A stretch of DNA of 64,000 bases from Desulfosporosinus sp. GTDB lineage: Bacteria > Bacillota > Desulfitobacteriia > Desulfitobacteriales > Desulfitobacteriaceae. This document shows positions 1-64,000 of the stretch, piece by piece. The stretch covers positions 5,724 to 69,723 of the forward strand of contig JAIMKP010000012.1 of assembly GCA_020692355.1 (NCBI GenBank). The letters run 5' to 3'. Position numbers and translations under genes: made by a program. The notes beneath the pieces are model-generated. The model made no database searches. It was not told the origin of the DNA and was given only the letters and a program-made list of their open reading frames with translations. Numbering within the stretch: position 1 is the stretch's first letter; each line of letters starts with the position of its first letter.

Positions 1-166
1 GCAAAACCACACCGGGAAGATAGCGCACATTTTCCCGCCTGTGTTTCAGATCATCCATTTCTTCCGCTCGCCGCCCCACGAGCGCCACCTGATGCCCGGC
101 CTTTGCCAAAAGCACCGCCAAAGCGGTTCCCCAGCTTCCAGCCCCATAGACCGCAACTCTTTTCAT
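1..166 (-). CDS. gpsA: NAD(P)H-dependent glycerol-3-phosphate dehydrogenase, N-terminal part only (gene runs off left edge)
   Basis: Hand translation from ATG at 166 on minus strand gives MKRVAVYGAGSWGTALAVLLAKAGHQVALVGRR..., a GxGxxG Rossmann N-terminus typical of GpsA. GGAG lies upstream. The der-plsY-gpsA order is conserved in Firmicutes. Confidence 0.8.
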   Translation of the reverse strand, partial: MKRVAVYGAGSWGTALAVLLAKAGHQVALVGRRAEEMDDLKHRRENVRYLPGVVL

Positions 167-180
167 TCTTGCCACTCCCT

Positions 181-771
181 TCAGCGTTTTTTCTCGCCAA
201 ATCGGTGTTCTGTCCCGGCCCTGACCCGTTGAAAATTCGTGCGGTGGCGAATTAGCACCACACTCGCCGCCACCAAGCCAAAAACTTTATAAGCCGGCGG
301 CTCATTGAAAATCAGGACAGAGAGCGCAACGGTCACCGCTCCGGCGGCCGAACCCAAAGAAACGTACCGAGTGGCAATGACTAGAATCAGAAAGGCCAAA
401 ACTGCCAAAAAAGTGATTTTAGGCATTAAAACTGCCATGATACCTAGCCCCGAGGCAACCCCCTTCCCACTCGGTCGAAAACGGAAGAAGGGATTCCAGC
501 TGTGCCCGGCCATAGCCAAAAGTCCGCCGCCGATTCCTCCCCAGGCTCCAAAATAAAGGTAGGTGAGTTCTGCAGCCAACGCCCCTTTTAAGGCATCCCC
601 CAGGAGAACGGCGATGCCCCACTGCGGCCCCAACAAACGGAACGCGTTCGTGGTGCCGATGTTTCCGCTCCCGTGCTTGCGGACGTCAATATGTTTGAAG
701 CGTCCCGCAAGGTAGGCAAAGGGAATTGCTCCTAAAAAATAGGCCACGGCGAATAGAAAATAACTGGCCAT
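181..771 (-). CDS. plsY: glycerol-3-phosphate acyltransferase PlsY
   Basis: 196-aa polytopic membrane ORF with [11 protein letters not shown] motif typical of PlsY. Confidence 0.9.
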
Positions 772-790
772 CCTGCTCCTCTCCTCTTCT

Positions 791-2122
791 TCACGAATCT
801 TTCTCTTCGTCCCGGCGGCGCACGATCATGCGGATAGGCGAGCCCTCAAAACCAAAGCTCTTACGCAACTGATTCTCCAAGTAACGACGATAGGAAAAAT
901 GCACTTCCGAGTCATTAACAAATAACACAAACGTCGGCGGTTTGACACCGACTTGCGTGGCATAGAGGATCTTGAGCCGCCTGCCTCTGTCTGACGGAGG
1001 CGGGTTTAAATGCACCCATTCCCGCACTTGTTCATTGAGTGTGGCCGTCAGAATACGGGTGGAATTCTGTTCGGCCACAAAGTCAACCAGCTCCATCAGC
1101 TTGTTTACGCGCTGCCCGGTTTTCGCAGAAATATAGAGAGTTGGTGCATAGAGCATGAAACCAAGTTCTTCACGGATATCTTCATTAAACTTGTTCATGG
1201 TCTTATGATCCTTGTCGATCAGATCCCACTTATTGATCACAAGGACGATCCCCTTGCCTGCTTCATGGGCATACCCAGCGATCTTCTTATCCTGTTCCGT
1301 GACTCCGTCTGTCGCATCGAGGAGCATCAGCACCGCATCTGAGCGATCCACGGCTCGCAGGGAACGAATCACGCTGTAGTGCTCTGTTAATTCGAATATT
1401 TTTCCTTTCCGGCGCATCCCAGCGGTATCAATTAAGACATAATGCTTTCCTTCCCGCTCAAACGGGGTATCAATCGCATCGCGAGTCGTCCCCGGAATAT
1501 GGCTGACGATCACCCGTTCCTCGCCCAAGACGCTGTTGACCAAAGACGATTTCCCCACATTCGGTCGTCCAATCACGGCAATCCGGATCACATCAGGGTC
1601 AAACGTTTCTTCATCATCTTCCGGCAGATTCGAGACCACTTGATCTAACAGATCTCCGGTATTCATCCCATGGATAGCTGAAATCGGCACGGGCTCCCCT
1701 AGACCAAGCTCTAGAAATTCATACAACTCAGCTTCAGCCTTCTGGAAATTCTCAACCTTATTCGCTACGAGCAGCACGGGCTTACCCGAACGCCGAAGCA
1801 CTTGAGCAAGCGCCTCATCATCCGGCGATACAGGGGCTTGCGCATCCACCACGAAAACGATCACATCCGCTTCCTCGATCGCGATCTCCGCCTGTCTCCG
1901 CATCTGGGCAGACAAAACAGTAGTCTCATCCCGAAACTCGATCCCTCCAGTATCGATCAAGGTGAATTTGCGCCCGAGCCACTCTGCATCCCGATAAAGA
2001 CGATCCCGGGTAACCCCAGGCTTATCTTCGACAATGGCCACCAACCCTCCGGTAATCCGATTAAAGAGCGTTGACTTACCGACATTCGGCTTTCCTACAA
2101 TCGCCACCACTGGCTTGCTCAC
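791..2122 (-). CDS. der: ribosome-biogenesis GTPase Der (EngA), two tandem GTPase domains plus KH-like C-terminus
   Basis: Two P-loops ([18 protein letters not shown]) and two DTAG/DTGG motifs; 443 aa. Confidence 0.95.
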
Positions 2123-3471
2123 CCTACATCACCCTCCCACAGCTCTCCTATCAGCGCTGCCAAATAATCTCTGCCCTTATTCTCGACAACGACACACCGC
2201 CCATCAACCTGTTCTTCCAACCAAGCTATGTCCCGATCATCGAGAAAGACAGCTGCATCCGCTTTCAGCATCACACGCGGAATCAGAAAATCCTTGCCGC
2301 CAATCTTGCCTAACTGTTCCGCAATATCTCCAGCAGTCAACAACCCTGCGACTGTAACTTCGGACCCAAAGAAACGGTTCACGATGGGCTTAATGTAAAT
2401 CTGGAGACCTGAGGTGTGCTTGACTATGTTCTTCGCCCAATCTCGGAAAAATCCTGCTGCTGAGATTCCGGTAATGACATACACTTCGCGCGGCAACATC
2501 TCGACGGGAAGGACTTCCCAGGCCTCCTTCATCTCCGCCACGAATTTGCTCGCCATACCCACCCCGTTTTCGAGTTGGGGAAAACCGTCATACGCTTCCG
2601 GTTCAGGAAACTCCAAGCCAGCTAAGACATAAAACTCATCGGCAAAATAGACGAGATTTCTCTCAAAACGCCTGCGAAATGATTTCTGCCACTTAAAGCC
2701 ATCCTCTAAGATCGACCGAGCCTCCTCGCGACGAAAGCTTCTCAGCTCAGCAAGCCCTTCGCGGTAACGCGTAAGCCCTACCGGCACAACCGCAATGGAC
2801 TGCACCGCCGGATAGAGGGCAGCCAAGTTTTGCACCGTCTCAGCCAAAACTTCCCCATCGTTATACCCCGGAACCAGGACGATCTGAGCATGCATGGTAA
2901 TCCCGGCCTCAGCCAAGCGTCTCAGCTGCTCGCTCACGCGCCCTGTTTTCGGATTTTTCATCAGGCGCACCCTCGCTTCGGGATCCCAAGCGTGAACGGA
3001 TATGTACAAGGGACTTAAATGCAAGCGCAGGATCCGCTCAAACTCCGCCTCAGAGAGATTGGACAGCGTAATAAAACTCCCTTGCGTCAGGGAGAGGCGA
3101 TAATCATCATCCTTGGCATAGAGGGTCTGGCGCAACCCTGGGGGCATTTGTGCCACAAAACAAAAGACGCAGTTGTTTGTACAATATTTTAATCCTTCAC
3201 CACTAACCCCCTCAAATTCCAACCCAAGATGTTCATCCAGATCGCGCTCGATAGCATATTCCCAAACCTCCCCTTCAGGCTTTTGGATGAAGAGCGTAAA
3301 CTCATCCTCAGCGGTCAGGTATTGAAAATCCAGAATATCCCCGACCATCTGCTCATCGACAGCCACGATTACGTCTCCGGGAAGAATCTTCAATTCGTCA
3401 GCAATGCTCCCCGGTTGGACACGGGCAACCAACAACCCTTGTGGCACACCAATCCCTACTTCCTGTAACAA
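2119..3471 (-). CDS. DUF512-type protein with N-terminal PDZ domain and Cys-rich (CTNNCVFCF) FeS-like motif
   Basis: 450-aa ORF overlapping the der start by 4 nt. It has a PDZ-like N-terminus and a CxxxCxxC-like motif. The family assignment is from memory of DUF512 proteins upstream of der. Confidence 0.65.
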
Positions 3472-3473
3472 TT

Positions 3474-4097
3474 TTATACATCCGGCTCTCCGTCACGCCC
3501 TAGCACCGCAACCGGCACTCGTTCACTCAGGCTTCCCTCGATGCTTTCCTTTTTTAGTTCCAGAAGCGGCTTCGTCAAGCCGAACAACAAAATTCCCACC
3601 GCTCCGGCATGCCAGAAAAACGGATCTGGTACATCCTGGTGCCTAAAAAGCCCTCCATAAACCAAAAGCGAAAACCCTTCCTTGAAGAGCAGGCTTCCGC
3701 CCACAGCCGCAGCCATTCCCCAATACGATCGGGAAGCAAGCCAAGCCGTTAAAAAAAGGGCCCCTAGAAAAAGCCAATGCTCCAGAGGGATAATGCCAGG
3801 TTCATTGGCCACCAAGAGAACTTCAGCTACGAGAACAACACTCGGCACGATCAAGGACAAAAGCCTCTTTGGGGAACGGCGCCAAGCCCCGCCAAAGAAT
3901 ACCACTAAGACGGCCAAACGAGCAACATTCCAATGCAACGGTGTGTAGGCGATAAGGCCTTCCACGATTTTTCCGCCCACCCAAGTCAAACTAAGCCAGA
4001 ATAAAAAACGACGTAGGGCTAATTTCTCGGCCCAGGCGATCAAACATGTGATGAGTAGAATCCATTCACCATAGGGAAGCACAAAAAACCCCTCCAT
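3474..4097 (-). CDS. hypothetical integral membrane protein
   Basis: Multi-TM ORF. The start is moved to MEGFFVLPYGEW (ATG 4097) because the longer ORF overlaps the FtsW-family gene. A GGGAAGGG SD-like sequence lies upstream. Confidence 0.45.
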   Translation of the reverse strand: MEGFFVLPYGEWILLITCLIAWAEKLALRRFLFWLSLTWVGGKIVEGLIAYTPLHWNVARLAVLVVFFGGAWRRSPKRLLSLIVPSVVLVAEVLLVANEPGIIPLEHWLFLGALFLTAWLASRSYWGMAAAVGGSLLFKEGFSLLVYGGLFRHQDVPDPFFWHAGAVGILLFGLTKPLLELKKESIEGSLSERVPVAVLGRDGEPDV

Positions 4098-4140
4098 TCG
4101 TTCGGGTTTCCCTTCCCTAGTGTTCCCAAGCCAAAGAACT

Positions 4141-5313
4141 TTAGACAGATGGTTGAGCCGATGCCTGTTTTTCGGATCGAACTGAGGGCGAAGCAGCACG
4201 GTAACGGGAAATATTGAGGAGTAACCCCAATTCCACCATGGTAATGAGCAGCGAGTTTCCTCCATAAGAAATCATCGGCAGGGTGATCCCGGTCACCGGG
4301 ATAACTCCCGTCACGACCGCCATGTTCATAACAGTTTGAATCGCCAAACTCGACGTAATGCCAAATGCGAGCAAACGTCCGAACCGATCGGGACAGGCGC
4401 GGGCCACGTGATACCCTCTGATGATCAAGTAGATATAGAGAAGCAGGAGAGTCGTCGTGCCTAATAGCCCCAATTCCTCACCCACCATGGCAAAAATTGT
4501 GTCCGTGTGGTTTTCTGGCAAAAAACCGTACTTCTGCAAACTTCGTCCCAAACCCACTCCAAACATTCCGCCGGAACCGAATGCGATTTCCGCATTCGTG
4601 ATCTGGTAGCCTGAACTGTTCGGATAAGCCCAGGGATCGAGCCAGACCAAAATTCGTTTCCACTGATAATCATTGCCCCGAACCAGATGATAACCCGCCG
4701 TGATGATCACCGGAAAAGCCCCCGCAAACCACCTGAACGGGAGTTCAGTCTGAAGCAGTAGAGCTACAGCGCTCGCCCCGATGACCAACATCGTCCCTAA
4801 ATCCGGCTGTTTATAAACCAAATAAAGGAAGGGAGCAAGCACAAGGAGTGGAATCGTTAAATCCTTGGCTTTTTGCACCGGATAACGGTCAAGGATGTGC
4901 GCATAAAAGAGAATTACAGCCAATTTCGAAATCTCGGATGGCTGCACACTCATCCCAGCGACATCGAGCCAGCGGGCTGAACCCGCGACCACAACCCCCG
5001 CGTCCGTAAAGTGAACCACGGCTAGCAAACCCGCACTGAACAAAATTCCAGCCCCGGCCCACTTGCGCCAAAAGGTATACGGCACCCTCGCCGTCAAAAC
5101 GGCCGCAGCCCCGCCCAAGACCGCCCACTTTAATTGCTGGAAAACATAGTAATAGCTATTTTGCGTGGCATTATAGCCCCGAACGGCTCCCGCGCTCAAT
5201 ACCATGATTAGCCCAAAGGCTAAAAGAGCCAGGCCAGCAAAGAGAATACCAAAATCAAACCCTGTTGTAGCGCGTTTTTTTGTTTTTTGGGATTCCTTTC
5301 GACGGGTGCCCAC
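4141..5313 (-). CDS. FtsW/RodA/SpoVE-family SEDS peptidoglycan glycosyltransferase
   Basis: 390-aa, ~10-TM protein with typical SEDS C-terminal motifs (PLPMISYGGNS-like: TLPMISYGGNS). Confidence 0.85.
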   Translation of the reverse strand: MGTRRKESQKTKKRATTGFDFGILFAGLALLAFGLIMVLSAGAVRGYNATQNSYYYVFQQLKWAVLGGAAAVLTARVPYTFWRKWAGAGILFSAGLLAVVHFTDAGVVVAGSARWLDVAGMSVQPSEISKLAVILFYAHILDRYPVQKAKDLTIPLLVLAPFLYLVYKQPDLGTMLVIGASAVALLLQTELPFRWFAGAFPVIITAGYHLVRGNDYQWKRILVWLDPWAYPNSSGYQITNAEIAFGSGGMFGVGLGRSLQKYGFLPENHTDTIFAMVGEELGLLGTTTLLLLYIYLIIRGYHVARACPDRFGRLLAFGITSSLAIQTVMNMAVVTGVIPVTGITLPMISYGGNSLLITMVELGLLLNISRYRAASPSVRSEKQASAQPSV

Positions 5314-5410
5314 CGCTACCCCTCCTGATCAAGAAAACCTCACTATACTGAAAGTAAAAGACTTCTCACCGTTGCTAAGGCAAGAAGTCGAGCTCCCTCT
5401 TTCCTAAGGG

Positions 5411-7423
5411 TTATTCTTCGGTTTTATCTGCTGAAACCGTGTCCCCTATCGTCACCGGGGCGATTTCCGGTTGATTCACCAGAAGCTCGGCATCCACTTC
5501 TGCACTGGCCTCCGCGATGGCTTCACGAATGCTCAAGCTGATGCGCTTCTCCTCCGGCTTGACTTCGCTCACCTTGGCACTAATCATATCTCCCACTTTG
5601 ACCGCGTCTTCTACTTTCACCACACGGCGATCCGAGAGTTGGGAAATATGAACCAAGGCATCCACTCCGTCTTCCAATTGGACGAAGGCACCAAACGGAG
5701 CCAAGCGCACGACTTTGCCACTAACCAAAGAACCTACAGGGTATTTCTCCGCCACCGTGGCCCAGGGGCTTTGTTTAAGTTGTTTCAGCCCCAAGGAGAC
5801 CTTCTCATGTTCGCGATCCACCTTGAGCACTTGTACTTCCACTTCATCCCCGACATTGACAAACTCCGAAGGATGCTTCACACGGGAGTAGGCTATGTCT
5901 GACACATGGAGTAGGCCATCCATCCCACCGATATCGACAAAAGCCCCGAAATTCGTCAAGCGGCGTACGATCCCTTTGACGACCTCCCCTTCTTGAAGGG
6001 TTTCGAGAAGGCGTGCCTTTTTCGTGCTTTGCTCCTCAGCCAAAATCACCTTCTGTGAAAGTACAACCTTTTTCTTGTCCGGATCAAAGTCAATGACACG
6101 CATCCGCAAAGTCTGGCCTAAGAATTGGTTCAGATCTTCCACGTAGCCGAACTGGATCTGGGAAGCCGGTACAAACCCACGCATCCCAACATCCACCAGC
6201 AATCCACCTTTAACCACTTCTGCAACCTTGGCCTGAATCTCCTCCTGACTCTCAAAAGCCTTCTCCAGCCGTTTAGCCGCTTCGACCTCGCCAGCCCGGC
6301 GCCGGGAGAGGACAGGATATCCTTCCTCATTCTCCACCCGCAGCACCAGTACGGTCACTCGATCGCCCAGCGCGACCACTTCCTCAGGCCGCTCCACCCG
6401 AGCGACCGAAAGCTCCCGCAGAGAAATGATCCCTTCGGACTTCCAGCCAATATCTACAAAAACCTCATTATCCGTAATCTTGACGACCGTCCCAGTCACG
6501 ACAGCTCCTCGGTGAATCTTCTGCAGCCCTTCATCCCAGGCCTCCATATTTCCTTCCTTATGTTCAATGTTGTCCATCTCCAGCTGGGACTCGTTCTCGT
6601 TCATTTCCGACATCTTCCTAAAAACCTCCTCAATAATCCAATCCGGTGTCGAAGCACCGGCTGTCAGACCTGCTGTTTTCGCCCCTTGAAACCAGACTGA
6701 CTGCAATTCCTCTTCGGTTTCGATTAAATATGTCTTAGCGTGCTCGGAACAAATGTCTGCCAGCTTACGGGTATTGGCACTGTTCCGACCGCCCACGACC
6801 ACCATAACATCCACCTGCACCGCCAGTTCGCGCGCCACTTCTTGGCGCTCTTCTGTGGCATTGCAGATCGTATTGTGAATAGTCAACCGCTCCGTATGTT
6901 GTCTTAATTCTTCCACGATGCCTTGGAAATTCCCTGCTGGCTGGGTTGTTTGCGCCAACACGGCAATACAGTCATAGCGCGGCAGCTGCTCTGACTCCTC
7001 CAAGGTCTCAACGGACACGGCACCCTTACCGGCCCACCCTAAAATCCCCTGGACTTCTGGGTGATGCTTGTCTCCTACCACTACCACCTGACAGGTTTTA
7101 GCCGATTCGGCCGCCAAACGTTGGGCTTTTTGCACAAAAGGGCAGGTCGCATCCACTATATTGATTTCTTTAGCCTCAGCCGCCTGATAGACCGCTGGCG
7201 GAACGCCATGAGAACGGACAATCAACGTCTGCCCTGTGCGGGCTTCCTCAACAGCATGTACCACTTGGATCCCCTTCTTAGCCATGCGATCGACGACCTG
7301 CTGATTATGGATAAGCGGCCCTAAAGTTACTGTTTCCGAAACTGCAGCTGTCCTATCTGCCATTTCCAGTGCCCGTTTGACCCCGAAACAGAATCCTGCC
7401 TTAGTGGCCCGGATAACTTTCAA
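5411..7423 (-). CDS. ispH: bifunctional 4-hydroxy-3-methylbut-2-enyl diphosphate reductase (IspH/LytB) fused to four S1 RNA-binding domains (ribosomal protein S1-like)
   Basis: N-terminal ~280 aa carries IspH motifs (GFCFGVKRA, TCPFV, NTICNAT). C-terminal ~380 aa has repeated S1 folds (G.V..I..FGAFV). Confidence 0.9.
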   Translation of the reverse strand: MKVIRATKAGFCFGVKRALEMADRTAAVSETVTLGPLIHNQQVVDRMAKKGIQVVHAVEEARTGQTLIVRSHGVPPAVYQAAEAKEINIVDATCPFVQKAQRLAAESAKTCQVVVVGDKHHPEVQGILGWAGKGAVSVETLEESEQLPRYDCIAVLAQTTQPAGNFQGIVEELRQHTERLTIHNTICNATEERQEVARELAVQVDVMVVVGGRNSANTRKLADICSEHAKTYLIETEEELQSVWFQGAKTAGLTAGASTPDWIIEEVFRKMSEMNENESQLEMDNIEHKEGNMEAWDEGLQKIHRGAVVTGTVVKITDNEVFVDIGWKSEGIISLRELSVARVERPEEVVALGDRVTVLVLRVENEEGYPVLSRRRAGEVEAAKRLEKAFESQEEIQAKVAEVVKGGLLVDVGMRGFVPASQIQFGYVEDLNQFLGQTLRMRVIDFDPDKKKVVLSQKVILAEEQSTKKARLLETLQEGEVVKGIVRRLTNFGAFVDIGGMDGLLHVSDIAYSRVKHPSEFVNVGDEVEVQVLKVDREHEKVSLGLKQLKQSPWATVAEKYPVGSLVSGKVVRLAPFGAFVQLEDGVDALVHISQLSDRRVVKVEDAVKVGDMISAKVSEVKPEEKRISLSIREAIAEASAEVDAELLVNQPEIAPVTIGDTVSADKTEE

Positions 7424-7561
7424 CCTTGTCCCTCCTAAAACTTAAAGGCAACGTAAAGAAACTATTCGCTGCCTAGCTGAAAACTCCTGCTAAAAAGATT
7501 CATTTTTCCTTATTAAGGTTCCCTCTCCGTCAAAAAACATGCCCTATAGAGCATTACGCCT

Positions 7562-8152
7562 TTATTTTTGCAGACTTTGAATGGCCTCCATAATCTGGAC
7601 AGTCACCCATTCGCGGCGGTTTTCCACGTCTTCCGGGGCTTTAAGCATCTCCGGGGTCAGAGGGTTTCCCACGATGAGACCTATTTTTCCCCGCCTTTGG
7701 CTGAGCAAATGTTTCGTGCCATACACCCGGATGGGGACAATGGGTGCTTTGACTTTATCCATTAAGAGCACGATCCCCGGAAGGCCTTTTTGCATTTCAT
7801 CCGTTTTCGAGCGCGTACCCTCGGGAAATAACCCCAAGACACGTTCTTCCTTTAAAATCGCAATGGCCTGGCGTATCGCTCCGGTATCTGATCGGCTACG
7901 TTTTACTGGAAAAGCCCCCAACTTCCGTATCGCTCCACCCAGTAGGGGAACAGAAAACAGTTCTTCCTTAGCCATGTAGCAGACCTGACGTTCCAAGCTA
8001 CAACCGACTAAGATCGGATCCCAAAAGCTCATATGGTTTACCGCCAGAATCACAGGACCAGCGGGCGGCAGCTTCTCCGCCCCTTCGATTTTCCACCCTT
8101 TTAGCTGAAAAAGGAGCCGGAAAAACCCTCTCGCGAACCCGTAAAATGTCAT
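7562..8152 (-). CDS. plsC: 1-acyl-sn-glycerol-3-phosphate acyltransferase
   Basis: 196 aa with NHMSFWD (HxxxxD) and FPEGTRS acyltransferase motifs. Confidence 0.8.
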
Positions 8153-8820
8153 CGGTACTCCTCCCGAACCATCGCAATAACCCGCTCTATGATCGTTTCC
8201 ACACTGAGGCCAGTCGTGTCCAAGAGGATCGCATCTTTGGCTTCCTCCAGGGGTGCCATTTCCCTCTGCGTATCCCTACGGTCGCGCTCAGCCATATCCT
8301 GAGCCACTTCCTCCAGGGTGAGATTCTTTCCAGAACGCTGAAGTTCGAGCCAGCGCCGCCGTGCCCGCTCCAATGGATCCGCAGTGAGGAATATTTTCAA
8401 ATCCGCATGAGGCAGGACATGTGTGCCGATATCCCGTCCATCCATCACAACTCCCCCGCGCCGAGCCTCGGCGCGCTGTAACTCCACCAGCCTCCGGCGC
8501 ACGGCAGGGTAAGCCGCCACAACCGACACCCCTTTGCTCACTTCCGGCGTGCGGAGTCCCTCGGTCACGTCTAGACCATCACACCACACCCGCTCATCCG
8601 CAGAAAACTCAATCCGGATGTCCTCGGCCAAAGCTGAGACAGCCGCCTCATCCCCAATGGGCACACCCTCTTGTAAAGCCTTATAGGCAATCGTACGGTA
8701 CATTGCCCCCGTGTCTAAGTAAAGAATCCCCAAACGCTTTGCCACTTCTTTGGCCACCGTGCTTTTACCCGCACCCGCTGGCCCATCTATGGCAATTTGC
8801 CACCTGCCATTGCCTCTCAT
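8149..8820 (-). CDS. cmk: cytidylate kinase
   Basis: [14 protein letters not shown]-loop. Start placed at [13 protein letters not shown] (ATG 8820) rather than the longest ORF. Confidence 0.9.
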
Positions 8821-8910
8821 GAAGTACTCCTCTTCGACCCAGAATAAGGACAACGCTATTATATCACAAACCTTAACATTGCTGCAGACAAATATAGGGT
8901 TGCCGTTTCT

Positions 8911-9408
8911 TTAGGCCCGCAATGTGCCCTCGTGGGGCGGGACTTCTTGCCAGCGTTCCAAACAGCTCAAGACTTTGCTGACCGCTGTGGGAATACCCTC
9001 TGCGGCTTTCTTTGTCGGATCGATGCCCCATTCCATGCTGTCCGGCTGAATCCCGATCACGACAATCTCATCCGGGAGCCCTCCAGTTAGGTGAGCCCAG
9101 TAGAGAACTTCGGCAAAACTCATTTGGTGCATCGATATTTTCCCGGTCGTGTACATCGGCACTTCATCCTTACCCCATTCGATTACTTCTCCCGGATCAA
9201 CTCCTGCATTGACGGCATCCAATATGATCAAGCGCTTTTTCGATTCCAGAAAACCCAATAGTTCTAGCCCTGAAGTGCCGCCATCCATTATCTCCACTTG
9301 CTCTGGGATTTGCCCCTGCAGTGCTTGCAAAATATGAACCCCGATCCCTTCATCCCGCCTGAGAAGATTTCCTAACGCCAAAATCCCAATTTCATCGTTT
9401 AGCTGCAT
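8911..9408 (-). CDS. hydrogenase maturation endopeptidase (HyaD/HybD/HycI family)
   Basis: 165 aa with GNLLRRDEGIG, ILDAV and MHQ motifs characteristic of NiFe-hydrogenase C-terminal proteases. Confidence 0.7.
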   Translation of the reverse strand: MQLNDEIGILALGNLLRRDEGIGVHILQALQGQIPEQVEIMDGGTSGLELLGFLESKKRLIILDAVNAGVDPGEVIEWGKDEVPMYTTGKISMHQMSFAEVLYWAHLTGGLPDEIVVIGIQPDSMEWGIDPTKKAAEGIPTAVSKVLSCLERWQEVPPHEGTLRA

Positions 9409-9551
9409 CTGTTAAATGCCCCTTTCTGGTTTAACCTCTCGCAAAGCGAAATCTTCTTCTAAAAAGAGCATATGCTTGTGCCTGCAGATAGTGAATTTCC
9501 ACTTATGGAAACATATCCTTATTGTTAGATGCAGCCTCTGAATTATACATT

Positions 9552-10292
9552 TCAGCGCGTCACAGCAGCCATTAGTACAGCAGCGACCAAATTGTTCAAA
9601 GCATGAAAGGCCATCGAAGGATAGAGAGACTGATATTTATCATAGAGATGGACTAAAATAATTCCAAGAATAAAACGCGGGAAAAACCCGATCAGCTGAA
9701 GATGGAGCCCCGAAAACAGGATCGCGCTGAGCACGGCAGCCGTCCATTTGCCAAAATAGGATTTTAGCCCGCCAAAGACAATCCCGCGAAAGAGGGTTTC
9801 CTCGATCACTGGGGCCAAGACCCCGGCCAGAAGGACATTTAAGAGGAAGGTTAACGGAGTAACATGCCCCATCAACTGAGTGTAAACATCCGTTGTCGGC
9901 GGCGTGATCCCATAAAAGTAGATGATGAGGGAATAGATCAGGTTGATCGGCCAAGTCAGCAAATACCAACGGACGAGGCTCCCCCAAGCCCTGCCCATCT
10001 CAATCTTTCGCCAGCCTAAACGTTCCCGAGTCCAGCCCCGCCATTTCCCCAAGGATACGATCAAGAGGAGAAAGGCAAATTGCGTGGCAAACCCGTTGGC
10101 ATAGAGCAAAACCTGATTATTGGCTATCCAACCGGAAGCCCATAGCGTCAACCAGCCCAGCAGGGCATAAATGAGAATAATACCCAGGGTAATAAGTAAC
10201 AAATCCCGCCAATTAAACAGTTTTGGGGTTTCGCTTTCCACGCCAACAGCCCCTTTACATAAATTAAAGCCACCTTCTAAGACTATACCCAA
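9552..10292 (-). CDS. CPBP (CAAX) family intramembrane glutamic endopeptidase
   Basis: Multi-TM protein with EETLFRG and FHALNN motifs. Confidence 0.75.
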   Translation of the reverse strand: MGIVLEGGFNLCKGAVGVESETPKLFNWRDLLLITLGIILIYALLGWLTLWASGWIANNQVLLYANGFATQFAFLLLIVSLGKWRGWTRERLGWRKIEMGRAWGSLVRWYLLTWPINLIYSLIIYFYGITPPTTDVYTQLMGHVTPLTFLLNVLLAGVLAPVIEETLFRGIVFGGLKSYFGKWTAAVLSAILFSGLHLQLIGFFPRFILGIILVHLYDKYQSLYPSMAFHALNNLVAAVLMAAVTR

Positions 10293-10434
10293 GGAGGTAA
10301 AGCACCATGCAGTTGCATTATTCCCATCAAGGTTAGGCCCAACAAGGCGATTCCCTGGCTGATTTTTCCTCCTTTATCCATGACTATTTCGGGTCTCCAC
10401 ACCACAAACTAAGCCTAAAAGGAGGTTATGAAAA

Positions 10435-10662
10435 ATGTTCCTTCCTATGTTCCACCATTGCCATCGGTGCAGCCACCCTTTTTTGCATATCCTGGCCTGG
10501 CTAGGAGCCTTCCTTCTCGGTTGGGAATTAGGAAGGCAAGGATTTAATATGCCAAATTCACATGAGCATTTCAGCAAAAACTCCAGCACCAAACCAGAAG
10601 CCGATCCAAGCAGTGTGACTCTCGCTGAAGAAACCAGCGGACCGAGTGAACAGCCTCTCTAA
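10435..10662 (+). CDS. hypothetical small protein with His/Cys-rich N-terminus and one TM segment
   Basis: AAAGGAGG SD lies 9 nt upstream of the ATG. 75 aa, MFLPMFHHCHRCSHPFLH then a hydrophobic stretch. One of the few plus-strand ORFs not antisense to a gene. Confidence 0.3.
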   Translation: MFLPMFHHCHRCSHPFLHILAWLGAFLLGWELGRQGFNMPNSHEHFSKNSSTKPEADPSSVTLAEETSGPSEQPL

Positions 10663-10709
10663 AATACTGACCATACTGACCATTTTAACCAACAGCCCCA
10701 TGAGCCAAC

Positions 10710-11693
10710 TCATGGGGTCTTTTGTATAAAGTTCTCCAGCGGCACATTAGAAAAATAGCGCATTTCCTGCACCCCAACATAAGCCAGCCCGCTATCCAAG
10801 GAAAGCGGCGGGATTTCCCGCAAAGCCGCTGGCCAAGCCTGGGGAGGGCACACGCCGAGCCGCCGAAAGAACGAAACTGCCTTACCCACACTTTCGTCAA
10901 ACAGCTCCCCCATACCCTTTTTAAAGCGCTTTCCTGTAACCGGATGCTGCCATTCCGGGATACCATGAAAAAAGGACAATTTGAAGGGTTGGCGATAGAA
11001 CAAAGCTTCCAGCTTCTCCACCCCCGGGTGACCCATCTGGCGGTAAAGACGCAAAAGCCGCCACGGTACAGACCAGCGAAAAGCCGCCTGAAATATTCGA
11101 TGGCGCTGCCAGGCTGATTCAAAACGCGCTTTAAGTGTAACATCTCCCGGCGGCTCGTAATGGCGGGCCAAGAGCGCAAACACGCAGTGTCCTTCTTCCC
11201 CTGCATCATGCCAGAGCCGGATTAGGGTTTTCGGATAAGCCATCGGCCTCGCGGTTTCCAGCCAAAGATCCATCCCTGTCTCTAAAAGCCGATGGCGGAA
11301 AACCGCCTTGCCCCGCTTTGTCGGATCCGGATCAACGTAATTGCCGCTGAAATAGTATACAGCTGGATGAAACGTGCTGTCCGCAAAAAAATGCGTCAGC
11401 ATCCCCAAAAAGAAACTGAGGAAAGCCTCCTGTTTTTTTTGTTCCAAGGCTGTCGCCAAAATCTCAAGCAATGGCACAAGGGGGTTTTCCCCATCCACGC
11501 CATGCAGCTGGTTCCCCACCCTCTCTAAACTCGCCTCCACTGGCTGAGTCAAATCATAAAAGGGAATATCGTGGGCCACCGCTCCCAGGTAATAAAGCGG
11601 GAGATGATCCTGAAGCATAGTTTTCAAGGGAGCAGGAAGTCCACCCTCAAACACCGCCCGCGCCACTTGCCAATGGGTCAGTTCTTTTGGCAT
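10710..11693 (-). CDS. zinc-dependent phospholipase C-like family protein (uncertain)
   Basis: His-rich motifs (AHDIPFYD, THFFADSTFHP). Start moved to MPKELTHW (ATG 11693), preceded by GGAGGAG. Confidence 0.45.
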   Translation of the reverse strand: MPKELTHWQVARAVFEGGLPAPLKTMLQDHLPLYYLGAVAHDIPFYDLTQPVEASLERVGNQLHGVDGENPLVPLLEILATALEQKKQEAFLSFFLGMLTHFFADSTFHPAVYYFSGNYVDPDPTKRGKAVFRHRLLETGMDLWLETARPMAYPKTLIRLWHDAGEEGHCVFALLARHYEPPGDVTLKARFESAWQRHRIFQAAFRWSVPWRLLRLYRQMGHPGVEKLEALFYRQPFKLSFFHGIPEWQHPVTGKRFKKGMGELFDESVGKAVSFFRRLGVCPPQAWPAALREIPPLSLDSGLAYVGVQEMRYFSNVPLENFIQKTP

Positions 11694-12020
11694 ATTAACC
11701 CACTCCTCCATCATCATTATTCTTCTATAGTCACAATTATCCCGAGCGGTTTTGGTTAGGCGATCAGGTACAAACGCGCAAGATTGCAGTCCATCGAAAA
11801 CCATCAGAAGCTACCGTGAGACAAAAAACCTGGTATCTCTCGCCTTTGACCGTACTTTCGGTTACTTGATTCGTTTTATCCAACCCCGCGCATGTCCATC
11901 TGATTCCCCATCTATAACTATCATACCACTAAAACGGATTTAAAAGTGGTCAACGAAACAAGTGTTGAAAATCTAAACCAGCGTGTATTGTGGTAAATAG
12001 AACCAATTCCTAAGCGGATA

Positions 12021-12058
12021 CGAAAAGGCCCCCCTAGAATTCAACTAGGGCGGCCTTT
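12021..12058 (-). terminator. intrinsic terminator after dctM (end of the long minus-strand catabolic operon)
   Basis: GGCCGCCCTAG / CTAGGGGGGCC stem followed by TTTTCG on the minus strand, 12 nt after the dctM stop. Confidence 0.6.
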
Positions 12059-12069
12059 GATGCGTTTGT

Positions 12070-13362
12070 CTAGTGCATCAACATTTGGGGCAACCATGTC
12101 ACAATTTCCGGGAAAACCGCTATTGCTATGATGACCACAAAAACTGGCATATAGAAAGGCAATGCCGCTCGCACGACCCTCGCCATCGATAAGCCGGTCA
12201 CCCGCATGAGAGCAAAAATGACCATGCCAAACGGTGGCGTCAACTCTCCAATCATCAAGATGAGGATCATGAACACCCCGAAATGAATGGCATTCCCACC
12301 CGCTGCCACGATAAGCGGCACGATAATCGGGGTCAACAAGTTGATGGAAACGATCGAGGAGACGAAACACCCCAGGAAAAGCAGAAGCCCCGAAACCATC
12401 AGCAAAATGAGCCAATAATTGTGGGTTATCCCAAAAATATAGCTGGACAAGGTTTGGGGAATCCTCGCTCCTGTGAGAATCCAGGTAAAGATATTAGAAA
12501 CTCCCAGGATAAACATCACGACCGAACTGTCGATGGTGGTCTTCTTTAAAACCGCCCAAACTTTCTTCCAAGAGAGGCTCCGGTACACAAAGACCGCGAT
12601 GATCAAGGCATAGAAGCTAGCCACTGCGGCTGCTTCTGTGGCTGTAAAGACTCCTGACAGCATCCCTCCGATCAAAATGACCGGAGTCATCAAGGGCAAA
12701 AATCCCTGTCTGAGGCCTTGCCACACTTTGTCCCAAGTGAGATTGGGCACGACAGGATAGTTGCGCCGCCGCGCCATGATCGCTACATAAATCATAAACG
12801 AGAGTCCCATCAAGAGCCCTGGAATTATCCCGGCAATGAGCACCGCATTCACCGATGTACCCGCGAGAATCGCATACAACACGGCCGGAACGCTTGGCGG
12901 AATGATCGGGCCAATCAAAGAAACTCCAGCCACTAGGCCTGTAGCAAAATCGGCATCATACCCCTGCTCTTCCATCGGCTTGATCGCAATCGAGCCTAAC
13001 CCTGCTGCATCCGCCACGGCGGAACCGGACATACCAGCCATGATCACCCCGGAGAGGACGGTCACTTGGCCTAAGCCGCCGCGCCAGCGCCCTACGAGGG
13101 AATTGGCGAAGCCAAACAGACGCTGAGTCATGCCGGACTCATTCATCAGACGGCCCACCAGAAGGAAGAGCGGTATCGCTAATAAGCTGAAATTGTCTAA
13201 GCCATAGAGGGTCCGCTGGGCTAATACCGACCACGGAATCGAATCAATCCCGCGTGTGACCGCCAAATAGATCTCCGAACTTACTCCTAAAGCAAACGCC
13301 GCAGGCAAGCCGACAATCAAAAGAACAACCAGGGCAACCGCTAATACTAAGAATGTCATCAC
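12070..13362 (-). CDS. dctM: TRAP transporter large permease
   Basis: 430-aa 12-TM ORF, overlaps dctQ by 4 nt. Confidence 0.9.
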   Translation of the reverse strand: MMTFLVLAVALVVLLIVGLPAAFALGVSSEIYLAVTRGIDSIPWSVLAQRTLYGLDNFSLLAIPLFLLVGRLMNESGMTQRLFGFANSLVGRWRGGLGQVTVLSGVIMAGMSGSAVADAAGLGSIAIKPMEEQGYDADFATGLVAGVSLIGPIIPPSVPAVLYAILAGTSVNAVLIAGIIPGLLMGLSFMIYVAIMARRRNYPVVPNLTWDKVWQGLRQGFLPLMTPVILIGGMLSGVFTATEAAAVASFYALIIAVFVYRSLSWKKVWAVLKKTTIDSSVVMFILGVSNIFTWILTGARIPQTLSSYIFGITHNYWLILLMVSGLLLFLGCFVSSIVSINLLTPIIVPLIVAAGGNAIHFGVFMILILMIGELTPPFGMVIFALMRVTGLSMARVVRAALPFYMPVFVVIIAIAVFPEIVTWLPQMLMH

Positions 13363-13850
13363 TTACCTCCCCGGCGGACGAATGACCTAGCTGTCCCCCA
13401 AGCCTGCCAAGCCAAGAACCAGAGCATGAGGATGGCAGATACCGGGGCTGCCAGGTAAATCCAGCCCTGATTGATGGGCAGCGTGGTTAAGGGAACATCC
13501 CAGCGATCGACCGTCATATGCCAGCCCCCTAACACCAGGCTCCAGGCAAATAACGCTTCCGCCGCAATAAGCAATAGGGAGAGAAGAGCACGCAAGGCAT
13601 GCGGCCAGCGCTCTACACTACGATCCAGAATATCCACGCGCAGGTGGTCCACTTCATAAAGGGCTACCGTGGCACCCAAAAACACCGACCAGATATTCAA
13701 GTTGCGCGCCAGCTCTTCACTCCAAACCAACGGAGCATTGAGCACGTAGCGATAAAACACTCCCAGGAGAATGGTCAGGACGAAAACCCCCAAGAGCACG
13801 GTAGCAATCCATGTCAGGACATTCGACAACAGTTGATTAAACTTTGCCAT
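13359..13850 (-). CDS. dctQ: TRAP transporter small permease
   Basis: 163-aa 4-TM ORF between dctP and dctM. Confidence 0.8.
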   Translation of the reverse strand: MAKFNQLLSNVLTWIATVLLGVFVLTILLGVFYRYVLNAPLVWSEELARNLNIWSVFLGATVALYEVDHLRVDILDRSVERWPHALRALLSLLLIAAEALFAWSLVLGGWHMTVDRWDVPLTTLPINQGWIYLAAPVSAILMLWFLAWQAWGTARSFVRRGGK

Positions 13851-13883
13851 GGGCAGCTTTCCTCCTTTCCCGATCGTGTATGT

Positions 13884-14903
13884 TTACTTACCAGCAATCG
13901 CCTTCTTGGCATCCTCGGCAACCCCAGGGGCCATTTGGCTCAATACTTTGTCGACCGCAGGCTGTGCCGCTTTGACAAAGGCAGCCCGATCAGGCTCGAT
14001 GAGGGTCATCTTGTTATCCGTGGCTTTCTTGATAAATTCCTGGTTCATGGTCGTCGTTTTAGAACGAATATCCTTAATGGCATCATTGATCGCTTGACTC
14101 AACCACTGGCGCTGTTGTTCATTGAGCTTCTTCAAAGTTTTGTCGCTAATAAGCCAGGTTTGGGGAAGCATCACGTGTTTGGTGGCGATGAGGTACTTCT
14201 GATATTCCCACATTTGCCGTCCGGCGATGTTGGATAAGAAGTTCTCCTGTCCGTCCACGGTGCCGGTCTTTAACGCCGTCACAATCTCAGTCGCAGCAAT
14301 CGGCGTCGGAGAAGCTCCAATTTGTTTGAAGACATCAATCCAGCTTTGAATCTGAGGCAGGCGAATCTTAATGCCTTTCATTTCTTCTGGAGTCTTAAAC
14401 GGCTTGTTAGAAGTAAAATAGCGGGGACCAAAGTCGAACATCCCGGCATACTGCACCCCGCCCTTTTCCATGAGGATCTTCTTGATCTTGTCGCCCGTCG
14501 GGCTTGCCATATAGCGATCCATGGAATCCACATCCGGGAACAAAAACGGAATGGCAATCGCGTACATATCTTTATAGTAAAGGTCACCCATGATCGCATT
14601 GTACCCGATATCCAGTTCGCCTAGTTTCAAAAGCTCAAGAGCCTGCTTTTCATCGCCCATTTGACCAGCCATGAAAAGATCAACGTTCATCGTGCCTTTC
14701 GACAGCTCACCGAGCCGTTTCTTAAAGGTTTGCGTGATTTCGTGGTCAATCCCGGAATCTTCATCTGTGGTCGCAAATTTAAGCGTTATTTTGTCGCTCG
14801 TCTTCGTGGCTGCACTGGGAGCAGTGTTGGCCGTGCTACCGCATCCGGCCAAAGCAGTCGTGATTAATATGGTCACTAGAATCAGGGCTATCCATTTTTT
14901 CAT
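13884..14903 (-). CDS. dctP: TRAP transporter substrate-binding lipoprotein
   Basis: Start at MKKWIALILV; lipobox LAGCGS; DctP-family length. Confidence 0.85.
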   Translation of the reverse strand: MKKWIALILVTILITTALAGCGSTANTAPSAATKTSDKITLKFATTDEDSGIDHEITQTFKKRLGELSKGTMNVDLFMAGQMGDEKQALELLKLGELDIGYNAIMGDLYYKDMYAIAIPFLFPDVDSMDRYMASPTGDKIKKILMEKGGVQYAGMFDFGPRYFTSNKPFKTPEEMKGIKIRLPQIQSWIDVFKQIGASPTPIAATEIVTALKTGTVDGQENFLSNIAGRQMWEYQKYLIATKHVMLPQTWLISDKTLKKLNEQQRQWLSQAINDAIKDIRSKTTTMNQEFIKKATDNKMTLIEPDRAAFVKAAQPAVDKVLSQMAPGVAEDAKKAIAGK

Positions 14904-14960
14904 ACAAAATCCTCCCATTTCCTTCCGTTCTTCTTATCGGCTAGGCACCCATGGTTCTTG

Positions 14961-15035
14961 TCAGATCACCCCCTCTCGCTGAAACGCATCATACTGCTCG
15001 GAGCTTAGTCCCAAAAGCTTTTGACAGATAACCTG
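14961..15035 (-). pseudogene. C-terminal remnant (~25 codons) of a CaiB/BaiF family III CoA-transferase paralogue
   Basis: The minus strand reads ..QKLLGLSSEQYDAFQREGVI*. The intact paralogue ends ..KELLGLSSEQYEAFQKEELI* at 19733. By hand alignment about 64 of 78 nt are identical. Stop codons lie immediately upstream in frame. Confidence 0.7.
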
Positions 15036-15063
15036 CTTTTTTCACATTGGCTAACCGTCCTGA

Positions 15064-16716
15064 TTACTGCAAAACCGCTCCCCTATTGGCAGAAGTCACA
15101 AGCTTAGCATAACGTGCTAAATACCCGCGCGTAGCCTTGGATTCAGGCTTTACCCATCCAGCCTGCCGTTCGACCAGCTCTATTTCGCTGAGTTGAACCT
15201 CTAATTTTCGTCCCGGAATATCCAGGACAATTCTATCTCCCTCGCGCAGCAAGGCCAGCGGTCCGCCTTCCATGGCTTCGGGTGAAATATGGCCGATGCA
15301 AGCCCCGCGGGTCGCCCCGCTAAAGCGTCCGTCGGTCAAAAGAGCAACCCGCAAGCCCATGCCCGCAATCACAGCCGTAGGATTGAGCATTTCCCGCATA
15401 CCCGGCCCGCCCTTGGGTCCTTCGTAACGGATAACCACGACATCTCCATCGTTTACGAGGCCATTCATAATGCCTGCGATGGCCTCTTCCTCTGAATCAT
15501 AGACCTTAGCGGGACCCTCAAAGACCAACATGTCTTCGGCAACCGCACTTTCTTTGACGACCGCTCCGTCTGGAGCCAAATTCCCATACAAGACCGCAAT
15601 TCCACCGGTACTCCGATACGGCGTCTCAACCCTGCGGATGACATCGGGACGTTTAACATCGGCCTGTAGCAACCGTTCCTGAACCTTGCCTGTTACCGTC
15701 ATTGCCTCCGTATGAATCACACCCAGTTTTTCCAGTTCTTTCATGACAGCCGAAATTCCTCCGGCCTCGTTCAAATCTTGCAAGTGATGTGTACCCGACG
15801 GACTCAACTTAGCGATATAAGCGACCTTAAGGCTGATTTGATCGAACAAAGGCAAAGGGAGTTCTACCTCCGCTTCATGGGCAATCGCCGTCAAATGAAG
15901 GACACTATTCGAGGAGCCGCCAATTCCCATGTCCACCGCAATCGCATTCTCGAATACCTCACGTGTGAGAATATCGCGCGGTTTGACGTCTTTTCGGACT
16001 AACTCCACGGCGGTGGCCCCAGCTTTCTTGGCCAACATGCGACGTGCTCCCGTATAAGCGGCAGGGATCGTGCCATTACCCGGCAAACCCATGCCCAGCG
16101 CTTCCGTGAGACAATTCATGGTATTGGCGGTAAACAGGCCTGCACACGAACCACATCCTGGGCAAGCAGCCATTTCCAAAGCAGCCAATTCCTCATCATT
16201 GATCTTGCCCGCTTCATGTTCGCCGGTAGCCTCAAACATCGTACTCACGCTAATATCTCGACCATCATAGCGCCCTGCCAGCATCGGCCCCCCGCTGACA
16301 ACGATCGCCGGAATATTCAAACGGGCAGCGGCCATTAACATACCGGGCACGATCTTATCGCAATTCGGGATCAGGACCAACCCGTCAAATCCATGCGCCA
16401 ACGTCATGGCTTCGATTGAATCGGCAATGAGTTCTCGGCTGGCCAGAGGATACTTCATCCCAGCATGGCCCATCGCAATGCCATCACAAATCCCGATCGC
16501 CGGAAATTCGACCGGGGTTCCGCCCGCCGCTGCAATGCCCAATTTCGCCGCTTCCGCAATATCCCGCAAATGAATATGTCCTGGAATAATCTCATTAAAG
16601 GAATTGACAACACCAATCAGCGGCTTTTCCAGATCTTCCGGACGATATCCCATGGCATAAAACAGGGAGCGGTGAGCCGCACGAGTAGACCCTTTTTTAA
16701 CAATGTCACTGCGCAC
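15064..16716 (-). CDS. ilvD: dihydroxy-acid dehydratase (IlvD/Edd family)
   Basis: Typical IlvD sequence (VRSDIVKKG.., [17 protein letters not shown]). Start set to GTG 16716, 8 nt after the SD GAAGGGGGA. The longest ORF starts at a TTG inside the SD. Confidence 0.85.
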
Positions 16717-16736
16717 TTTTGCATCCCCCTTCAAAC

Positions 16737-16856
16737 TTCATCCAATCGTGAGACTCCCACTTCTACAAGTGGGAGTGGTACCTCGTACTTTGCTTCGGTG
16801 GGGGTAGACTCCCCCACCGAAGTCTCGATGTTCAACTTTAGTTGAACGAGTTCACT
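16737..16856 (-). repeat. copy A of the 120-nt three-hairpin intergenic element
   Basis: Identical to copy B over 120 nt. Lies between the adh stop and the ilvD start. Strand assigned because all copies are co-oriented with the flanking minus-strand genes. Confidence 0.9.
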
Positions 16857-17922
16857 CTGTTTTACGGATGGCCTCCGTGATCATGGCTGAACTGACAGAA
16901 TATGGCATGAACCTCATAAAAGATGTCGGCGAGAGGGCCAGTTGCGCCACGCGTTCCAACTCCTCATCCGTCAGTTTCCTATCTACTCCCAGTTCTGCCA
17001 AACTCGTCGGCAAACCAATGTTGCGATAAAAGGCCTTCAGGTGCTCAATTTCCTCAAGAGGCTGACCATCAATATGCATGAGCGCAAGAATGCCGTACGC
17101 AACTTTGATTCCATGCAACATGGCATGCGTTTCCTCAACCACCGTAAGTCCATCATGTACACCATGAGCCGCACAGGCTCGCGTAGTCTCCATCCCGAAT
17201 CCACCGACAGCCCCTGATGCTATGAAAATAGCGTCGGTGATTTGTTGCACCGCATAGGATGGATCTTTTTTCTCCATATCTTTCAACGCCTGCGAACTGT
17301 ACTGAACCAAGGTATCGAGACAGACCTTAGCCGCAGCTAAGCCCAGTTTTGTGGGCACATGATCTTCATGCCCTCTGGCACACACAATCCCTTCATACCA
17401 CTTGGCCAACGTATCCCCAATACCTGAGAGCATATAGTTGGCCGGAGAATCAGCAATGATCGCTGTATCCACCAAGGTCAACAGGGAATTTTGAGGATGG
17501 TTGATATAATCCACGAACACTCCTTGCGGGGTGTACATAACGGAAATGTGTGTTACGCAAGAACACGTCCCCGCCACGGTGGGAACAGCAACAAACGGCT
17601 TCTTCAAACGGGCAGCCACTGTTTTACTGGCATCAAGGGCCTTTCCTCCACCAACACCCATCACCAGATCAATTTCTTTTGGAGCCAGGCTTTGCAACCG
17701 TTCTACTTCTTCATAAGACGATTCACCTTGAAATGAAGCCACTTCGTACCCTAAGCCATGCTCTAGAAAGCTAGGGACCAGGAGAACGCTCGCCTTGCTC
17801 CAGGCGGTTCGGCCCCCGATAATAAACAGATTCTTTCCATATTTCTGCAGCCATTCGCCTGCCTGCCGTAGAACTCCTGACCCATGAATATAGGCATTTG
17901 CTGAAGCCATCGCTAAATGCAT
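16852..17922 (-). CDS. iron-containing alcohol dehydrogenase family protein (glycerol dehydrogenase-like)
   Basis: 356 aa with GVGGGKALDASK motif and conserved His cluster (HDGLT.. HGIKVAYG). Confidence 0.8.
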   Translation of the reverse strand: MHLAMASANAYIHGSGVLRQAGEWLQKYGKNLFIIGGRTAWSKASVLLVPSFLEHGLGYEVASFQGESSYEEVERLQSLAPKEIDLVMGVGGGKALDASKTVAARLKKPFVAVPTVAGTCSCVTHISVMYTPQGVFVDYINHPQNSLLTLVDTAIIADSPANYMLSGIGDTLAKWYEGIVCARGHEDHVPTKLGLAAAKVCLDTLVQYSSQALKDMEKKDPSYAVQQITDAIFIASGAVGGFGMETTRACAAHGVHDGLTVVEETHAMLHGIKVAYGILALMHIDGQPLEEIEHLKAFYRNIGLPTSLAELGVDRKLTDEELERVAQLALSPTSFMRFMPYSVSSAMITEAIRKTE

Positions 17923-17940
17923 AAATCCGCCCCCTATCTA

Positions 17941-18060
17941 TTCATCCAATCGTGAGACTCCCACTTCTACAAGTGGGAGTGGTACCTCGTACTTTGCTTC
18001 GGTGGGGGTAGACTCCCCCACCGAAGTCTCGATGTTCAACTTTAGTTGAACGAGTTCACT
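17941..18060 (-). repeat. copy B of the 120-nt three-hairpin intergenic element
   Basis: Identical to copy A. Lies between the MFS stop and the adh start. Confidence 0.9.
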
Positions 18061-18120
18061 AGAATCACTTGACTTCATAAGCTCTTCTAAGCGCTTTTAA
18101 GCTCTCCTTTAGCGTTATGC

Positions 18121-19428
18121 TTATGCGTTCTTACTGTTACCCCCTAAGTGAGAAACACTCACATGCTCTTTACGGATAGCCAGGACTAATAGGGTAGTAG
18201 CGATCAGTGAACCGCTGAGGAAATAGAGTCCTGATGTCATGGACCCGGTGGCCCCCTTTAGGGCACCCAACGCATAGGGGCCTACGAAACCACCCAGATT
18301 TCCAATGGAGTTAATGACGGCAATCCCCACAGCAGCCGCCTCTTCAGCCAGAAACATCGGTGGCAAGGACCAGAAGGAACCAAAAAAGCTATAAATTCCT
18401 GCCGTGGCTATTGAAAGCATGGCAACGGAAACGTAGGGATTGGTAGTCATTCCTGCTCCGATCAGAGCGGCAGCTCCGATTAGGGGTGGAATAGCAGTAT
18501 GATAACGACGCTCACCCGTTTTATCTGAATGACGAGCCACGAGAACCATGGAAATTCCCCCGACAACATAGGGAATCATCGTAATAAACCCAACCATCTG
18601 ATTGCTACCCGTCTTGGAAAAAGCTTTAACGATCTGTGGCAACCAGAAACCAATCCCGTAAAGTCCAACGACAAGCGTCAAATAGATAGCTGATAAATGC
18701 CAAACCCTAGGGTTAACAAACACCTGCAATTTGCTGAGTTGCTTTACTTGGGGTTTAGCTTTTTGCTCGCTCTCTAATTCTGCAATGAGCCAGTTTTTCT
18801 CTTCCGAACTCAACCAATGCGCCTTTTCCGGCCGATCGGTCATAAAGATCAGCGTAATAATCCCAAAAAGAATAGCCGGTGAACCCTCCAGAATGAACAG
18901 CCAGCGCCAACCGTGTAAGCCCAGGGCATTAAATCCCAAAATCCAGGTGGATATAGGAGCGCCGATGATGTTGGAAGCAGCCAAAGCCGTCATAAAAAAT
19001 GCAAAGGCTCTGGCTTGTTGTTTTGCTGGAAACCAATAGGTAATGTAAAGAATAATCCCTGGGAAAAAGCCTGCTTCGGCCACCCCCAACAGAAAACGCA
19101 GAATGTAGAGATGCGTTGCGTTCGAGACCCAAGCCGTGACGATGACAACAATCCCCCAGGAAATCATAATTCGGGCAATCCAAACTCTTGCTCCGATACG
19201 ATGCATAAGAATATTGCTGGGAACTTCAAAGATAAAATAACCGAGGAAAAAGATACCCGAGATAAGACCGAAAACCGCACTGCTGAGGCCAAGTTCCTTG
19301 TTCATCGTGAGCGCTGCATAACCCAGATTGACTCGATCCAAGAAGGCAATAATATAGAGCACGAAAATAAATGGAATGATGTGACGGCTGACTTTACGCA
19401 GAGTAAGTTGTCCCAGAGCAGAATCCAT
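18121..19428 (-). CDS. MFS transporter, anion:cation symporter (ACS)-like, probable organic-acid uptake
   Basis: 435-aa 12-TM ORF. The N-terminal FLDRVNLGYA motif is typical of the ACS subfamily (tartrate/galactonate-type). Confidence 0.8.
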   Translation of the reverse strand: MDSALGQLTLRKVSRHIIPFIFVLYIIAFLDRVNLGYAALTMNKELGLSSAVFGLISGIFFLGYFIFEVPSNILMHRIGARVWIARIMISWGIVVIVTAWVSNATHLYILRFLLGVAEAGFFPGIILYITYWFPAKQQARAFAFFMTALAASNIIGAPISTWILGFNALGLHGWRWLFILEGSPAILFGIITLIFMTDRPEKAHWLSSEEKNWLIAELESEQKAKPQVKQLSKLQVFVNPRVWHLSAIYLTLVVGLYGIGFWLPQIVKAFSKTGSNQMVGFITMIPYVVGGISMVLVARHSDKTGERRYHTAIPPLIGAAALIGAGMTTNPYVSVAMLSIATAGIYSFFGSFWSLPPMFLAEEAAAVGIAVINSIGNLGGFVGPYALGALKGATGSMTSGLYFLSGSLIATTLLVLAIRKEHVSVSHLGGNSKNA

Positions 19429-19456
19429 AAGTAATTCCTCCTTATTTTTTTTATAT

Positions 19457-19556
19457 TTACCCTGGCCGAGATTCGACTTTGATCACTTCTCGTTAAAACC
19501 CGCAGTCCGGTCAAAGACTCTTGCTCAATCCCCTTCCTCCCTTCTTGCTGCGGCAT
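19457..19556 (-). pseudogene. N-terminal remnant of a CaiB/BaiF family III CoA-transferase paralogue (internally deleted and frameshifted)
   Basis: The minus strand reads MPQQEGRKGIEQESLTGLRVL, then in another frame EVIKVESRPG*. The intact neighbour has PLAGLRVLE..(20 aa)..AEVIKIEPRQG. Confidence 0.6.
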
Positions 19557-19732
19557 TTTTTTATATAATACTCGCCAGTTCTCCGCTATTATGGTAGCAC
19601 ACAGCGAACTTTGGGAGCAAGCTTTTTTACATGGTTCGTCTTCATCGGCATTGCTCAAAACACGGATCCAGGTCGCACGGATGAACGATGTTGCTTGAAT
19701 CTCGCTGACTTCGACTTTTTCTGGTCACTGCA

Positions 19733-20923
19733 TCAGATCAGCTCCTCTTTCTGAAACGCCTCATACTGCTCGGAGCTAAGTCCCAACAGTTCTTTGTAGA
19801 TAACCTCGTTATCCGCGCCAATCCCCGGCCCTGCCCAACGAATCTGCCCAGGGGTATCACTCAGTATCGGTACAACCCCTGGCATCAGCATTTTGCCAAT
19901 CCGAGGATCGAAAAACTCCCGGATCATCCCGCGCGCTTGAAACTGAGGATCAGCTGCAATGTCGGCAATGCTGTAAACCGGTCCGCATGGCACACCTGCT
20001 TTTTCCAACTTTGCTAAAGTTTCTTGCGCATCCAGACCCCTTACCCACGCGCTGATGATCTCATCGAGCTCTTGGACATGGGCTACACGCGCTGGATTAT
20101 CCAGAAAACGCGGGTCGGTTGCAAGCTCCGACTTGCCCATCAACGCTGTGAAGCGCCGAAAAATCCCGTCCCCGTTCGCTCCAATGGCGATCCACTTATC
20201 ATCTTTGCTTAAGTACATGTTGGATGGTGCCGCCACTGAAAGGATATTCCCTGTCCGCTCCCGGATAACACCGTATTTCCCGTACTCGGGCAAAATCCCT
20301 TCCAGCAGGTTAAACACTGATTCCGTGAGGGCCACATCGACAACTTGCCCCTTGCCGGTCCTACCGCATCTTTTCAATGCGAGAAGTGTGCCAATCACGG
20401 CATGCAGAGCCGCAATTTCATCTCCTATTGCCAGCCCAACCCTTACCGGTGGACGATCCGGATATCCGGTAAGATAACGAATCCCGCCCATGGATTCCGC
20501 AATGTTGCCAAAACCCGGTCGCTCACGATAGGGTCCAGTTTGGCCATATCCGGAAATCCGCACCATGATAAGTTTTGGATTAACAGCCTTTAACTCCTCA
20601 TACCCGAGCCCCCATTCCTCCAGCTTTCCCGGGCGAAAATTTTCTATAACAACATCACAAGTTTGCACTAAGCGCTGTACTACCTCCTTCGCTTTGGGTT
20701 TTTTCAAATCCAAGGTAATACATCTCTTGTTACGCGCCTGGACCAGGGACCATAAGGACCCCGCTTCACTGGGAAGCCCCCAAGTACGTAACGGGTCTCC
20801 CTGCCGTGGTTCGATTTTAATGACTTCTGCACCAAAGTCAGCCATCATGCGAGCTGCTAGAGGGCCTGCGATCAACTGACCCATTTCTAAAACTCGCAGT
20901 CCGGCTAAAGGCCCCTTCTCCAT
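19733..20923 (-). CDS. CaiB/BaiF family III CoA-transferase
   Basis: 396 aa with GLRVLEMGQLIAGP N-terminus and conserved family III features. Confidence 0.9.
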   Translation of the reverse strand: MEKGPLAGLRVLEMGQLIAGPLAARMMADFGAEVIKIEPRQGDPLRTWGLPSEAGSLWSLVQARNKRCITLDLKKPKAKEVVQRLVQTCDVVIENFRPGKLEEWGLGYEELKAVNPKLIMVRISGYGQTGPYRERPGFGNIAESMGGIRYLTGYPDRPPVRVGLAIGDEIAALHAVIGTLLALKRCGRTGKGQVVDVALTESVFNLLEGILPEYGKYGVIRERTGNILSVAAPSNMYLSKDDKWIAIGANGDGIFRRFTALMGKSELATDPRFLDNPARVAHVQELDEIISAWVRGLDAQETLAKLEKAGVPCGPVYSIADIAADPQFQARGMIREFFDPRIGKMLMPGVVPILSDTPGQIRWAGPGIGADNEVIYKELLGLSSEQYEAFQKEELI

Positions 20924-20947
20924 TCCCTTCTACCTCCCCTGCTGAGA

Positions 20948-21811
20948 TCAAACTTTGTGCACAGCGTTTAATAGTAGCTTCTCCGCTTCTTCAAGCTTCT
21001 CCAGATTGATCCCGGTTTTTACCCCCATTTCCTCTAAAAACTCAACCAAAAGTTTAGTGGACAAATTGCCCGGAGCACCCGGCGCGTAGGGGCAACCTCC
21101 TAAACCGCCGATCGAAGCGTCAAAGGCGGTGGCTCCGCCTTCCAATGCTGCCAAAACATTCGCTAAACCGAACCCCCTCCGGTCATGAAAATGAGCAGAG
21201 AGCTTGAGGCCAGGATAAGCCAAAGCCAGACTCTGGAAAACCTCATAGACCTGCCGCGGCTGAGCTACCCCGATGGTATCAGCCAGGCCTATTTCTTCCA
21301 CTCCCATACGGACATACCATTCTGCCTGCCAGATGACCCGTTCCCTAGGAACTGCTATTTCAAACGGGCAACCAAACGCCGTGGCTATGTCACCCCGGAC
21401 ACGAATGCCATCCGCATGGGCACGTTCCACAATGGCCTCGAAATCCCGCATGGATTCTTCGGTCGTCCGGTTCAGATTCGCCTTGTTGTGGCTTTCGCTA
21501 GCCGATGCTACGAGATCGACAAAACGAATTCCAGCTTCCTTTGCTCTTTCATACCCACGCATATTGGGCACGAGCGCATTCCAAATCACCTTGGATACTG
21601 ACGGAAGCCTCAACGCCAAGGCATCGGCATCGCTCAAAGCCGGGATCCATTTCGGATGTACAAACGAGGTCGCTTGAATCGCGCTAAATCCCGCCTGGGA
21701 TAAACAAACGGCTACTGCCAGCTTCGTTTCCGTGCTGACAATGATCGGTTCATCCTGAAGCCCATCCCTGAGTCCAACTTCAATGACTTCTACTGTTTGT
21801 GGCCAATCCGT
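20948..21811 (-). CDS. hydroxymethylglutaryl-CoA lyase-like (HMGL/DRE-TIM) lyase; start codon unresolved
   Basis: The open frame extends 58 codons upstream of the first TTG (21637). That extension encodes the conserved N-terminus DWPQTVEVIEVGLRDGLQDE. It contains no in-frame ATG/GTG/TTG. The GAGGAGG SD at 21820-21826 lies 8 nt before an ACG codon. Confidence 0.65.
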   Translation of the reverse strand, partial: TDWPQTVEVIEVGLRDGLQDEPIIVSTETKLAVAVCLSQAGFSAIQATSFVHPKWIPALSDADALALRLPSVSKVIWNALVPNMRGYERAKEAGIRFVDLVASASESHNKANLNRTTEESMRDFEAIVERAHADGIRVRGDIATAFGCPFEIAVPRERVIWQAEWYVRMGVEEIGLADTIGVAQPRQVYEVFQSLALAYPGLKLSAHFHDRRGFGLANVLAALEGGATAFDASIGGLGGCPYAPGAPGNLSTKLLVEFLEEMGVKTGINLEKLEEAEKLLLNAVHKV

Positions 21812-21876
21812 TTAAATCGCCTCCTCGTCACCATTAAATTAAATGAATGCCAATTGTTTTTCTACTATTCTGATTA

Positions 21877-21892
21877 TGCAAAAAACATGCCA
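21877..21892 (-). promoter_or_regulatory. sigma-54 (-24/-12) promoter driving the HMGL-like/CoA-transferase operon
   Basis: The minus strand reads TGGCATGTTTTTTGCA, matching TGGCAC-N5-TTGCW with correct GG/GC spacing. It lies ~65 nt upstream of the operon SD and is divergent from a sigma-54 activator gene. Confidence 0.7.
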
Positions 21893-21944
21893 CTAAGAAA
21901 AAGGACGGTATACTTGACTTAATGCCTCCTAGATCTTATAATCC

Positions 21945-21972
21945 GTTTCATAATCTGTTTCACATCGTTTCA
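21945..21972. promoter_or_regulatory. three direct GTTTCA repeats (candidate enhancer/UAS for the PrpR-like activator)
   Basis: GTTTCA at 21945, 21957 and 21967, 50-80 nt upstream of the -24 element. Confidence 0.3.
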
Positions 21973-22044
21973 TGTTGTTCAACCTTGGTTATAGGATTTA
22001 TCGTTGGCAGATTGTTCACTAAACAATGAAAGGGGGTACGTGCT

Positions 22045-23904
22045 ATGTGTCCGACGATCGGTGTTTTCTGTTATCGGGAACTGGGATACCTCATTAAGGC
22101 ACTGCAGTATAATCTTCCCAGCTCCGTTAAATTGCTGATAAGAGACGGCGTTGTACTTGAGAAAGCCTTGAATATAGCCAGAAAATTAGAAGATAAGCAT
22201 GAAGTCGATGTCATTCTATCCTCGGGAGGGAATGCCAGACTTCTATCTCAGAATTTAAAAACACCTGTAGTCGACATTGCAATTACTGGCTTCGATGTCC
22301 TTTTTGCTTTAAAAAAAGCACAGGAATTCTCCACTACAGCGGCAATTGTTACTTACCAAAGTAAACTCCCCCACTTAGAAAAAGTCAAAGACCTGTTGAC
22401 CGTGCCTCCGAAGGAACTAATCTTTGCGCATCCAGAATCGATCGGGCCAATTCTGGATGCGTTGAAGAGCGAAGGCATTAACACAGTCATAGGTGGTAGT
22501 TTGGTCCTCGAAGCGGCTCGGCAGAAAGATATGCGTGGGATCTTTATCTATTCTATGGATGGCGTTGAGCGCGCCCTGGATATGGCCGTGCAAATTGCTT
22601 TTTCCAAACACTTAGAAACAGAGAAGGCAGAGCAGCTTCGGACTATTTTAGATTTTGCTTATGGAGGAATCATTGCTACCGATAAGTCGGGAACCGTTAC
22701 TGTTTTTAACCCAAGCGCAGAAAAAATTACCGGTATTTCCCGCCACACGATAATAGGGCAAAATATTGAACAATTTCTTCCGACCACCCGGCTAACGCAA
22801 GTGATGAAAACGGGTCAGTCAGAACTGAACAAACTACAGGCCATAGGGGAAGTCCATATTCTTACGAATCGAATCCCTATTATTGTCAAAAGCGATATAA
22901 CTGGAGCAGTTGCCACCTTTCAGGACATCGGTAGCATTCAGGAGGCTGAAGAGCAGATTCGCAAGAGATTATACGAAAAAGGGTTTTTAGCCAAGGCACA
23001 TTTGACGGATATTCTAGGCAACAGCGAGTCCTTGTTACAGGTTAAGAGACAAGCAGCACTCTATGCTCCGAACAGCTCGACGGTACTCATCCTGGGGGAG
23101 TCGGGTACGGGTAAGGAACTGTTTGCCCAAGCGATCCACAATGCCAGTTCACGTTCACCACGACCGTTTGTTGCGATAAACTGCGCAGCTCTGCCAGAGA
23201 ATCTTTTAGAGAGCGAATTGTTTGGCTACGCTGACGGCGCTTTCACCGGAGCCAAAAAAGGTGGCAAACCAGGGCTGTTCGAGTTGGCCCATGCAGGAAC
23301 AATTTTTTTGGATGAAATTGGGGAAATCTCCATGTCCATTCAGGCCAGACTCCTGAGAGTCCTGGAAGAACATGAAGTAATGCGCATTGGTGGCGACCGT
23401 ATCATTCCCGTCGACATTCGGGTTATAGCCGCAACAAATAAACATCTCTGGCAGATGGTAGAACATGGGGTCTTTAGGGAAGACCTCTATTATCGGTTGA
23501 ACATCCTGACCCTTGTGCTGCCATCGTTGAGGATGCGACGAACCGATATGGCCTTGCTCGTGCATAAATTCTTATCGGAACTAAGGCCAGACTTAACTGA
23601 CAACGAAATTAAGAGGATTTCTGAACAACCAGGTTTCCAGGACTATGATTGGCCCGGTAATGTCAGGGAACTGAAAAATTTCGTTGAGAGGTTTTCCGTA
23701 CTTTTGACTCCTGGAACGGATGCTCATTCTTTGTTCGAGTCACTGCTCGTCATGGTTCAGTCAGAGAGAATATTGAGTGACGATGATGAGGAGGAAATTG
23801 AGAATGTATTGCGAAGTGTTCAGGGCAATAAAACTGAAGCAGCCAAAAGGCTGGGCATTAGCCGTACGACTTTATGGAGACGGATGAGAGGGAAAACCCA
23901 CTAA
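22045..23904 (+). CDS. sigma-54-dependent transcriptional activator with PrpR-type N-terminal sensor, PAS, AAA+ and Fis-type HTH domains
   Basis: GESGTGKE Walker A, GAFTGA loop (DGAFTGA) and C-terminal HTH ([16 protein letters not shown]). GAAAGGGGG SD lies 8 nt upstream. Confidence 0.9.
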
Positions 23905-23923
23905 GGGAATTATACATCAAAAC

Positions 23924-23957
23924 AAAAGAGGCTGTTGACTTGTCAACAGCCTCTTTT
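23924..23957. terminator. bidirectional intrinsic terminator between convergent regulator and lactate permease genes
   Basis: Perfect 16-bp stem AAAAGAGGCTGTTGAC / GTCAACAGCCTCTTTT with a 2-nt loop, flanked by A/T runs. Confidence 0.75.
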
Positions 23958-23995
23958 GATCCATTAAGATGACACTTTATAAAACCGACTTAGCT

Positions 23996-25735
23996 TTAAG
24001 GATGATAGGGTGGTATCATGCCTGTAAAGACATAGGCCTGCAACCAGACCAAAATGCCCATGAGAATCGCTAAAGCCACACTATGCCAGAAGACTTTTCG
24101 GAAAATGACGCCGATGGCATCCACACCCTCATCCGGATTTTCATAACAGGCAACTGTGGCCACGGTAATGCTCTGGGCATCAATCATTTTACCCATTACA
24201 CCACCGGTACTATTCGCCGTTACGATCAAGAGCGGATTCAAACCGAGCTGATTTGCCGTAATCTGCTGCAGACTACCGAACATCGCGTTAGATGCCGTAT
24301 CACTGCCCGTCAAAAATACACCCAACCAACCAATCATGACGGCAAAGAACGGATACAGCATTCCGGTTTTCGCGAAGGCCAAACCGAGAATCGCATCGGT
24401 TCCAGCATAGCGCGTCATATAGCCCAAACCAACCACGGTAGCAATCACCGTAAGCGGCACTTTTAGACGGGTAACGGTTCTGATAAAGATTTCTCTCCAT
24501 TGAGTAGCCGTCACTTTGAGGAAGAATATACCGGACAAGAAAGCAGCAATCAAAATTCCCGTACCCGCCATCGTTAGGAGATTGAAACTGTAACTTGCCC
24601 CTTCTGCGGCTTTCGCTACAGCCGTCGGTGACACGGGAGCCGTCCTAAAGACCACCCCAGCCAGGTAAGGAACTTTAAACGTCGGATTGAAAAGGTGATT
24701 CAAGAAAGTCTTCACAGAGGGAAGACCCCAAAGGAAAACAAAGATCGCTAAAAAGACCCAAGGAATCCAAGCCTTGAACAGGTCTTCTCCCGAATGTTTG
24801 GGAATTACGACTCTTGCTTTAACAGGCTTGCCGTCAAGCGCTGCATAAGCCATTTCATTCGTAATAACATTCTTGGGTTGCCAGAATTTAAGGAAAATAG
24901 CCGTAACGATGATGCTAAAAAGGCCTGCTACAATATCCACGAGCATGGTGATGCCGAACTCAGCCATAGTGAACTGTGCCGCTGCGAAGGAAACACCCGT
25001 CACTAAAGTAGCGGGCCATACTTCCCAAACGTCCTTCCACTTGCCCTTTTCCATAAGAACCAGCGTCGCTACCAACCAAAATGGTACGATAACTGAGAAG
25101 AACGGCAATTGACGGCCTGCCATTTGTGTAATCAACTGATGAGGAATGCCCGTCAATGCTCCCAAGGTCAAAATAGGGGTACCAATCGCTCCCCAAGCCA
25201 CAGGGGCTGTATTGGCCACCAAGCAAATTACAGCCGCCGTCAAAGGGCGGAATCCCAAACCAACCATGATCGCACCAGCCACAGCAACCGGCGTTCCGAA
25301 GCCAGCGGCTCCCTCCATAAATGCCCCAAAACTGAAAGCAACAATAAGTGCTTGTAAGCGTCGATCAGGAGTGATTCCGGCGATGGAGTCTTTAAGAATC
25401 TCAAACCTACCCGTAACCAGAGTCATCGTATAAAGGAAAATCGCTCCAAAGACAATCCAGCCAATCGGAAAAAGCCCGCTGAGAGCGCCGTAGCCAAAAG
25501 CGGCCAGCGCAGATTGAGCCGGCATGTTCATCCCAAAAACGATCACAACCAAAGCGACAAGTGCCGCTAGGATAGCCGCATAGGGAGCATAAATTCCCAA
25601 AACTCTGCGACCGGATTTACCCTTGTGTGGATGAAGTGCCAAGAAGTAAAGTAAAGTTACAATAGGTAACGCTGCCAATATTACGGATAAAAAGTCATTT
25701 CCCATGGGATTATAATTTTGAAGATACTTTAACAA
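23996..25735 (-). CDS. lctP: L-lactate permease (LctP family)
   Basis: Multi-TM protein; YLQNYNPMGNDFLSVILAALPIV matches the LctP N-terminus. Start placed at TTG 25735, 7 nt after GAGGGGGG. The longest ORF (to 25843) adds an implausible N-terminus. Confidence 0.8.
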   Translation of the reverse strand: MLKYLQNYNPMGNDFLSVILAALPIVTLLYFLALHPHKGKSGRRVLGIYAPYAAILAALVALVVIVFGMNMPAQSALAAFGYGALSGLFPIGWIVFGAIFLYTMTLVTGRFEILKDSIAGITPDRRLQALIVAFSFGAFMEGAAGFGTPVAVAGAIMVGLGFRPLTAAVICLVANTAPVAWGAIGTPILTLGALTGIPHQLITQMAGRQLPFFSVIVPFWLVATLVLMEKGKWKDVWEVWPATLVTGVSFAAAQFTMAEFGITMLVDIVAGLFSIIVTAIFLKFWQPKNVITNEMAYAALDGKPVKARVVIPKHSGEDLFKAWIPWVFLAIFVFLWGLPSVKTFLNHLFNPTFKVPYLAGVVFRTAPVSPTAVAKAAEGASYSFNLLTMAGTGILIAAFLSGIFFLKVTATQWREIFIRTVTRLKVPLTVIATVVGLGYMTRYAGTDAILGLAFAKTGMLYPFFAVMIGWLGVFLTGSDTASNAMFGSLQQITANQLGLNPLLIVTANSTGGVMGKMIDAQSITVATVACYENPDEGVDAIGVIFRKVFWHSVALAILMGILVWLQAYVFTGMIPPYHP

Positions 25736-25968
25736 AGTCAAACCCCCCTCACAGTAAATCTGAACTTCTGAGATCCTGCCTTTTAAGAAGCTTCCTTCCC
25801 TCCTTTTTCCATATTTAGTGGCCAAATTAGCAGGCAGTGCCATTAGTTTACCTGTTGGTCAGGCCATCTATACATTATTTCAATTCGCCATCGTTTTTTG
25901 TTCTCCTGCAAGACAACAAGGATATTTCCAAAAATTTGTCGAATTGTGATTATTAACACAAATAAAGA

Positions 25969-27258
25969 TTAGCCTCGGCTTACCCGCTCGAAATCCCGGA
26001 AGAATTCCGGGTAGGATACCTGCGCGGCTTCGGTACCTTCGATGGAAACTCCCTGTGCAGAGAGGGCCCCAGCCACAGCCCAGGCCATCGCCAGGCGGTG
26101 ATCCCCGTGGCTTTTCAGGCTTCCTCCCGTTAACCGGGGCCGTCCTATGATCCGAAGCCCATCAGGAAGTTCTTCCACATCCGCGCCTAATTCCTTTAAT
26201 CCTGCTACCACGGTGTTGATCCGGTCTGTTTCCTTGACTCTAAGTTCTGCCGCATCCCGGATCAGAGTCTCTCCCTCCGCTAGAGCGGCGGCCACAGCCA
26301 AAACCGGAATTTCATCAATCAGGCGCGGAATCAGCGCTCCCCCGATTTCCACCCCGCGCAGTGCCGCCGGTCGCACGCGGAGATTAGCCCGTGGCTCCCC
26401 TGTATGTTCGCGTAGATTTAAAAACTCAATGTCTGCCCCCATTTCCTTCAACACATCCACAATCCCAGTTCGGGTCGGGTTCACCCCGACATCGTGCAGA
26501 AAAATCTCCCCGCTTGGTGCCAGGCTACCGAGAACAAGGAAAAAAGCAGCCGAGGAAACATCTCCTGGTACAGAAACATGCTGACCCCGAAGGCGAGCCC
26601 CTCCTTTAACTTGAACACGGGTTCCCTGGTGAACAATGTTCGCCCCAAACGCCTTAAGCATCCGCTCCGTATGATCGCGAGAAGGGGCCGGTTCTTCCAC
26701 AATCGTTTCCCCCTGAGCGTTGAGTCCGGCCAGGATAACAGCCGACTTCACTTGTGCCGAGGCTACCGGTATGCGTATATCCCCACCCGCAAGACTCCCG
26801 CCCACTATCGTGAGTGGAGCCAGGTTTCCGCCCTGTCGGCCCACGATCGTAGCTCCCATCTGTCGGAGCGGTTCGGCCACCCGACGCATCGGGCGCTTGC
26901 GGATGGAGGCATCCCCGGAAAGCGTCGCCGCAAAATCCCGGCCAGCCAACGCCCCTAGCATCAGCCGAATCGTCGTCCCTGAATTCCCGACATCGAGGAC
27001 ATCATCCGGTTCCTGCCAGTTTTCCATTCCCTGTCCGCGGATCCAGACCTCCGTCCCCTGCCTTTCCCACTCCACTCCAAGCTGGCTTAAGCATCTGAGG
27101 GTGCTCAGGCAGTCCTCACCCGGCAAAAAATCAGACACATACGTCTCTCCATGGGCCATCCCCCCAAAAAGCGCAGCCCGATGCGAAATAGATTTGTCCC
27201 CAGGCACAAAAATCTCTCCAACGGCCCGGGAAACCGGGCGAACAAAGATACCGCTCAT
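25969..27258 (-). CDS. aroA: 3-phosphoshikimate 1-carboxyvinyltransferase (EPSP synthase)
   Basis: VPGDKSISHR and LGNSGTTIRL-type motifs. Start at ATG 27258, preceded by GGGAGG. Confidence 0.9.
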   Translation of the reverse strand: MSGIFVRPVSRAVGEIFVPGDKSISHRAALFGGMAHGETYVSDFLPGEDCLSTLRCLSQLGVEWERQGTEVWIRGQGMENWQEPDDVLDVGNSGTTIRLMLGALAGRDFAATLSGDASIRKRPMRRVAEPLRQMGATIVGRQGGNLAPLTIVGGSLAGGDIRIPVASAQVKSAVILAGLNAQGETIVEEPAPSRDHTERMLKAFGANIVHQGTRVQVKGGARLRGQHVSVPGDVSSAAFFLVLGSLAPSGEIFLHDVGVNPTRTGIVDVLKEMGADIEFLNLREHTGEPRANLRVRPAALRGVEIGGALIPRLIDEIPVLAVAAALAEGETLIRDAAELRVKETDRINTVVAGLKELGADVEELPDGLRIIGRPRLTGGSLKSHGDHRLAMAWAVAGALSAQGVSIEGTEAAQVSYPEFFRDFERVSRG

Positions 27259-27291
27259 CGCATATCCTCCCAAACCAATTTCTTGTCATCG

Positions 27292-28200
27292 CTACAGCCT
27301 GGTGCGCACCGTCGCTGCCTGGCGAAAGGCCTCAGCAATGTTCTCCCCGTCCCGGGCTTCAACATACCCCCGAAGTTCATTAAGGCGAATTTGCCATTGA
27401 TCCAGGCCTTTTAGAACGGCCTGTGAATTTTTTATAATGATTTCCTGCCACATCCCCGGAGAACTCTCAACAATCCGGGTTACTTCGCGAAAACTCCGTC
27501 CTGCCAGCTGTAGAGCCGAACCATTCCTGGAAATATCCTCAGCTGCCAAAGCCAAGGCTACAGCAAGTAAATGGGGAATGTGGCTGACCATTGCCACTTC
27601 CTCGTCATGCTGTTCCTTTTCACGCAAAACCACTTCGGCACCTAGTTGGTGCACAACACCTGCCAAGCTTGCCAACGCTTCCTCTGGGCCGTCATCCACA
27701 ATCAGAACATATGGAAAACCTCGAAAGAGGTTTGGATCGGCAGCGCCAAACCCAGATTTCTCCGAGCCAGCCATCGGATGCCCACTAATAAAGAAGACCT
27801 CACTGCTTCTCAACCCTTTATCTGTCCCCAGAAGCCGCTTGACCTCTGTACAAACTTCCCCTTTGACACTCCCGACATCGGTGATGATCGTTCCAGGCCG
27901 CAGCCGTCCGGTCAAAGCCTCAATCCCGTCGCGGATGAGCGGCAAAGGCAACGCCAAGATCACTAGATCCGCGTCAATACGAGGGGGAATCTCCAAAAAA
28001 CCCTGTTCAATCCACCCCTGATCCTGTGCCTGTTTCAGGCTCGTCTCGGAGGCATCGACTGCGCTCACCTGCCAGCCGAGCTGATGCAGGGCACCCGCCC
28101 AAGAGCCTCCGATCAAGCCAAGGCCAATGACACAGGCCTGCGGGCAGCGCAGGCCTTGCCAACCTGGAGAAAGCAGGGGTTTCTGCTCATGCTCCAGCAC
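27292..28200 (-). CDS. tyrA: prephenate dehydrogenase
   Basis: GLGLIGGSWA Rossmann motif and GHPMAGSE active-site region. Confidence 0.85.
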   Translation of the reverse strand: MLEHEQKPLLSPGWQGLRCPQACVIGLGLIGGSWAGALHQLGWQVSAVDASETSLKQAQDQGWIEQGFLEIPPRIDADLVILALPLPLIRDGIEALTGRLRPGTIITDVGSVKGEVCTEVKRLLGTDKGLRSSEVFFISGHPMAGSEKSGFGAADPNLFRGFPYVLIVDDGPEEALASLAGVVHQLGAEVVLREKEQHDEEVAMVSHIPHLLAVALALAAEDISRNGSALQLAGRSFREVTRIVESSPGMWQEIIIKNSQAVLKGLDQWQIRLNELRGYVEARDGENIAEAFRQAATVRTRL

Positions 28201-29241
28201 TTATCCTTCGACTCCCTTCAGATCTCGTTCCAACACTTGGGACAAGCGGGCGAGATCCTTCATCATGGTGCTGAAGTTCTCCGGGGTCAGGGACTGCTTA
28301 CCGTCAGAAAGCGCTTTTTCTGGCTGGGGATGAACTTCAACGATAAGCCCATCGGCACCTGCCGCGAGGGCTGCCTTAGCCATCGGGGTTACCAGGTTCC
28401 AACGGCCTGTTCCATGGCTGGGGTCAACAATGACTGGCAAATGAGATAGGGCATGCAGAGCTGGAACCATGCTCAAATCAAGGGTATTGCGTGTGTAATC
28501 CTCAAACGTGCGAATTCCGCGTTCGCAAAACATCACTTGGTAATTGCCACCATCCATGATATATTCAGCCGCCATCATCCATTCCTCTAAGGTCGACGAA
28601 GGCCCACGTTTTAAGAGGATGGGGCGATTGCTCTTGGCTACTTCCTTTAAGAGGAGGAAGTTCTGCATGTTACGAGCCCCAATTTGTAGAACATCGGCAT
28701 AGTAGGCCACTCGTTCCACGTCCCGGACATCCACCACTTCGGTCACGACCAAAAGACCGGTTTCCTCTCGTGCGTCGGCCAAGTAGCGCAACCCTTCCTC
28801 ACCCAAACCCTGAAAGGAGTAAGGAGAAGTTCTCGGCTTAAACGCTCCGCCGCGCAAAAACGTCGCTCCGGCTTCTTTAACCCTATGGGCCGTTTCTAAG
28901 ATCTGAGCCCGGTTTTCTACTGCACAAGGGCCCGCTATGACGTGAATGTCCTTACCACCAATCTGATGTTCCCCGATCGATATGATGCTATCGGCCGGAT
29001 GAAATTCCCGGCTCACCAATTTATACGGAGACAATATCGGAACCACCTTCTCAACCCAAGGCAAAGCTTCTAAATCCAAAGCGGACAGCCGCGACCGATC
29101 CCCAATCGCGCCAATCAAGATTTTCTCTACCCCTTCGGAAATATGAACCTTAAAACCTTGTTCGCTAAGCCTTTCCGTGATTTCCCTGACCTCATTTTCC
29201 CCTGAACCGTGCTTCAATACAATGATCATCTTGTCTGTCAC
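28201..29241 (-). CDS. aroF: 3-deoxy-7-phosphoheptulonate (DAHP) synthase, type I-beta with N-terminal regulatory domain
   Basis: [22 protein letters not shown] core. A ~70-aa N-terminal extension resembles ferredoxin-like regulatory domains. Confidence 0.85.
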
Positions 29242-29336
29242 CCTTTCCCTTATCTTGTCCCTGCCATCCTACCATTACACCTATCTCTTTAAGATAAGAG
29301 TATCACCTTTACTTTTGAAAATTGAAGTGTGCTTCT

Positions 29337-30428
29337 TTATAATAGCAATTCCTTTATGGCCGTGAGCAATTTACCGTTTTCGTCGTGATTTCCCACAGTA
29401 ATTCGTTGAGCGTCCGGATAGCCGAAGGCAACCCCTGGGCGCACGATTACACCCCGACGGAGAAGTTCTTGTGCCAGTTCCGGGCCTTTCCCCGGGAAGA
29501 AGGCAAGAATGAAGTTCGTCTCTGACGGCAAAACCTTGGCCCCTAACGCTTCGAGGTTTACCGTCAATGCTTCGCGTTCTTGGCGATTCTTCTCAACCAC
29601 TTCGCTCAGGTAAACCTGATCGGCGAAAGCCGCCACAGCCCCGGCCATCGCCACTGAATTCACGTTAAACGGGGGACGCACACGATTCAGTGCATCCACG
29701 AATTCAGGCTGGGAAATCGCATAGCCGACACGGACTCCGGCAAGGCCATAAGCTTTGGAAAATGTCTTCAGGACGATAACCGGACGCCCCTCGGCTAGGA
29801 ATTCCAAGCCAGAAAACTTTTCATGCGTAAATTCGAGATAAGCTTCGTCAAAAATCAACAAGACTTTTGGGGGCACCTTCGCCACAAATTCTCGCAAATC
29901 CGCGCTCGTCCGCACGGTTCCTGAGGGATTGTTAGGATTGCAGATGAAAATGGCCCGCGTTTTCTCCGAAAGCTTGGCGAGCATCCCTTCCAACGGATAA
30001 TATCCATCCTCAAGTGGGATCTCCACGGGGATGGCTCCCATGATCCGGGTGACGGTCTCATAACGCGGAAAACTGGGCACTCCCATGAGAATCTCGTCCC
30101 CAGCCCGAAAAAAGGCACTGGCGATCAGTTGGACGATTTCATCGGAGCCGTTTCCAAATATAAAGTGCTCGCCACTCAGCTGAAAATGTTCGACCAAGGC
30201 AGCTCTTAGGACATAGGCGCTCCCGTCCGGATAACGACCAATGTCGGCCAAAGCCTCCTGCATGGCCTCGATCGCACGTGGGGAAGGACCCCAGGGGTTT
30301 TCATTGGATGCAAGTTTAATCACCGCGTTAAGCCCTAGCTCCCGTTTTACCTCTTCAATCGGTTTTCCCGGCACATAATACGCCAGCTCACGAACTTCTT
30401 CACGAATAAGACCTTTAAACTCTGCCAC
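29337..30428 (-). CDS. hisC: histidinol-phosphate/aromatic aminotransferase
   Basis: Class II aminotransferase, 363 aa, KTFSKAYGLAG PLP-lysine motif. Its position in an aro operon parallels B. subtilis hisC-tyrA-aroE. Confidence 0.85.
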   Translation of the reverse strand: MAEFKGLIREEVRELAYYVPGKPIEEVKRELGLNAVIKLASNENPWGPSPRAIEAMQEALADIGRYPDGSAYVLRAALVEHFQLSGEHFIFGNGSDEIVQLIASAFFRAGDEILMGVPSFPRYETVTRIMGAIPVEIPLEDGYYPLEGMLAKLSEKTRAIFICNPNNPSGTVRTSADLREFVAKVPPKVLLIFDEAYLEFTHEKFSGLEFLAEGRPVIVLKTFSKAYGLAGVRVGYAISQPEFVDALNRVRPPFNVNSVAMAGAVAAFADQVYLSEVVEKNRQEREALTVNLEALGAKVLPSETNFILAFFPGKGPELAQELLRRGVIVRPGVAFGYPDAQRITVGNHDENGKLLTAIKELLL

Positions 30429-30477
30429 GGTGCAAAACCCCCTAGAATAGTTTGTTTGTGGATGTTTCCTCTGCGCC

Positions 30478-30840
30478 TCATTGAGCTGCCAAATCTTTTC
30501 TCAACCCTACCGCCCGGCGCAAGTAAACATGACGGACTTGTTTTTGGGAAAGCTCCGTATTGACATGCAGCAAAACCCGAATACACAACGGCATGGCCCC
30601 CTGTACGGGAATCTCCGTTGAGCAAATGAGTGGCACCCGATCCCAGCCGATTTCCCGAGCGAAAGAAGCAGGGAATTCGGCATTGAGATCTGGGGTCACC
30701 GTGAAGATAGCACTGACAAGATCCTCGAGCAATAGCTTGTTTTCCTTCACGAGCGCCTGCAGAAGTTCTTGGGTCGCTTCTCGGATTTGTGCTGAATGGT
30801 TTGCTTCGACCGTGGTCGCCCCACGAATTCCTCTCACCAT
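30478..30840 (-). CDS. aroH: chorismate mutase, AroH class
   Basis: MVRGIRGATTVE N-terminus is diagnostic. Start moved to ATG 30840. Confidence 0.8.
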   Translation of the reverse strand: MVRGIRGATTVEANHSAQIREATQELLQALVKENKLLLEDLVSAIFTVTPDLNAEFPASFAREIGWDRVPLICSTEIPVQGAMPLCIRVLLHVNTELSQKQVRHVYLRRAVGLRKDLAAQ

Positions 30841-30850
30841 TTCAATCACC

Positions 30851-31270
30851 CTACTCTTTCGGAGCCGCGCGATGGCCAAGCCCTAAAGCCACTTCATCCA
30901 AATGCAAAAGCCCAACCCCGAAAAAGATCGCCACACTCAGGTGTTCATCCCTACGCGCAATCCCGATCTTCCCCCCAACATTCAAGCCAATGGCCTTAGG
31001 CATGATTTGGGTCAAGGCCTCACGGGTAGCTCCAGCCACGGCCCCCTCATCCCCATGGGTTTCTTTAATAACCCCTTCCCGTTTGGCAGCGACCACGGAG
31101 CGTTCAATGATCTTCTTGATTGCACTGACGTAATCTCCGCCATAATCCACCGCGGCTGTCTTAATCCCCTGCTTGGCAAACGCCTCCTTAAGCAGAGTTT
31201 CCTCTTCCCGGCTCTCTGTCATCGCCATCTTCAAGGCGCAAATTGCTACTCTTTTACTTTGGGCAATCAT
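30851..31270 (-). CDS. HutP-family RNA-binding antiterminator-like protein
   Basis: 139 aa. Resembles B. subtilis HutP in length and in the C-terminal G-rich region (VGLLHLDEVALGLGH). AAAGGAG SD upstream. Family call is from memory, not a search. Confidence 0.55.
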   Translation of the reverse strand: MIAQSKRVAICALKMAMTESREEETLLKEAFAKQGIKTAAVDYGGDYVSAIKKIIERSVVAAKREGVIKETHGDEGAVAGATREALTQIMPKAIGLNVGGKIGIARRDEHLSVAIFFGVGLLHLDEVALGLGHRAAPKE

Positions 31271-31313
31271 GATCAGCGCTCCTTTGAGGCCAAATTTGCT
31301 TAGGCCGAAATAC

Positions 31314-31340
31314 CAGAAAAAGACACCAAAAGGGTGTCTG
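31314..31340 (-). terminator. intrinsic terminator-like hairpin inside the leader, ~45 nt upstream of the hutP-like start
   Basis: The minus strand reads AGACACC-CTTTT-GGTGTCT followed by TTTTTCTGG. Confidence 0.45.
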
Positions 31341-31546
31341 TTTACTTATGTTTAATTTCACCATCCTTCCCATCCTACCCACTTCACGGGCTATAAAACC
31401 CGAATTTTGACAACCCGCCGTCCTACATCTTTCCCTGCCTAAAAGGAAAAGCAAAACATAAATAAAACTTGTGTGTGCCCAGCCTACGGCGCATTATCCC
31501 CCAGGATTTAACAATCTGGCGGAACAAAGAAACGATATTATAGAGA

Positions 31547-31575
31547 ATTATAGTATGTCCGGGCTGACTTTGCAA
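31547..31575 (-). promoter_or_regulatory. sigma-A-type promoter of the hutP-like/aro operon
   Basis: The minus strand reads TTGCAA-17 nt-TATAAT, immediately after the stop of the upstream gene. Confidence 0.55.
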
Positions 31576-31617
31576 CCGCAAACCGTGTTTTTCAGTCCTC
31601 GCAAAATCACTCAAAGG

Positions 31618-32049
31618 TTAGGGGCTCACCTTGACGTTCTGGGTATTCCCGTTCAGGCTCAGCACACTCGAATGCGGTTCCTTTAGATTTGCATCCCTGG
31701 GCAGGATTTGTACCCGTATGCTTTGCCCAATCCCCCGCCCATCGAGGAGAATTTCCCCTGCGCGAACCTTGATAAGCTTTTCCCCTTGACTCAAATCCGC
31801 GAGCTGCACACCGTTTTGCCAAACCTTTACCGGTGCATTGGGAACAGCCTTGAGCGAAAGGGTATACGTTTGACTCGCTTCGCTTCCCGTAGCAGGAATG
31901 TCAAGCGGCGGGTTTTCCACTTTGGCCGCCATCGCTAAGTAAAAATCTACCGGATCCTTCGCCAACCCCAGCTGCACGATCGCTAGGGCTACAGACGCTA
32001 AAATCATCATGCGGATGAGAATTTGTTCTGTCCGGCGCACATGCATCAC
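31618..32049 (-). CDS. hypothetical secreted/membrane-anchored protein
   Basis: 143-aa ORF with an N-terminal hydrophobic segment. No family recognised. Confidence 0.4.
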   Translation of the reverse strand: MMHVRRTEQILIRMMILASVALAIVQLGLAKDPVDFYLAMAAKVENPPLDIPATGSEASQTYTLSLKAVPNAPVKVWQNGVQLADLSQGEKLIKVRAGEILLDGRGIGQSIRVQILPRDANLKEPHSSVLSLNGNTQNVKVSP

Positions 32050-32081
32050 CTCGTAGAAAACTTATGCGCCAAAATGCATCC

Positions 32082-33341
32082 TCAGACCCTCGATTCTAAG
32101 TAGCGGCTAGCAGCCCGACCCGCCCGATAGCCCATGGCAAAGGCGGCCTGCAAATTATACCCTCCTGTCACCCCGTCGACATCCACCACTTCCCCCGCAA
32201 AATAAAGCCCTTCAACCTTCTTGGAAGCCAGGGTTTTGGGATCAATCTCCTTGACATCGACTCCTCCCGCAGTGACGATCGCCGCAGCCAGGGGAAGCGT
32301 TCCCAAAATGGTTAAAGGGAGGCCCCGCAAAAGACCAGCGAGCCGTCGCCGTTCTTCCTTGCTCACCTGATGCACCGCCTTATCCGGGTCAATCCCAGAA
32401 AGCTCGATGATCACAGGAATGAGAGACTTTGGCAAAAGGTCATTGAGCGCATTTTTGAACTGTTTATTGCTGAATTCCTTAAAATCCCGCTGCAGGCGAA
32501 GATCAAGCTGTTCAGGCGTGAGGGCGGGCTTCAGATTAATGTTCAGAGTCACCTTTTCGCCTCGGTTTACGGCTAACCCAGCATCCCGGCTCAAGGTTAA
32601 GATAATCGGGCCAGATACTCCGAAGTGCGTAAACAACATCTCCCCAAATTCCGTCTTCCCTCTTTTCCCGTTCAGGAATAGGCTCGCTTCCACATTGCGC
32701 AGGGAAAGCCCTTGAACATCTTTGACCCAGCCTTCCTCTGTACGCAGGGGGACGAGAGCCGGTCGTGGTGAAATAACGCAATGTCCCAAGGCCTCGGCCA
32801 AGCGGTAGCCGTCCCCAGTGGATCCTGTCCCCGGATAGGATGCCCCTCCTGTTGTGACAATGCAGGCCTGGGCCGGATACATCCGACCACCCCGGAGCCG
32901 GACGCCGGTAACTTTTCCTGCCGTCATTACAATCCCGTCAACCACCTCTTTTAACCTCACCTCGACGTGTTCCTGGTTTAGGAACCGTTCTAAGGCCTGT
33001 ACCACCGCTTCGGCATCATCTGATACGGGAAAAACACGCCCACCCCGCTCCACCTTGGTCTCGACACCATAGGCGCTGAGAAATTCGCGCAAACGCACAT
33101 TATCGAACTCTCGCAAGATCCCTTGCAGGAAGCGGCCATTGCCAGGATAGTTCCGGATAAAATCCGAGACGTGTTCTGCATTGGTAATGTTGCAGCGTCC
33201 TTTCCCGGAAATCGCGATCTTTCGTCCTAACCGCTCGTTTTTCTCGAGGAGCACAACCTCTGCCCCGGCCAGTGCTGCTTGCCCTGCGGCCATCATCCCC
33301 GCCGCTCCCCCGCCTATCACGATGAGCCGCTTATCGTTCAT
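32082..33341 (-). CDS. NAD(P)/FAD-dependent oxidoreductase, HI0933/YhiN family
   Basis: Start at MNDKRLIVIGGGAAGMMAAG (ATG 33341, AAGGGGGG SD). C-terminal GVTGGYNLQ motif is typical of the family. Confidence 0.8.
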   Translation of the reverse strand: MNDKRLIVIGGGAAGMMAAGQAALAGAEVVLLEKNERLGRKIAISGKGRCNITNAEHVSDFIRNYPGNGRFLQGILREFDNVRLREFLSAYGVETKVERGGRVFPVSDDAEAVVQALERFLNQEHVEVRLKEVVDGIVMTAGKVTGVRLRGGRMYPAQACIVTTGGASYPGTGSTGDGYRLAEALGHCVISPRPALVPLRTEEGWVKDVQGLSLRNVEASLFLNGKRGKTEFGEMLFTHFGVSGPIILTLSRDAGLAVNRGEKVTLNINLKPALTPEQLDLRLQRDFKEFSNKQFKNALNDLLPKSLIPVIIELSGIDPDKAVHQVSKEERRRLAGLLRGLPLTILGTLPLAAAIVTAGGVDVKEIDPKTLASKKVEGLYFAGEVVDVDGVTGGYNLQAAFAMGYRAGRAASRYLESRV

Positions 33342-33373
33342 GAAGAAGCCCCCCTTGCCTAGCCCAGCAACTC

Positions 33374-34402
33374 CTAGAGCAGAATGTCGTGCCGATCTGG
33401 ATCTCGGGTCGCACATGCCATACATAAGGGCGGTTCCGAGTGGTCGAAAATCTGCTTGCCACAACAGCTGCAAAAACGGGGATCGCCCTCATGCAAGAGA
33501 ATTTTCCCCTTGAGCACGCCCGCAGGAAGCGATTTCGCCTCCAGGGCCAAGGCTTTCGGCTGGCAGATTTCCACACAACGCCCACACTGTACACATTGGA
33601 GCGGTTCGAGGACAAGCTGCAAGGCCTGTCCTTTTTGGCGTTTCGTCAACGCTCCTTGCGGGCAGATCGCCGCACAGACTCCGCAGTTCGTACACGCATC
33701 AGACACCGTGAGCGCCAGAAAAGGAACTTCTAATCCTGCAACACTTTCCAGTGCTTCTGCGAGCCACATACGCGTCAGCGGAATGTTATTGCTTTGCTCG
33801 GCGGCCAAACTGGGAAGGAAACCTTCGACTTTTTTGCGCCCCAGTTCGCGCCAATTGTGCAAACCGCGCTCCTTGACCGTTTCTGGATTCTTCGGTAAAT
33901 CACGGCTCTCCGCCCCACCCTGATCCGGCTTCACCCGAATTTGGATTTCCGGGTGTTCCGGCCACTGGGCATGAATTTCTTTAAATACGGACACAGACAT
34001 CAGGCAAGCCTCTTTGTCCGGGCAATCGGCACAGCGGGCCGTCAGAAGCCTTATCTTTTTCCGGGAAGCTAACGCTAAGAGCGCCAGCCATAAATCCCGA
34101 TCCACAATGCCCAAGCAGGGAATTTCCCAGCCCTCCGGCTCTGCTGCCGGGCAATTCAAGATGATCTCCTCTGCCTGAAACAGATAGTCATGCAAGCCTT
34201 CTAGCGAGCGATCCACAACCCCGTCACTGGGGCAGACCGCCATACAGACCCCACACTCGCTGCAGCGCTCCAAATCGATTTCATGCGTCTCGGAAATCGC
34301 TTGGTGCGGGCATTTTTCCACACATTCACGGCAGGCCCGCGCAAAGGGCTTTTTTGTATTTATACAGTTATGCGGATGAAAAAGCATTTGTCCATAGGGC
34401 AT
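33374..34402 (-). CDS. 4Fe-4S dicluster domain-containing protein
   Basis: Several CxxCxxCxxxCP motifs (CSECGVCMAVCP, CTNCGVCAAICP, CVQCGRCVEIC). Confidence 0.7.
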   Translation of the reverse strand: MPYGQMLFHPHNCINTKKPFARACRECVEKCPHQAISETHEIDLERCSECGVCMAVCPSDGVVDRSLEGLHDYLFQAEEIILNCPAAEPEGWEIPCLGIVDRDLWLALLALASRKKIRLLTARCADCPDKEACLMSVSVFKEIHAQWPEHPEIQIRVKPDQGGAESRDLPKNPETVKERGLHNWRELGRKKVEGFLPSLAAEQSNNIPLTRMWLAEALESVAGLEVPFLALTVSDACTNCGVCAAICPQGALTKRQKGQALQLVLEPLQCVQCGRCVEICQPKALALEAKSLPAGVLKGKILLHEGDPRFCSCCGKQIFDHSEPPLCMACATRDPDRHDILL

Positions 34403-34458
34403 ATCATCGCATCCTTAACAGTGTTTGCCTCCAAAAAACAAGAGAAACAACGAAACTA

Positions 34459-34578
34459 TTCACCCTATCGTGAGACTCCCACTTCTACAAGTGGGAGTGG
34501 TACCTCGTACTTTGCTTCGGTGGGGGTAGACTCCCCCACCGAAGTCTCGATGTTCAACTTTAGTTGAACGAGTTCACT
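34459..34578 (-). repeat. copy C of the 120-nt three-hairpin intergenic element
   Basis: Differs from A/B only in the last ~10 nt (ttcaccctatcg vs ttcatccaatcg on the plus strand). Lies between the GntR stop and the 4Fe-4S gene start. Confidence 0.9.
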
Positions 34579-34589
34579 TAAGCGTGCAC

Positions 34590-35294
34590 CTAGAGCACGC
34601 GTAACGTATCCTCTTCCACACGCACGAGATGGCAAAGCATGCATTCACTGGCCTTTTCTGGATCGCGCGCTCTAATCGCATCCAGTATCGCCACATGCTC
34701 GACATAGAGGCGTTCCAGAATCTCTTTGGAGCTAAAGAGCTTGCTGCGGCTTATCTTTAAGGTCTGCTGCATGGTGTCTGAAATGGAATTCATAATCCGA
34801 ATCAAGATCGCATTGTGTGTAGCCCGGGTGATGGCAAAGTGAAAGCGGTGGTCGGCCACTTCCCCGATCTGGCCCGTTTCCAGATCCTGGCGCATCATTT
34901 CCAAGGCGTCGGCCATCTCTTTGAGCTCTGCTTCCCCGGCCCGCTCAGCCGCCAGGCTGACCGCCTGGGATTCCAGGATCTTGCGCACCTCCATGAGCTG
35001 AACAACTGTGTCCTTCTCCAAAGAAAGAACCCAAGCGATCGGGGCGACTACGGAGTCAATGTTCACATGCCGGATATACGTTCCTTCACCCGAACGAACC
35101 TCTACCAGCCCCATCATTTCCAAAGCACTTAGGGCCTCGCGAACCGAGGCACGGCTCACTTGCAAGCGTTCCGCGAGTTCACGTTCTGCGGGTAGGCGAT
35201 CCCCAGGCTTAAGCTTACCCGAGGAAACCAACTTGCGTAGTTGTTCTGCGATTTCTTCATATATTTTTCGCGTCTTGATCGGTTTCAGCTCCAA
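34590..35294 (-). CDS. GntR/FadR-family transcriptional regulator (LldR/PdhR-like)
   Basis: N-terminal winged HTH (LPAERELAERLQVSRASVREAL) and an FCD-type C-terminal domain. Confidence 0.85.
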   Translation of the reverse strand: MELKPIKTRKIYEEIAEQLRKLVSSGKLKPGDRLPAERELAERLQVSRASVREALSALEMMGLVEVRSGEGTYIRHVNIDSVVAPIAWVLSLEKDTVVQLMEVRKILESQAVSLAAERAGEAELKEMADALEMMRQDLETGQIGEVADHRFHFAITRATHNAILIRIMNSISDTMQQTLKISRSKLFSSKEILERLYVEHVAILDAIRARDPEKASECMLCHLVRVEEDTLRVL

Positions 35295-35442
35295 GACTGT
35301 CCCTCCCCTTCCCTGGCCTGCTGTCCAGGCCTCTTGGTTAGTCTACACATGTAGTGTATCACGGAGCATCCGCAAAATGCTAGTAGATTCTACAGTTTTC
35401 AGTAAAATATCGCAAAATATTTCACAAACTTAATGCGTAGTT

Positions 35443-36741
35443 TTAGACGCGAGGTTCGAGTTTGCCAGCCCGATACGACTCCGCCAGGATCTGGACGATA
35501 TGCACCACATCCTCCTGCAAGTCGGCATTTTCCACCCCGCTCGCCAACTGCAGACGACAAGCCGGGCAGCCCGTGGCTACGGTATCGGTATGGGTCTGGG
35601 CAATATCTTGAATCTTGCGTTCCAAAATCTGATCCGAGAGTTCGGGATGGGTGAGGCTAAACGATCCTGCCATACCGCAGCAACGCCCTGGCTCCTTCAT
35701 CTCAATGAGTTCCAGCCCCGGAATCTTTTTAAGCATCTCCCGCGGTTCGGCGTAAATCCCTTGTCCCCGGTTTAAATGACACGGGTCATGATAAGTGACT
35801 TTACGTTCCACGCGACCGAGCCCTTCTTCTTTAAATGGGACGCGATCGACCAGGAATTCAGCGATATCATAGGACTTCTCCGCCCATTTTTCCGCCAAAG
35901 CCCGCCACTTCGGCTCATCACTCAAAAGTTCGGCATAGACATGCTTCCAGGCCGAACCTCCCGAGGAACAGGCCACCACCAAGGCGTCTGCTCCCATGTT
36001 CTCAAACTCGCGCAAATTGCGTTTCGCCATGACTCTTGCTGATTCTACATCTCCATTCACAGAAGCCGGGATCCCGCAGCACCCTTGTCCGTTCGGGATA
36101 ACCACTTCGAGGCTGTTCTCGATCAGTACCTCAACCACAGCCTTTCCCATGTCGGTATAGAAATAATTGATCATACAGCCGGTAAAGAAAGCTACCCGCA
36201 TCTTCGCTGTTCCAGCCGGGCGGACGATCTCCGGCAGTTCGCTGCGCAAGGTTCTCTTCGCCAAATTAGGGAAAACCTTTGTTTGCCCCATACCCACTTC
36301 AAAGCGTAAACGGGAACCTGACTTGCGGCCAGGAATCCGCTTCAGCGCGACTCCTTGAAAAACACTCCCGACCTTCAAACCCAAATCAAAGAGGCCTTGC
36401 CGTTTCAAAGCTCCGAAAGCGATCGCTTTCGCAGAGTGTAATCCTTTTTGGCGTACCGCCTCCGCACGGGCCGCTAGAATAATCCGATCAAAACGCACCC
36501 CACACGGGCAGTTGGCATTGCATGCCATGCATGTCGTGCACAAAGAGAACCGCTCAGAAAGACCTTCCGTCATTTCCGTTTCTCCGGACAGGAGGGCCTC
36601 CACAAGGCTAATCTTTCCGCGAGCCACCCCAACTTCATGCCGGGTTTCCTTGTAGATTGGACAGACTGCCTGGCAGTTGCCGCATTTCATGCACTTGTGC
36701 AGTTCGCCTTCAATCGATGTCAATGTGCTGTAAATCCCCAC
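35443..36741 (-). CDS. (Fe-S)-binding oxidoreductase subunit, GlcF-like with two CCG domains
   Basis: Two ferredoxin CxxCxxCxxxCP motifs at the N-terminus, plus CCG repeats (GCCGIP, RCCGMAG). Confidence 0.8.
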   Translation of the reverse strand: MGIYSTLTSIEGELHKCMKCGNCQAVCPIYKETRHEVGVARGKISLVEALLSGETEMTEGLSERFSLCTTCMACNANCPCGVRFDRIILAARAEAVRQKGLHSAKAIAFGALKRQGLFDLGLKVGSVFQGVALKRIPGRKSGSRLRFEVGMGQTKVFPNLAKRTLRSELPEIVRPAGTAKMRVAFFTGCMINYFYTDMGKAVVEVLIENSLEVVIPNGQGCCGIPASVNGDVESARVMAKRNLREFENMGADALVVACSSGGSAWKHVYAELLSDEPKWRALAEKWAEKSYDIAEFLVDRVPFKEEGLGRVERKVTYHDPCHLNRGQGIYAEPREMLKKIPGLELIEMKEPGRCCGMAGSFSLTHPELSDQILERKIQDIAQTHTDTVATGCPACRLQLASGVENADLQEDVVHIVQILAESYRAGKLEPRV

Positions 36742-36773
36742 ACCTATTTCCTCCTCTGGAGCATCTTTCGGGC

Positions 36774-38165
36774 CTATTCCTTTCTTAGCACGATCTTCCC
36801 AGGGTTAAGCCGATATTCCGGATCGAGTGCTTCTTTAATACGCCTCAAGGTACGCACACCGGCCTCCCCGAACTCTAAGGGCAAATACTTGGCTTTGGCT
36901 ATGCCAATACCATGCTCCCCAGAAAGCGTACCTCCCAGAGAAATAGCAACTTGGAAAATCTCATCAACTGCTTTCTCTACGCGCGCCATTTCCTCTTTGT
37001 CCCGCTCATCCGTCAAGATCGTGGGATGCAGGTTGCCATCCCCGGCATGACCGAATGTGCCGATGAGAAGATCATACTTTTTCGCAATCTCGCGGATCGC
37101 TTTTAACATCTCAGGGATCTTACTGCGGGGAACCGTTGCATCTTCCAAAACCGTGGTTGGTTTCTTTTGCGCCAAGGCCGGTAAGGCGCTGCGGCGGGCG
37201 AACCAAATCCGCTCCCGCTCCTGCTCATCTTTAGCCACTTTGACTTCAACGGCTCCTTCTTGCTGCAGAACATCCTCCACCAGCGCGGCTTCCCGTTCTA
37301 CAACCTCCTTATACCCATCGACTTCAATCAAGAGGACAGCCTCTGCCTCTATGGGCAGGCCCGCATGCGTGAAGTTTTCCACCGTACGCAGCGTCATATT
37401 GTCCATGATTTCCAGAGTCGCCGGGATGATCCTGTTGCGAATAATGGCGGATATCGCCCGCCCTGCTTTGTCTACATCATCGAACACCCCTAAGAGGCTT
37501 TTTCTCGTTTCTGGAGCAGGAATCAACTTGACGAGAATTTCTGTGATAATCCCTAGTGTCCCCTCCGCCCCCGTAAAGAGGGCGGTAAGGTCATATCCGG
37601 TAACATTTTTTACCGTCTTTCCGCCCCATTTGATCACTTTCCCATCGGCGAGCACGAGCTTCATTCCCATCACATAGTGTTTTGTTACCCCGTATTTCAG
37701 TCCACGCAAGCCCCCTGAAGACTCAGAAACTGAGCCGCCCATGGTCGCCGTCGTCACCGTCCCAGGATCGGGGGGATAGAGAAGCCCGTGCAGAGCGACT
37801 TCATTATTCAGGTCCTGGATGATCACCCCAGGCTGAACAGTCGCTGTCAGGTTCTCCGTATCCACTTCCAGAATTCGGTTCATGTTCAAGAGAGACAGGA
37901 CAATCCCTCCCTCCAGCGGAATCGTCCCCCCGCTGAGATTCGTCCCCGAACCCCGTGGGTAAACCGGAAGCCCGTATTTCTGAGCGATGTTCAACACCTG
38001 ACTCACTTCTTCCGTCGATTTCGGAGCCACAACCACATCCGGCGTTTTCCGCCTCATCGCGGCGGTCGCATCATAGGCATAGGTTAACAAATCTTCAGTC
38101 TCGCTGAGTACATTTTTACCTCCCAGCACCTCTCTAAGTTCCCTAAGAATCGATTCTGATAACAT
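36774..38165 (-). CDS. FAD-linked oxidase, GlcD / D-lactate dehydrogenase-like
   Basis: 463 aa with an FAD-binding PCMH domain (YPRGSGTNLSGG) and a C-terminal GEHGIG motif. Confidence 0.85.
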   Translation of the reverse strand: MLSESILRELREVLGGKNVLSETEDLLTYAYDATAAMRRKTPDVVVAPKSTEEVSQVLNIAQKYGLPVYPRGSGTNLSGGTIPLEGGIVLSLLNMNRILEVDTENLTATVQPGVIIQDLNNEVALHGLLYPPDPGTVTTATMGGSVSESSGGLRGLKYGVTKHYVMGMKLVLADGKVIKWGGKTVKNVTGYDLTALFTGAEGTLGIITEILVKLIPAPETRKSLLGVFDDVDKAGRAISAIIRNRIIPATLEIMDNMTLRTVENFTHAGLPIEAEAVLLIEVDGYKEVVEREAALVEDVLQQEGAVEVKVAKDEQERERIWFARRSALPALAQKKPTTVLEDATVPRSKIPEMLKAIREIAKKYDLLIGTFGHAGDGNLHPTILTDERDKEEMARVEKAVDEIFQVAISLGGTLSGEHGIGIAKAKYLPLEFGEAGVRTLRRIKEALDPEYRLNPGKIVLRKE

Positions 38166-38242
38166 CCCATGTCCCCCTTATCTAAAACTTTCTAAAAACA
38201 TCACTATCAAAAACCACTTTTACAAGCTCTTACCGCAAACTG

Positions 38243-38707
38243 TTAGCGCAGGAACTTCTGCTCCAATTCGCCGAGGGCCTGCTGATGGGCCTGGCTCATG
38301 CGAAAGAGCAGTCGCTCCAGATCCAAGCGGTGTAGATGCACTTGATCAGGACTTAAAAACTCGATCTTGCGAAACTCCTGTCTTAAGATCAAAGGCAAAA
38401 GGTCATCCATGTTTTCCAAGCGAAGCTTCAAAACGACTGGGGCATAGGCAACATCGGCGGCCTTCCTACCTTGGGTTTCACGAACTTCATAAATATCGAG
38501 GCTTAAATCCACATCCTCAATCGTGATTCCCTGCAGCGGAAAATTGCGCAGCAAGGCGACCTGCTGTTCCCGAAACGCTTCCGCCATGTCTTCCTTTCTC
38601 TTACTGCCGAAGAAAAAGCGCCCGTTTTTCGGCTCGCCGCGAAAATCGAGCCGGATCTGCACTCGGATATGTTCTGCCAAAATCTCATCCCCAATGCGAA
38701 TTTTCAT
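38243..38707 (-). CDS. hypothetical protein
   Basis: 154-aa ORF with plausible codon usage. No family recognised. Confidence 0.4.
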   Translation of the reverse strand: MKIRIGDEILAEHIRVQIRLDFRGEPKNGRFFFGSKRKEDMAEAFREQQVALLRNFPLQGITIEDVDLSLDIYEVRETQGRKAADVAYAPVVLKLRLENMDDLLPLILRQEFRKIEFLSPDQVHLHRLDLERLLFRMSQAHQQALGELEQKFLR

Positions 38708-38832
38708 CCCTCAACCCCCGCTCTCAAACTTAAATTTTATAATTCGCCCTTTCCTGCCTTTTTCCTTCTTCCTCTGCGTGAACGATGTCGTTTGAGGACA
38801 TACTAGCCCAAACGGCACAAGGAGGATTGAAG

Positions 38833-39345
38833 ATGCTAAGAACAGTTGTGGCAGTTTTTAAAAGCCCTGTCCAAACCAAAGAAGCCGTGGAGGAGATTCA
38901 AGGGGAATCCTTGGCGAATAGCAAAATATCTGTTCTGGTACGCCATGAATATGTACGCCAGCGTAATGTCAACGAGGAAATCGCCAGTGAATTGGCCTAT
39001 TACCCTGTGGAAAAAAACCTTGATGCCTTTAATGCCTGGCTGGTTCAGGCACCTCCGCTTAATATCCCCGATTTGGGCGATGTACTCGCGGCAGGCCCGC
39101 TCGCTAATGTCTTGATGCGCCTGCCAAAAGGGGCTGGACTGGCCGATGCCCTACTCGGCTATGGGCTCACGGGGGAACGCTCCCGCCATTATGAACATGA
39201 GGTCCGGACAGGGCAGTACCTCGTTCTCATCCAGACAGAACATGAAAAAGTTAATTCTGTGGCCAATACCCTCCAGTGTTATGGAGGCAAAGACATTGAA
39301 AAGTGGAACAAGGAGTTAGATCATCCCCTATACCCTTTCCATTAA
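38833..39345 (+). CDS. general-stress-protein-like (YflT/GSP17M-like) protein
   Basis: Start at MLRTVVAVFKS, preceded by AAGGAGG. Family resemblance is from memory only. Confidence 0.45.
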   Translation: MLRTVVAVFKSPVQTKEAVEEIQGESLANSKISVLVRHEYVRQRNVNEEIASELAYYPVEKNLDAFNAWLVQAPPLNIPDLGDVLAAGPLANVLMRLPKGAGLADALLGYGLTGERSRHYEHEVRTGQYLVLIQTEHEKVNSVANTLQCYGGKDIEKWNKELDHPLYPFH

Positions 39346-39370
39346 TCCCTAACTCAAGGCTGATCAAAGT

Positions 39371-39402
39371 AGCCCCCATACCTAACACGGGTTATGGGGG
39401 CT
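39371..39402. terminator. bidirectional hairpin between convergent genes
   Basis: 10-bp stem AGCCCCCATA / TATGGGGGCT with a 12-nt loop. Confidence 0.55.
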
Positions 39403-39413
39403 TTGGCTATGGG

Positions 39414-40160
39414 CTAAGCCTTATCATCATGCCCGGCCAGCCCAACAAGCTGACGTAGAGCCTTGATTTCGGCTTTCGTCAATAGACGGAAGGCTCCCGC
39501 TTTCAAATCCCCCTCAAGGACCAGTGGCCCGTAACGTATCCTCTCCAGCCGCAGCACCGGATGGCCAATGGCGGCAAACATACGACGCACCTGGCGGTTC
39601 TTCCCTTCATGAATCGTGATCTCCAAGAGAAAGGGGGTAGGACGGATCACGCGCACTTTGGCCGGAGCCGTTTTCCCGTCCTCAAGTTCAATCCCGTGTG
39701 CTAATATTTTCAAGCGGGCAGGTGGAATCGCATGTTCCACCCACACCCGGTAGGTCTTATCCACGCCATAGCGCGGGTGAGCTAGGCGATGGGCCAGTTC
39801 CCCATCATTCGTGAGCAGCAGAAGGCCCGAGGTATCATAATCCAGCCGTCCCACCGGGTATACCCGGACTGGCAAAGCCCCGAGAAGCTGGAGCACGGTG
39901 GTGCGCCCTTGGGGATCCTGAGCGGTAGTCATCACCCCGCAGGGCTTATTTAAGAGATAATAATGCCATGCCTGACGGCCTTGAATCATGCGGCCCTCAA
40001 CCCTAATCTCATCCGTCGGCCCGACTTTCACGCCGAGCGCTTCGACCTTGATCCCGTTCACATAAACCTTGCCCTCGCGAATGAGTTCCTCTGCCCGCCG
40101 CCGAGAGGCCACGCCAGCCTGGGCTAGCACCTTCTGCAAACGGGTTCCCTCTGTTTCCAC
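39414..40160 (-). CDS. rluB: 23S rRNA pseudouridine synthase, RsuA/RluB family with S4 domain
   Basis: RLQKVLAQAGVASRR S4 motif and GRLDYDTSGLL catalytic motif. Start set to GTG 40160, 6 nt after AAGGGGG. The longest ORF runs into repeat copy D. Confidence 0.85.
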   Translation of the reverse strand: METEGTRLQKVLAQAGVASRRRAEELIREGKVYVNGIKVEALGVKVGPTDEIRVEGRMIQGRQAWHYYLLNKPCGVMTTAQDPQGRTTVLQLLGALPVRVYPVGRLDYDTSGLLLLTNDGELAHRLAHPRYGVDKTYRVWVEHAIPPARLKILAHGIELEDGKTAPAKVRVIRPTPFLLEITIHEGKNRQVRRMFAAIGHPVLRLERIRYGPLVLEGDLKAGAFRLLTKAEIKALRQLVGLAGHDDKA

Positions 40161-40172
40161 CGAAGACCCCCT

Positions 40173-40293
40173 TTTATCTAATCGTAAGACTCCCACTTCT
40201 ACAAGTGGGAGTGGGTCCCCCATACTCTGCTTCGGTGGGGGTAGACTCCCCCACCGAAGTCTCGATGTTCAGCTTGAGCTGAACGAGTTCACT
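40173..40293 (-). repeat. copy D (divergent) of the three-hairpin intergenic element
   Basis: All three hairpins are retained and the linker has diverged. The stem base pair A-T is replaced by G-C in the GTTCA(A/G)C hairpin. Confidence 0.85.
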
Positions 40294-40396
40294 GATGTTT
40301 GATGTTCAGATCCCGTAGCTTGGAAATGCTCTCAGTTATAGTATACCACGAGAAAAAAGAGGGATGCCAGCTTGTCCACGCTGAACATTTGGACGA

Positions 40397-40933
40397 TTAG
40401 AAGACTTTGCTCACAATCCAAACGGAAACGATAAACCCCACAAAATCCGCGATAAGCCCCAATTTAAGAGCATAGCGGTATTTGCGAATCCCAACCGAAC
40501 CAAAATAGACCGTCAGCACAAAAAAGGTAGTGTCTGTGCTCCCCTGCAGGGTGGATGCCAAGCGCCCAATAAATGAGTCCGGACCATACTGATAAATAAG
40601 CTGAGTGGCAACTCCCAAAGCTCCCGAACCGCTCAACGGACGCATGACAGCAAGCGGAATAATGGCTGTTAAATCTGGGTTTAACCCGAAATGAATTAGA
40701 ATCGGACGCAAGAATCGGGCGATCAATTCCAGCGCTCCCGAATCAATAAACACGCGAATGGCCAGGAGCATGCCGATAAGAAAAGGAAGGATGCGCACGC
40801 CCGTTTTAAACCCTTCCTCAGCTCCTGTCACAAAGGACTCATAAACAGGAACCCGTCGTATGTAGGCGACCACAGGTATCAGCAGAAACAGAAGCGGAAT
40901 TGCCCAGCGTGAGACTTCGGCTATCAGTTTCAC
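40397..40933 (-). CDS. spmB: spore maturation protein B
   Basis: Nucleoside-recognition-type membrane protein. GTG start overlaps the spmA stop (GTGA). Confidence 0.8.
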   Translation of the reverse strand: MKLIAEVSRWAIPLLFLLIPVVAYIRRVPVYESFVTGAEEGFKTGVRILPFLIGMLLAIRVFIDSGALELIARFLRPILIHFGLNPDLTAIIPLAVMRPLSGSGALGVATQLIYQYGPDSFIGRLASTLQGSTDTTFFVLTVYFGSVGIRKYRYALKLGLIADFVGFIVSVWIVSKVF

Positions 40934-41511
40934 AACCGCTCTCGCCGCCGAAAAAACTGATCGGCCACGATGGCCGCCACCATGGCGCAACCTGTGGCAA
41001 CAATCGTCGTTCCGATGATCTCCGTCGGGTTCGCTGACTGGGCTTTCAGCCTCACCCCGATGATCGTCGCCGGAACCAGGGTGAGCGCCGAGGTGTTCAA
41101 GGCAAGAAAGGTGCACATCGCCGGGCTCGCCGTATCGGGATGAGGATTTTCCTTCTGCAGTTCCTGCATGGCCTTGAGACCAAAGGGAGTCGCCGCATTC
41201 CCTAAACCCAGAATATTAGCGCTTAGGTTCATGATGATCGCGCCGAGAGCCGGGCTGTCGGGCCGGAGCGTCGGAAACAAACGGCGGATCGCCGGACCGA
41301 ATACCCGAGCTAACGCTCTGACCAGCCCAGCCTCCTCCGCCAACCGCATCAAGCCCAACCAAAGGCTCATCACTCCGATCAATTCAAAGGCTACCTCAAC
41401 CCCCAATTCGGCAGCTTTCATCGCGGAGACTGTTACCGTTTCAATCCGCCCTGTTACCGAAGCCACGAGGATTCCGGCGGCCAGCATAATAAGCCAAATG
41501 AGATTGAGCAT
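40930..41511 (-). CDS. spmA: spore maturation protein A
   Basis: Start at MLNLIWLIMLAAGI. The paired spmA/spmB arrangement matches other sporeformers. Confidence 0.8.
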   Translation of the reverse strand: MLNLIWLIMLAAGILVASVTGRIETVTVSAMKAAELGVEVAFELIGVMSLWLGLMRLAEEAGLVRALARVFGPAIRRLFPTLRPDSPALGAIIMNLSANILGLGNAATPFGLKAMQELQKENPHPDTASPAMCTFLALNTSALTLVPATIIGVRLKAQSANPTEIIGTTIVATGCAMVAAIVADQFFRRRERL

Positions 41512-41593
41512 CTTCACACCCCCTCGTCTCAATTTATGATTGAAACGAAAGGAATAGACTTTTAAAGGGAATCACTCTCCTGGCTGTCTCAGC

Positions 41594-41624
41594 GAAAAAG
41601 GCACTTCAGCTGTTTGAAGTGCCC
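41594..41624 (-). terminator. intrinsic terminator after ytfJ
   Basis: The minus strand reads GGCACTTCA-loop-TGAAGTGCC followed by TTTTTCG. Confidence 0.55.
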
Positions 41625-41636
41625 CTCACGCTTTAC

Positions 41637-42071
41637 TCACTCATCCATGATCATAACATCGTCTTGCCCACTCTTTTTCTTAAACATACCTGAAATCTTA
41701 TCAATGAGATCCGGCACCGTATCAATGACCCGCTCAATCACCGCGTTGCTGTCCACTGGAAGGAGACGGATCTGCCCATTCCCAACCACGAGAAAGCCCA
41801 CCGGCTGCACAGAAACCCCGGCGCCGGAACCCCCGCCAAATGGCAACGTTTTCCCTCCCTTGTCTTCCCCTTGGCCATCCTCTTTGCTGTCTTCCGGCGG
41901 TAGAAACTCGCTTCCCCCAGCCGCAAAACCACAGGCCACACGCGATACAGGGATGATCACCGAACCATCAGTTGTTTCCACCGGATCCCCCACAATCGTA
42001 TTCACATCCACAATCTGCTGGATGCTTTCCATGGCCGTCTTCATTAATGCTTCAATCGGATGGTTTCCCAT
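41637..42071 (-). CDS. ytfJ: sporulation protein YtfJ (GerW family)
   Basis: Conserved IVGDPVETTDGSVIIPVSRV and GGGSGAG motifs. Confidence 0.8.
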   Translation of the reverse strand: MGNHPIEALMKTAMESIQQIVDVNTIVGDPVETTDGSVIIPVSRVACGFAAGGSEFLPPEDSKEDGQGEDKGGKTLPFGGGSGAGVSVQPVGFLVVGNGQIRLLPVDSNAVIERVIDTVPDLIDKISGMFKKKSGQDDVMIMDE

Positions 42072-42075
42072 CGTT

Positions 42076-42723
42076 CTACCCCCTTTTTTCCAGCCGCAAT
42101 ACCCGAATTAAATCAATTCCTGCAAGAATAATATGGCCGATGCGCAGCCGGAATATGCAGTGAAGATCACAAGAAAAACCCGGTGTTTGAAAACGGGGCA
42201 CCACATTAATCAGGGGCTTTGGAATCTCCATCGTGATCTGGCGATAAAGCCTGGCGACAGACACGCCGAGCGCCGCCCAAAACGCTCCAGCGGCCAACGC
42301 CGTATGCACCGGATCCTTGTACCCGATCTCAAGCTCCCACTCTAAGACCGTACAGTGGATTTTCCGGTAGAGCCTGGCTTTGATCCGACTCAGACGCAAG
42401 AAAATGTGATTGAGATGCGGCCAGATATGTAGGAAAAATCTCCAGTGCACATAGCGCATGCGGACTTCGGTTTTCGCTTGCGTCTGCCCCGTACCGGAGC
42501 GCGCCACCTGCTCCAAATCCATGACAGGGCCTTTTTCCCACTCCAGCTGCAGGGTCGGGACTTGAAATTCAAACCGCCACAACCCTGAGAGAGCGCGCAA
42601 ATGGATCTCCAAATGATCCTTCTCTTCTTTCCGCCGGTAGCGAAAATCCACTTCCGCCCGAATAAGAAAGCTCAAGACAAGCCAAACTACAAGGGCTAAA
42701 AAAAAGGCCAGCATTCGCACCAA
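42076..42723 (-). CDS. DUF2953-type sporulation-associated membrane protein (YtfI-like)
   Basis: N-terminal TM segment. Position directly upstream of ytfJ matches B. subtilis ytfI-ytfJ. Confidence 0.55.
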   Translation of the reverse strand: MVRMLAFFLALVVWLVLSFLIRAEVDFRYRRKEEKDHLEIHLRALSGLWRFEFQVPTLQLEWEKGPVMDLEQVARSGTGQTQAKTEVRMRYVHWRFFLHIWPHLNHIFLRLSRIKARLYRKIHCTVLEWELEIGYKDPVHTALAAGAFWAALGVSVARLYRQITMEIPKPLINVVPRFQTPGFSCDLHCIFRLRIGHIILAGIDLIRVLRLEKRG

Positions 42724-42845
42724 ATCACCCCGTTAACAGAGGCTGACAATTCCTGCCTCAGAATACTAAAAGGTTAAGATGCCCAGCTGAGCCTTTGTTT
42801 ATACCTTGTGATTTGCTAAACCGTACGTTTCGTTACGCCCTGCCA

Positions 42846-43370
42846 TTAAGCCTCGGACTCCGCCAAATTCAGCGGAGGCAGTTCTCCTAAAGATTTTAGA
42901 CCGAAATGAATCAAAAACTTCTCTGTCGTCCCGAACAGCAGGGGACGGCCTGGCCCCTCTTTACGCCCCACTTCTTTTAGAAGTCCTTTTTCAACCAGAG
43001 TCGTCACCGCCCTATCCGACTGTACCCCTCGCAGAAATTCAATTTCACCCCGGGTCACTGGCTGCTTGTAGGCAACAATGGCCAGCACTTCGAGCGCCGC
43101 ACTCGAAAGCCCTTGGGCTGGTTGTTTATACAAGGCTTCGATGTAGGACGACATTTCAGGCTTCGTACCCAAGCGATAGCCGCCATTGACCTCCAACAAG
43201 GCTAAACCAGATGCCGGTTCAGCATAGCGTTCAGAGAGTTCAGCCAAGAGTTCTGCCACATCAGGACATTCCATTTGCAATAACTCAGCCAGCCGCTCCA
43301 GATTGAGCGGCTCTCTGGCCACAAATAAAAGTGCTTCCAAGGCTGCACCTTCAGCCTCCCGAAAGAACAT
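42846..43370 (-). CDS. scpB: segregation and condensation protein B
   Basis: ALLFVAREPL and YKQPVTRGEIE motifs. Overlaps the scpA end. Confidence 0.85.
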   Translation of the reverse strand: MFFREAEGAALEALLFVAREPLNLERLAELLQMECPDVAELLAELSERYAEPASGLALLEVNGGYRLGTKPEMSSYIEALYKQPAQGLSSAALEVLAIVAYKQPVTRGEIEFLRGVQSDRAVTTLVEKGLLKEVGRKEGPGRPLLFGTTEKFLIHFGLKSLGELPPLNLAESEA

Positions 43371-44133
43371 TCTCTGTCTCCCCCTCCGCAAACTCCCAGG
43401 CCCGCGCAGCCGGAAATAGCACGATCTCGCTGCGAAACGTTGCTTGTTCAGCCCTTACCCGGCCGTTTTTTAATAGCTCTAATAGGGCCAAGAAAGCGAC
43501 GATGAGTTCCATACGGGCCTCTGTACGTAGGACTTGGCGTAGCCCCAGCCCCTCGGGATGCAGCAGCACCCGCCGCCAAACATCCTTCACCATCTCTTCG
43601 ATTCCGATTTCATCAGGCTCCAGCTGCCGGACTTCTCTCCCCTGTTCCGCCCGCTCAATCACATCGCGAAAGGCTTGCCACAGGTCGGCAAAAGATACCT
43701 CTTGAAGCGGGTCCTCTTTTTGGACATGGGCGAGGAGTTCTTCCAGATCCACAACCCGAAAAAAACGCTGCCCTGAACCCGTCTCCAGTGCCCCCAAAAC
43801 CTCGGAAGCCTGTTTATAAGCGCGGTAAGCTAAGAGGCGCTCTACCAATTCTTGGCGTGGATCCTCTTCGCTTAAGCCTTCGTCTTTTACGGGTTTCGGC
43901 AACAAATCATGCGATTTGATATAGAGAAGCTGGGCGGCCAAGACGAGGAACTCGCTCGTGATTTCCATATCAAGCGACTCCAGCCGTCGCAAAGCTTCCG
44001 TAAATTGATCTGCTATCCGGGCTATCGGAATATCATAGATATCCACCTTTTCCGCCTGAATCAGTTGAAGCAGCAAATCCAGTGGACCTTGATAAGCCGG
44101 CAACTCGACCATCGGAAGCTTCCTCGCCTCCAT
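43351..44133 (-). CDS. scpA: segregation and condensation protein A
   Basis: YQGPLDLLLQLI motif near the N-terminus. Confidence 0.85.
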   Translation of the reverse strand: MEARKLPMVELPAYQGPLDLLLQLIQAEKVDIYDIPIARIADQFTEALRRLESLDMEITSEFLVLAAQLLYIKSHDLLPKPVKDEGLSEEDPRQELVERLLAYRAYKQASEVLGALETGSGQRFFRVVDLEELLAHVQKEDPLQEVSFADLWQAFRDVIERAEQGREVRQLEPDEIGIEEMVKDVWRRVLLHPEGLGLRQVLRTEARMELIVAFLALLELLKNGRVRAEQATFRSEIVLFPAARAWEFAEGETENVLSGG

Positions 44134-44273
44134 CAGACGAGGCCCAAGGCATCCCGGACTTCCTTCAGCGTCTGAGCAGTCACGAGCCTAGCCTTTTCCT
44201 CACCATCGCTACTCAAATGCCCGATATGCAGGGAACCCGTCGGGCGCATCCCGCTAAAAATGCTTCCTTCCAT
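44133..44273 (-). pseudogene. trpS: tryptophanyl-tRNA synthetase relic: 46-codon in-frame fusion of the N- and C-termini
   Basis: Hand translation gives MEGSIFSGMRPTGSLHIGHL + SSDGEEKARLVTAQTLKEVRDALGLV*. The first half carries the class I HIGH region of TrpRS. The second half matches the TrpRS C-terminal helix (B. subtilis ..EGAERANRTANKMLKKMENAMGL). GAAGGAG SD upstream; the stop overlaps the scpA ATG. Confidence 0.7.
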
Positions 44274-44295
44274 ATTCCATCACTCCTTCGCCAAC

Positions 44296-44970
44296 CTAAC
44301 CGATCAACGGGGATAAGATAAGGTGGCCGATTTTATAGTAAAGATTAAAGAGAAAAACCACGGTGGGCTGCAGAACACTGCCCAAAATATTCGTAAATAA
44401 AACCAACACCAAGATAATCATGCCATAAGATTCAATCGCCCACAAGGTGCGGGCATAGCGCGCCGGCAAGAGCCCCGTAAGCACAGCAAACCCATCTAAA
44501 GGCGGAATCGGAATCAGGTTAAAGATACCTAAACCCAAGTTCATCCCGATGATGGCCATTAACATGATGGTAACGACCGGTCCCCACGTTGACGCTGCTA
44601 GCCAATGATCCGTCAAAAGCCAGGCGATCACCGCGAGGAAGGCCATGAACAAATTCATCGCCGGTCCTGCCAAAGCCACCAACATCCTCCCGCGCAGCGG
44701 CCCGCCTCTAAAATACGACGGGTTCGTCATCACCGGTTTAGCCCAGCCAAAGCGGTAGAAAAGTGCCATTAAGGTTCCGAACAGATCAAGATGGGCTAAT
44801 GGATTAAGCGTCAAGCGTCCCTGACTCCGAGGGGTGGGATCCCCTAAACGATCAGCTACCCAGGCATGGGCAAACTCATGAAAGGCAAACCCGATGAGTA
44901 GTGCCGGTACATTCGCAATCAGTGTTGTCAAATCAAATCCGAACAATGTTTTACCCCTTTCCCTGCTCAC
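44296..44970 (-). CDS. site-2 protease (M50) family zinc metalloprotease
   Basis: HEFAHAW HExxH motif within a TM segment; 224-aa multi-TM protein. Confidence 0.75.
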   Translation of the reverse strand: MSRERGKTLFGFDLTTLIANVPALLIGFAFHEFAHAWVADRLGDPTPRSQGRLTLNPLAHLDLFGTLMALFYRFGWAKPVMTNPSYFRGGPLRGRMLVALAGPAMNLFMAFLAVIAWLLTDHWLAASTWGPVVTIMLMAIIGMNLGLGIFNLIPIPPLDGFAVLTGLLPARYARTLWAIESYGMIILVLVLFTNILGSVLQPTVVFLFNLYYKIGHLILSPLIG

Positions 44971-47503
44971 GCTGAATCAAATACGCCGTCAAGCGCTCTT
45001 CCTCCCCGCGGTTTTGAACTTCCCCAGTCAGCCACCCCTGGCGAATTCGGGAGAGAATCCTCCCGATAAGCACACCTTCTTTAACACCTACCCGCTGCAA
45101 AACCTTGCCATCCACCGCCATGTCCATCTGGGCAAGCGCTTGGAGATAAGCCAACAATGGCTCCGCCAACGAGGGCTCAGTGCTCAAACATTCGATGAGC
45201 CAGCGGGCAACCTTCGCAAGCTTCTGATCCAGTTCGACGATGCTGTCGCTTCTTCCTGCTAATTCCTGACGCAAGCGAAAATACAAAAGGGTATCTTCCC
45301 GGAGTCCTCTGGGAAGGCGTAGCTTCGCCAGGACTTCTACTGCGGCCTGGGAATCAAACTGCCGCAGCGAACAAACCCAACGTTGGGAACGCAGCTGAAG
45401 CGTACGTTTTCCATCCACAGCCAAATTCCATGGGTAACGAGTCCCAAACCAGGCCTCCAAAACACCGGTCTTCTCCAGCATGGCAAGCATGGCTAAATAC
45501 CGCTCTTCACGGTAGATGAGCAAGAGTTCCTCAGTGAAGCGTTCCCGACTTAACTTCTCCAAGACCTTGTTTTCCAAGGCGGTTGCCAGCGCTTCCAGGG
45601 TTTCTTTCGCTAAATGGAAGCGATAGCGTTCAGCAAAGCGAACCGCCCGCAGAATCCGGGTCGGATCCTCAATAAAGCTTAATTGGTGCAATAGCCGAAT
45701 TTCCCCCTGCTGGAGATCCCGCACACCCCCATAATAGTCGACCAACTCACCATAATCCCCTGGGACCAGGCAAATCGCCATGGCGTTTATGGTGAAATCG
45801 CGTCGGAACAGATCATCCCGCAGAGAGGATGCTTCGACCTGGGGCAAGGCTCCCGGATAGTCATAATACTCCCATCGGGTCGTGGCCACATCAAGATGCG
45901 TTCCATCCTCAAACAGGATGCTGGCCGTACCGAACTGGGGATGAACGGTCAACTCCCCTTTCCCCAACCTCTGGACCAATGCTTCGGCGAATTGGGGGCC
46001 ATTTCCTTCCACCACAAAATCCAGATCCTGAGTCGCTGCCAGCAAAAGCAGATCGCGGACAAACCCTCCCACCGCATACACGAGCACGCCCTGCTCCCCG
46101 GCCGTTTCCCGCGCCGCCTCCAGGAGCTGGCGCACCCCCTCCGGCAGCCTCCCCAGGAGATCCAAGATATCCTCGCGTACGGCAAGGCTTCGCTCCCGCG
46201 CCAAAACCGGTTCAATCGGAACCGCACTCCCATGGATGCGCCTGAGCACATCCGAGCGCGATACTATCCCCACAATACAACCATTTTCGACGACAGGCAA
46301 ACGCCCAATATCATGCTGCACCATTAAGTGTTGAGCCACATCCCAGGGTGCATTCGCATCCACCATCACCACCTGAGTGGCCATGAACCCTTTGACTGGT
46401 GCATGTCCTAGCCCATGTTTGAGCGCTTTCTCCACATCCCGGCGGGAAATGATCCCGACTAAGCGCGCTCCGTCCACGACAGGAACCCCCGTATGCCCAT
46501 AACGCAGCAAAAGCTGCTCCACATCCCCAAGCTTCGTCTCCGGCGGGACGGTCTTCACAGGATGGCTCATAATATCGCTCACTAGACACGGCTCTTCAAC
46601 GCGTTTGGTAATCTCCTGCCGCAGCTTGGCCAGAACCGCTTCGATGTTCATTCCCTTAATGGTCGCCGCAGCCGCTTTCTCATGCCCTGAGCCGCCGAAG
46701 GCGGCGGCAATCTCATGAACCGGCAGTCCTCGCGTGCGCGAGCGACCGACCAAGTAAACCCGATTCTCCATCTTCACCACAAGAAACCAAGTCTCCGGCC
46801 CTTCTAACTCCCCGACCCGATGGGCAATCAAGGCCAAACCGCCGATATAATCTTCACACTCTGCAAAGGAAATATAGACAGAGATCGCTTTGAAACTTTC
46901 CGTATGCCCATTATCCAAGACCTTCTGCAGCAGAGCTTTCTGGTCATCGGAGAGCGGGCGGCTTAAGTTCTCCGCCACCACCCCCAGCTGTGCCCCCTGT
47001 TCGAGCAAAAAGGCCACCGCGCGCACATCACGTACCGTTGTACTTTCGAAGAGCAGGCTCCCTGTATCATCATAAATACCGAGTGCCAGCAGCGTGGCTT
47101 CAAAAGGGCTCAGTTTCAGGCTGAGCGACGCGATCTTCTCCACCAAGAGCGTTGTGCAGGCCCCGATGGCTTCGATCTGCATCCCCGGTTTCAACGGCCC
47201 TGCATAAGGATGGTGATCATACACCACGACCACTACATCCAGGCCTGCTGCCTTTTCCCCAACACTCCCAGCCCGTTTTAGATCATGGTTATCAACAAGA
47301 ATGACCCGGGTAACATCCTCTAAAGGAATGTCTGCCCCGGGCTTAAACGGGATCCGATCTTTGGCCAAGGCCAAAAACTCCTGAACATATTGCGAAGGTT
47401 TCCCTTCCATGACAATGACGCTATTGGGATATAGCTTCTGGGCAGCAACCATCGAAGCTAAAGCATCAAAATCCAGTTGACGGTGGGCTAGTATGATCTC
47501 CAT
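44951..47503 (-). CDS. multidomain DHH/DHHA1 - CBS pair - poly(A) polymerase/CCA-adding nucleotidyltransferase protein
   Basis: N-terminal DHH region, tandem CBS domains, then GGFVRDLLL..DLDFVVEG nucleotidyltransferase head motifs. Start moved to MEIILAHRQ. Confidence 0.8.
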   Translation of the reverse strand: MEIILAHRQLDFDALASMVAAQKLYPNSVIVMEGKPSQYVQEFLALAKDRIPFKPGADIPLEDVTRVILVDNHDLKRAGSVGEKAAGLDVVVVVYDHHPYAGPLKPGMQIEAIGACTTLLVEKIASLSLKLSPFEATLLALGIYDDTGSLLFESTTVRDVRAVAFLLEQGAQLGVVAENLSRPLSDDQKALLQKVLDNGHTESFKAISVYISFAECEDYIGGLALIAHRVGELEGPETWFLVVKMENRVYLVGRSRTRGLPVHEIAAAFGGSGHEKAAAATIKGMNIEAVLAKLRQEITKRVEEPCLVSDIMSHPVKTVPPETKLGDVEQLLLRYGHTGVPVVDGARLVGIISRRDVEKALKHGLGHAPVKGFMATQVVMVDANAPWDVAQHLMVQHDIGRLPVVENGCIVGIVSRSDVLRRIHGSAVPIEPVLARERSLAVREDILDLLGRLPEGVRQLLEAARETAGEQGVLVYAVGGFVRDLLLLAATQDLDFVVEGNGPQFAEALVQRLGKGELTVHPQFGTASILFEDGTHLDVATTRWEYYDYPGALPQVEASSLRDDLFRRDFTINAMAICLVPGDYGELVDYYGGVRDLQQGEIRLLHQLSFIEDPTRILRAVRFAERYRFHLAKETLEALATALENKVLEKLSRERFTEELLLIYREERYLAMLAMLEKTGVLEAWFGTRYPWNLAVDGKRTLQLRSQRWVCSLRQFDSQAAVEVLAKLRLPRGLREDTLLYFRLRQELAGRSDSIVELDQKLAKVARWLIECLSTEPSLAEPLLAYLQALAQMDMAVDGKVLQRVGVKEGVLIGRILSRIRQGWLTGEVQNRGEEERLTAYLIQREQGKG

Positions 47504-47569
47504 GCGGCTCCCCAATCTCCTAATAACAATGATGCTTGTATTATAACACAAAACCAGGATGGGGAATCA

Positions 47570-48529
47570 TCAAAGTGAACCAGTGTTGGCCACACTCCGG
47601 TCTAAATGCAGGGAACCTGCCGCCATGGAAATCTCCAAATCAATTTTCGTTTTGGCCTGATCATAACCAGGGCTATGCCAGTCTTTTTTATCTAAAAATA
47701 AGCCAGAACCCATGAAGTCTGTATTGCTGGCTACCCCACTCACATGCACATGCAATCCGACGGGATCCGGCACCGCTAAGGTGAGATCCGAGGCCCCTGT
47801 GTTCACCTTGACCTGCAACGGGATGCCCGTGTCCCCAAAGGCGAGGCGAAACTTGCTCGCTCCCGTATTCACCCGCAAACTATCGAGTGGAATTTCGCTA
47901 AAATCCAAATCCCCGTTGATCGCTCCGGCATTCAGTTTCACATCATAATGGACAGTGCGGTTCAAGCCCAAATCCAACCTGTCGCGTGATCCGCCTTTAT
48001 TCTGAGAGGAAAGCGTAACGTCCATGCGGTCTCCGGTTTGACAGCTTGCCAGGGAAGGCTGATCGGAGGCAAAAGCACTGTCCCAGCGATACGTCCCGGC
48101 CATTAAATACGCTCCCTCTTTCTGTGCAGTCAGGGTTTGAAGGTTAACCTTGGCCCCGCCCAAATTAAGATCGAGAGACGCCTTGGTGACGCCTGCCGGA
48201 AGTTGCACTTCAGTCGTCAGCACCCCACTTTCTTGTGCCTCACCGAAAGGCGTACGGTGCATCGGGAAATATCCATGAGGTATGGTCTGCGGGCCAAAAA
48301 CCAGAGAATACCCGGCAAGGACGAGCAAAAACACCAAGAGAACCGCGCTAAAGGGCACTTTCTTCTTGAAGAGAAAACTGATACCGATCAGGATCAGTAA
48401 AAGCGGCCAGAGATCCACCACACTCAGCCAAAAACTCCACGGTAACAAACCAAAATTGATCAGAAGAAAGATCAATCCTACGGCGATCAGTAAGAACCCT
48501 CTTGATAATGAGTCAAATAAATTTCTCAT
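47570..48529 (-). CDS. membrane protein with beta-rich C-terminal domain (LiaF/DUF2154-like, uncertain)
   Basis: Three N-terminal TM segments followed by a repetitive beta-strand region. Confidence 0.4.
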   Translation of the reverse strand: MRNLFDSLSRGFLLIAVGLIFLLINFGLLPWSFWLSVVDLWPLLLILIGISFLFKKKVPFSAVLLVFLLVLAGYSLVFGPQTIPHGYFPMHRTPFGEAQESGVLTTEVQLPAGVTKASLDLNLGGAKVNLQTLTAQKEGAYLMAGTYRWDSAFASDQPSLASCQTGDRMDVTLSSQNKGGSRDRLDLGLNRTVHYDVKLNAGAINGDLDFSEIPLDSLRVNTGASKFRLAFGDTGIPLQVKVNTGASDLTLAVPDPVGLHVHVSGVASNTDFMGSGLFLDKKDWHSPGYDQAKTKIDLEISMAAGSLHLDRSVANTGSL

Positions 48530-48641
48530 TTAAACACCCCCAAGGATTTTCTCTCGTCTTGACCGATAGAGCGCGCCATACCCCTTGCCTGCTATTATCT
48601 AATTCCACTCCTATTACGAAAAAGAAAGGCTTAATGTTGCA

Positions 48642-48765
48642 TTTTTTTTAAAGAAAACTTGGCTAGCGCCAAGCCTTACGGCGCTTTTGCCATCCATGGC
48701 AGCGCTCTAATCTCAAACGTCCTGTTTGAGTCGGCGACGGCGGCCGCTTAGTTGCACTTATACCA
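48642..48765 (-). ncRNA. candidate ~105-nt small RNA (extended -10 promoter to intrinsic terminator)
   Basis: The minus strand has TGGTATAAG (48757-48765), then three hairpins. The last is CTTGGC-GCTA-GCCAAG plus TTTTCTTT. No SD-preceded ORF is present. Confidence 0.25.
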
Positions 48766-48782
48766 CCCGAAATTACTTTGGT

Positions 48783-48817
48783 ATAAAACAAAAAGGATCC
48801 CTCACAAACGGAATCCT
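48783..48817 (-). terminator. intrinsic terminator of the 48867-49211 gene
   Basis: The minus strand reads AGGATTCC-GTTTGTGA-GGGATCCT followed by TTTTGTTTTAT. Confidence 0.6.
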
Positions 48818-48831
48818 TTCTACTCTTATTC

Positions 48832-48863
<32 letters not shown>

Positions 48864-48866
48864 CAT

Positions 48867-49211
48867 TTACATACTTTCATTAATCCGTTCCATCGCACTG
48901 TCCATATCTACTTGACTCAAGCCGAAATTCTTCTGCAGGCGAAAACTGATCGCATCCGACCAGAACGAACACTTTAAACTCATCTTCTTAAAGACCTTAG
49001 CCGAGGCTTTACTTTGTTTGGCCCTATCCCCGGCATTCGCCTGTACAATCGAGCAGATATAACGAGCTTGCAGCAACGCATCCTGATCCAGGTTTTCAAA
49101 TTCCGTGTTTAAGTAGTCAACAAGGTCTTTGTAATACGCAGAAAATCCTTCAATCGGCAGCTCTGTCTCTATGTGAAGGAACGTTTTTAGCTTTGCTATT
49201 AATTCTTCCAT
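48867..49211 (-). CDS. hypothetical protein
   Basis: 114-aa ORF with no family recognised. Confidence 0.45.
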   Translation of the reverse strand: MEELIAKLKTFLHIETELPIEGFSAYYKDLVDYLNTEFENLDQDALLQARYICSIVQANAGDRAKQSKASAKVFKKMSLKCSFWSDAISFRLQKNFGLSQVDMDSAMERINESM

Positions 49212-49268
49212 ATTCTACACCTCACCCCATTATTATACCATTTCGCCGTTAAGCCCCCAGCTATCCAC

Positions 49269-50234
49269 TCATTTCTGCCATTTTTTCTTATGAAAGTACC
49301 AAAGGCTGATACCCATGATCATACCAGATACCCCATAAAAAAACCAGATCCCATAGTTTGTATGAATTAAGGGCATGTTCTCAAAATTCATACCAAAAAA
49401 ACTGGTCAAGAGGTTAATGGGCAAGAGAAAGGTGGCCAAAAGTGTCAACACTTTCATGATGTCGTTGGCGCGATTGTCCAAGGCCGTTTGATAAGCTTCC
49501 CGCAAGCTTTCCAGAAGTTCATGGGTTTGCCGGACATTATCCAGTTCCCTTTGTGTGTCTTGAACCAGCTCTTGCCAGTCCCCTGGCCCCTCCATCCGCC
49601 CGACTCCTCCTAAACGGATAAACACGGACTGATGCGCGTTCAGCGACTTCTTGAGGCCGATCACCCGCTTATGCAGGTCCATGATCTTTTTTTCTTGCCA
49701 TATTTTTGGTCCCTTTAGAATACCTTCCTCAACAATATCCATCTGGTCTTCAAATTTCTCTAGAAGTTCTTGGTGGTGGAACAAAATTCTCGCTCCCAAA
49801 ACCTGCGCCAAATGCATGGAACAAGCCAGTAAACCTCGTTTGGCCCACGCTTTCAGTTGCTCAGGTTCAACGTCTCCCCATTCCCAAAGAACAAACTCCT
49901 TAGGGGTAAGGAAAAACCGAATCGCCCTTTCTTTGCCCCCTTGATCCATATCCCGATAACAGACATAGTAGTGCTCAGGCCCTAAGCGCTCTGCTCGAGG
50001 ATACACTCCCAAAAAACCTTCGTTCTTGTGTTTCCTGTCAGCTAACTGACGCCCCTTCGCTTCAACCCGTTCCAGCCACTCTCTCACCAGTCCTGGCGCG
50101 TCTGGCCGGACAAGTGCTGGAATCGCTTCCCGGTCAGCCATCGAAACAACGGTCAGCCAGAACCCTGGCTGTTGTATAATTTCGGATTCGCCCTCTTTGA
50201 CCATCCCACCTTGAAAAACATAGAACTTCTCCAC
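49269..50234 (-). CDS. corA: CorA-family magnesium/cobalt transporter
   Basis: GMNFENMP signature and two C-terminal TM helices. Confidence 0.8.
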   Translation of the reverse strand: MEKFYVFQGGMVKEGESEIIQQPGFWLTVVSMADREAIPALVRPDAPGLVREWLERVEAKGRQLADRKHKNEGFLGVYPRAERLGPEHYYVCYRDMDQGGKERAIRFFLTPKEFVLWEWGDVEPEQLKAWAKRGLLACSMHLAQVLGARILFHHQELLEKFEDQMDIVEEGILKGPKIWQEKKIMDLHKRVIGLKKSLNAHQSVFIRLGGVGRMEGPGDWQELVQDTQRELDNVRQTHELLESLREAYQTALDNRANDIMKVLTLLATFLLPINLLTSFFGMNFENMPLIHTNYGIWFFYGVSGMIMGISLWYFHKKKWQK

Positions 50235-50279
50235 AAAAACCTTCTCCTAACCTGAGGAATAAGCCCCAGAACATTCATC

Positions 50280-51512
50280 CTAAGGTGTCTCCCCAAAGAC
50301 ATCCGGGGACATCACCGGAAGCACCGCATCTCCCTTTTCAATCCAAGAACCCCAAGCCTTATCATCGGCTTGCCCTGAAAAGATCGATTGCGTTTTTCCT
50401 TCTTGAAAAAGGCTGCGTACGGCAACACGGCTCTCACTTAACCTAACCTTCCAGTAACTAATCCCCTCTTCAATTACAAAACTTCCTGGCAGGGTTTGCG
50501 AAACCATCTCAACCCCTTCTCCGGAACGGACAAGGTTCCAGAAAGCAAACATCTGCCCTAAGGAGAGATCCGTCTCTACGGCCCGATAGGCTTGGGGAAT
50601 AAGCCGAGGTAGCTTGGTCAAGGTTTTTGCCTGCAGTGCTTCTTTTACTATTGCTTTAATGACCGCTTGCTGGCGCATGGTTCGGGAGATATCTGCCAGA
50701 TTGTCATGGCGAAAACGGGCATATTGCAGAGCCTGGGTACCGCTCAGCCGCTGGGTTCCCTTCTTTAAATTTATGATCCCATCTACCTTATCCCCTGTAT
50801 TGTAATACATATCTTTCTCTACCGTAAGGGTGATTCCACCTAAGGTATCAATAATTTCCTTAAATCCAGTGAAGTTTACCTTTATGTAGCCATTGATCGT
50901 TTGGCCCAGCAGGTTTTCAGTAATCTTTACCGTTGACTTCAGTCCCTTGCCCAAGCGGGCGGCTGCGTTAATCTTCTGTTTGCCGAAGCCCGGATAGGTA
51001 ATCTGGGTATCCCTCGGGACCGACAAGAGCGCTAGGCGTTTGGCGGTCGGCATATAGTTGGCCAAAATCAAAGTATCCGTATTGCTTATATTGCCCTCGC
51101 CTGGTCGATTATCAACCCCGACTAACAGAACTGTAAACCCCCGACCCGCATCAACCTCAACATCGGGGAACGAAGGATAAACCCCAGGAGCCTCAGGATT
51201 GTCCCCCGAATTTCCCCCAGGATGACCTCCTGAGTCCCCACCGGGATTCGCATTTGCCTGTGGAACGCTACCCGAATAAGTCCCCCAATTTACGCTTGCA
51301 CTCCCAGGAGGGCTTCCCTGGGAACTCCCTCTAGGGTACATTAAATTCAGAAACCGATCCACCGCTCGGCCATGAAGAAGAGGGGATGTTGATAATAGCC
51401 CTATGCTCAAGCCCACAATGATGGTAAGGCTATATTTCTTCAAAGCTGGGAGCCATTTAACCCACACTCGAACCACTCCAATCTGCGCATCTAAATCATA
51501 GCTTTTGACCAA
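50280..51512 (-). CDS. LytR-CpsA-Psr (LCP) family cell-envelope phosphotransferase
   Basis: N-terminal TM segment, low-complexity G/P/S linker and an LCP core (GVDNRPG..NTDTLILA). Confidence 0.8.
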   Translation of the reverse strand: MVKSYDLDAQIGVVRVWVKWLPALKKYSLTIIVGLSIGLLSTSPLLHGRAVDRFLNLMYPRGSSQGSPPGSASVNWGTYSGSVPQANANPGGDSGGHPGGNSGDNPEAPGVYPSFPDVEVDAGRGFTVLLVGVDNRPGEGNISNTDTLILANYMPTAKRLALLSVPRDTQITYPGFGKQKINAAARLGKGLKSTVKITENLLGQTINGYIKVNFTGFKEIIDTLGGITLTVEKDMYYNTGDKVDGIINLKKGTQRLSGTQALQYARFRHDNLADISRTMRQQAVIKAIVKEALQAKTLTKLPRLIPQAYRAVETDLSLGQMFAFWNLVRSGEGVEMVSQTLPGSFVIEEGISYWKVRLSESRVAVRSLFQEGKTQSIFSGQADDKAWGSWIEKGDAVLPVMSPDVFGETP

Positions 51513-51657
51513 TGCACCGTGATTTATGCGAATTCGGGGTGATAAGATTGAAAAAGGCTAATTCCGTCACAGTTAAAAGCTCATCCAAGTGGCATTCTCA
51601 GAAAACAGGAATATACTGCCAATAGATAGAGATTATTCTAGTTCAGGAGGAGTCGAT

Positions 51658-51921
51658 ATGTTTTTTTCAAGCCTGAAACAAGCGCAAATCCCTAACCCCG
51701 AAGCGCAAGCAGCTGAGCCTGCCCAAAGCCAGAATTCCACTCCCTCCGGCCTCAGCGGCACCCTCTTTGGCAAACTTTTTGGCAAAGAATCGCTTCCTTA
51801 TGCTGGCCCTAATCCCTCTTATGAAAACGAAGCTTGGGCACCGGAACCTTATGTCGGGCTATTTCGTAAAAAAAGAGCCACAGCGGAGGAACAACTTCCC
51901 TCAACAACCGATGCCCAATGA
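51658..51921 (+). CDS. hypothetical small low-complexity protein
   Basis: AGGAGGAG lies 6 nt before ATG 51658. 87 aa, Q/A/P/S-rich. Confidence 0.35.
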   Translation: MFFSSLKQAQIPNPEAQAAEPAQSQNSTPSGLSGTLFGKLFGKESLPYAGPNPSYENEAWAPEPYVGLFRKKRATAEEQLPSTTDAQ

Positions 51922-51961
51922 TCTGAGGTCCGTGTTCCATCAGGGACACGGACCTCAGATC
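51920..51961 (+). other. perfect 16-bp (extendable to ~19-bp) inverted repeat overlapping the stop codon, between two small ORFs
   Basis: GATCTGAGGTCCGTGT ... ACACGGACCTCAGATC. No downstream T-run. Confidence 0.8.
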
Positions 51962-51996
51962 ATTCATTAATGCGCAAAGGAGGGAAGGCCCAAGCG

Positions 51997-52470
51997 ATGG
52001 ATCAAAACGAAACCGTGCTATTTAACCCTACTACTATCCGGTATTCCGGTTCTGGCTTCGGGCAACCCGCAGGGCAATCCTTGTTCTCCAGTCGTTCCCT
52101 GCGCACCTCCAGTTCTTATCCTCCCTCCAGGGTAAACCCTCGCGGCGCATCATCAAACCCCTACGCACAGCTCTATGCCCAAACTTCTTCCCCAACCATG
52201 TCTCCTCCTACGCTGGCCTCCCCTTCGCTCTACGCTACCGCCCGCTTCACGCCAACATTCTCCTCTTCCGCCTACTACCCGGCTAATCCCTATCTCTCCG
52301 GCTTCCCCCCCACTAATTCGTATGCTCCCGTGTATCCCGACGGGATTTATACTGGCACAGAACGTCCTAATTCGCACGGGGGCCTGGAAGCCGTGCTCAT
52401 CGCTATTCTTGTCCTCACCGCCCTCGATCTAACCCTCGTGAGGCCGTACAAATATAGTCTCAAAGAATAA
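51997..52470 (+). CDS. hypothetical Ser/Pro/Tyr-rich protein with C-terminal TM anchor
   Basis: AAAGGAGGGAAGG lies upstream of ATG 51997. Low-complexity S/P/Y body, then AVLIAILVLTALDLTLV. Confidence 0.4.
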   Translation: MDQNETVLFNPTTIRYSGSGFGQPAGQSLFSSRSLRTSSSYPPSRVNPRGASSNPYAQLYAQTSSPTMSPPTLASPSLYATARFTPTFSSSAYYPANPYLSGFPPTNSYAPVYPDGIYTGTERPNSHGGLEAVLIAILVLTALDLTLVRPYKYSLKE

Positions 52471-52680
52471 TAGCGTAATCCCTGTCGACCTTGGATAAAC
52501 TAACATCAATGTTCATTAACCTAAACCCATTGCGGGCTCCTTTCTTTAGTCAATGTCTTCACCATCACCTTATTTTGGAAACTCCATACCCAATTGCATC
52601 CTAAAAAAAAAGGCCGCCCGGATCTTTCATGCCCCCGGGTATCCAGTGAGCAACGCTCTGGTCGCAGCCTTCATCCTTTT

Positions 52681-52707
52681 CATCTTCTTCATCTTCTTCA
52701 TCTTCTT
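52681..52707. repeat. 9-nt tandem repeat (CATCTTCTT)x3
   Basis: Three perfect units, with a degenerate fourth at 52672-52680. Confidence 0.9.
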
Positions 52708-52839
52708 CTCTGCCTTTGCTCTCCCCGATCAACGCTCCTCCTTTTTCCTAGGCCTCGGCTTGATCCTAGCCATGAGCCTGGTCTACTGGGTAGTGCGCAA
52801 AAGATTATTTCCTGAACCCAAGTGACCCCAAGAACTACT

Positions 52840-53100
52840 CTATCTATAGTCGTCCAAAAAGGTTTCAAGCGGAATATCTTCATCTAGCTCGTCCCAATGG
52901 ATTCCTCTTGGTGTTAATCTGAACTTTTCCCGCAACGTATGATTAGCAGCCTTCAAAACGGGAAACCAATCTAGAGGAGTATATATAACTCGCCCATCCG
53001 ATAAAAAGACAACTAACACAGATGATTCCACTGTCACTTTTCTAATTTTGGTTGGTTCAGTTGGACGATTAAAGTGATCTTTTAATGTAGTACTAAGCAT
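52840..53100 (-). CDS. DUF2442-family small protein
   Basis: 86 aa. The C-terminal GIHWDELDEDIPLE motif is typical of DUF2442. Confidence 0.65.
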   Translation of the reverse strand: MLSTTLKDHFNRPTEPTKIRKVTVESSVLVVFLSDGRVIYTPLDWFPVLKAANHTLREKFRLTPRGIHWDELDEDIPLETFLDDYR

Positions 53101-53168
53101 GGAACTCCCTCCATTAGTGAATAGAAAAAGAACCTATATGCACCTAAACGTAATACAGTAGGACTCAT
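53082..53168 (-). pseudogene. truncated DUF4160-like gene (28 codons retained)
   Basis: MSPTVLRLGAYRFFFYS matches the DUF4160 N-terminus. The frame then ends after 11 more codons, overlapping the DUF2442 start. AAGGAGAG SD is retained. Confidence 0.5.
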
Positions 53169-53337
53169 AACAGTCTCTCCTTAAATATCTCTTCCCATGG
53201 AATATCATACCATAGCGAAAGCATATCTACCACTATATCCATCAGAGCTGAAGCATCAAAATTGTTTATATAGAGACTGGTGGTCATCTAATTCCTTTTT
53301 TCATTCAAGGGATTAGGGATTCAAGACCCGAGAGATA

Positions 53338-53588
53338 GGGATATTCCCGAGCACCTAGGGAACCCCTTAGGCCCATGCAGCTGCCAAACTCTGTGGTGGC
53401 GAGTACTCAAACTCACCGGGATGGCACGCACGATGCGTGCCACCGCCGACTCGAAATCTACGATTTCGCCAGAACTCTTATCCTTGCAGTGGAATGGCGA
53501 ATTCGGTGGGAATCCCGTCTCCGAACCGAGCCGCCACAGCAAGTTTGGCCTGCATGTACTGGGGTGAGTCAGGTGCCGCGAATATCCC
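53338..53588. ncRNA. candidate structured RNA / structured non-coding region (unclassified)
   Basis: Nested long-range complementarity: 53338-53346 GGGATATTC with 53580-53588 GAATATCCC, and 53374-53401 with 53532-53556. These enclose local hairpins at 53354-53371, 53423-53441 and 53452-53468. No credible ORF is present. Confidence 0.35.
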
Positions 53589-53626
53589 TGCTGCAAGCGC
53601 CATGGCTGAGCGTGATGCCGCGGAGT

Positions 53627-53672
53627 ATTCCCAACCCAAGCAATTCCCAACCCAAGCAATTCCCAACCCGAG
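53627..53672. repeat. 16-nt tandem repeat ATTCCCAACCCAAGCA x2.9 (G-tract-rich on the minus strand)
   Basis: Two perfect units plus a 14-nt partial unit, 33 nt beyond the stop of the BcrAD-type ATPase gene. Confidence 0.9.
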
Positions 53673-53704
53673 TGGCACCTCCACCACCTGAGAAGCTCTC
53701 CTGT

Positions 53705-54718
53705 TTAGCGAGCATTCACCTCGGACGCGGATCTCTGCTCCCCCTTCCCACTCGACCACTTGCCGCAGCGATCTCCCCAGCGTGCTAAGATCGTCTTGTC
53801 TTGCAGAATTTCGACAACTTCACAGTGATTGGCACAACCAGCACACTCAAAGCTGCTCGCTTGGAACTCGGTATCCACCACTTGCAGCCCCCGGAAACGG
53901 GATTCGCCCCTTTCCCCTTGCGCCCGCACCAGTTTTTCCTCCGCCAGATAGGCCGCCCCCAAAGCACCCATCACGGCAAAATGTTCCGGTATGATAATTT
54001 CCTGGCCTAACTCTTCCTCGAACGCTTTGCGGATACCGGGATTAGCCGCCACGCCCCCTTGAAAAAGGACAGGCCCACGAATATCCTTGTTTTTACCAAC
54101 GTTATTTAAATAATTACGCACCATTGCTTGGCAAAGGCCAGCTAAGATATCTTCCAAAGAATGCCCCAACTGCTGCTTGTGGATCATATCAGATTCTGCA
54201 AACACCGAACAGCGCCCGGCGATGCGTACCGGGTGCTGGGCCTCTACCGCCAAGGGGCCAAACTGTTCGATAGGAATCCCGAGGCGACCTGCCTGTTGGT
54301 CTAGGAAAGATCCCGTTCCAGCCGCACAAACCGTATTCATAGCAAAATCCACCACGACTCCATCCCTAAGGCAAATAATCTTTGAATCTTGGCCTCCGAT
54401 CTCCAAAATCGTCTGCACTCCGGGATGAACCCGCGAAGCCGCGACAGCGTGGGCGGTAATCTCATTTTTTACCACATCGGCCCCTAATAGCGTGGCAGCC
54501 AACTGCCGGGCACTTCCCGTCGTCCCCACTCCAATAATCCGGGCCTGGGGAAATTTAGCCCGCAGTTGCTTTAGCCCTTCCTTAATCGTCTGCATCGGCC
54601 GCCCCATGGTTCGCAGGTACAGGGCCTCCGCCACTTGTTCCTCATGATCCAACAAGACTAAGTTGGTGCTCACAGAACCAACATCCACACCGAGATAATA
54701 CTCATTCCCGAGCAACAT
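53705..54718 (-). CDS. BadF/BadG/BcrA/BcrD-type ATPase (acyl-CoA dehydratase/reductase activase-like) with Cys-rich C-terminus
   Basis: N-terminal YLGVDVGSVSTN and internal GGQDSK actin-fold ATPase motifs. C-terminal CAGCANHC. Confidence 0.85.
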   Translation of the reverse strand: MLLGNEYYLGVDVGSVSTNLVLLDHEEQVAEALYLRTMGRPMQTIKEGLKQLRAKFPQARIIGVGTTGSARQLAATLLGADVVKNEITAHAVAASRVHPGVQTILEIGGQDSKIICLRDGVVVDFAMNTVCAAGTGSFLDQQAGRLGIPIEQFGPLAVEAQHPVRIAGRCSVFAESDMIHKQQLGHSLEDILAGLCQAMVRNYLNNVGKNKDIRGPVLFQGGVAANPGIRKAFEEELGQEIIIPEHFAVMGALGAAYLAEEKLVRAQGERGESRFRGLQVVDTEFQASSFECAGCANHCEVVEILQDKTILARWGDRCGKWSSGKGEQRSASEVNAR

Positions 54719-55829
54719 TCAACACGTCCTCCCTGGTTAAGGTTCTAATCCGCCGTCGTTCCAGCAGATCCACAAAAGCCTCCAGCCGGGTCTGCACCCC
54801 CGCACGCCCGCTATGTTCATCAACAGTCAAGGTCATAATGGGAATCCGATAGTCCGCCTGAATGCGTGGCAGCACACTGGATGCTACGATTTCCGGCATG
54901 CAGCCAAGGGGCAAAAGCTGGATGATCCCGTCCGCGCCCTCGCGGGCAAATTGAACTGCTGCTCCGACCGTTTCCTGGCCATGCCCACCTACGAAATGGG
55001 GCAAATAGGGTTTGGCCAGGCGCGGATAATCCCGCAGGGGATGGTATCCCTGGGCCAGCCCCTGAAAAACATGCTGCCCGACCCAACTGGAAAGATAAAT
55101 CGAGCGATTGACTTCTACACCCAAATTCCCCAGCTGCTGTTCCACATCCAGGGAACTAAACGGATCGAGGATCGTATAGATCTCGCCAACCACTCCAACC
55201 CGCAAGGGTTTTTCACCCCGGAGCGGCGCTTGACATTCTTTAATACTTTGTTGCACCCAGAAAACCGCCTCTTCCAGCCCTTTATCCTCGGAGGCTTCGA
55301 TCAGGTGCTGCTTCGCCTTGGAATAAAGCTTCTCAGCGGCCAGCGGCTCCGCCAAACGCGGTCGAGCCGCATGAATCAAATCTTCCACCCGATCCAGTGC
55401 CACACTCTTGCGATAAGCGAAACGTATCGCTTTGAGAATTTTCGTCCATGAATTATGCCTTCCGGCGAGATAGCGAATCCGCTTAGCAAGCCCCCACAGG
55501 CTCCCATCCGGAGGTTCAAGGATCACTACTTCGTAGGAATAGCCGGCATCCCTGAGGATTTGACGTTCCAGTTCCCCATAATAACCAAAGCGGCAAGGCC
55601 CGATTCCACCCGTAATCGCGATGGTATCAGCGCCTTTGGCTGCCGCTTCTATGTAGTTTCCCAGATTAATTTTCAGAGGCAAACAAGAGGATTCCGGGGC
55701 AAGTTTGGTTCCCAAGTTCAGAGTTCCTTTGCTCGTGGGCGGGGGAACCGCCACATCCACATTCAGAGTTTCGAACAAGGCCTGAATGACGATCCAGGCG
55801 TTACCCATGTGCGGAAAAGTTACTTTCAC
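54702..55829 (-). CDS. 2-hydroxyacyl-CoA dehydratase / activase-related (HgdB/DUF2229-like) protein
   Basis: MKVTFPHMGN.., SSCLPLK, GPCRFGYY and C-terminal TVDEHSGRAGVQTRLEAFVDLLERR. Overlaps both neighbours. Confidence 0.7.
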   Translation of the reverse strand: MKVTFPHMGNAWIVIQALFETLNVDVAVPPPTSKGTLNLGTKLAPESSCLPLKINLGNYIEAAAKGADTIAITGGIGPCRFGYYGELERQILRDAGYSYEVVILEPPDGSLWGLAKRIRYLAGRHNSWTKILKAIRFAYRKSVALDRVEDLIHAARPRLAEPLAAEKLYSKAKQHLIEASEDKGLEEAVFWVQQSIKECQAPLRGEKPLRVGVVGEIYTILDPFSSLDVEQQLGNLGVEVNRSIYLSSWVGQHVFQGLAQGYHPLRDYPRLAKPYLPHFVGGHGQETVGAAVQFAREGADGIIQLLPLGCMPEIVASSVLPRIQADYRIPIMTLTVDEHSGRAGVQTRLEAFVDLLERRRIRTLTREDVLNVARE

Positions 55830-56835
55830 GCTGTACCCTTCTTTCGGTCATATCGAGGAAAGCTTCCAGACGAGTGACCAAGCCTGCTTCCCCGCTGTGC
55901 TCATCTAAGGTTAACACCATATAGGGTTTATGCTGCTGGCGGGCAATCCGGGCCACCATGTCCTGGGTCATCGAATCCGTCCCACAGCCAAAACAGGACA
56001 AATAAATCACCCCGTCCACTGCCTCATCCCCGATATAGGATGCCCCAGCCCCCATGATTTTGCGCGCATGGCTCCAGAACACGCTCTTATGCAGCCCCTG
56101 CAATCCTTGTTCAATTCCTTGTGGCTCCATTTCTTCAATAAAGCGTACGTGAGCACGTTCACCTAATTTCGCCACAAGGTTCAAGTTGGCATAATTATCC
56201 TGAGTCAAATATGGATGTCCCACGAGGGCAACCGTCAGAACAGCCGCTGATTCGTCCCTGTCCGGGTTGTCAAATCGGATTGTTCTACCGGCCTCTCCAG
56301 CCAGGCGTGGATCAAACTCGCCCATGCTCTCCCCAAAGCTCCGTCCCTCATGGCGCCTGCTTTCATAGTGCTCTTGCCAGTTCTGAGCAAGGAGGAACCC
56401 TTGCCGCGCTTCCGCTCCGGTTTTGCCTAAACCTTCGGCAAATTCTTCGAGAGTACGTATTACCCGCCGTTTACCCTGACGCATGTTGAAATCTAAGGTG
56501 AGGACTCCCATCCCTTCCGGCACCGACGCGAAAACGCTCTCCGGTAGCCCCAGGAGTTTCGGGCACAAATACGTCTTTTCCTCCACGCTGACCATACGCG
56601 GCAGGAAAAGAGCATCCACCCCCATCCCGGATAAGGCCTGAATATGTCCGACCAGGAGTTTAATGGGAAGGCATGTTTCATCACTCGCCTTTTTTAAACC
56701 CTGTTCAAGAACCTGACGGTTAGTCAGGGGTGAGGTGATGAGTTCCAAATCCAACCCTCGAAAAAAACCGGCCCAAAACGGAAAATAGTCATAATAATGC
56801 ACAGCCCGCGGATATCCTACTTTCAACAGCGCCAC
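55801..56835 (-). CDS. acyl-CoA dehydratase activase-related (DUF2229-like) protein, paralogue of the downstream gene
   Basis: GTG start 22 nt after the spoVAF stop. KVGYPRAVHYYDYFPFW N-terminus and C-terminal TLDEHSGEAGLVTRLEAFLDMTERR. Confidence 0.7.
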   Translation of the reverse strand: MALLKVGYPRAVHYYDYFPFWAGFFRGLDLELITSPLTNRQVLEQGLKKASDETCLPIKLLVGHIQALSGMGVDALFLPRMVSVEEKTYLCPKLLGLPESVFASVPEGMGVLTLDFNMRQGKRRVIRTLEEFAEGLGKTGAEARQGFLLAQNWQEHYESRRHEGRSFGESMGEFDPRLAGEAGRTIRFDNPDRDESAAVLTVALVGHPYLTQDNYANLNLVAKLGERAHVRFIEEMEPQGIEQGLQGLHKSVFWSHARKIMGAGASYIGDEAVDGVIYLSCFGCGTDSMTQDMVARIARQQHKPYMVLTLDEHSGEAGLVTRLEAFLDMTERRVQRESNFSAHG

Positions 56836-56857
56836 CCTTTCATCAGTTATAGTTACC

Positions 56858-58339
56858 CTATCGTTCGGGCTGCCTGATCCGATCCAGTGGTTTGAGGATA
56901 CTCGGTCTCAGATTGTGAATAGGTACGGGTTTTCGAACCAAAATCGTCCCGAATGCCTTGGCATCGAGCGGAATGAGTGGCCAGAGATAGGGAACTCCAA
57001 AGGATCGCGTCCTCCACAAGAGGAAGAATAAAGTCCCTAGCCCTACGAAGAGGCCAATAAAATTGAAGAACCCTGTTAGAACGATTAGGAAGAGCCGGGC
57101 TAAGCGGTTGGCCTGCGCCAGTTCGTAACTTGGTGTCGCAAATGCCCCCACCGCCGCAAACGCGACATACATCACGATTTCCGGGGCAAACATACCCACC
57201 TTGATCGCCACATCCCCGATCATAAACGCGGCAATCAAGCCAAGTGCTGTCGCCAAGGGGCTAGGTGTATGAATCGCCGCCATCCTCACTAAATCAACCC
57301 CAACATCGGCAATGAGCATCTGGAGAAAGAGCGGTACTTTGCCGATTTTCGTCGGACCAATGAACTGCAGCCATTCCGGAACGACCTGTGGGTTTGTAGC
57401 GATAGCAAGCCATAGAGGCAAAAGTACAACCGAAGCAGAAATCCCAAAGAAACGCACCCAGCGCAGATAAATTCCAACCACGGGCTCCTGCCGATATTCT
57501 TCCGCATGCTGGACATGATGCCAAAGCGTCGCTGGCGCAATCATCACACTCGGGGAGGTATCGACAATCACGATGACATGTCCTTCCAAGAGGTGAATTG
57601 CGGCCACATCTGGGCGTTCCGTGTAACGCACGCGAGGAAAAGGGTTCCAAAACTTGCTCCCCAGGATAAACTCCTCCACACTCTTTTCCGCCATCGGAAT
57701 CCCGTCGATTTTAATGCTCTGTATATCGTTTTCGATCTTCTTCACCATGTCAGGATTGGTGATGTCTTCGATATAACAAATGCAGACGTCTGTCTTGGAG
57801 CGGCTGCCAACCTGGAGCAGCTTCATCCGCAATTGTGGATCGCGCAGACGCCTTCGGATCAAAGCCGTGTTGAATACCAGCGTCTCAGTAAAGCCATCCC
57901 GCGACCCCCGCGTCACCCTCTCGATATCCGGCTCTTGGGACTGCCTTCCTGGGTACGTCCGCAAATCAACAATAATCGCTTTAGGCTGTCCCTCCACGAA
58001 GATGGCCATGGGCCCGGAGAGAATAAAATAGAGCACCTTGTCCATGGTTTCAACTTCTGCAACCTGGAGATCCACGATCCGCCCTTTGACCAGCTTGTCC
58101 AACGTATTAACGATGAGATCGGCACGCTCCAGATCGACGAGGGCGTCTAAAATATAACTGGCCACATGCGTATCCACCATTCCATTGACGGAATAGAAGG
58201 CGACCTTCTTACCCCCGATGGACATTTCGCGTACCACGATGTCGAAACTATCAGGTACTCCAAGCTCTTTGTTCAAAAAATTGATGTTTTCTTGATAATT
58301 TTTGCTGACTGGAATGTTTTTTTCGCTGTCAGCGTCCAT
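56858..58339 (-). CDS. spoVAF: spore germination protein, GerA/SpoVAF family
   Basis: 493 aa with a GerA-type soluble N-domain plus C-terminal TM helices. Lies last in the spoVA gene string. Confidence 0.75.
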   Translation of the reverse strand: MDADSEKNIPVSKNYQENINFLNKELGVPDSFDIVVREMSIGGKKVAFYSVNGMVDTHVASYILDALVDLERADLIVNTLDKLVKGRIVDLQVAEVETMDKVLYFILSGPMAIFVEGQPKAIIVDLRTYPGRQSQEPDIERVTRGSRDGFTETLVFNTALIRRRLRDPQLRMKLLQVGSRSKTDVCICYIEDITNPDMVKKIENDIQSIKIDGIPMAEKSVEEFILGSKFWNPFPRVRYTERPDVAAIHLLEGHVIVIVDTSPSVMIAPATLWHHVQHAEEYRQEPVVGIYLRWVRFFGISASVVLLPLWLAIATNPQVVPEWLQFIGPTKIGKVPLFLQMLIADVGVDLVRMAAIHTPSPLATALGLIAAFMIGDVAIKVGMFAPEIVMYVAFAAVGAFATPSYELAQANRLARLFLIVLTGFFNFIGLFVGLGTLFFLLWRTRSFGVPYLWPLIPLDAKAFGTILVRKPVPIHNLRPSILKPLDRIRQPER

Positions 58340-58351
58340 CGATCAATCCCC

Positions 58352-58714
58352 CTATCCTTTCGGATTAAACGTAACAGACACGAGGTAGCCAAACAGAACA
58401 GCCGCTGCAATACCCACGGCCGCAGCTTCCACCCCTCCAGAGAAGATTCCGATAAACCCCCGCTGGCTGACTCCTTCGATAGCACCTTTCGCTAAGGTAT
58501 AGCCAAACCCGGAGAGGGGAATGGTTGCTCCCGCGCCGCCAATGTCCACCAACGGTTTATACCAGCCCAAGGCCCCTAAAATAGCCCCCCCGGTCACAAA
58601 CGTCACCAAGACATGGGCTGGCGTAAAGCTAGGCTTGGTCAAATCCATCAGCAACTGGCCAAGCACACAGAGCACTCCACCGACCAAAAAGGCCGACACC
58701 ACCATCTCAAACAT
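58352..58714 (-). CDS. spoVAE: stage V sporulation protein AE (SpoVAEb-type)
   Basis: 120-aa 4-TM protein, paralogous to SpoVAC (GAGATIPLSGFG motif). Confidence 0.8.
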   Translation of the reverse strand: MFEMVVSAFLVGGVLCVLGQLLMDLTKPSFTPAHVLVTFVTGGAILGALGWYKPLVDIGGAGATIPLSGFGYTLAKGAIEGVSQRGFIGIFSGGVEAAAVGIAAAVLFGYLVSVTFNPKG

Positions 58715-58729
58715 GCTTATCCTCCTTCC

Positions 58730-59737
58730 CTACGCTTCGATGACCACGGCATGCCCGATTCCCGGTATGGATTCTCCCTGCAAGGAAGATGTTGGCGAAT
58801 GGAGGGCACCGCTACCGATGAGTAAAACCCGCTTGAGTTCGCCCGCTTTCAGACGTTGCATGATGCTCCCGGCAAACACAACGGCCGAACAGCCGCAACC
58901 GCTCCCACCCGCATGCACATCCTGTTTCTGGTCATAGACCAAGAGCCCGCAGTCCGTATACTCAGGTCCAAGCGGTGTCCCGCTTCGCTGCATCACTTCA
59001 CGCGTCAAGTTCGCCCCCACGGAACCCAAATCCCCGGAAGCAATGAGATTATAATCGGTTGGCTGACGCTGCAAATCCTGAAGATGGTTGAGGATGGTAT
59101 CGGCAATTGCCGGGGCCATCGCTGCCCCCATGTTCCCTGCATCGGTTTCACCATAATCCAATACCCTCCCGAGCGTCACGGCCGGAATTCGGGGTCCTGC
59201 CCCGCTCTGTCCGAGAATAACCGCCCCGGCCCCCGTAACCGTCCACTGGGCACTCAGCGAGCGCTGGCCCCCTTGTTCTGTCGGCAGACGGTACTGCCGT
59301 TCTGCCGTATCGTGGTGGCTTGATACGCCCACTAGGACATGGCGGGCAAACCCCCCGTCGATGAGCATGCTCCCAACCGCCATACCCAACGCCATGGTGG
59401 AACAGGCCCCATAGAGTCCAATAAAAGGAAGTCCCAGCTTGCGCGCCGCGAAGTTCGAGGAGATAATTTGATTAAGCAGATCCCCTGCCAACATAAAGTC
59501 GATCTGATCGTTAGGAACGCCCGCTTGATCAATGGCACCCTGCATCGCTTCCTGGAGCAGTTTACTCTCGGCAATCTCCCATGACTTTTCCCCATTGATA
59601 TTGTCTGGCCAAACCTTGTCAAAAGTTTTACCCAAAGGCCCTTGTGCTTCCATCGGGCCAACCACAGAGTACGATGAGAGAATGACCGGGGGATTCGCAA
59701 AAACCACGGTCTGGTTCCCTACACGTTTTAGATTCAT
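58730..59737 (-). CDS. spoVAD: stage V sporulation protein AD
   Basis: Thiolase-like fold protein. Start at MNLKRVGNQTVVF. Confidence 0.9.
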   Translation of the reverse strand: MNLKRVGNQTVVFANPPVILSSYSVVGPMEAQGPLGKTFDKVWPDNINGEKSWEIAESKLLQEAMQGAIDQAGVPNDQIDFMLAGDLLNQIISSNFAARKLGLPFIGLYGACSTMALGMAVGSMLIDGGFARHVLVGVSSHHDTAERQYRLPTEQGGQRSLSAQWTVTGAGAVILGQSGAGPRIPAVTLGRVLDYGETDAGNMGAAMAPAIADTILNHLQDLQRQPTDYNLIASGDLGSVGANLTREVMQRSGTPLGPEYTDCGLLVYDQKQDVHAGGSGCGCSAVVFAGSIMQRLKAGELKRVLLIGSGALHSPTSSLQGESIPGIGHAVVIEA

Positions 59738-59803
59738 CGTCCCATCCCCTTCAACAATGTGCACTTAATCTTTCAGGAATCTCAAAGCCATGAACAGATC
59801 GGT

Positions 59804-60271
59804 CTAATGCCATAGATAGTAAACCATACCGACCACGATGGACGTCGTGATCCCGAAAACGAGAACGGGTCCGGCCACTGTGAACAAACGCGCCCCCACT
59901 CCCAAGACATATCCTTCCCGTTTAAATTCCAGGGCCGGGGAGACAATGGAATTGGCAAACCCCGTGACCGGAACGATCGAACCCGCCCCCGCATATTTGC
60001 CGATCTCATCATACACCCCGATACCCGTGAGCAAGGCTCCGAGAAGAATCATCAAGGCGGTCGCAGCCGTGGAGGCTTCCTGGCGTCCGAGCCCAGCTGC
60101 TGCGAAGAGATTAATGATCACTTGACCCAGAGCACAAATCGTACCCCCCACCATAAATGCCCAGAAGGAATTTCTGACGATGGTCGGCTTCGGTGTCAGC
60201 TTTTTGGCTAAATCCTGATAATCTTTCGGAGTAACCGCAATCGTCGGCGGTCTTAAATTTTGATTAGGCAT
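59804..60271 (-). CDS. spoVAC: stage V sporulation protein AC
   Basis: 155-aa 4-TM protein with GAGSIVPVTGFAN motif. Confidence 0.9.
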   Translation of the reverse strand: MPNQNLRPPTIAVTPKDYQDLAKKLTPKPTIVRNSFWAFMVGGTICALGQVIINLFAAAGLGRQEASTAATALMILLGALLTGIGVYDEIGKYAGAGSIVPVTGFANSIVSPALEFKREGYVLGVGARLFTVAGPVLVFGITTSIVVGMVYYLWH

Positions 60272-60314
60272 TTTAACTCCTCCTTCCCCTTAGGGTATAG
60301 CATGGACTAATCTA

Positions 60315-60344
60315 TAGTATGTTTTCCGTTTCGTAGAATTATAC
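60315..60344 (-). promoter_or_regulatory. forespore sigma-G/sigma-F-type promoter of the spoVA operon
   Basis: The minus strand reads GTATA-18 nt-CATACTA, ~45 nt upstream of the spoVAC ATG. This matches the B. subtilis sigma-G consensus (GnATA / CATAnTA). Confidence 0.55.
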
Positions 60345-60434
60345 GTTTTCATATTTTTTTAGCGGAAAAGAAGGGAAATTATGGATGCTGTCGAACTCTA
60401 TTCTGAGCAACCGATGAAGGGGGGATTTTTCAGG

Positions 60435-60782
60435 ATGGAAAAGAAGATCGAACGTCAAACGCTCATCTTGCGCTTAGACGGCGACTTAGACATGAAAACC
60501 GCAGGAACCCTGCGCCAAGCTATTGATCATGAAATAGAACGCCGCGGCATTCGCATCGTGGTGCTAAACATGGAAAAGGTCAAGTTTATTGACAGCTCAG
60601 GCCTGGGAGTGATTCTGGGACGCTACAAGAAACTGCTTTCCTTAGGTGGAAAAGTCAAAATCAGTAATGTCCCTCCGCACATTTATAAAATCATGGAATT
60701 ATCAGGCCTGCCCCGGATCATTCGCTTTTTCTCAGATGAAACGGCAGCCCAGGCAGATAATGAAGAAGGAAGGGGAGCATAA
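60435..60782 (+). CDS. spoIIAA: anti-sigma-F factor antagonist
   Basis: STAS domain with phosphorylatable DSSGLG motif. Start at MEKKIERQ after GAAGGGGGG. Confidence 0.9.
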   Translation: MEKKIERQTLILRLDGDLDMKTAGTLRQAIDHEIERRGIRIVVLNMEKVKFIDSSGLGVILGRYKKLLSLGGKVKISNVPPHIYKIMELSGLPRIIRFFSDETAAQADNEEGRGA

Positions 60783-60784
60783 GG

Positions 60785-61225
60785 ATGAAAGTAAATCAGT
60801 TGGTTCTCACCTTTTCGAGTGTCGCTGAGAATGTCGGCATCGCCCGGATGCTGGTTGCCTCGGTCGGGGCACAGTTGGATCTGCCCCTCAACGATATTGA
60901 GGAACTCAAAGTAACCGTATCCGAAGCCGTATCCAATGCCATCATCCATGGCTACCGTGGAGAAAGTGGGCGCTTAGTTCTGCTCGAACTGGAAATTAAT
61001 AAAGAAACCCTGAAAATCACCGTGTCTGATGAGGGTTGTGGCATTCCCGATGTGGAACAGGCCATGCAGCCGGCTTTCAGCACCGACCCTGAACGTATGG
61101 GGTTGGGTTTCGTGTTCATGCAATCATTTATGGATGAGCTGGAGGTTGATTCAACCGTCAACCAAGGGACGACTGTTACGATGGTCAAATACCTTGACCG
61201 CAGCACCGCCTCCCCCTCTCATTAG
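60785..61225 (+). CDS. spoIIAB: anti-sigma-F factor / serine kinase
   Basis: HATPase_c N-box (EAVSNAIIH) and G-boxes (DEGCGI, GLGF). Confidence 0.9.
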   Translation: MKVNQLVLTFSSVAENVGIARMLVASVGAQLDLPLNDIEELKVTVSEAVSNAIIHGYRGESGRLVLLELEINKETLKITVSDEGCGIPDVEQAMQPAFSTDPERMGLGFVFMQSFMDELEVDSTVNQGTTVTMVKYLDRSTASPSH

Positions 61226-61238
61226 AGGAGGAATACTG

Positions 61239-62042
61239 ATGATACAACGCCTGACGGAAATGAATCTACCCCGCTTCCCACTCCTCTCCGACACAGAGAT
61301 GATGGAACTTTTGCACCGGGCCAAAGAAGGGGATGCCGTAGCGCGCGAACGTTTAATCAACTGCAATTTGAAGCTGATTTTTAATTTAGTACAGCGCTTT
61401 GCCCACCGGGGCTATGAAATCGAGGACCTCTTTCAAATTGGAACCATCGGCCTTATGAAAGCCATTGACAAATTTGATTTCAGCTATGGCGTCAAATTTT
61501 CGACCTATGCTGTTCCGATGATCATCGGCGAGATCCGCAGGTTCCTGCGTGACGACCATCCGATCAAAGTGCCCCGTTCTTACAAGGAACTCGTGTACAA
61601 AGTCAACCGAGCGCGTGAGCATCTGGCTTCTTCCCTTGGACGCGAGCCGACGATCGGAGAAATCGCTCTCGATATCGGAGTGGAGCGGGAGGACATCGTC
61701 TCGGCTCTGGAAGCGGTGCAAAGCCCGACCTCCATCCATGATACGCTCTACCAGGATGACTCCGATCCCATCTACGTCTTGGATCAGCTCCCGCTCGATA
61801 AAGATTTGGAGCCAAGCTGGTTCGAAAAAATTGCGCTCAAAGAAGTCCTGGACAAACTTCCGGAACGCGAAAAACGCGTTCTTCTTATGCGTTTTTTTGA
61901 AGATAAAACCCAAAGTGAAATCGCCTTACAGTTACATCTCTCTCAGGTACAGATTTCCCGGATCGAACGCGCAGCCCTGCACCGCATCCGGGATCTCCTC
62001 CAGGAAGACAAAAGCTCTGGCGACCCCGATGAACGAATATAG
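61239..62042 (+). CDS. sigF: RNA polymerase sporulation sigma factor F
   Basis: Start at MIQRLTEM after AGAGGAGG. Sigma-70 regions 2-4 are present (DLFQIGTIGLMKAIDKFD, TQSEIALQLHLSQVQISRIE). Confidence 0.9.
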   Translation: MIQRLTEMNLPRFPLLSDTEMMELLHRAKEGDAVARERLINCNLKLIFNLVQRFAHRGYEIEDLFQIGTIGLMKAIDKFDFSYGVKFSTYAVPMIIGEIRRFLRDDHPIKVPRSYKELVYKVNRAREHLASSLGREPTIGEIALDIGVEREDIVSALEAVQSPTSIHDTLYQDDSDPIYVLDQLPLDKDLEPSWFEKIALKEVLDKLPEREKRVLLMRFFEDKTQSEIALQLHLSQVQISRIERAALHRIRDLLQEDKSSGDPDERI

Positions 62043-62076
62043 AAAAAGCGAGGCCGGTTTCCGGTCTCGCTTTTTC
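62043..62076. terminator. bidirectional intrinsic terminator between sigF and the convergent carboxypeptidase gene
   Basis: AAAAAGCGAGGCCGG-TTT-CCGGTCTCGCTTTTT. Confidence 0.7.
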
Positions 62077-62126
62077 CAAAACGAGTTGACTCTTAACCGT
62101 GAATATCTCCTTGAGATGTGCCCGGT

Positions 62127-63281
62127 TTAGAATCCGAATACCCCTCTGAGGGTTTTCCCGATTTGTTGGTGGAGCTTCGCCCGCTCGACCGCATCCTGGG
62201 CCACGAGATCGACTTGTGTCAGCAACTGGTCTTCCCTGTAAAGTAGGATTTCCCCCAGCTTCTGCCCTGCTTGCACCGGAGCGGTGACTTCCGGGTTAAG
62301 CTTGGTCTCAACCCAGATGTTCTTGTCTTTTCCCTTCTCCACGGTGACTCCTAATGGTTTAGCTGTCGTGACCGTGACATCATCCTGAACCCCTTTTAAA
62401 ACCTTAACAACTCCTTGCTTTTGATGGGCTGGGGCAAACTGTTTGAAGGCATATTTGGCAAAACCCCAGTTATAAATCTTCATCGACTCAGCAAAGTGTC
62501 CTCGTGGCTCGGGAACGCCCATCACCACAGCGATGAGGCGCAAACCATCCCGTTCGACCGTTGAAGCTAAACAATATTTGGCTTCATTCGTCCAACCGGT
62601 CTTGAACCCATCCGTTCCGTTGTACCACCAGAGAAGCTTATTCGTGTTCCAAAGTTTGAACTTCCCGTCGCGTAAATCATATTCCTTCACACTCGTCAGT
62701 TTGCGAATCAAGGGGTATTCCAGTGCCGCCCGGCCCATCACCGCGAGGTCATAGGCACTGGTGTAATGCCCCTCAGCCGGCAACCCGTACGCATTCACGA
62801 AATGCGTATTTTTGAGGTCCAGCGCTTGTGCCTTCTTATTCATTTCTTCAACATAGGCTTCATGCGTACCGCTAATGTGTTCCGCCACCGCGACACAGGC
62901 ATCATTCGCCGAACCGACGGCGATTGCCAGAAGCATCTCTTCCAAAGAGAACGTTTCCCCAGGCTCTAAGTAAATTTGGGAGCCACCCAGCTTGCAGGCG
63001 TTTTCGCTGGCTGTCACTTTATCCGTCAGCTTGACCCGGCCTTGGGCAATGGCATCAGCCGCCACCAGGAGTGTCATGAGTTTAGTCACACTGGCAGGAG
63101 GAAGCTCTTTATGCGATTCCTTCTCGTAAAGGATATTTCCTGTTGCCGCATCTATTAAGATCGCACTTTCCGCAGCCGTCTCCACTTCTGCTGCTAAAAC
63201 CGGTGTAGCCTGGATAACGCCCAGGTTTCCCAACGCCAGAACCAATGCTAAAACAATCATCAATCCTTTGCGCATCTTCAA
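62127..63281 (-). CDS. D-alanyl-D-alanine carboxypeptidase (S11, DacF/DacB-like)
   Basis: Signal peptide, SVTK active-site motif (ASVTKLMT) and SGT/KTG-type motifs. Confidence 0.8.
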   Translation of the reverse strand: MKMRKGLMIVLALVLALGNLGVIQATPVLAAEVETAAESAILIDAATGNILYEKESHKELPPASVTKLMTLLVAADAIAQGRVKLTDKVTASENACKLGGSQIYLEPGETFSLEEMLLAIAVGSANDACVAVAEHISGTHEAYVEEMNKKAQALDLKNTHFVNAYGLPAEGHYTSAYDLAVMGRAALEYPLIRKLTSVKEYDLRDGKFKLWNTNKLLWWYNGTDGFKTGWTNEAKYCLASTVERDGLRLIAVVMGVPEPRGHFAESMKIYNWGFAKYAFKQFAPAHQKQGVVKVLKGVQDDVTVTTAKPLGVTVEKGKDKNIWVETKLNPEVTAPVQAGQKLGEILLYREDQLLTQVDLVAQDAVERAKLHQQIGKTLRGVFGF

Positions 63282-63362
63282 CCCTCCTCACATAGTCTGA
63301 ACCTAGTATTCCCGTAAATCGAAAATCTATTGGACCGTTGAAACTCGTTTTGCCAAAAGTTC

Positions 63363-64000
63363 TTAGATTAACGCACAGCGCAACGATTCCCTTAATGTTG
63401 CGCTGGAATTCAAGAAAAGCTCCTTTTCTTCTTGATCCATTGGCATATCCAGACGACGGATAATCCCTCCACGCCCAATGACACAGGGGACACTCATAGC
63501 GACCCCGAGATCCGCATAGCGGTCATCCAGCCATCCTGAAACCGTGAGCACCGTTTGCTCATCCCGGAGAATGGCCCGTAGAATCTGCGTCGTTGCCAAA
63601 CCAATCCCATAGTAGGTCGCACCTTTGCGTTCGATAATTTCATAGGCAGCCCCTTTCACTTCCTGGATAACCTGTTGCCTCCAATCCAGATCACAGGCAG
63701 CCCCGCATTCCCTGCACAGGGCGCTGAGCGGACTCCCGGCCACACTCGCTGAACTAAAGAGTGGAACTTCAGAATCCCCATGTTCCCCCACCACATAAGC
63801 ATGGATACTTGCCGGATTGATCCCGCAGCGGCGGCTGAGAATGTAACGAAAACGGGCCGTATCGAGAACGGTTCCTGAGCCAATCACGCGTTCGGGCACA
63901 AAACCCGGATACTCGCGCGCTACGCTTGTGAGCACATCCACCGGGTTTGACACGATGAGCAAGATCGCCTCTTGGGTATAGCGGGCAATTTGCTCCAGAA
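63363..64000 (-). CDS. ldh: L-lactate dehydrogenase, C-terminal part (gene runs off right edge)
   Basis: IVSNPVDVLT and GEHGDSEVP motifs. The frame stays open to the window edge. Confidence 0.8.
   Translation of the reverse strand, partial: LEQIARYTQEAILLIVSNPVDVLTSVAREYPGFVPERVIGSGTVLDTARFRYILSRRCGINPASIHAYVVGEHGDSEVPLFSSASVAGSPLSALCRECGAACDLDWRQQVIQEVKGAAYEIIERKGATYYGIGLATTQILRAILRDEQTVLTVSGWLDDRYADLGVAMSVPCVIGRGGIIRRLDMPMDQEEKELFLNSSATLRESLRCALI

Follow-up and report, generated by a model that had tools for sequence, protein, structure and literature searches.

Remnants of a duplicated CoA-transferase gene on either side of an MFS, alcohol dehydrogenase and IlvD gene block in Desulfosporosinus

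An operon of Desulfosporosinus sp. raises the question of how three genes came to lie between the two severed ends of a fourth. In the window (the whole 64,000-nt stretch of contig JAIMKP010000012.1 that was analysed), genes for an MFS transporter, an iron-dependent alcohol dehydrogenase (Fe-ADH) and a dihydroxy-acid dehydratase (IlvD) are bounded on both sides by stumps that resemble the ends of the neighbouring family III (CaiB-type) CoA-transferase gene. The explanation that we favour as a whole, and consider likely, is that the stumps are what remains of a duplicated gene in which the three genes, two of them apparently relocated within the genome, took the place of the middle, and that they are non-functional scars of operon remodelling.

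Both features of a sigma-54 operon with a PrpR-type activator are present at this locus: a -24/-12 type promoter read from the sequence (TGGCAT-N5-TTGCAT, 21876–21892) and, divergent from the operon on the plus strand, a bEBP gene with an AAA+ domain and an HTH (22045–23904; PrpR-like, with PrpR_N, PAS, Sigma54_activat and HTH_8 domains). Apart from this activator gene, all features of the window described here lie on the minus strand. The first gene, H1 (20948–21811, 287 codons), is intact and encodes an HMG-CoA-lyase-like protein (Pfam HMGL-like) that scores 329 bits on NCBIfam NF004283 (cutoff 246). No ATG, GTG or TTG was found near its 5′ end, and its start codon is probably the ACG at 21809–21811, which aligns with ACG in the outgroup loci L106 and L107 and with ATG in L110 and L111. 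The intact CoA-transferase gene, C1 (19733–20923, 396 aa), matches Pfam CoA_transf_3 over its full length (E 4e-127) and lies far under every NCBIfam equivalog cutoff. The TRAP transporter genes DctP, DctQ and DctM (12070–14918, assigned by Pfam) make up the 3′ part of the operon, which is ancestral, and their orthologues (79% amino acid identity) directly follow HMGL in L106 and L107. Since no strong intrinsic terminators were found within the operon, a chimeric HMGL-CaiB-MFS-ADH-IlvD-DctPQM operon is probably transcribed from the sigma-54 promoter and controlled by the PrpR-like activator.

Sequence comparison confirms the stumps as genuine ends of a second, paralogous CaiB-family CoA-transferase gene (c2), as a preliminary description of this DNA had proposed. 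The 3′ remnant, c2C (14961–15034), comprises the last 24 codons and the stop codon, and marks the right junction of the block. In a blastn comparison of the intact gene with the whole window it matches 19733–19806 at 62 of 74 nt (83.8%, E 4.5e-17); the same pair was recovered by a repeat search of the window, and the local alignment scores 91, where 200 shuffles gave at most 32. The 5′ remnant is in two pieces, between which 59 nt have been deleted and the frame shifts, much as had been described. One, c2N-a (19494–19550), is a copy of the HMGL-CaiB intergenic region with the Shine-Dalgarno sequence (SD) and the first 12 codons, and 19550–19494 aligns with 20944–20888 (score 42, shuffle maximum 28; BLAST E 4.9e-4). 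The other, c2N-b (19460–19490), ends at the left junction of the block, and 19490–19460 aligns with 20828–20799 (score 30, shuffle maximum 28). The translations SLTGLRVL, EVIKVESRPG with a stop, and KLLGLSSEQYDAFQREGVI with a stop are readable straight from the sequence. Both stumps are on the minus strand, the N part ahead of the C part, and are collinear with the intact gene, and the full protein cannot be encoded: the N part carries the deletion, the frameshift and a stop, and the stretch corresponding to 20798–19807 of the intact gene (992 nt, ~330 codons) is absent, its place being taken by a block of ~4.2–4.4 kb with the MFS, Fe-ADH and IlvD genes. The earlier proposal that some 330 codons had given way to a 4.4-kb block is thus borne out.

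As a pseudogene of the family III CoA-transferases (CaiB/BaiF, PF02515), c2 shows the expected similarity, with scores above all shuffles. Across the 75 nt of the variable C-terminal region, the identity of c2C is 83% to C1 but only 40–55% to any outgroup CaiB, and for this reason c2C is, judged by similarity, a lineage-specific paralogue, a chance match being excluded. C1 and c2 also have derived residues in common (LLGLSSEQY.AFQ). Both stumps are ~80–84% identical to C1, and no sequence feature sets the N and the C stump apart. Because four independent assemblies agree in this structure (the window, GCA_030019575.1, Logan SRR23186779 and a second species, G001), an assembly artefact is ruled out.

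The preliminary description was right in seeing an additional CaiB copy, but the duplicated unit was not CaiB alone, since it included the HMGL-like lyase. A second, decayed lyase-like copy (h2), which had been overlooked, lies at 19643–19727 between C1 and the N stump. Its first piece (19707–19727) is the 5′ start of the lyase gene, identical to H1 21805–21785 at 17 of 21 positions, a score reached by none of 1000 shuffles; it begins six bases past the C1 stop codon, in a CaiB-HMGL junction of the ancestral type seen in outgroups. The second piece (19643–19706; ..IQATSF..W..LS.AD..) is preceded by a 99-nt deletion relative to H1 and matches H1 21685–21622 (BLAST 75% over 57 nt, E 4e-5; local score 58, shuffle maximum 28). 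The adjoining spacer (19551–19642), of which no further genomic copy was found, is possibly the decayed 3′ end of the lyase, with a weak AGCGGAGAA match to the 3′ end of H1 (p=0.08). Upstream of H1, the ~18 nt that now provide the SD of the intact lyase gene (c0, 21812–21829) are, from their junction resemblance, probably what is left of the 3′-terminal codons and stop codon of a CaiB copy once present upstream (gacgaggaggcgatttaa). The junction ..GATTTAA/ACG is a near-exact match to the CaiB-stop/HMGL-start junction of L106 and L107, and alignment of the c0/H1 and C1/h2 junctions gives a score of 17.5 (maximum 16 in 2000 shuffles), the short part 5′ of the stop codon being not significant when taken alone (p=0.24). 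In annotation, 19460–19727 and 14961–15034 should be labelled pseudogene remnants, not small ORFs.

Four outgroup loci (L106, L107, L110 and L111) were examined, of which L106 is syntenic on both sides, having in common the LctP end upstream and PLC, Rce1, HycI, Cmk, LytB/S1 and FtsW downstream. A single CaiB→HMGL precedes DctP in L106, L107 and L110, and in L111 HMGL→DctPQM is preceded by a partial gene of no assigned identity; some outgroups have added LeuCD-like hydratase genes. These gene orders show what reads as the ancestral locus, with LctP, CaiB→HMGL→DctPQM and PLC, and with the CaiB stop abutting the lyase start; the whole arrangement is still present in L106. The functional pair here, HMGL-CaiB, is the reverse of the outgroup order. 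Given the single CaiB→HMGL→DctPQM of the outgroup loci, the genus is therefore shown by its junctions to carry what can be read as a decayed head-to-tail tandem array (c0-H1-C1-h2-c2) in which at least 2.5 CaiB-HMGL units can be counted, because each junction type occurs twice: C-stop/H-start at c0/H1 and C1/h2, and the H/C spacer with SD and start at H1/C1 and h2/c2N. The lyase copy that a strict C-H array would place between c2C and DctP was not detected in these 42 nt, so that an extra deletion or another route of duplication has to be supposed; the last ~16 nt before DctP resemble the outgroup HMGL-DctP spacer (p=0.02). The available genus members (two species and one extra strain) are all in the same decayed state. 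We infer the pre-insertion state rather than observe it, because neither an intact array nor an uninterrupted second CaiB was found in them or in a metagenome pattern scan; nor was any relative found to have two intact CaiB genes in tandem ahead of dctPQM, as the preliminary description had envisaged.

The three genes of the block do not form the single cassette that had been suggested: MFS and ADH are a conserved pair beside a DeoR gene, and IlvD is paralogous to the ilvD that the genome has elsewhere. The MFS transporter (18121–19428; Pfam MFS_1, anion:cation symporter type) is the first gene and matches the NCBIfam HpaX and D-galactonate-transporter subfamilies under their cutoffs. The Fe-ADH (16852–17922; Pfam Fe-ADH and Fe-ADH_2, glycerol-dehydrogenase-like) is the second and scores 298 bits on the NCBIfam glycerol dehydrogenase subfamily, under the cutoff of 336. 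They are 80% and 77% identical in amino acid sequence to the MFS and ADH of a DeoR-MFS-ADH module in L116, where the order is GAPDH-PK-DeoR-MFS-ADH-small-...-M23-DegV-PBP5-AI2E; in L123 it is DeoR-gap-ADH-small-...-M23-DegV. On contig C11 of the window genome (G000), GAPDH-PK-DeoR is followed by ~100 nt with a terminator and then by small-M23-DegV-PBP5-AI2E, with no MFS-ADH there; these neighbours have 56–86% amino acid identity to L116, a range that spans MFS and ADH (77–80%). Because this syntenic DeoR site is empty, the MFS-ADH pair was most likely moved here from a native site downstream of a DeoR-type regulator, the direction of the move resting on two outgroup lineages, with the DeoR site of G001 not recovered.

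The third gene (15064–16716, 550 aa from GTG 16716) scores 786 bits on the NCBIfam ilvD model TIGR00110 (cutoff 618), and its product is 81% identical in amino acid sequence to the genome's own ilvD on contig C97, the copy to which the outgroup stand-alone ilvD genes are orthologous. In a phylogeny the block copy falls within the family's own clade (98/96), on a long branch (0.31, median 0.046), and it appears to be a paralogue of the housekeeping gene that has diverged through fast evolution. Its nearest homologues are stand-alone genes, those of the ADH lie with MFS beside DeoR and without IlvD, and the three genes were not found as a unit in other contexts among the homologue neighbourhoods. 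No foreign signal was detected in the GC content of the block (45–55%, like the flanks), in the divergence of MFS and ADH from L116 relative to their former neighbours, or in the IlvD clade. The gene content of the block is MFS, ADH and IlvD alone, with no transposase or integrase, and no repeat pair, inverted repeats or target duplication were found at its ends (15035 and 19459).

The block also contains two identical copies of a 123-nt dispersed element, situated between genes and not at the block ends: copy 1 at 17946–18059 (repeat family D1) and copy 2 at 16741–16850, where the duplicated TGAA target takes in the ADH stop codon. Three hairpins and a flank duplication of 4 bp (TGAA/TTCA) characterise the element, which is represented by at least 49 near-full genomic copies, 27 of these at 95% identity or more. 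Both copies are absent, leaving clean TGAA-type empty sites, from GCA_030019575.1, the Logan assembly and G001, which retain the block and the stumps; one element-free comparison strain is 99.5–99.9% identical to the window, and insertion is thus polymorphic between near-identical strains. Because they are absent from that strain and from G001, the two copies are later, strain-specific insertions with no tie to the arrival of the block, and the link to gene mobility once drawn from them falls away. The element is, on its distribution, an independent, very recently active MITE-like repeat and not the carrier of the block, which removes a false lead. It resembles MITEs and REP-like dispersed intergenic repeats in its hairpins, flank duplication, many copies and polymorphic insertion; it differs in that no Rfam family covers it and no partner transposase was identified.

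The remodelling had also been thought recent. It is not: G001 has identical remnant breakpoints, and the remnants are 16–25% diverged from the intact copies; by the shared breakpoints, the remodelling is older than the divergence of the two known species. In the comparison of G000 with G001, the difference is 8–11% for the remnants and 0.9–1.2% for H1 and C1, in a mosaic locus where recent H1-C1 exchange may contribute; across the island it is ~1% in H1/C1, 8% in the remnants, 7% in DctPQM and 15% in PrpR. Remnant substitutions by codon position number 3/2/4 over 20 codons, a count too small to bear on constraint. The chromosomal site of the whole island is not the same in the two species. G001 has deleted most of IlvD; it retains a remnant where the island originally lay and has a second copy of the island elsewhere, an arrangement that could partly reflect mixed strains in this 83%-complete MAG. 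The activator gene is truncated in one conspecific strain, and the window strain gained its two MITE-like insertions after the species split.

In the course of events that we propose, the CaiB-HMGL unit would have been multiplied head to tail, to at least 2.5 units, in the ancestor of the genus. H1 and C1 alone would have stayed intact, c0 shrinking to ~18 nt with the SD, h2 losing most of its length by deletions, and c2 losing 59 nt near its 5′ end and having its central 992 nt swapped for MFS, Fe-ADH and IlvD. Illegitimate recombination would have accomplished the replacement; at the block ends there is no trace of a transposase or integrase, of inverted repeats or of a target duplication. 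The MFS-ADH pair would have left its DeoR-regulator site, now empty on contig C11, for c2, and the chimeric operon would be the outcome. A broader reading, which we offer tentatively and rate a little short of even, is that bacterial gene order was here permuted, from CaiB-HMGL to HMGL-CaiB, by tandem duplication and differential loss in a process caught midway, the scars of all lost copies being still legible, with one dying copy serving as a neutral landing pad for a DeoR-regulated pair and an ilvD paralogue, and with a new sigma-54/PrpR catabolic pathway assembled from the organism's own parts.

The intact pair might instead be the newcomer, an HMGL-CaiB segment (perhaps with PrpR) added from a close relative by horizontal transfer and recombination before or after the block struck the native CaiB, whose orthologous ends would then be the stumps. 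The C stump ends in ..REGVI, like outgroup genes (EGVI, NGVI, REGVI), where the intact gene has ..KEELI; the between-species mosaic shows recombination with other lineages at this locus; and PrpR is missing from the syntenic outgroup L106. However, the intact gene of G001 ends in ..EEVI, so the L of ..KEELI is a very recent change. The derived residues of C1 and c2, and their 83% nucleotide identity against at most 55% to outgroups, would make any donor a very close relative, and junctions repeated twice each are what head-to-tail duplication yields. We consider such a transfer unlikely.

Duplication in place could also have produced a longer array, with the N and C stumps deriving from two CaiB copies and the block replacing the end of one, the intervening lyase and the start of the next. 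Multi-copy arrays are common intermediates in bacterial gene amplification, the array here already exceeds two units, and the lyase copy expected before DctP is missing, all of which would fit; but this scheme calls for one unit more than the data require, the stumps are inseparable by sequence, and we rate it as decidedly improbable. Less probable still, to the point of being very hard to credit, is that MFS-ADH-IlvD was a mobile cassette brought into CaiB by the 123-nt element or another mobile element. The two identical repeats within the block and the differing chromosomal sites of the island would speak for it, but the near-identical strain, the Logan assembly and G001 have the block and stumps without the repeats, the repeats are internal, the ends carry no sign of a transposase, integrase or repeat, the genes do not travel together elsewhere, and GC is not anomalous.

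Duplication with replacement, the course that we prefer, has parallels in known systems. As in the illegitimate-recombination scars known as pseudogene remnants in bacterial genomes, 5′ and 3′ fragments lie in the right order and strand around unrelated genes and bear frameshifts and deletions, with an 8% between-species difference against ~1% in the intact neighbours (in part, perhaps, through recent exchange); unlike in those cases, the disrupted gene was a redundant tandem copy, so that no loss was incurred, and most of what was inserted belongs to the organism itself, being neither foreign nor mobile. Tandem duplication followed by copy loss (TDRL) is a gene-order model described for mitochondrial genomes, and a literature search combining it with operons and bacteria returned only mitochondrial-genome papers. 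The CaiB-HMGL unit likewise multiplied head to tail, different members decayed and the order is now reversed; the present case differs in that it concerns a bacterial catabolic operon, that the decaying copies are still visible and that one of them became a landing site for other genes. In Chloroflexus, a succinyl-CoA:(R)-citramalate CoA-transferase acts with an (R)-citramalyl-CoA lyase as a pair in hydroxy-dicarboxylate breakdown. The adjoining family III CoA-transferase and HMGL-family lyase recall that pair, here with a TRAP-type carboxylate importer, although this CaiB is far under the equivalog cutoffs and MFS, the GldA-like ADH and IlvD have no counterpart in that pathway.

The locus offers a view of a bacterial operon rebuilt without mobile elements or foreign DNA, with all junctions readable. 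Duplication would have provided redundant copies, one of which could take an insertion at no cost; native genes may in this way change regulon, here from DeoR to sigma-54/PrpR; and a gene order reversed with respect to related genomes would be explained by duplication and loss. It is an ordinary but unusually legible case of operon remodelling, a clear worked example that leaves the understanding of genome evolution unchanged.

In the window, a sigma-54 promoter (21892–21876) stands at the head of an operon on the minus strand, which begins with an HMG-CoA-lyase-like gene, H1 (20948–21811), and a family III (CaiB-family) CoA-transferase gene, C1 (19733–20923). About 300 nt of non-coding DNA follow C1 and lead to a block of three genes, encoding an MFS transporter (18121–19428), an Fe-ADH (16852–17922), and IlvD (15064–16716), with one 123-nt repeat 3′ of the MFS gene and a second 3′ of the Fe-ADH gene. 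A further ~100 nt of non-coding DNA separate IlvD from DctP, DctQ, and DctM (12070–14918), beyond which lies a Zn-phospholipase-C-like gene (PLC). A PrpR-type sigma-54 activator gene (22045–23904, plus strand) and the lactate-permease-family gene LctP (23996–25843) are located upstream of the operon.

The preliminary description had proposed that the block is flanked by the stumps of a second CoA-transferase gene, here c2, and alignment bears this out. In a blastn comparison of C1 with the whole window, the C-terminal stump (14961–15034) matched C1 at 19733–19806 with 83.8% identity over 74 nt (E = 4.5e-17), a pair also recovered by a repeat search of the window, and the N-terminal stump (19494–19536) matched 20888–20930 with 79% identity over 43 nt (E = 4.9e-4). 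Local alignment with shuffled controls resolved the N-terminal stump into two pieces separated by a 59-nt deletion and a frameshift: 19550–19494 aligns with 20944–20888, spanning the H1–C1 spacer, the Shine-Dalgarno (SD) sequence, and 12 codons, and 19490–19460 aligns with 20828–20799. The portion of C1 absent from c2 amounts to 992 nt; a possible further CaiB piece (15031–15054 vs 19994–20017, 83% over 24 nt, E = 0.88) is too weak a match to claim. Chance similarity to CaiB is ruled out by the BLAST E-values and shuffle tests, and an assembly artefact by the identical structure in four assemblies. The variable C-terminal 75 nt of c2 are 83% identical to C1 and 40–55% identical to every outgroup CaiB; judged by these identities, c2 is a lineage-specific paralogue of C1. 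We infer that the stumps themselves have no function.

A fragment of a second lyase copy, h2, had been overlooked. BLAST aligned 19650–19706 with H1 at 21629–21685 (E = 4e-5), and finer alignment lengthened the fragment to 19706–19643. The start of h2 lies at 19727–19707, a 21-nt segment whose first base is six after the C1 stop codon and which matches the first H1 codons at 17 of 21 positions, a score reached by none of 1000 shuffles; a 99-nt deletion separates the two h2 pieces.

The significance of these fragments is apparent from outgroup loci, which were reached through DctP homologues at 64–79% amino acid identity. The gene order is CaiB, HMGL, DctP in L106, L107, and L110, and in L111 a partial, unidentified upstream gene is followed by HMGL and DctPQM. 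L106 is syntenic with the window on both sides, with the LctP C-terminus upstream and PLC, Rce1-like, HycI, Cmk, LytB/S1, and FtsW genes downstream. At the outgroup junction, the start of the lyase gene comes immediately after the CaiB stop (GTGATTTAA followed directly by ACG in L106). This junction type is present twice in the window, between C1 and h2 and directly upstream of H1, where GCGATTTAA is followed by ACG and ~18 nt resemble the final CaiB codons and stop (a tail relic, c0). The alignment of the c0–H1 and C1–h2 junctions scores above all 2000 shuffles, with the stretch 5′ of the stop not significant on its own. The derived junction, comprising the spacer, SD, and CaiB start, is likewise present twice, between H1 and C1 and between h2 and the N-terminal stump of c2. 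Because both junction types occur twice, the remnants indicate that at least 2.5 CaiB-HMGL units once stood head to tail, in the putative order c0-H1-C1-h2-c2. Only H1 and C1 survive from this array, and the functional order is therefore reversed relative to the outgroups.

H1 lacks an ATG, GTG, or TTG start; instead, the codon after a stop is ACG, located 8 nt downstream of the SD GAGGAGG (21809–21832). The equivalent position holds ACG in L106 (1740–1750) and L107 (6659–6670) and ATG in L110 and L111, which suggests a conserved non-canonical ACG start of the lyase gene, one that would originally have been linked to termination of the CaiB gene preceding it.

The lyase copy that the array predicts between c2 and DctP was not detectable, with no significant third-lyase remnant between the C-terminal stump and DctP; similarity to the spacer between HMGL and DctP in the outgroups is confined to the last ~16 nt 5′ of DctP (p = 0.02). 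A lyase 3′ end sought in 19551–19642 was also not significant. The intact tandem pair of CoA-transferases anticipated in relatives was not encountered, nor was any intermediate arrangement, among 40 GTDB relatives, in a scan of genome contigs, among DctP homologues in a set of 5.8 billion proteins, or in metagenome contigs searched with a degenerate C-terminal pattern; nothing recovered from outside the genus exceeded 70% amino acid identity.

The block occupying c2 had been suggested to be a cassette, but its parts have separate contexts, it contains no recombinase gene, and its ends carry neither terminal repeats nor a target duplication. Around the closest ADH homologues, L116 and L117 share the order GAPDH-PK-DeoR-MFS-ADH-small ORF-Mrp-DUF896-M23-DegV-PBP5-AI2E, with 80% (MFS) and 77% (ADH) amino acid identity to the block, and L123 reads DeoR-(gap)-ADH-small ORF-...-M23-DegV. 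The corresponding locus of this genome (G000), on contig C11, lacks MFS-ADH: GAPDH-PK-DeoR is followed by ~100 nt with a terminator hairpin and then by the small ORF, M23, DegV, PBP5, and AI2E, with 56–86% amino acid identity to L116. In the simplest reading, MFS-ADH would have been relocated from the DeoR locus into c2. At C11:48741–48842, the DeoR-type regulator 3′ of the GAPDH and pyruvate kinase genes has lost its presumed targets, and only the terminator follows. The DeoR site was not recovered in G001, an incomplete metagenome-assembled genome (MAG) of a second species. The block IlvD exceeds the NCBIfam ilvD equivalog cutoff and is 81% identical to a paralogue on contig C97 that is orthologous to stand-alone outgroup ilvD genes. 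In a tree it falls with good support in the same clade, its branch being ~7 times the median length, and shows no foreign signal; its closest homologues elsewhere do not adjoin MFS or ADH genes, and no homology with other ilvD loci extends outside the ORF. A foreign origin is further opposed by the GC content of the block, which at 45–55% does not differ from the flanks, and by the lack of a common block elsewhere. The block is thus composite and largely native: interruption of a second CaiB copy by replacement is supported, and its attribution to a cassette is not.

Nor is the remodelling recent. Among the genomes examined, G001 alone represents another species of the genus. Its remnants match those of the window down to the breakpoints, and the remodelling is therefore older than the split of the two species. 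The remnants differ by 8–11% between the species and H1 and C1 by about 1%, a contrast for which mosaic recombination within the remodelled region (the island) may in part account. Along 19590–21901 compared with L014 of G001, H1 and C1 diverge by about 1% (2–2.5% at third codon positions), and elsewhere in the island the remnants diverge by 8%, DctPQM by 7%, and PrpR by 15%, a mosaic pattern suggesting that the H1-C1 segment was exchanged recently, its boundary falling near 19590.

In G001 (contigs C257, C237, and C154; L014, L015, and L016), two IlvD fragments are left after deletion of 15003–16447, neither 123-nt repeat is present, and the whole island lies elsewhere in the chromosome, in an interval bounded by 39995 and 39999 of G000 contig C47, two positions that are contiguous in G000. 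The island there is accompanied by xanthine-dehydrogenase-like and URO-D-family genes. The original PLC/LctP site appears to retain only the MFS gene, a provisional two-locus picture from an incomplete MAG. The PLC-MFS-LctP order on C154 could be taken as an ancestral state, with the island built around a native MFS gene, but scars of the DctM terminator (12023–12057), the ADH 3′ end (16851–16920), and the ADH start (17914–17935) lie in the 240-nt interval that separates PLC from MFS, and C154 is for this reason a deletion derivative. Campbell-type or inversion models of movement between the sites, reasoned through, fail to give the observed order.

The stumps and the block are also present in a conspecific strain (L108, GCA_030019575.1) and in a Logan assembly (L109, SRR23186779), which are 99.5–99.9% identical to the window, but both lack the two 123-nt repeats of the block, with clean TGAA sites in their place. 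The proposed link between this element and mobility of the block must accordingly be rejected. In G000, near-full copies of the element number at least 49, of which 27 show ≥95% identity; within the window it occupies 16741–16850, 17946–18059, 34456–34578, and 40171–40293. An Rfam scan of the region gave no match. The element forms three hairpins with a 4-bp TGAA/TTCA flank duplication and behaves like an active MITE. Its activity is recent, and its insertion into the block came once this was in place. A second dispersed repeat of ~135 nt (48643–48779) is found at other G001 sites and on several G000 contigs. In L108 (1–2811), 2.8 kb of DNA missing from G000 truncates the activator gene at window position 22304; the PrpR-like gene is shortened to 87 codons, and this DNA encodes a 703-residue protein that matches no Pfam family. 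In this strain, the operon is probably silent.

CoA-transferases paired with HMGL-family lyases are known systems. The CaiB score is far below all NCBIfam equivalog cutoffs, and by analogy with such pairs the substrate could plausibly be a branched hydroxy-dicarboxylate, for example citramalate or hydroxymethylglutarate. Since no convincing terminator lies between C1 and DctP, transcription of the intervening MFS, ADH, and IlvD genes probably starts at the sigma-54 promoter, and we infer that the consequence of the remodelling is regulatory. Operon remodelling of this kind is known, and the present case is unusually well preserved.

Follow-up and report, generated by a model that had tools for sequence, protein, structure and literature searches.

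The intergenic regions of a Desulfosporosinus sp. contig contain four closely similar, hairpin-rich sequences of about 120 nt, which raises the question of what these sequences are and whether they work for the operons in which they sit or only travel in them. The stretch of DNA analysed as a whole (64,000 nt, hereafter the window) had been described in an initial annotation as carrying four co-oriented copies, and these were recovered by a search for the core of the second hairpin, by a repeat finder and by a covariance model built from relatives. The 30-nt core occurs exactly four times in the window, always on the minus strand (16793-16822, 17997-18026, 34515-34544 and 40230-40259), where none would be expected by chance, and the repeat finder returned one four-copy family (16734-16856, 17938-18060, 34456-34578 and 40171-40293). 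Scanning the window with the covariance model gave four full-length copies on the minus strand, c1 (16737-16856, 120 nt), c2 (17941-18060, 120 nt), c3 (34459-34578, 120 nt) and c4 (40173-40293, 121 nt), and no fifth copy.

Within the window, all copies indeed lie between minus-strand genes and in the same orientation as those genes. The Fe-ADH (glycerol-dehydrogenase-like) gene (16852-17922, minus strand) is preceded by c2 and followed by c1, within which its stop codon falls; the 5' AGTGA of c1 provides or overlaps the TGA. On its other side c1 is upstream of ilvD (dihydroxy-acid dehydratase, 15064-16734, minus strand), at a distance of 22 nt from the 3' end of the copy. An MFS transporter gene borders c2 on the side away from the Fe-ADH gene, c3 starts 11 nt past the stop codon of a GntR-family gene and precedes a 4Fe-4S protein gene, and c4 separates a Gate-domain gene from an rluB-like pseudouridine synthase gene. 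The flanks of the four copies are unrelated right up to AGTGAAC. Mutual identity among c1, c2 and c3 is about 98-100%, and c4, which is 90.9% identical to c2 and in which both bases of an A-T pair in hairpin 1 have changed to give G-C, represents an older or different subfamily. Gene callers predict spurious ORFs of 46-59 codons inside the repeat.

Each copy folds into three strong hairpins of 7, 12 and 10 bp, as first described. In c1, read on the minus strand, hairpin 1 (16830-16847) is GTTCAAC-TAAA-GTTGAAC, identified by folding and by compensatory A-U/G-C changes across the family; hairpin 2 (16793-16822), identified by the core search and by folding, is CTTCGGTGGGGG-AGTCTA-CCCCCACCGAAG; and hairpin 3 (16753-16776), identified by folding, is ACTCCCACTT-GTAG-AAGTGGGAGT, with U-A, A-U and C-G changes across the family. 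The RNA fold reaches -57.3 kcal/mol (z = -5.6) for the sense strand and -58.7 kcal/mol (z = -7.0) for the complementary strand, and single-stranded DNA folds with z = -7.0 and -7.9, respectively. The initial annotation had seen covariation at a single pair, and the family alignment extends this to all three hairpins. In a sample anchored on the 5' end only, and in an alignment fitted to the structure of the model whose copies are not independent events, 15 of 24 stem pairs (7 of 11 in hairpin 2) have double changes and 96.7% of the paired cells can pair, versus 34-54% for slid partners, values that 0 of 500 shuffles reached. Across the family, hairpin 1 shows A-U 36 times versus G-C 26 times. 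Since all three hairpins keep their pairing through compensatory changes, the fold matters for propagation, and we infer that the hairpins serve mobility.

The four copies are members of a widespread, seemingly undescribed family of small, probably mobile DNA repeats that form hairpins. Public scans gave more than 200 copies in Desulfosporosinus, Acididesulfobacillus, Thermincola, Desulfotomaculaceae and related MAGs and metagenomes; more than 92 matching stretches are listed in species-representative genomes (Desulfosporosinus, Acididesulfobacillus, Thermincola, Desulfotomaculaceae and Peptococcaceae CEB3), and metagenomes add at least 120 more. The hosts are anaerobic spore-forming Firmicutes. 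Identity to c2 ranges from 82 to 97.5% across genera, and each genome has its own version; the family is amplified within genomes, which creates these genome-specific subfamilies, and is spread among several families of anaerobic Bacillota. The ends are sharp, with AGTGAAC at the 5' end (A and G each in 88 of 91 copies at the first two bases, preceded by random sequence) and GAT-NAA at the 3' end (GAT, any base, then A in 76 and A in 74 of 90 copies, followed by random sequence). The architecture is modular: the 5' module (AGTGAACTCG and hairpin 1) is constant, the middle varies, being made of hairpin 2 or of longer nested hairpin modules, and the 3' module consists of hairpin 3 and a 16-nt tail ending in GAT-NAA. 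The basic unit, with its three different hairpins, measures 114-122 nt, total lengths run from 85 to about 420 nt, and the long forms have the same termini as the short ones. No gene was found inside the longer copies, the open frame in the repeat is not conserved (29 of 74 copies), and no recurrent protein family accompanies the copies among the neighbours examined. In agreement with the earlier remark that the element could not be assigned to a known family, neither the whole window nor 82 kb of long-form loci contained an Rfam match at or above the gathering threshold, and relaxed scans, long forms included, gave chance-level matches only.

Comparison of strains showed that the copies come and go. 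Strains L095 and L096, which encode an identical Fe-ADH protein and differ from the window strain by a background of about 0.23% SNPs, have neither c1 nor c2, an absence that may also stem from loss by deletion, in place of gain by insertion in the window strain. Every strain recovered has c3, inside which several contigs break, and c4; further filled and empty pairs are L040/L086 and L162/L089/L207. The copies that D. lacus and D. nitroreducens share at orthologous positions (L002 versus L073) have diverged, and the pairing of hairpin 1 is lost. Neither an autonomous parent nor a mobilising enzyme turned up in the loci of 8-14 kb around copies, so mobility is inferred from this polymorphism and from the distribution of copies.

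The junctions give a heterogeneous picture. The empty site of c1 in L095/L096 reads CAGAGTGAA|GTTTGAAGG, that is AGTGAA|flank, with a net gain of 114 nt, 4-6 nt of terminal identity and no duplication beyond 4 ambiguous bases; the 3' end of the element itself repeats TGAA. At c2 the net gain is 109 nt, with 5-8 target bases replaced and a cluster of sequence differences nearby, while 2-3 target bases are replaced at L162 and L040 contains a 17-nt filler resembling the upstream flank. Where filled sites have AGTGAA, empty sites have AATGAA (c2), AACGAA/GATAAA (L162) or AATAAA (tnpB site), although three of these left-motif comparisons involve diverged sequences or a left junction that is not visible. 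All four readable 3' junctions (c1, c2, L162 and L121) have 3-5 nt in common with the target. Duplications abutting the boundary occur at L031 (10 nt), L016 (8 nt) and L045 (7 nt) and at no site for most copies; apart from these three, boundary-anchored repeats have the same distribution as in shuffled flanks, which, together with the empty site of c1, supports the earlier statement that target duplications are not consistent. The reported lack of clear terminal inverted repeats was confirmed as well, as no more than 6 of 10 positions agreed when the 5' AGTGAACTCGTT was set by eye against the reverse-complemented 3' tail. Of 243 copies, 39 (16%) overlap the stop codon of an ORF that lies upstream in the same orientation, versus 1.0% for random non-coding placement.

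Taken together, we consider it quite probable that the four copies are small, non-coding, non-autonomous mobile DNA repeats, modular "hairpin mosaics" in the BOX/REP/MITE sense. This is in line with the initial proposal of a REP/BOX-like or structured MITE-like repeat, as the family is multi-copy, polymorphic for presence and absence, non-coding and devoid of terminal inverted repeats and target duplications. The hairpins would be kept by compensatory substitution because propagation needs them, most likely in the form of a single strand that folds and is recognised by an enzyme acting in trans. Insertion would occur without inverted repeats or a fixed target duplication, and purine-rich RRYRAA-like hexamers, which occur at empty sites and resemble the element's own termini, would be favoured as targets, a putative preference that rests on only five sites, of which three were compared between sequences 10-20% diverged. 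As the junctions are heterogeneous, this target rule is provisional. Stop codons often provide RRYRAA-like sites (T-GA-A, T-AA-A), which would explain why many copies lie exactly on the upstream stop codon, and the 5' AGTGA would re-create that stop codon after insertion. Copies inside operons would then be co-transcribed passengers, with a secondary effect as mRNA hairpins, if any.

The element could instead be a structured RNA dedicated to a cis-acting role in host operons, such as an exonuclease barrier, processing site or translation coupler, its spread being secondary. Its very stable fold with compensatory changes, its frequent position between closely spaced co-oriented genes, right after a stop codon and before the next ribosome-binding site, and its high conservation across families, for which (at up to 97.5%) a host-level function could be an alternative cause, all speak for such a role. 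In one genome sample 67 copies were in the same orientation as the upstream gene and 24 in the opposite one (74% co-oriented), which leaves some room for selection on the transcribed strand; on the other hand, an independent sample gave 62 versus 58. G-T and A-C stem mismatches are equally frequent (24 versus 29), no RNA-type, strand-specific signature was found, and folding is no less stable for the complementary strand than for the sense strand. The flanking genes are unrelated, c1 and c2 are missing from strains with identical genes, orthologous copies decay, Rfam has no match even for the long forms, and no promoter-like or terminator-like site exists within the element. A dedicated role of this kind is thus very unlikely, and the suggestion in the initial annotation that a module for mRNA stability, processing or translation is the reason for the element was not upheld: the repeats look like genomic passengers, even if co-transcribed copies may act as mRNA hairpins. 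That annotation had also reserved the label of ordinary MITE for copies in both orientations, inside genes and with target duplications; both orientations and a location inside genes were partly found (one copy sits in frame inside an aldehyde dehydrogenase gene, L067), whereas no target duplication of fixed length was seen.

For the route by which a mobile repeat of this type moves, a PATE-type derivative of IS200/IS605 or of REP/RAYT is possible, if doubtful. A Y1 HUH transposase would bind the subterminal hairpins on single-stranded DNA, cut behind a fixed (AG)TGAA motif in the left flank and behind T-N-AA at the right end, and paste the strand 3' of the same motif without duplication. This would account for the lack of inverted repeats and of regular duplications, for hairpins that are preserved through compensatory changes and that both strands form equally well as DNA, and for c1, the cleanest empty site, which reads as peel-and-paste predicts, with TGAA repeated at the 3' end of the element. 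IS605 elements (Y1 tnpA plus tnpB) are co-resident and physically interleaved with the repeat, which abuts tnpB at L121 and contains an IS at L124, and short similarities occur where this model expects them, TTTAA|CCTCGT (IS) versus GTGAA|CTCGT (repeat) at the left-end flank and start and, over the right-end hairpin and tail, GTGGGAGTATGTCAC (IS) versus GTGGGAGTCTCAC (repeat). However, the left motif does not seem to be simply a retained target, since the other empty sites differ from AGTGAA; the left and right hairpins are unlike, all three differing in stem sequence and hairpins 2 and 3 having only the GTGGG(A/G)GTCT and CCCAC motifs in common; and just 3 nt lie between the left boundary and hairpin 1. 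In 52 of 85 loci the strand of the element has a positive GC skew, which follows the genes, not the element, and gives no sign of a strict replication-strand bias. In the IS605 copies examined, the ends do not match those of the repeat: they have TTTAA as target-adjacent motif, other left ends and a right end stopping at GTCAC; no tnpA was seen in about 1.5 Mb of repeat-bearing loci, nor a Y1 or RAYT gene in the 8-14 kb around copies. A single IS copy, L233, has a region upstream of tnpA that resembles the 5' part of the repeat (z = 6.5), and this copy is aberrant compared with its closest relative, L253; a nested fragment would fit this better than a parent. Alternatively, a precise-ended unit could be copied or excised and then captured by microhomology at chromosomal nicks or breaks, through target-primed reverse transcription (SINE-like) or end joining of linear DNA, with variable small deletions and duplications. 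The junctions described above, with their replaced bases, filler, sporadic duplications of 7-10 nt and 3' microhomology, agree with this, as does the A-rich 3' end, but only the five informative sites bear on it, no reverse transcriptase or nuclease partner was identified, and 5'-truncated copies are not in clear excess. Since we know of no SINE-like element of such kind in bacteria, the prior for that route is low, and capture of this sort appears unlikely. Unlikely too, in our view, is a new type of hairpin-defined mobile unit with exact ends and with no inverted repeats, fixed duplication or retained flank motif, whose RRYRAA-like termini would pair with similar hexamers at stop codons, which would move by a target-primed, SINE-like RNA intermediate or by microhomology capture of an excised strand, and which would pass horizontally among families of anaerobic Firmicutes.

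Several known systems resemble the hairpin-mosaic repeats in part. BOX elements of Streptococcus pneumoniae (boxA-boxB(n)-boxC) are short, non-coding, mostly intergenic, modular, form stable stem-loops and are often co-transcribed, and to our knowledge have no known mobilising enzyme. Our repeat is likewise short, non-coding, multi-copy, mostly intergenic and probably often co-transcribed, with constant end modules, internal modules variable in number or kind and stable stem-loops, but we saw no relationship to BOX in sequence, its modules each fold into a separate hairpin whereas BOX end modules pair with each other, and the repeat occurs in anaerobic Clostridia-class hosts of several bacterial families with a marked stop-codon preference. 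The terminal inverted repeats of classical bacterial MITEs, and their fixed duplication (TA or TTTAT, for instance), are both lacking in the repeat, which resembles Correia/NEMIS, RUP, ERIC and bcr1 in size class and copy number, in its intergenic location, in being co-transcribed and in having subfamilies that vary from genome to genome. With PATEs it has in common subterminal hairpins and a short conserved motif at the 5' boundary. As in Rickettsia palindromic elements, a hairpin repeat can sit in frame within a coding region (L067), but its open frame is not conserved and most copies are intergenic. Integron attC sites are long imperfect hairpins with R''/R' core sites at the base (consensus RYYYAAC/GTTRRRY), arranged in arrays beside an integrase; an attC site was rejected here, as GTTCAAC/GTTGAAC fit the consensus but pair into a hairpin of 7 bp with a loop of 4 nt, in copies 1-16 kb apart among housekeeping genes. 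Like REP/BIME, the repeat consists of extragenic palindromes without inverted repeats or target duplications, mosaic and with structure conserved above sequence. REPs are described as single palindromes of 20-40 nt whose stem has a GTAG or CGTC tag at its 5' foot (PMC3733652). The repeat differs in its longer unit with three distinct hairpins, in having GTAG only as the loop of hairpin 3, and in that no RAYT was seen in the loci examined.

In conclusion, these results reveal in sulfate-reducing Firmicutes and related anaerobes of that phylum a repeat family that is abundant and uncatalogued and that visibly fragments host assemblies, as contigs end inside copies. Because the repeat sits in central-metabolism operons and tells apart strains that are otherwise about 99.8% identical, it is a useful strain marker and relevant for annotation. 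The combination of ends without inverted repeats or duplications, a strong stop-codon preference and modular hairpins with compensatory change is unusual, and makes the family a tractable case for how small repeats without terminal inverted repeats, such as BOX, REP and RPE, move.

The window falls within contig JAEMOE010000039.1 of the MAG GCA_017973935.1. We searched it for the core of hairpin 2 (30 nt), which was found four times, always on the minus strand, with 0 occurrences expected by chance. In agreement with the initial annotation, which had reported four minus-strand copies, a repeat finder and a covariance model recovered these four full-length copies only: c1 (16737-16856) between Fe-ADH and ilvD, c2 (17941-18060) between an MFS transporter and Fe-ADH, c3 (34459-34578) between a GntR regulator and a 4Fe-4S protein gene, and c4 (40173-40293) between the genes of a Gate-domain protein and an rluB-like pseudouridine synthase. 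When the copies were aligned with their flanks, similarity started abruptly at AGTGAAC and ended at GAT-NAA. Copies c1 to c3 are nearly identical, while c4 shares 90.9% identity with c2 and differs in hairpin 1 by a compensatory change from A-T to G-C.

Fe-ADH terminates at the TGA contained in AGTGA, the first bases of the element. With frame 1 open in the copies of the window, gene callers predict spurious ORFs of 46 and 59 codons through the element (window 17938-18078, minus strand; L093:2845-2985 and L100:3151-3330 in public loci). A conserved peptide was rejected, considering that this frame is open in only 29 of 74 relatives. In one case (L067:6034-6153) the element is carried in frame by an aldehyde dehydrogenase gene (L067:5949-7521), whose product gains some 40 residues from it (SELVQPKLNIETSVGESTPTEAEYGVPLPLVEVGVSRLDQ), placed after a short N-terminal peptide and before the catalytic domain.

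Two other features of the window were noticed. A 74-nt direct repeat of 84% identity occupies 14961-15034 and 19733-19806; the latter copy is the 3' end of a CoA-transferase gene (19733-20923, minus strand), and the former, in the ilvD-dctP spacer, looks like a gene-end remnant. In addition, a 46-codon ORF (44133-44273, minus strand) between a peptidase-M50-like gene and scpA reads MEGSIFSGMRPTGSLHIGHL... and is probably a gene remnant, as a HIGH signature of the class-I aminoacyl-tRNA-synthetase type is fused in it to a short tail.

The sense RNA of the element folds at -57.3 kcal/mol (z = -5.6), and the complementary strand folds equally well, whether treated as RNA or as single-stranded DNA. 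For 63 genome copies, RNAalifold recovered the three hairpins as the only structure, with A-U (36) versus G-C (26) in hairpin 1 and U-A (49) versus A-U (12) in hairpin 3. Covariation of the stems was borne out by an independent metagenome sample anchored at the 5' end, where double changes affected 15 of the 24 pairs, including 7 of the 11 of hairpin 2. Results showed that 96.7% of cells were paired in this sample, against 34-54% with slid partners, and that the observed values were matched by 0 of 500 shuffles, in an alignment that was fitted to the model and whose copies are related to one another. Mismatches within stems were equally common as G-T (24) and A-C (29); therefore, the sense RNA is not singled out as the selected molecule over DNA or the other strand. 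No long-range closing helix was kept when subfamilies were compared: the two suggested by single-sequence folding, pairing GUGA with UCAC and ATCGAGAC with GTCTC..GAT, were retained neither across subfamilies nor by RNAalifold.

The ends of the element are sharp. The element opens with A in 88 and then G in 88 of 91 distinct flanks, and the sequence upstream is random; at the other end GAT is followed by a variable base and then by A in 76 and A in 74 of 90 flanks, after which the sequence is again random. What stands at the variable position depends in part on the genome (one MAG has CAA, another AAA) and is free in one young subfamily; the 3' boundary therefore carries an uncertainty of three bases. 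Between these ends the element is modular: hairpin 1 (5' module) and hairpin 3 with the tail (3' module) are constant, and nested hairpin modules such as CGATAGTCTCC-NNNN-GGAGACTATCG may lengthen hairpin 2 or stand in its place, so that units measure about 130, 186, 230, 300-320 and up to about 420 nt. Long forms (about 186 to 420 nt) occur at L064:2140-2459, L006:3924-4150 and L028:1188-1445, and in many metagenome loci (for example L144, L195, L207 and L150). They have no coding capacity and match nothing in Rfam, whether gathering or relaxed thresholds are applied; one of 320 nt folds at -150 kcal/mol. The modules may be independent repeats nesting into each other, since one of them, GCGCCTTCGGCGATAGTCTCCACTGGAGACTATCG, stands alone at L008:3270-3310, just after an rluD-like gene. 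A variant subfamily from fermentation metagenomes (L115, L119, L159, L168, L188, L218) has one more hairpin of 30 nt, CGCGTTTTTACGAAGTAAAATACGC, after hairpin 1 and before hairpin 2; one IS605 copy has a near-identical 20-mer upstream of its tnpA (L233:225-250). We also considered a cargo-bearing parent, which was rejected, as 5' ends lacking a nearby 3' end proved to be truncations or to have diverged tails.

A scan of species-representative genomes with the exact hairpin-2 22-mer matched more than 92 stretches. Among the matches listed, hosts were several Desulfosporosinus species, Acididesulfobacillus acetoxydans, a Thermincola MAG, Desulfotomaculaceae, Peptococcaceae CEB3 and other Bacillota MAGs, spanning at least three to four NCBI families. 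A second scan, of metagenomes and anchored on the 5' end only, added at least 120 stretches, and the covariance model gave 118 matches in 654 kb of genome loci. Identity to c2 is 82-97.5% for copies in other genera, some of which resemble c2 more than c4 does, despite c4 sharing the window with c2. Diagnostic variants are common to the copies of one genome, a pattern that fits amplification within genomes. No match was found in IMG/VR or PLSDB that would indicate carriage by phages or plasmids. Contig ends often fall inside the element, and several public assemblies of the source species break inside c2 and c3 (contig ends L101, L102, L103, L104 and L106); the repeat fragments short-read assemblies.

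We also looked at the position of the copies relative to genes. The co-orientation described for the four window copies stood for these but did not extend to the metagenome sample: with gene calls in the fetched loci made by longest-ORF heuristics, the upstream gene was co-oriented in 67 and opposite in 24 cases of the genome sample (57 and 28 for the downstream gene), and co-oriented in 62 versus opposite in 58 cases of the metagenome sample. A replication-strand bias had no support from GC skew, which is positive on the element strand in 52 of 85 loci and tracks gene orientation, not the element. Of 243 copies, 39 (16%) overlap the stop codon with which a co-oriented upstream ORF ends, against 1.0% for random non-coding placement, most commonly as TGA within AGTGA, otherwise as T/AG, or TG/A and TA/A (slashes here and below mark boundaries); few copies end at the TAA of frame 2. 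Clustering of all ORFs in about 1.5 Mb of loci revealed no recurrent neighbour gene, the only large cluster being the element's own frame. A promoter or terminator function was rejected, as no such sites are present within the element.

Mobility of the element is supported by pairs of filled and empty sites. Both c1 and c2 are absent from GCA_030017905.1 and from a Logan assembly, whose Fe-ADH protein is identical and which differ by about 0.23% over 7 kb. At c1, the empty site reads ...CAGAGTGAA/GTTTGAAGG, and the filled site is longer by 114 bases and has TGAA at either junction. For c2, TCTATTAAAATGAATAGA in the empty site corresponds to TCT[AGTGAAC...GGATGAA]TAGA, a net gain of 109 bases, and the junction region shows four base differences plus an indel over a span of about 30 nt (window 17900-18000 vs L095:2960-3000); such clustered differences are absent at c1. 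Elsewhere, filled L040 against empty L086 shows a 17-nt filler resembling the upstream flank, filled L162 against empty L089 and L207 has the element in place of AACGAA or GATAAA, and L230 is too diverged from the window near 58730 for its junctions to be read. Copies c3 and c4 are present in every strain recovered, and an orthologous copy in D. lacus and D. nitroreducens has decayed, with loss of hairpin 1 pairing. The five readable target hexamers, AGTGAA (c1), AATGAA (c2), AACGAA and GATAAA (L162 site) and AATAAA (a tnpB gene), fit RRYRAA, three of the five sites being diverged; the element's own termini, AGTGAA and GAT-RAA, take this form too.

In line with the initial annotation, which had seen no clear TIRs and no consistent target duplication, there are no TIRs and no TSD is fixed; direct repeats abutting the boundaries are absent from most copies (10, 8 and 7 nt in three of them). 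A classical DDE-type MITE is thus excluded, and an IS91-like GAAC target and an integron attC were rejected on the basis of the c1 empty site and the element architecture. A tnpB adjoining one copy belongs to an IS605 family with a Y1 tnpA, and this family was considered as the parent. Its ends, TTTAA/CCTCGTG... and ...GAGTATGTCAC/ (closing on GTCAC), read from five independent insertions, differ from those of the repeat. The repeat and IS605 (tnpA+tnpB) elements interleave physically: at L124 (2142-3028) an IS has entered a repeat, and at L121 (1-1182) a repeat abuts tnpB at codons N-K/T-F-G. In L233 (150-300), in the left-end region of an IS, an 85-nt stretch upstream of tnpA is similar to the 5' part of a repeat variant (z = 6.5). 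As L253, the closest relative, lacks it, this stretch looks more like a fragment nested there than like the end of a parent. The remaining similarities, AAC(C)TCGT at the left end and GTGGGAGT..TCAC at the right-end hairpin, are short and not significant for the window's own copies. On the copies examined, IS605 was rejected as parent.

A Y1 route in the style of IS200/IS605 or REP-RAYT ranks first among specific mechanisms, yet we regard it as rather doubtful: the general form of the data fits and c1 fits exactly, but the other empty sites, read partly across diverged sequence, appear not to fit, the end hairpins are unlike each other and GC skew gives no sign of a strand bias. A capture or target-primed route, which the heterogeneous junctions would allow, is less likely still. 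The initial annotation had proposed a REP/BOX-like RNA-level module or a structured MITE; the element works like BOX, REP/BIME, RPE and MITE repeats, but it has the defining features of none of them. It was without a match in Rfam in its short form, at gathering and relaxed thresholds, and no published description was found in a searchable literature library, by organism and repeat or by the sequence itself; judged from sequence, it appears to form a family for which we found no earlier description. Considering that the Y1 fit is partial and the junctions are heterogeneous, we commit to a general mechanism only, in which the repeat would be a non-autonomous element, mobilised in trans in a hairpin-dependent manner, whose insertion would prefer RRYRAA (read at five sites, three of them diverged) or stop codons.

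Follow-up and report, generated by a model that had tools for sequence, protein, structure and literature searches.

Results

A three-hairpin repeat occurs four times in the window

The window analyzed here is a 64,000-nt stretch of a Desulfosporosinus sp. genome (G000; 3.36-Mb assembly in 101 contigs, 49.9% G+C), corresponding to contig C94, positions 5724 to 69723. It contains four copies of a repeat of ~120 nt, A to D, all on the plus strand. The copies and the parts of copy D are listed below in window coordinates; TAM (target or transposon-adjacent motif) denotes the flanking word TTNAT, TEM (transposon-encoded motif) denotes the terminal word TTCAC, and G001 is a genome of the same genus that was used for comparison.

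16742..16855, plus strand: copy A, subfamily sf1; TAM TTCAT at 16737-16741; empty site in G001
17946..18059, plus strand: copy B, subfamily sf1; TAM TTCAT at 17941-17945; empty site in G001
34464..34577, plus strand: copy C, sf1 variant CCTATCG; 5′ flank TTCAC
40173..40177, plus strand: TAM TTTAT of copy D, directly 5′ of D and outside the mobile unit
40178..40292, plus strand: copy D, a 115-nt mobile unit CTAATCG...GAGTTCAC, subfamily sf2; boundaries taken from at least seven clean empty sites
40189..40212, plus strand: hairpin 1 of D, ACTCCCACTT-CTAC-AAGTGGGAGT; 10 bp with loop CTAC; candidate subterminal hairpin of the left end, from which it lies 11 nt away
40213..40229, plus strand: variable linker of D, GGGTCCCCCATACTCTG, between hairpins 1 and 2
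40230..40259, plus strand: hairpin 2 of D, CTTCGGTGGGGG-TAGACT-CCCCCACCGAAG; 12 bp, loop TAGACT
40267..40284, plus strand: hairpin 3 of D, GTTCAGC (40267-40273)-TTGA-GCTGAAC (40278-40284); 7 bp, loop TTGA; candidate right-end subterminal hairpin
40285..40292, plus strand: GAG spacer (3 nt) and TEM TTCAC, the right boundary of D; the T at 40293 is flank

An earlier note on this DNA had reported that hairpin 3 reads GTTCAAC-TTTA-GTTGAAC in copies A, B, and C and differs in D, and both the raw sequence and an alignment of the four copies bear out the exact letters. The 12-bp and 10-bp stems, said to be unchanged, are so: hairpins 1 and 2 do not vary among the four copies. The linker, which had been described as heavily diverged, differs between D (GGGTCCCCCATACTCTG) and A to C (GGTACCTCGTACTTTG) at about one-third of its positions and by one indel. 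Relative to the sf2 consensus, D has two private substitutions, CCAATCG to CTAATCG and CCCCCGTACT to CCCCCATACT, both outside the stems. As plus-strand DNA, D folds at -32.8 kcal/mol (z = -8.4), and as minus-strand RNA, it folds at -57.7 kcal/mol (z = -6.6); 0 of 200 shuffles folded as well in either case. Neither a promoter nor a terminator is predicted at D, and we rejected both roles on that basis.

Copy number, size classes, and subfamilies in the genome

A profile search of G000 (nhmmer) returned 228 segments that merged into 172 elements, ~96 of which are complete. By length, the merged hits include 48 copies of ~109 to 122 nt, 10 of ~185 nt, ~32 of ~250 to 257 nt, and 3 of ~306 nt. The termini are the same in all size classes (115, 185, 250, and 305 nt), and the element is noncoding, with no open reading frame (ORF) of its own at any length from 115 to 305 nt. 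Long variants retain the two termini as well as the base of hairpin 2, with the loop of hairpin 2 replaced by 65 to 190 nt of extra hairpin modules; in the 306-nt class, the top of hairpin 1 is also replaced by such modules. End fragments are present too, as are internal-deletion derivatives that retain both ends.

The short copies form three young subfamilies:

sf1, 26 copies: the type of copies A to C
sf2, 9 to 10 copies: the type of copy D, with TAAGAC, linker GGGTCCCCCGTACTCTG, and GCTTGAGC in hairpin 3
sf3, 8 to 9 copies: GCGTTTAAGAC, loop CTAT, and GCTTTAGC in hairpin 3

The G-C pair of hairpin 3 is fixed both in sf2 (~10 short copies) and in sf3. The earlier note had presented this pair as a compensatory change from A-T in a divergent copy D. 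The coordinated change is real, but it is not private to D and instead marks the split between subfamilies. D is an ordinary member of sf2, and A-T/G-C is a difference that has become fixed between subfamilies rather than a change that arose in D.

Most copies in G000 are 98 to 100% identical. About 5% of the intergenic regions in this genome hold a copy, and the element lies only tens of bases away from where genes start and stop. Many contigs end 40 to 55 nt into a copy (e.g., C46, C74, C26, C81, C52, C64, C47, and C94:70075-70125). The family is a main cause of fragmentation of the G000 assembly, and several gaps of ~120 N are probably also due to it.

Minimal elements of ~37 nt occur in G000 at C40:5529-5560, C60:34238-34271, and C99:32831-32873. 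They consist of a TAM-like word (TTCAT, TTCAC, or TTGAT), (T)CGAT, hairpin 3, GAG, and TTCAC, and they could be solo right ends or aberrant excision products. An sf2 copy at C20:1393-1513 has GTAG in place of CTAC as the loop of hairpin 1, an inversion that leaves the stem intact and looks like a template switch within the hairpin.

Stems are conserved by compensated changes

We aligned 56 short copies from at least 15 species with MAFFT, without structural information. Stem cells were paired in 96.2% of cases, compared with 87.9% in shuffles and 37 to 48% when the partner was slid. Changes on both sides were seen in 12 of 29 stem pairs, and there were 120 doubly changed cells, compared with 34.9 ± 4.4 in shuffles (0 of 500 reached 120) and 2 to 8 when slid. 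Three of the pairs with double changes lie in hairpin 1 and six lie in hairpin 2. The pattern used to harvest copies fixed the three outer pairs of hairpin 3, making their invariance uninformative, and left free the inner pairs, which were seen as C-G/U-A, A-U/U-A, and G-C/A-U; the stem versions of this hairpin are CAAC/GTTG, CAGC/GCTG, TAGC/GCTA, and TTGC/GCAA. The pair singled out in the earlier note is more commonly G-C (34 copies) than A-U (16) across this alignment, with G-U in 3. Divergent copies within G000 already carry compensated pairs in all three hairpins.

Private substitutions in sf1 to sf3 numbered 5 in stems (58 sites) and 22 outside them (56 sites; P = 8e-4), such that stems take ~4-fold fewer substitutions than nonstem sites within subfamilies. 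Between subfamilies, and also between species, no segment varies more than the linker. These levels of pairing, double change, and substitution uphold the earlier claim that the repeat is a structure under selection and not a decaying one. The larger alignment did not show stem positions changing without compensation at the rate of the linker. Selection most likely acts on the ability to be mobilized rather than on a host function of each copy. Mismatches were G-T in 30 cases and A-C in 21; this difference is not significant, and we therefore discarded wobble pairing as a discriminator of RNA from DNA. Mismatch types single out no one functional strand and do not prove RNA. Although mismatch counts do not decide between RNA and single-stranded DNA (ssDNA), the anatomy of the element favors ssDNA.

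The element inserts 3′ of TTNAT without target duplication

The 5′ flank is TT[T/C/G]AT before CCAATCG in ~110 copies, and a sharp 3′ boundary follows GAGTTCAC(T), with its invariant TTCAC end, in 117 copies. We searched for empty sites by comparing the joined flanks of 33 copies with G001, in which the flanks are ~96% identical. Fourteen loci in G001 lacked the element, at least seven of them cleanly. In the clean empty sites, insertion had occurred exactly between TTNAT and T with no target duplication; for example, G001 has CTTTAT directly joined to TATTGG, and G000 has CTTTAT-element-TATTGG. Both the TAM and the flanking T are already present in the empty sites of G001. Mobility, exact boundaries, a TAM and a TEM, and the lack of target duplication are thus directly supported. 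The D locus of G001 is likewise empty; TTCAT stands at the insertion point, and the spacer has diverged.

Copies A and B are direct repeats that bracket an Fe-alcohol-dehydrogenase gene (16852-17922, minus strand). Both copies are absent from G001, in which the gene between them is present. Since G001 has the gene and two empty sites ~1 kb apart, A and B are two independent insertions and not a composite transposon. These empty sites (G001:C237:13698-13822 and 14742-14912) have TTCAC where G000 has the TAM TTCAT. The TTCAC there and in the flank of copy C may reflect loss through TTCA microhomology between TAM and TEM or the use of TTCAC as a target.

The outer hairpins are subterminal, at distances of 11 nt (left) and 8 nt (right) from the ends of the element; there are no terminal inverted repeats, and hairpins 1 and 3 are dissimilar to each other. 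Base 3 of the TAM covaries with a base just 5′ of hairpin 1, the A/G of T[A/G]AGAC (Fisher P = 7.6e-15); in D, this base is position 40186 (A of TAAGAC). With guide base A, the TAM was TTTAT in 41 copies, TTGAT in 10, and TTCAT in 0; with guide base G, it was TTGAT in 28, TTCAT in 24, and TTTAT in 5. The trend is the same in other species. Because the TAM preexists in empty sites, the association reflects target choice; we infer the pairing geometry between the guide base and the TAM.

The family is widespread and has probably moved horizontally

The family was detected in 10 of the 23 genera represented by 41 related genomes. A pattern scan covering one genome per species yielded 105 loci, with carriers in Desulfosporosinus (many species), Acididesulfobacillus, Desulfotruncus, Peptococcaceae, Herbivorax/Acetivibrio, Clostridium tepidiprofundi, Sporosalibacterium, and several metagenome-assembled genomes. 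Two genomes from another family of the same order, G027 and G031, have copies 97 to 98% identical to sf1 and sf2 (e.g., G031:C426:10300-10421), whereas the orthologous spmB-like gene flanking them is only 66 to 67% identical. This difference points to recent horizontal transfer. The plasmid and phage collections gave no match to the element.

The sign of the strand bias differs between genomes

In G000, the top strand of the element lies on the C-rich rather than the G-rich strand by 121 to 45 and is antisense to most genes. The bias is 23:2 for short copies of sf1, the youngest subfamily, and 28:12 in convergent and divergent spacers; between codirectional genes, 42 of 55 copies are in one orientation relative to the genes. 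Only 3 copies in G000 lie between lagging-strand genes, and replication and transcription are therefore inseparable as causes of its bias. In G017, a near-complete 4.9-Mb chromosome, 14 copies are on the G-rich strand and 3 on the C-rich strand, with the orientation switching at mid-chromosome. The G-rich strand is also favored in the Desulfosporosinus genomes FKB (12:4) and SYSU (8:1), within the Desulfosporosinus loci L099-L168. IS608 and ISDra2 are biased toward the lagging-strand template (PMC5027513). Relative to this rule, the sign is reversed in G000 and as expected in G017 and the two Desulfosporosinus genomes.

Resident transposases and the search for an autonomous partner

G000 has three Y1 TnpA genes and one RAYT-like gene; TnpB genes are also present. 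Its resident tnpA-tnpB IS605 (contig C90, with a second copy on C45) ends in hairpin-TAG-TTCAC (...TAGTTCAC) directly at its boundary, and the orthologue in G003 starts at TTCAT, with the boundary after it. The hairpins of this insertion sequence (IS) read CCCCCG...CGGGGG, the left and right ones having a common basal stem. We rejected it as the parent, since its TAM and TEM are equal to those of the element but its hairpins are different; no sequence similarity between the ends of the two was found beyond the TAM and TEM.

An autonomous element with the ends of the repeat was found neither in G000, nor at the transposase loci of 41 relatives, nor at the 105 loci of other species; the search of G000 and of the 105 loci was for left and right modules more than 300 nt apart. 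No Y1 TnpA with matching ends was found in the sampled genomes. The element-rich genome G004 gave no Y1 hit, and G017 gave only fragments and a RAYT-like gene. An origin from the omega-RNA regions of resident TnpB ISs was also rejected, as local alignments were no better than those of shuffles.

Upstream of an IS200/IS605 tnpA (C31:26490-26760), the sequence TTATCCAAACGTTTGG is similar to the left end of sf3, TTTATCCAAGCGTTTAAG. Judged against the G001 copy, TTATCCAAACGTTTGG falls outside the C31 IS, and we rejected it as an end of that IS. It is possibly a remnant of the element into which the C31 IS inserted.

Discussion

The repeat is likely to be a PATE-like MITE, a nonautonomous element that derives from an IS200/IS605-family insertion sequence and encodes no protein. 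Peel-and-paste transposition of ssDNA by IS200/IS605 elements is recognized by insertion at specific targets with no duplication, by hairpins in subterminal positions, and by a lack of inverted terminal repeats. TTGAT is the TAM of ISDra2. Covariation in three stems, the association of TAM and guide base, Y1 genes resident in the genome, and an IS605 with the same TAM and TEM support this identity. IS605-family elements of Geobacillus (ISGst) use the TAMs TTTAT and TTCAT and the TEM TTCAC (ISGst2), their TAM and TEM differing only at positions 3 and 5, and both IS608 and ISGst recognize the TAM through an internal DNA guide (Meers et al., bioRxiv 10.1101/2023.03.14.532601). In the same study, gene-less relatives described as PATEs were found in Geobacillus stearothermophilus, often encoding omega RNAs (10.1101/2023.03.14.532601). 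PATEs (palindrome-associated transposable elements) were first named in Haloquadratum (PMC3119063) and are also known from Halanaerobium (PMC7290912). The element studied here is a new sequence family of a kind of system that is already known.

Its conserved hairpins are most likely ssDNA signals needed for mobilization by a Y1 transposase. We propose that a Y1 (HUH) transposase acting in trans would cut the top strand twice, once 3′ of the flanking TAM (TTNAT) and once 3′ of the terminal TEM (TTCAC), release a single-stranded circle, and paste it 3′ of another TTNAT in ssDNA, with no target duplication. Hairpin 1 on the left and hairpin 3 on the right would be the subterminal hairpins bound by the enzyme, the base 5′ of hairpin 1 would help to choose the TAM through guide-like pairing, and hairpin 2 would be an internal, expandable stuffer. 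The involvement of any particular transposase, the action of the hairpins as ssDNA, and the role of each hairpin are inferred. Lineages that lose a hairpin would stop spreading, and surviving subfamilies would for that reason differ by compensated pairs, such as the A-T/G-C difference between copies A to C and copy D.

The fold could instead act primarily as RNA, either as an omega-RNA scaffold for TnpB or IscB in trans, with the flank after TTCAC as the guide, or as a stabilizer or processing structure embedded in mRNA in the common orientation antisense to the element. PATEs often encode omega RNAs (Meers et al.), TnpB genes occur in G000, both the covariation and the strong RNA fold are what an RNA would have, and the 42 of 55 copies with a shared orientation between codirectional genes would be cotranscribed. 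Yet no Rfam family reached its gathering score in the window, and at E ≤ 1 there was no meaningful match for six loci (185-nt, 240-nt RAYT-adjacent, 252-nt, and 306-nt variants and the C31 IS); among the families with no covariance-model match in the window or at the six loci are HEARO/IscB omega RNA and the IS605-orfB motifs. The element also does not resemble in sequence the omega-RNA regions of any of the three types of resident TnpB IS, no promoter or terminator is predicted at D, mismatches include no excess of G-U over A-C, and a bias whose sign differs between genomes argues against one fixed transcript-level role. We consider an RNA function unlikely. It is a similarly unlikely idea that the three-hairpin core is a guide-RNA scaffold recruiting a TnpB/IscB-like nuclease, or that an opposite-strand Y1 enzyme acts in some hosts. 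If true, such a scaffold would act in trans at the emptied TTNAT site and provide the family with its own drive for homing or retention, and a Y1 enzyme on the opposite replication strand would explain the genome-specific reversal of the strand bias.

Spread by a single RAYT-like Y1 protein, with the copies as REPIN-like units, rather than by an IS200/IS605 TnpA is, in our judgment, improbable. The RAYT-like ORF of G000 (260 amino acids, C75:2567-3346; Pfam Y1_Tnp E = 1.2e-13; motifs NHVHLLL and YIHQNP) is twice the usual TnpA length, and its stop codon lies 15 nt upstream of a divergent 240-nt copy (C75:2567-3603; L034:1465-2501). About 65 nt upstream of its start codon is an assembly gap of 123 N, typical of a collapsed repeat, and hairpins 1 and 2 are alike in part, the 5′ arm of the former (AGACTCCCAC) being similar to the loop plus 3′ arm of the latter (AGACTCCCCCAC). 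However, this single adjacency may be due to chance, given that ~5% of intergenic regions carry a copy, and none of the RAYT-like homologues in 11 other genomes is flanked by the element. G003 and G004 have many repeats and no RAYT-like homologue, whereas G005, G015, G020, G035, and G039 have homologues and no repeats. The unit, moreover, is 115 to 305 nt long with three different hairpins, compared with 20 to 40 nt for a REP. The 11 homologous loci without an element and the lack of co-occurrence across genomes led us to reject mobilization by RAYT as the main reading. Very improbable, finally, is a neutral origin in which the stems would persist through repair from the partner arm (template switching) or through youth, with no selection on structure. 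The near identity of most G000 copies (98 to 100%) would suit youth, and the CTAC-to-GTAG loop inversion at C20:1393-1513 is a signature of template switching within a hairpin. Youth nonetheless leaves unexplained that, in different orders of Clostridia, hairpin 3 has four different fully paired versions and hairpins 1 and 2 contain multiple compensated pairs, while self-templated repair does not account for the exact boundaries, the conservation of the TAM and TEM, or the association of target and guide.

As a PATE-like family, what had been an unassigned structured repeat becomes a well-delimited mobile-element family that is widespread in Clostridia. No new kind of system is revealed, but the family breaks assemblies, adjoins gene starts and stops, and apparently passes from one bacterial family to another by horizontal transfer. 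For target choice by IS200/IS605 transposases, its TAM, TEM, and guide covariation make up a natural data set, and the genome-dependent reversal of its strand bias bears on the coupling of ssDNA transposition to replication.

Several known systems resemble the element in part. Like the classical MITEs (Correia/NEMIS, RUP, ERIC, and bcr1), it is small, abundant, intergenic, structured, and often cotranscribed; unlike them, it has neither terminal inverted repeats nor target-site duplications of the kind made by DDE enzymes. With REP/BIME/REPIN sequences and their RAYTs (PMC2817692), it shares a high copy number, intergenic location, hairpins, and a related Y1 HUH enzyme, and one RAYT-like gene adjoins a copy in G000. 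The unit here, however, is 3 to 10 times longer, with three distinct hairpins, TAM/TEM boundaries, and no consistent linkage to RAYT. The TAMs TTTAT, TTCAT, and TTGAT, the TEM TTCAC, and the covariation of TAM and guide are also found in ISGst2 and ISGst5 of G. stearothermophilus and ISDra2 of D. radiodurans, which, in contrast to the element, carry tnpA and/or tnpB/iscB and an omega RNA. PATEs belong to another sequence family. The element differs from them in that its left and right hairpins are dissimilar, no cognate autonomous IS was found for it, it has a third, expandable internal hairpin that gives rise to classes from 115 to 305 nt, and its range across Clostridia is very wide. In common with PATEs, it has no ORF, subterminal hairpins, no inverted terminal repeats, many copies per genome, insertion 3′ of a pentanucleotide without duplication, a right end in a TAM-like motif, and presumed mobilization in trans.
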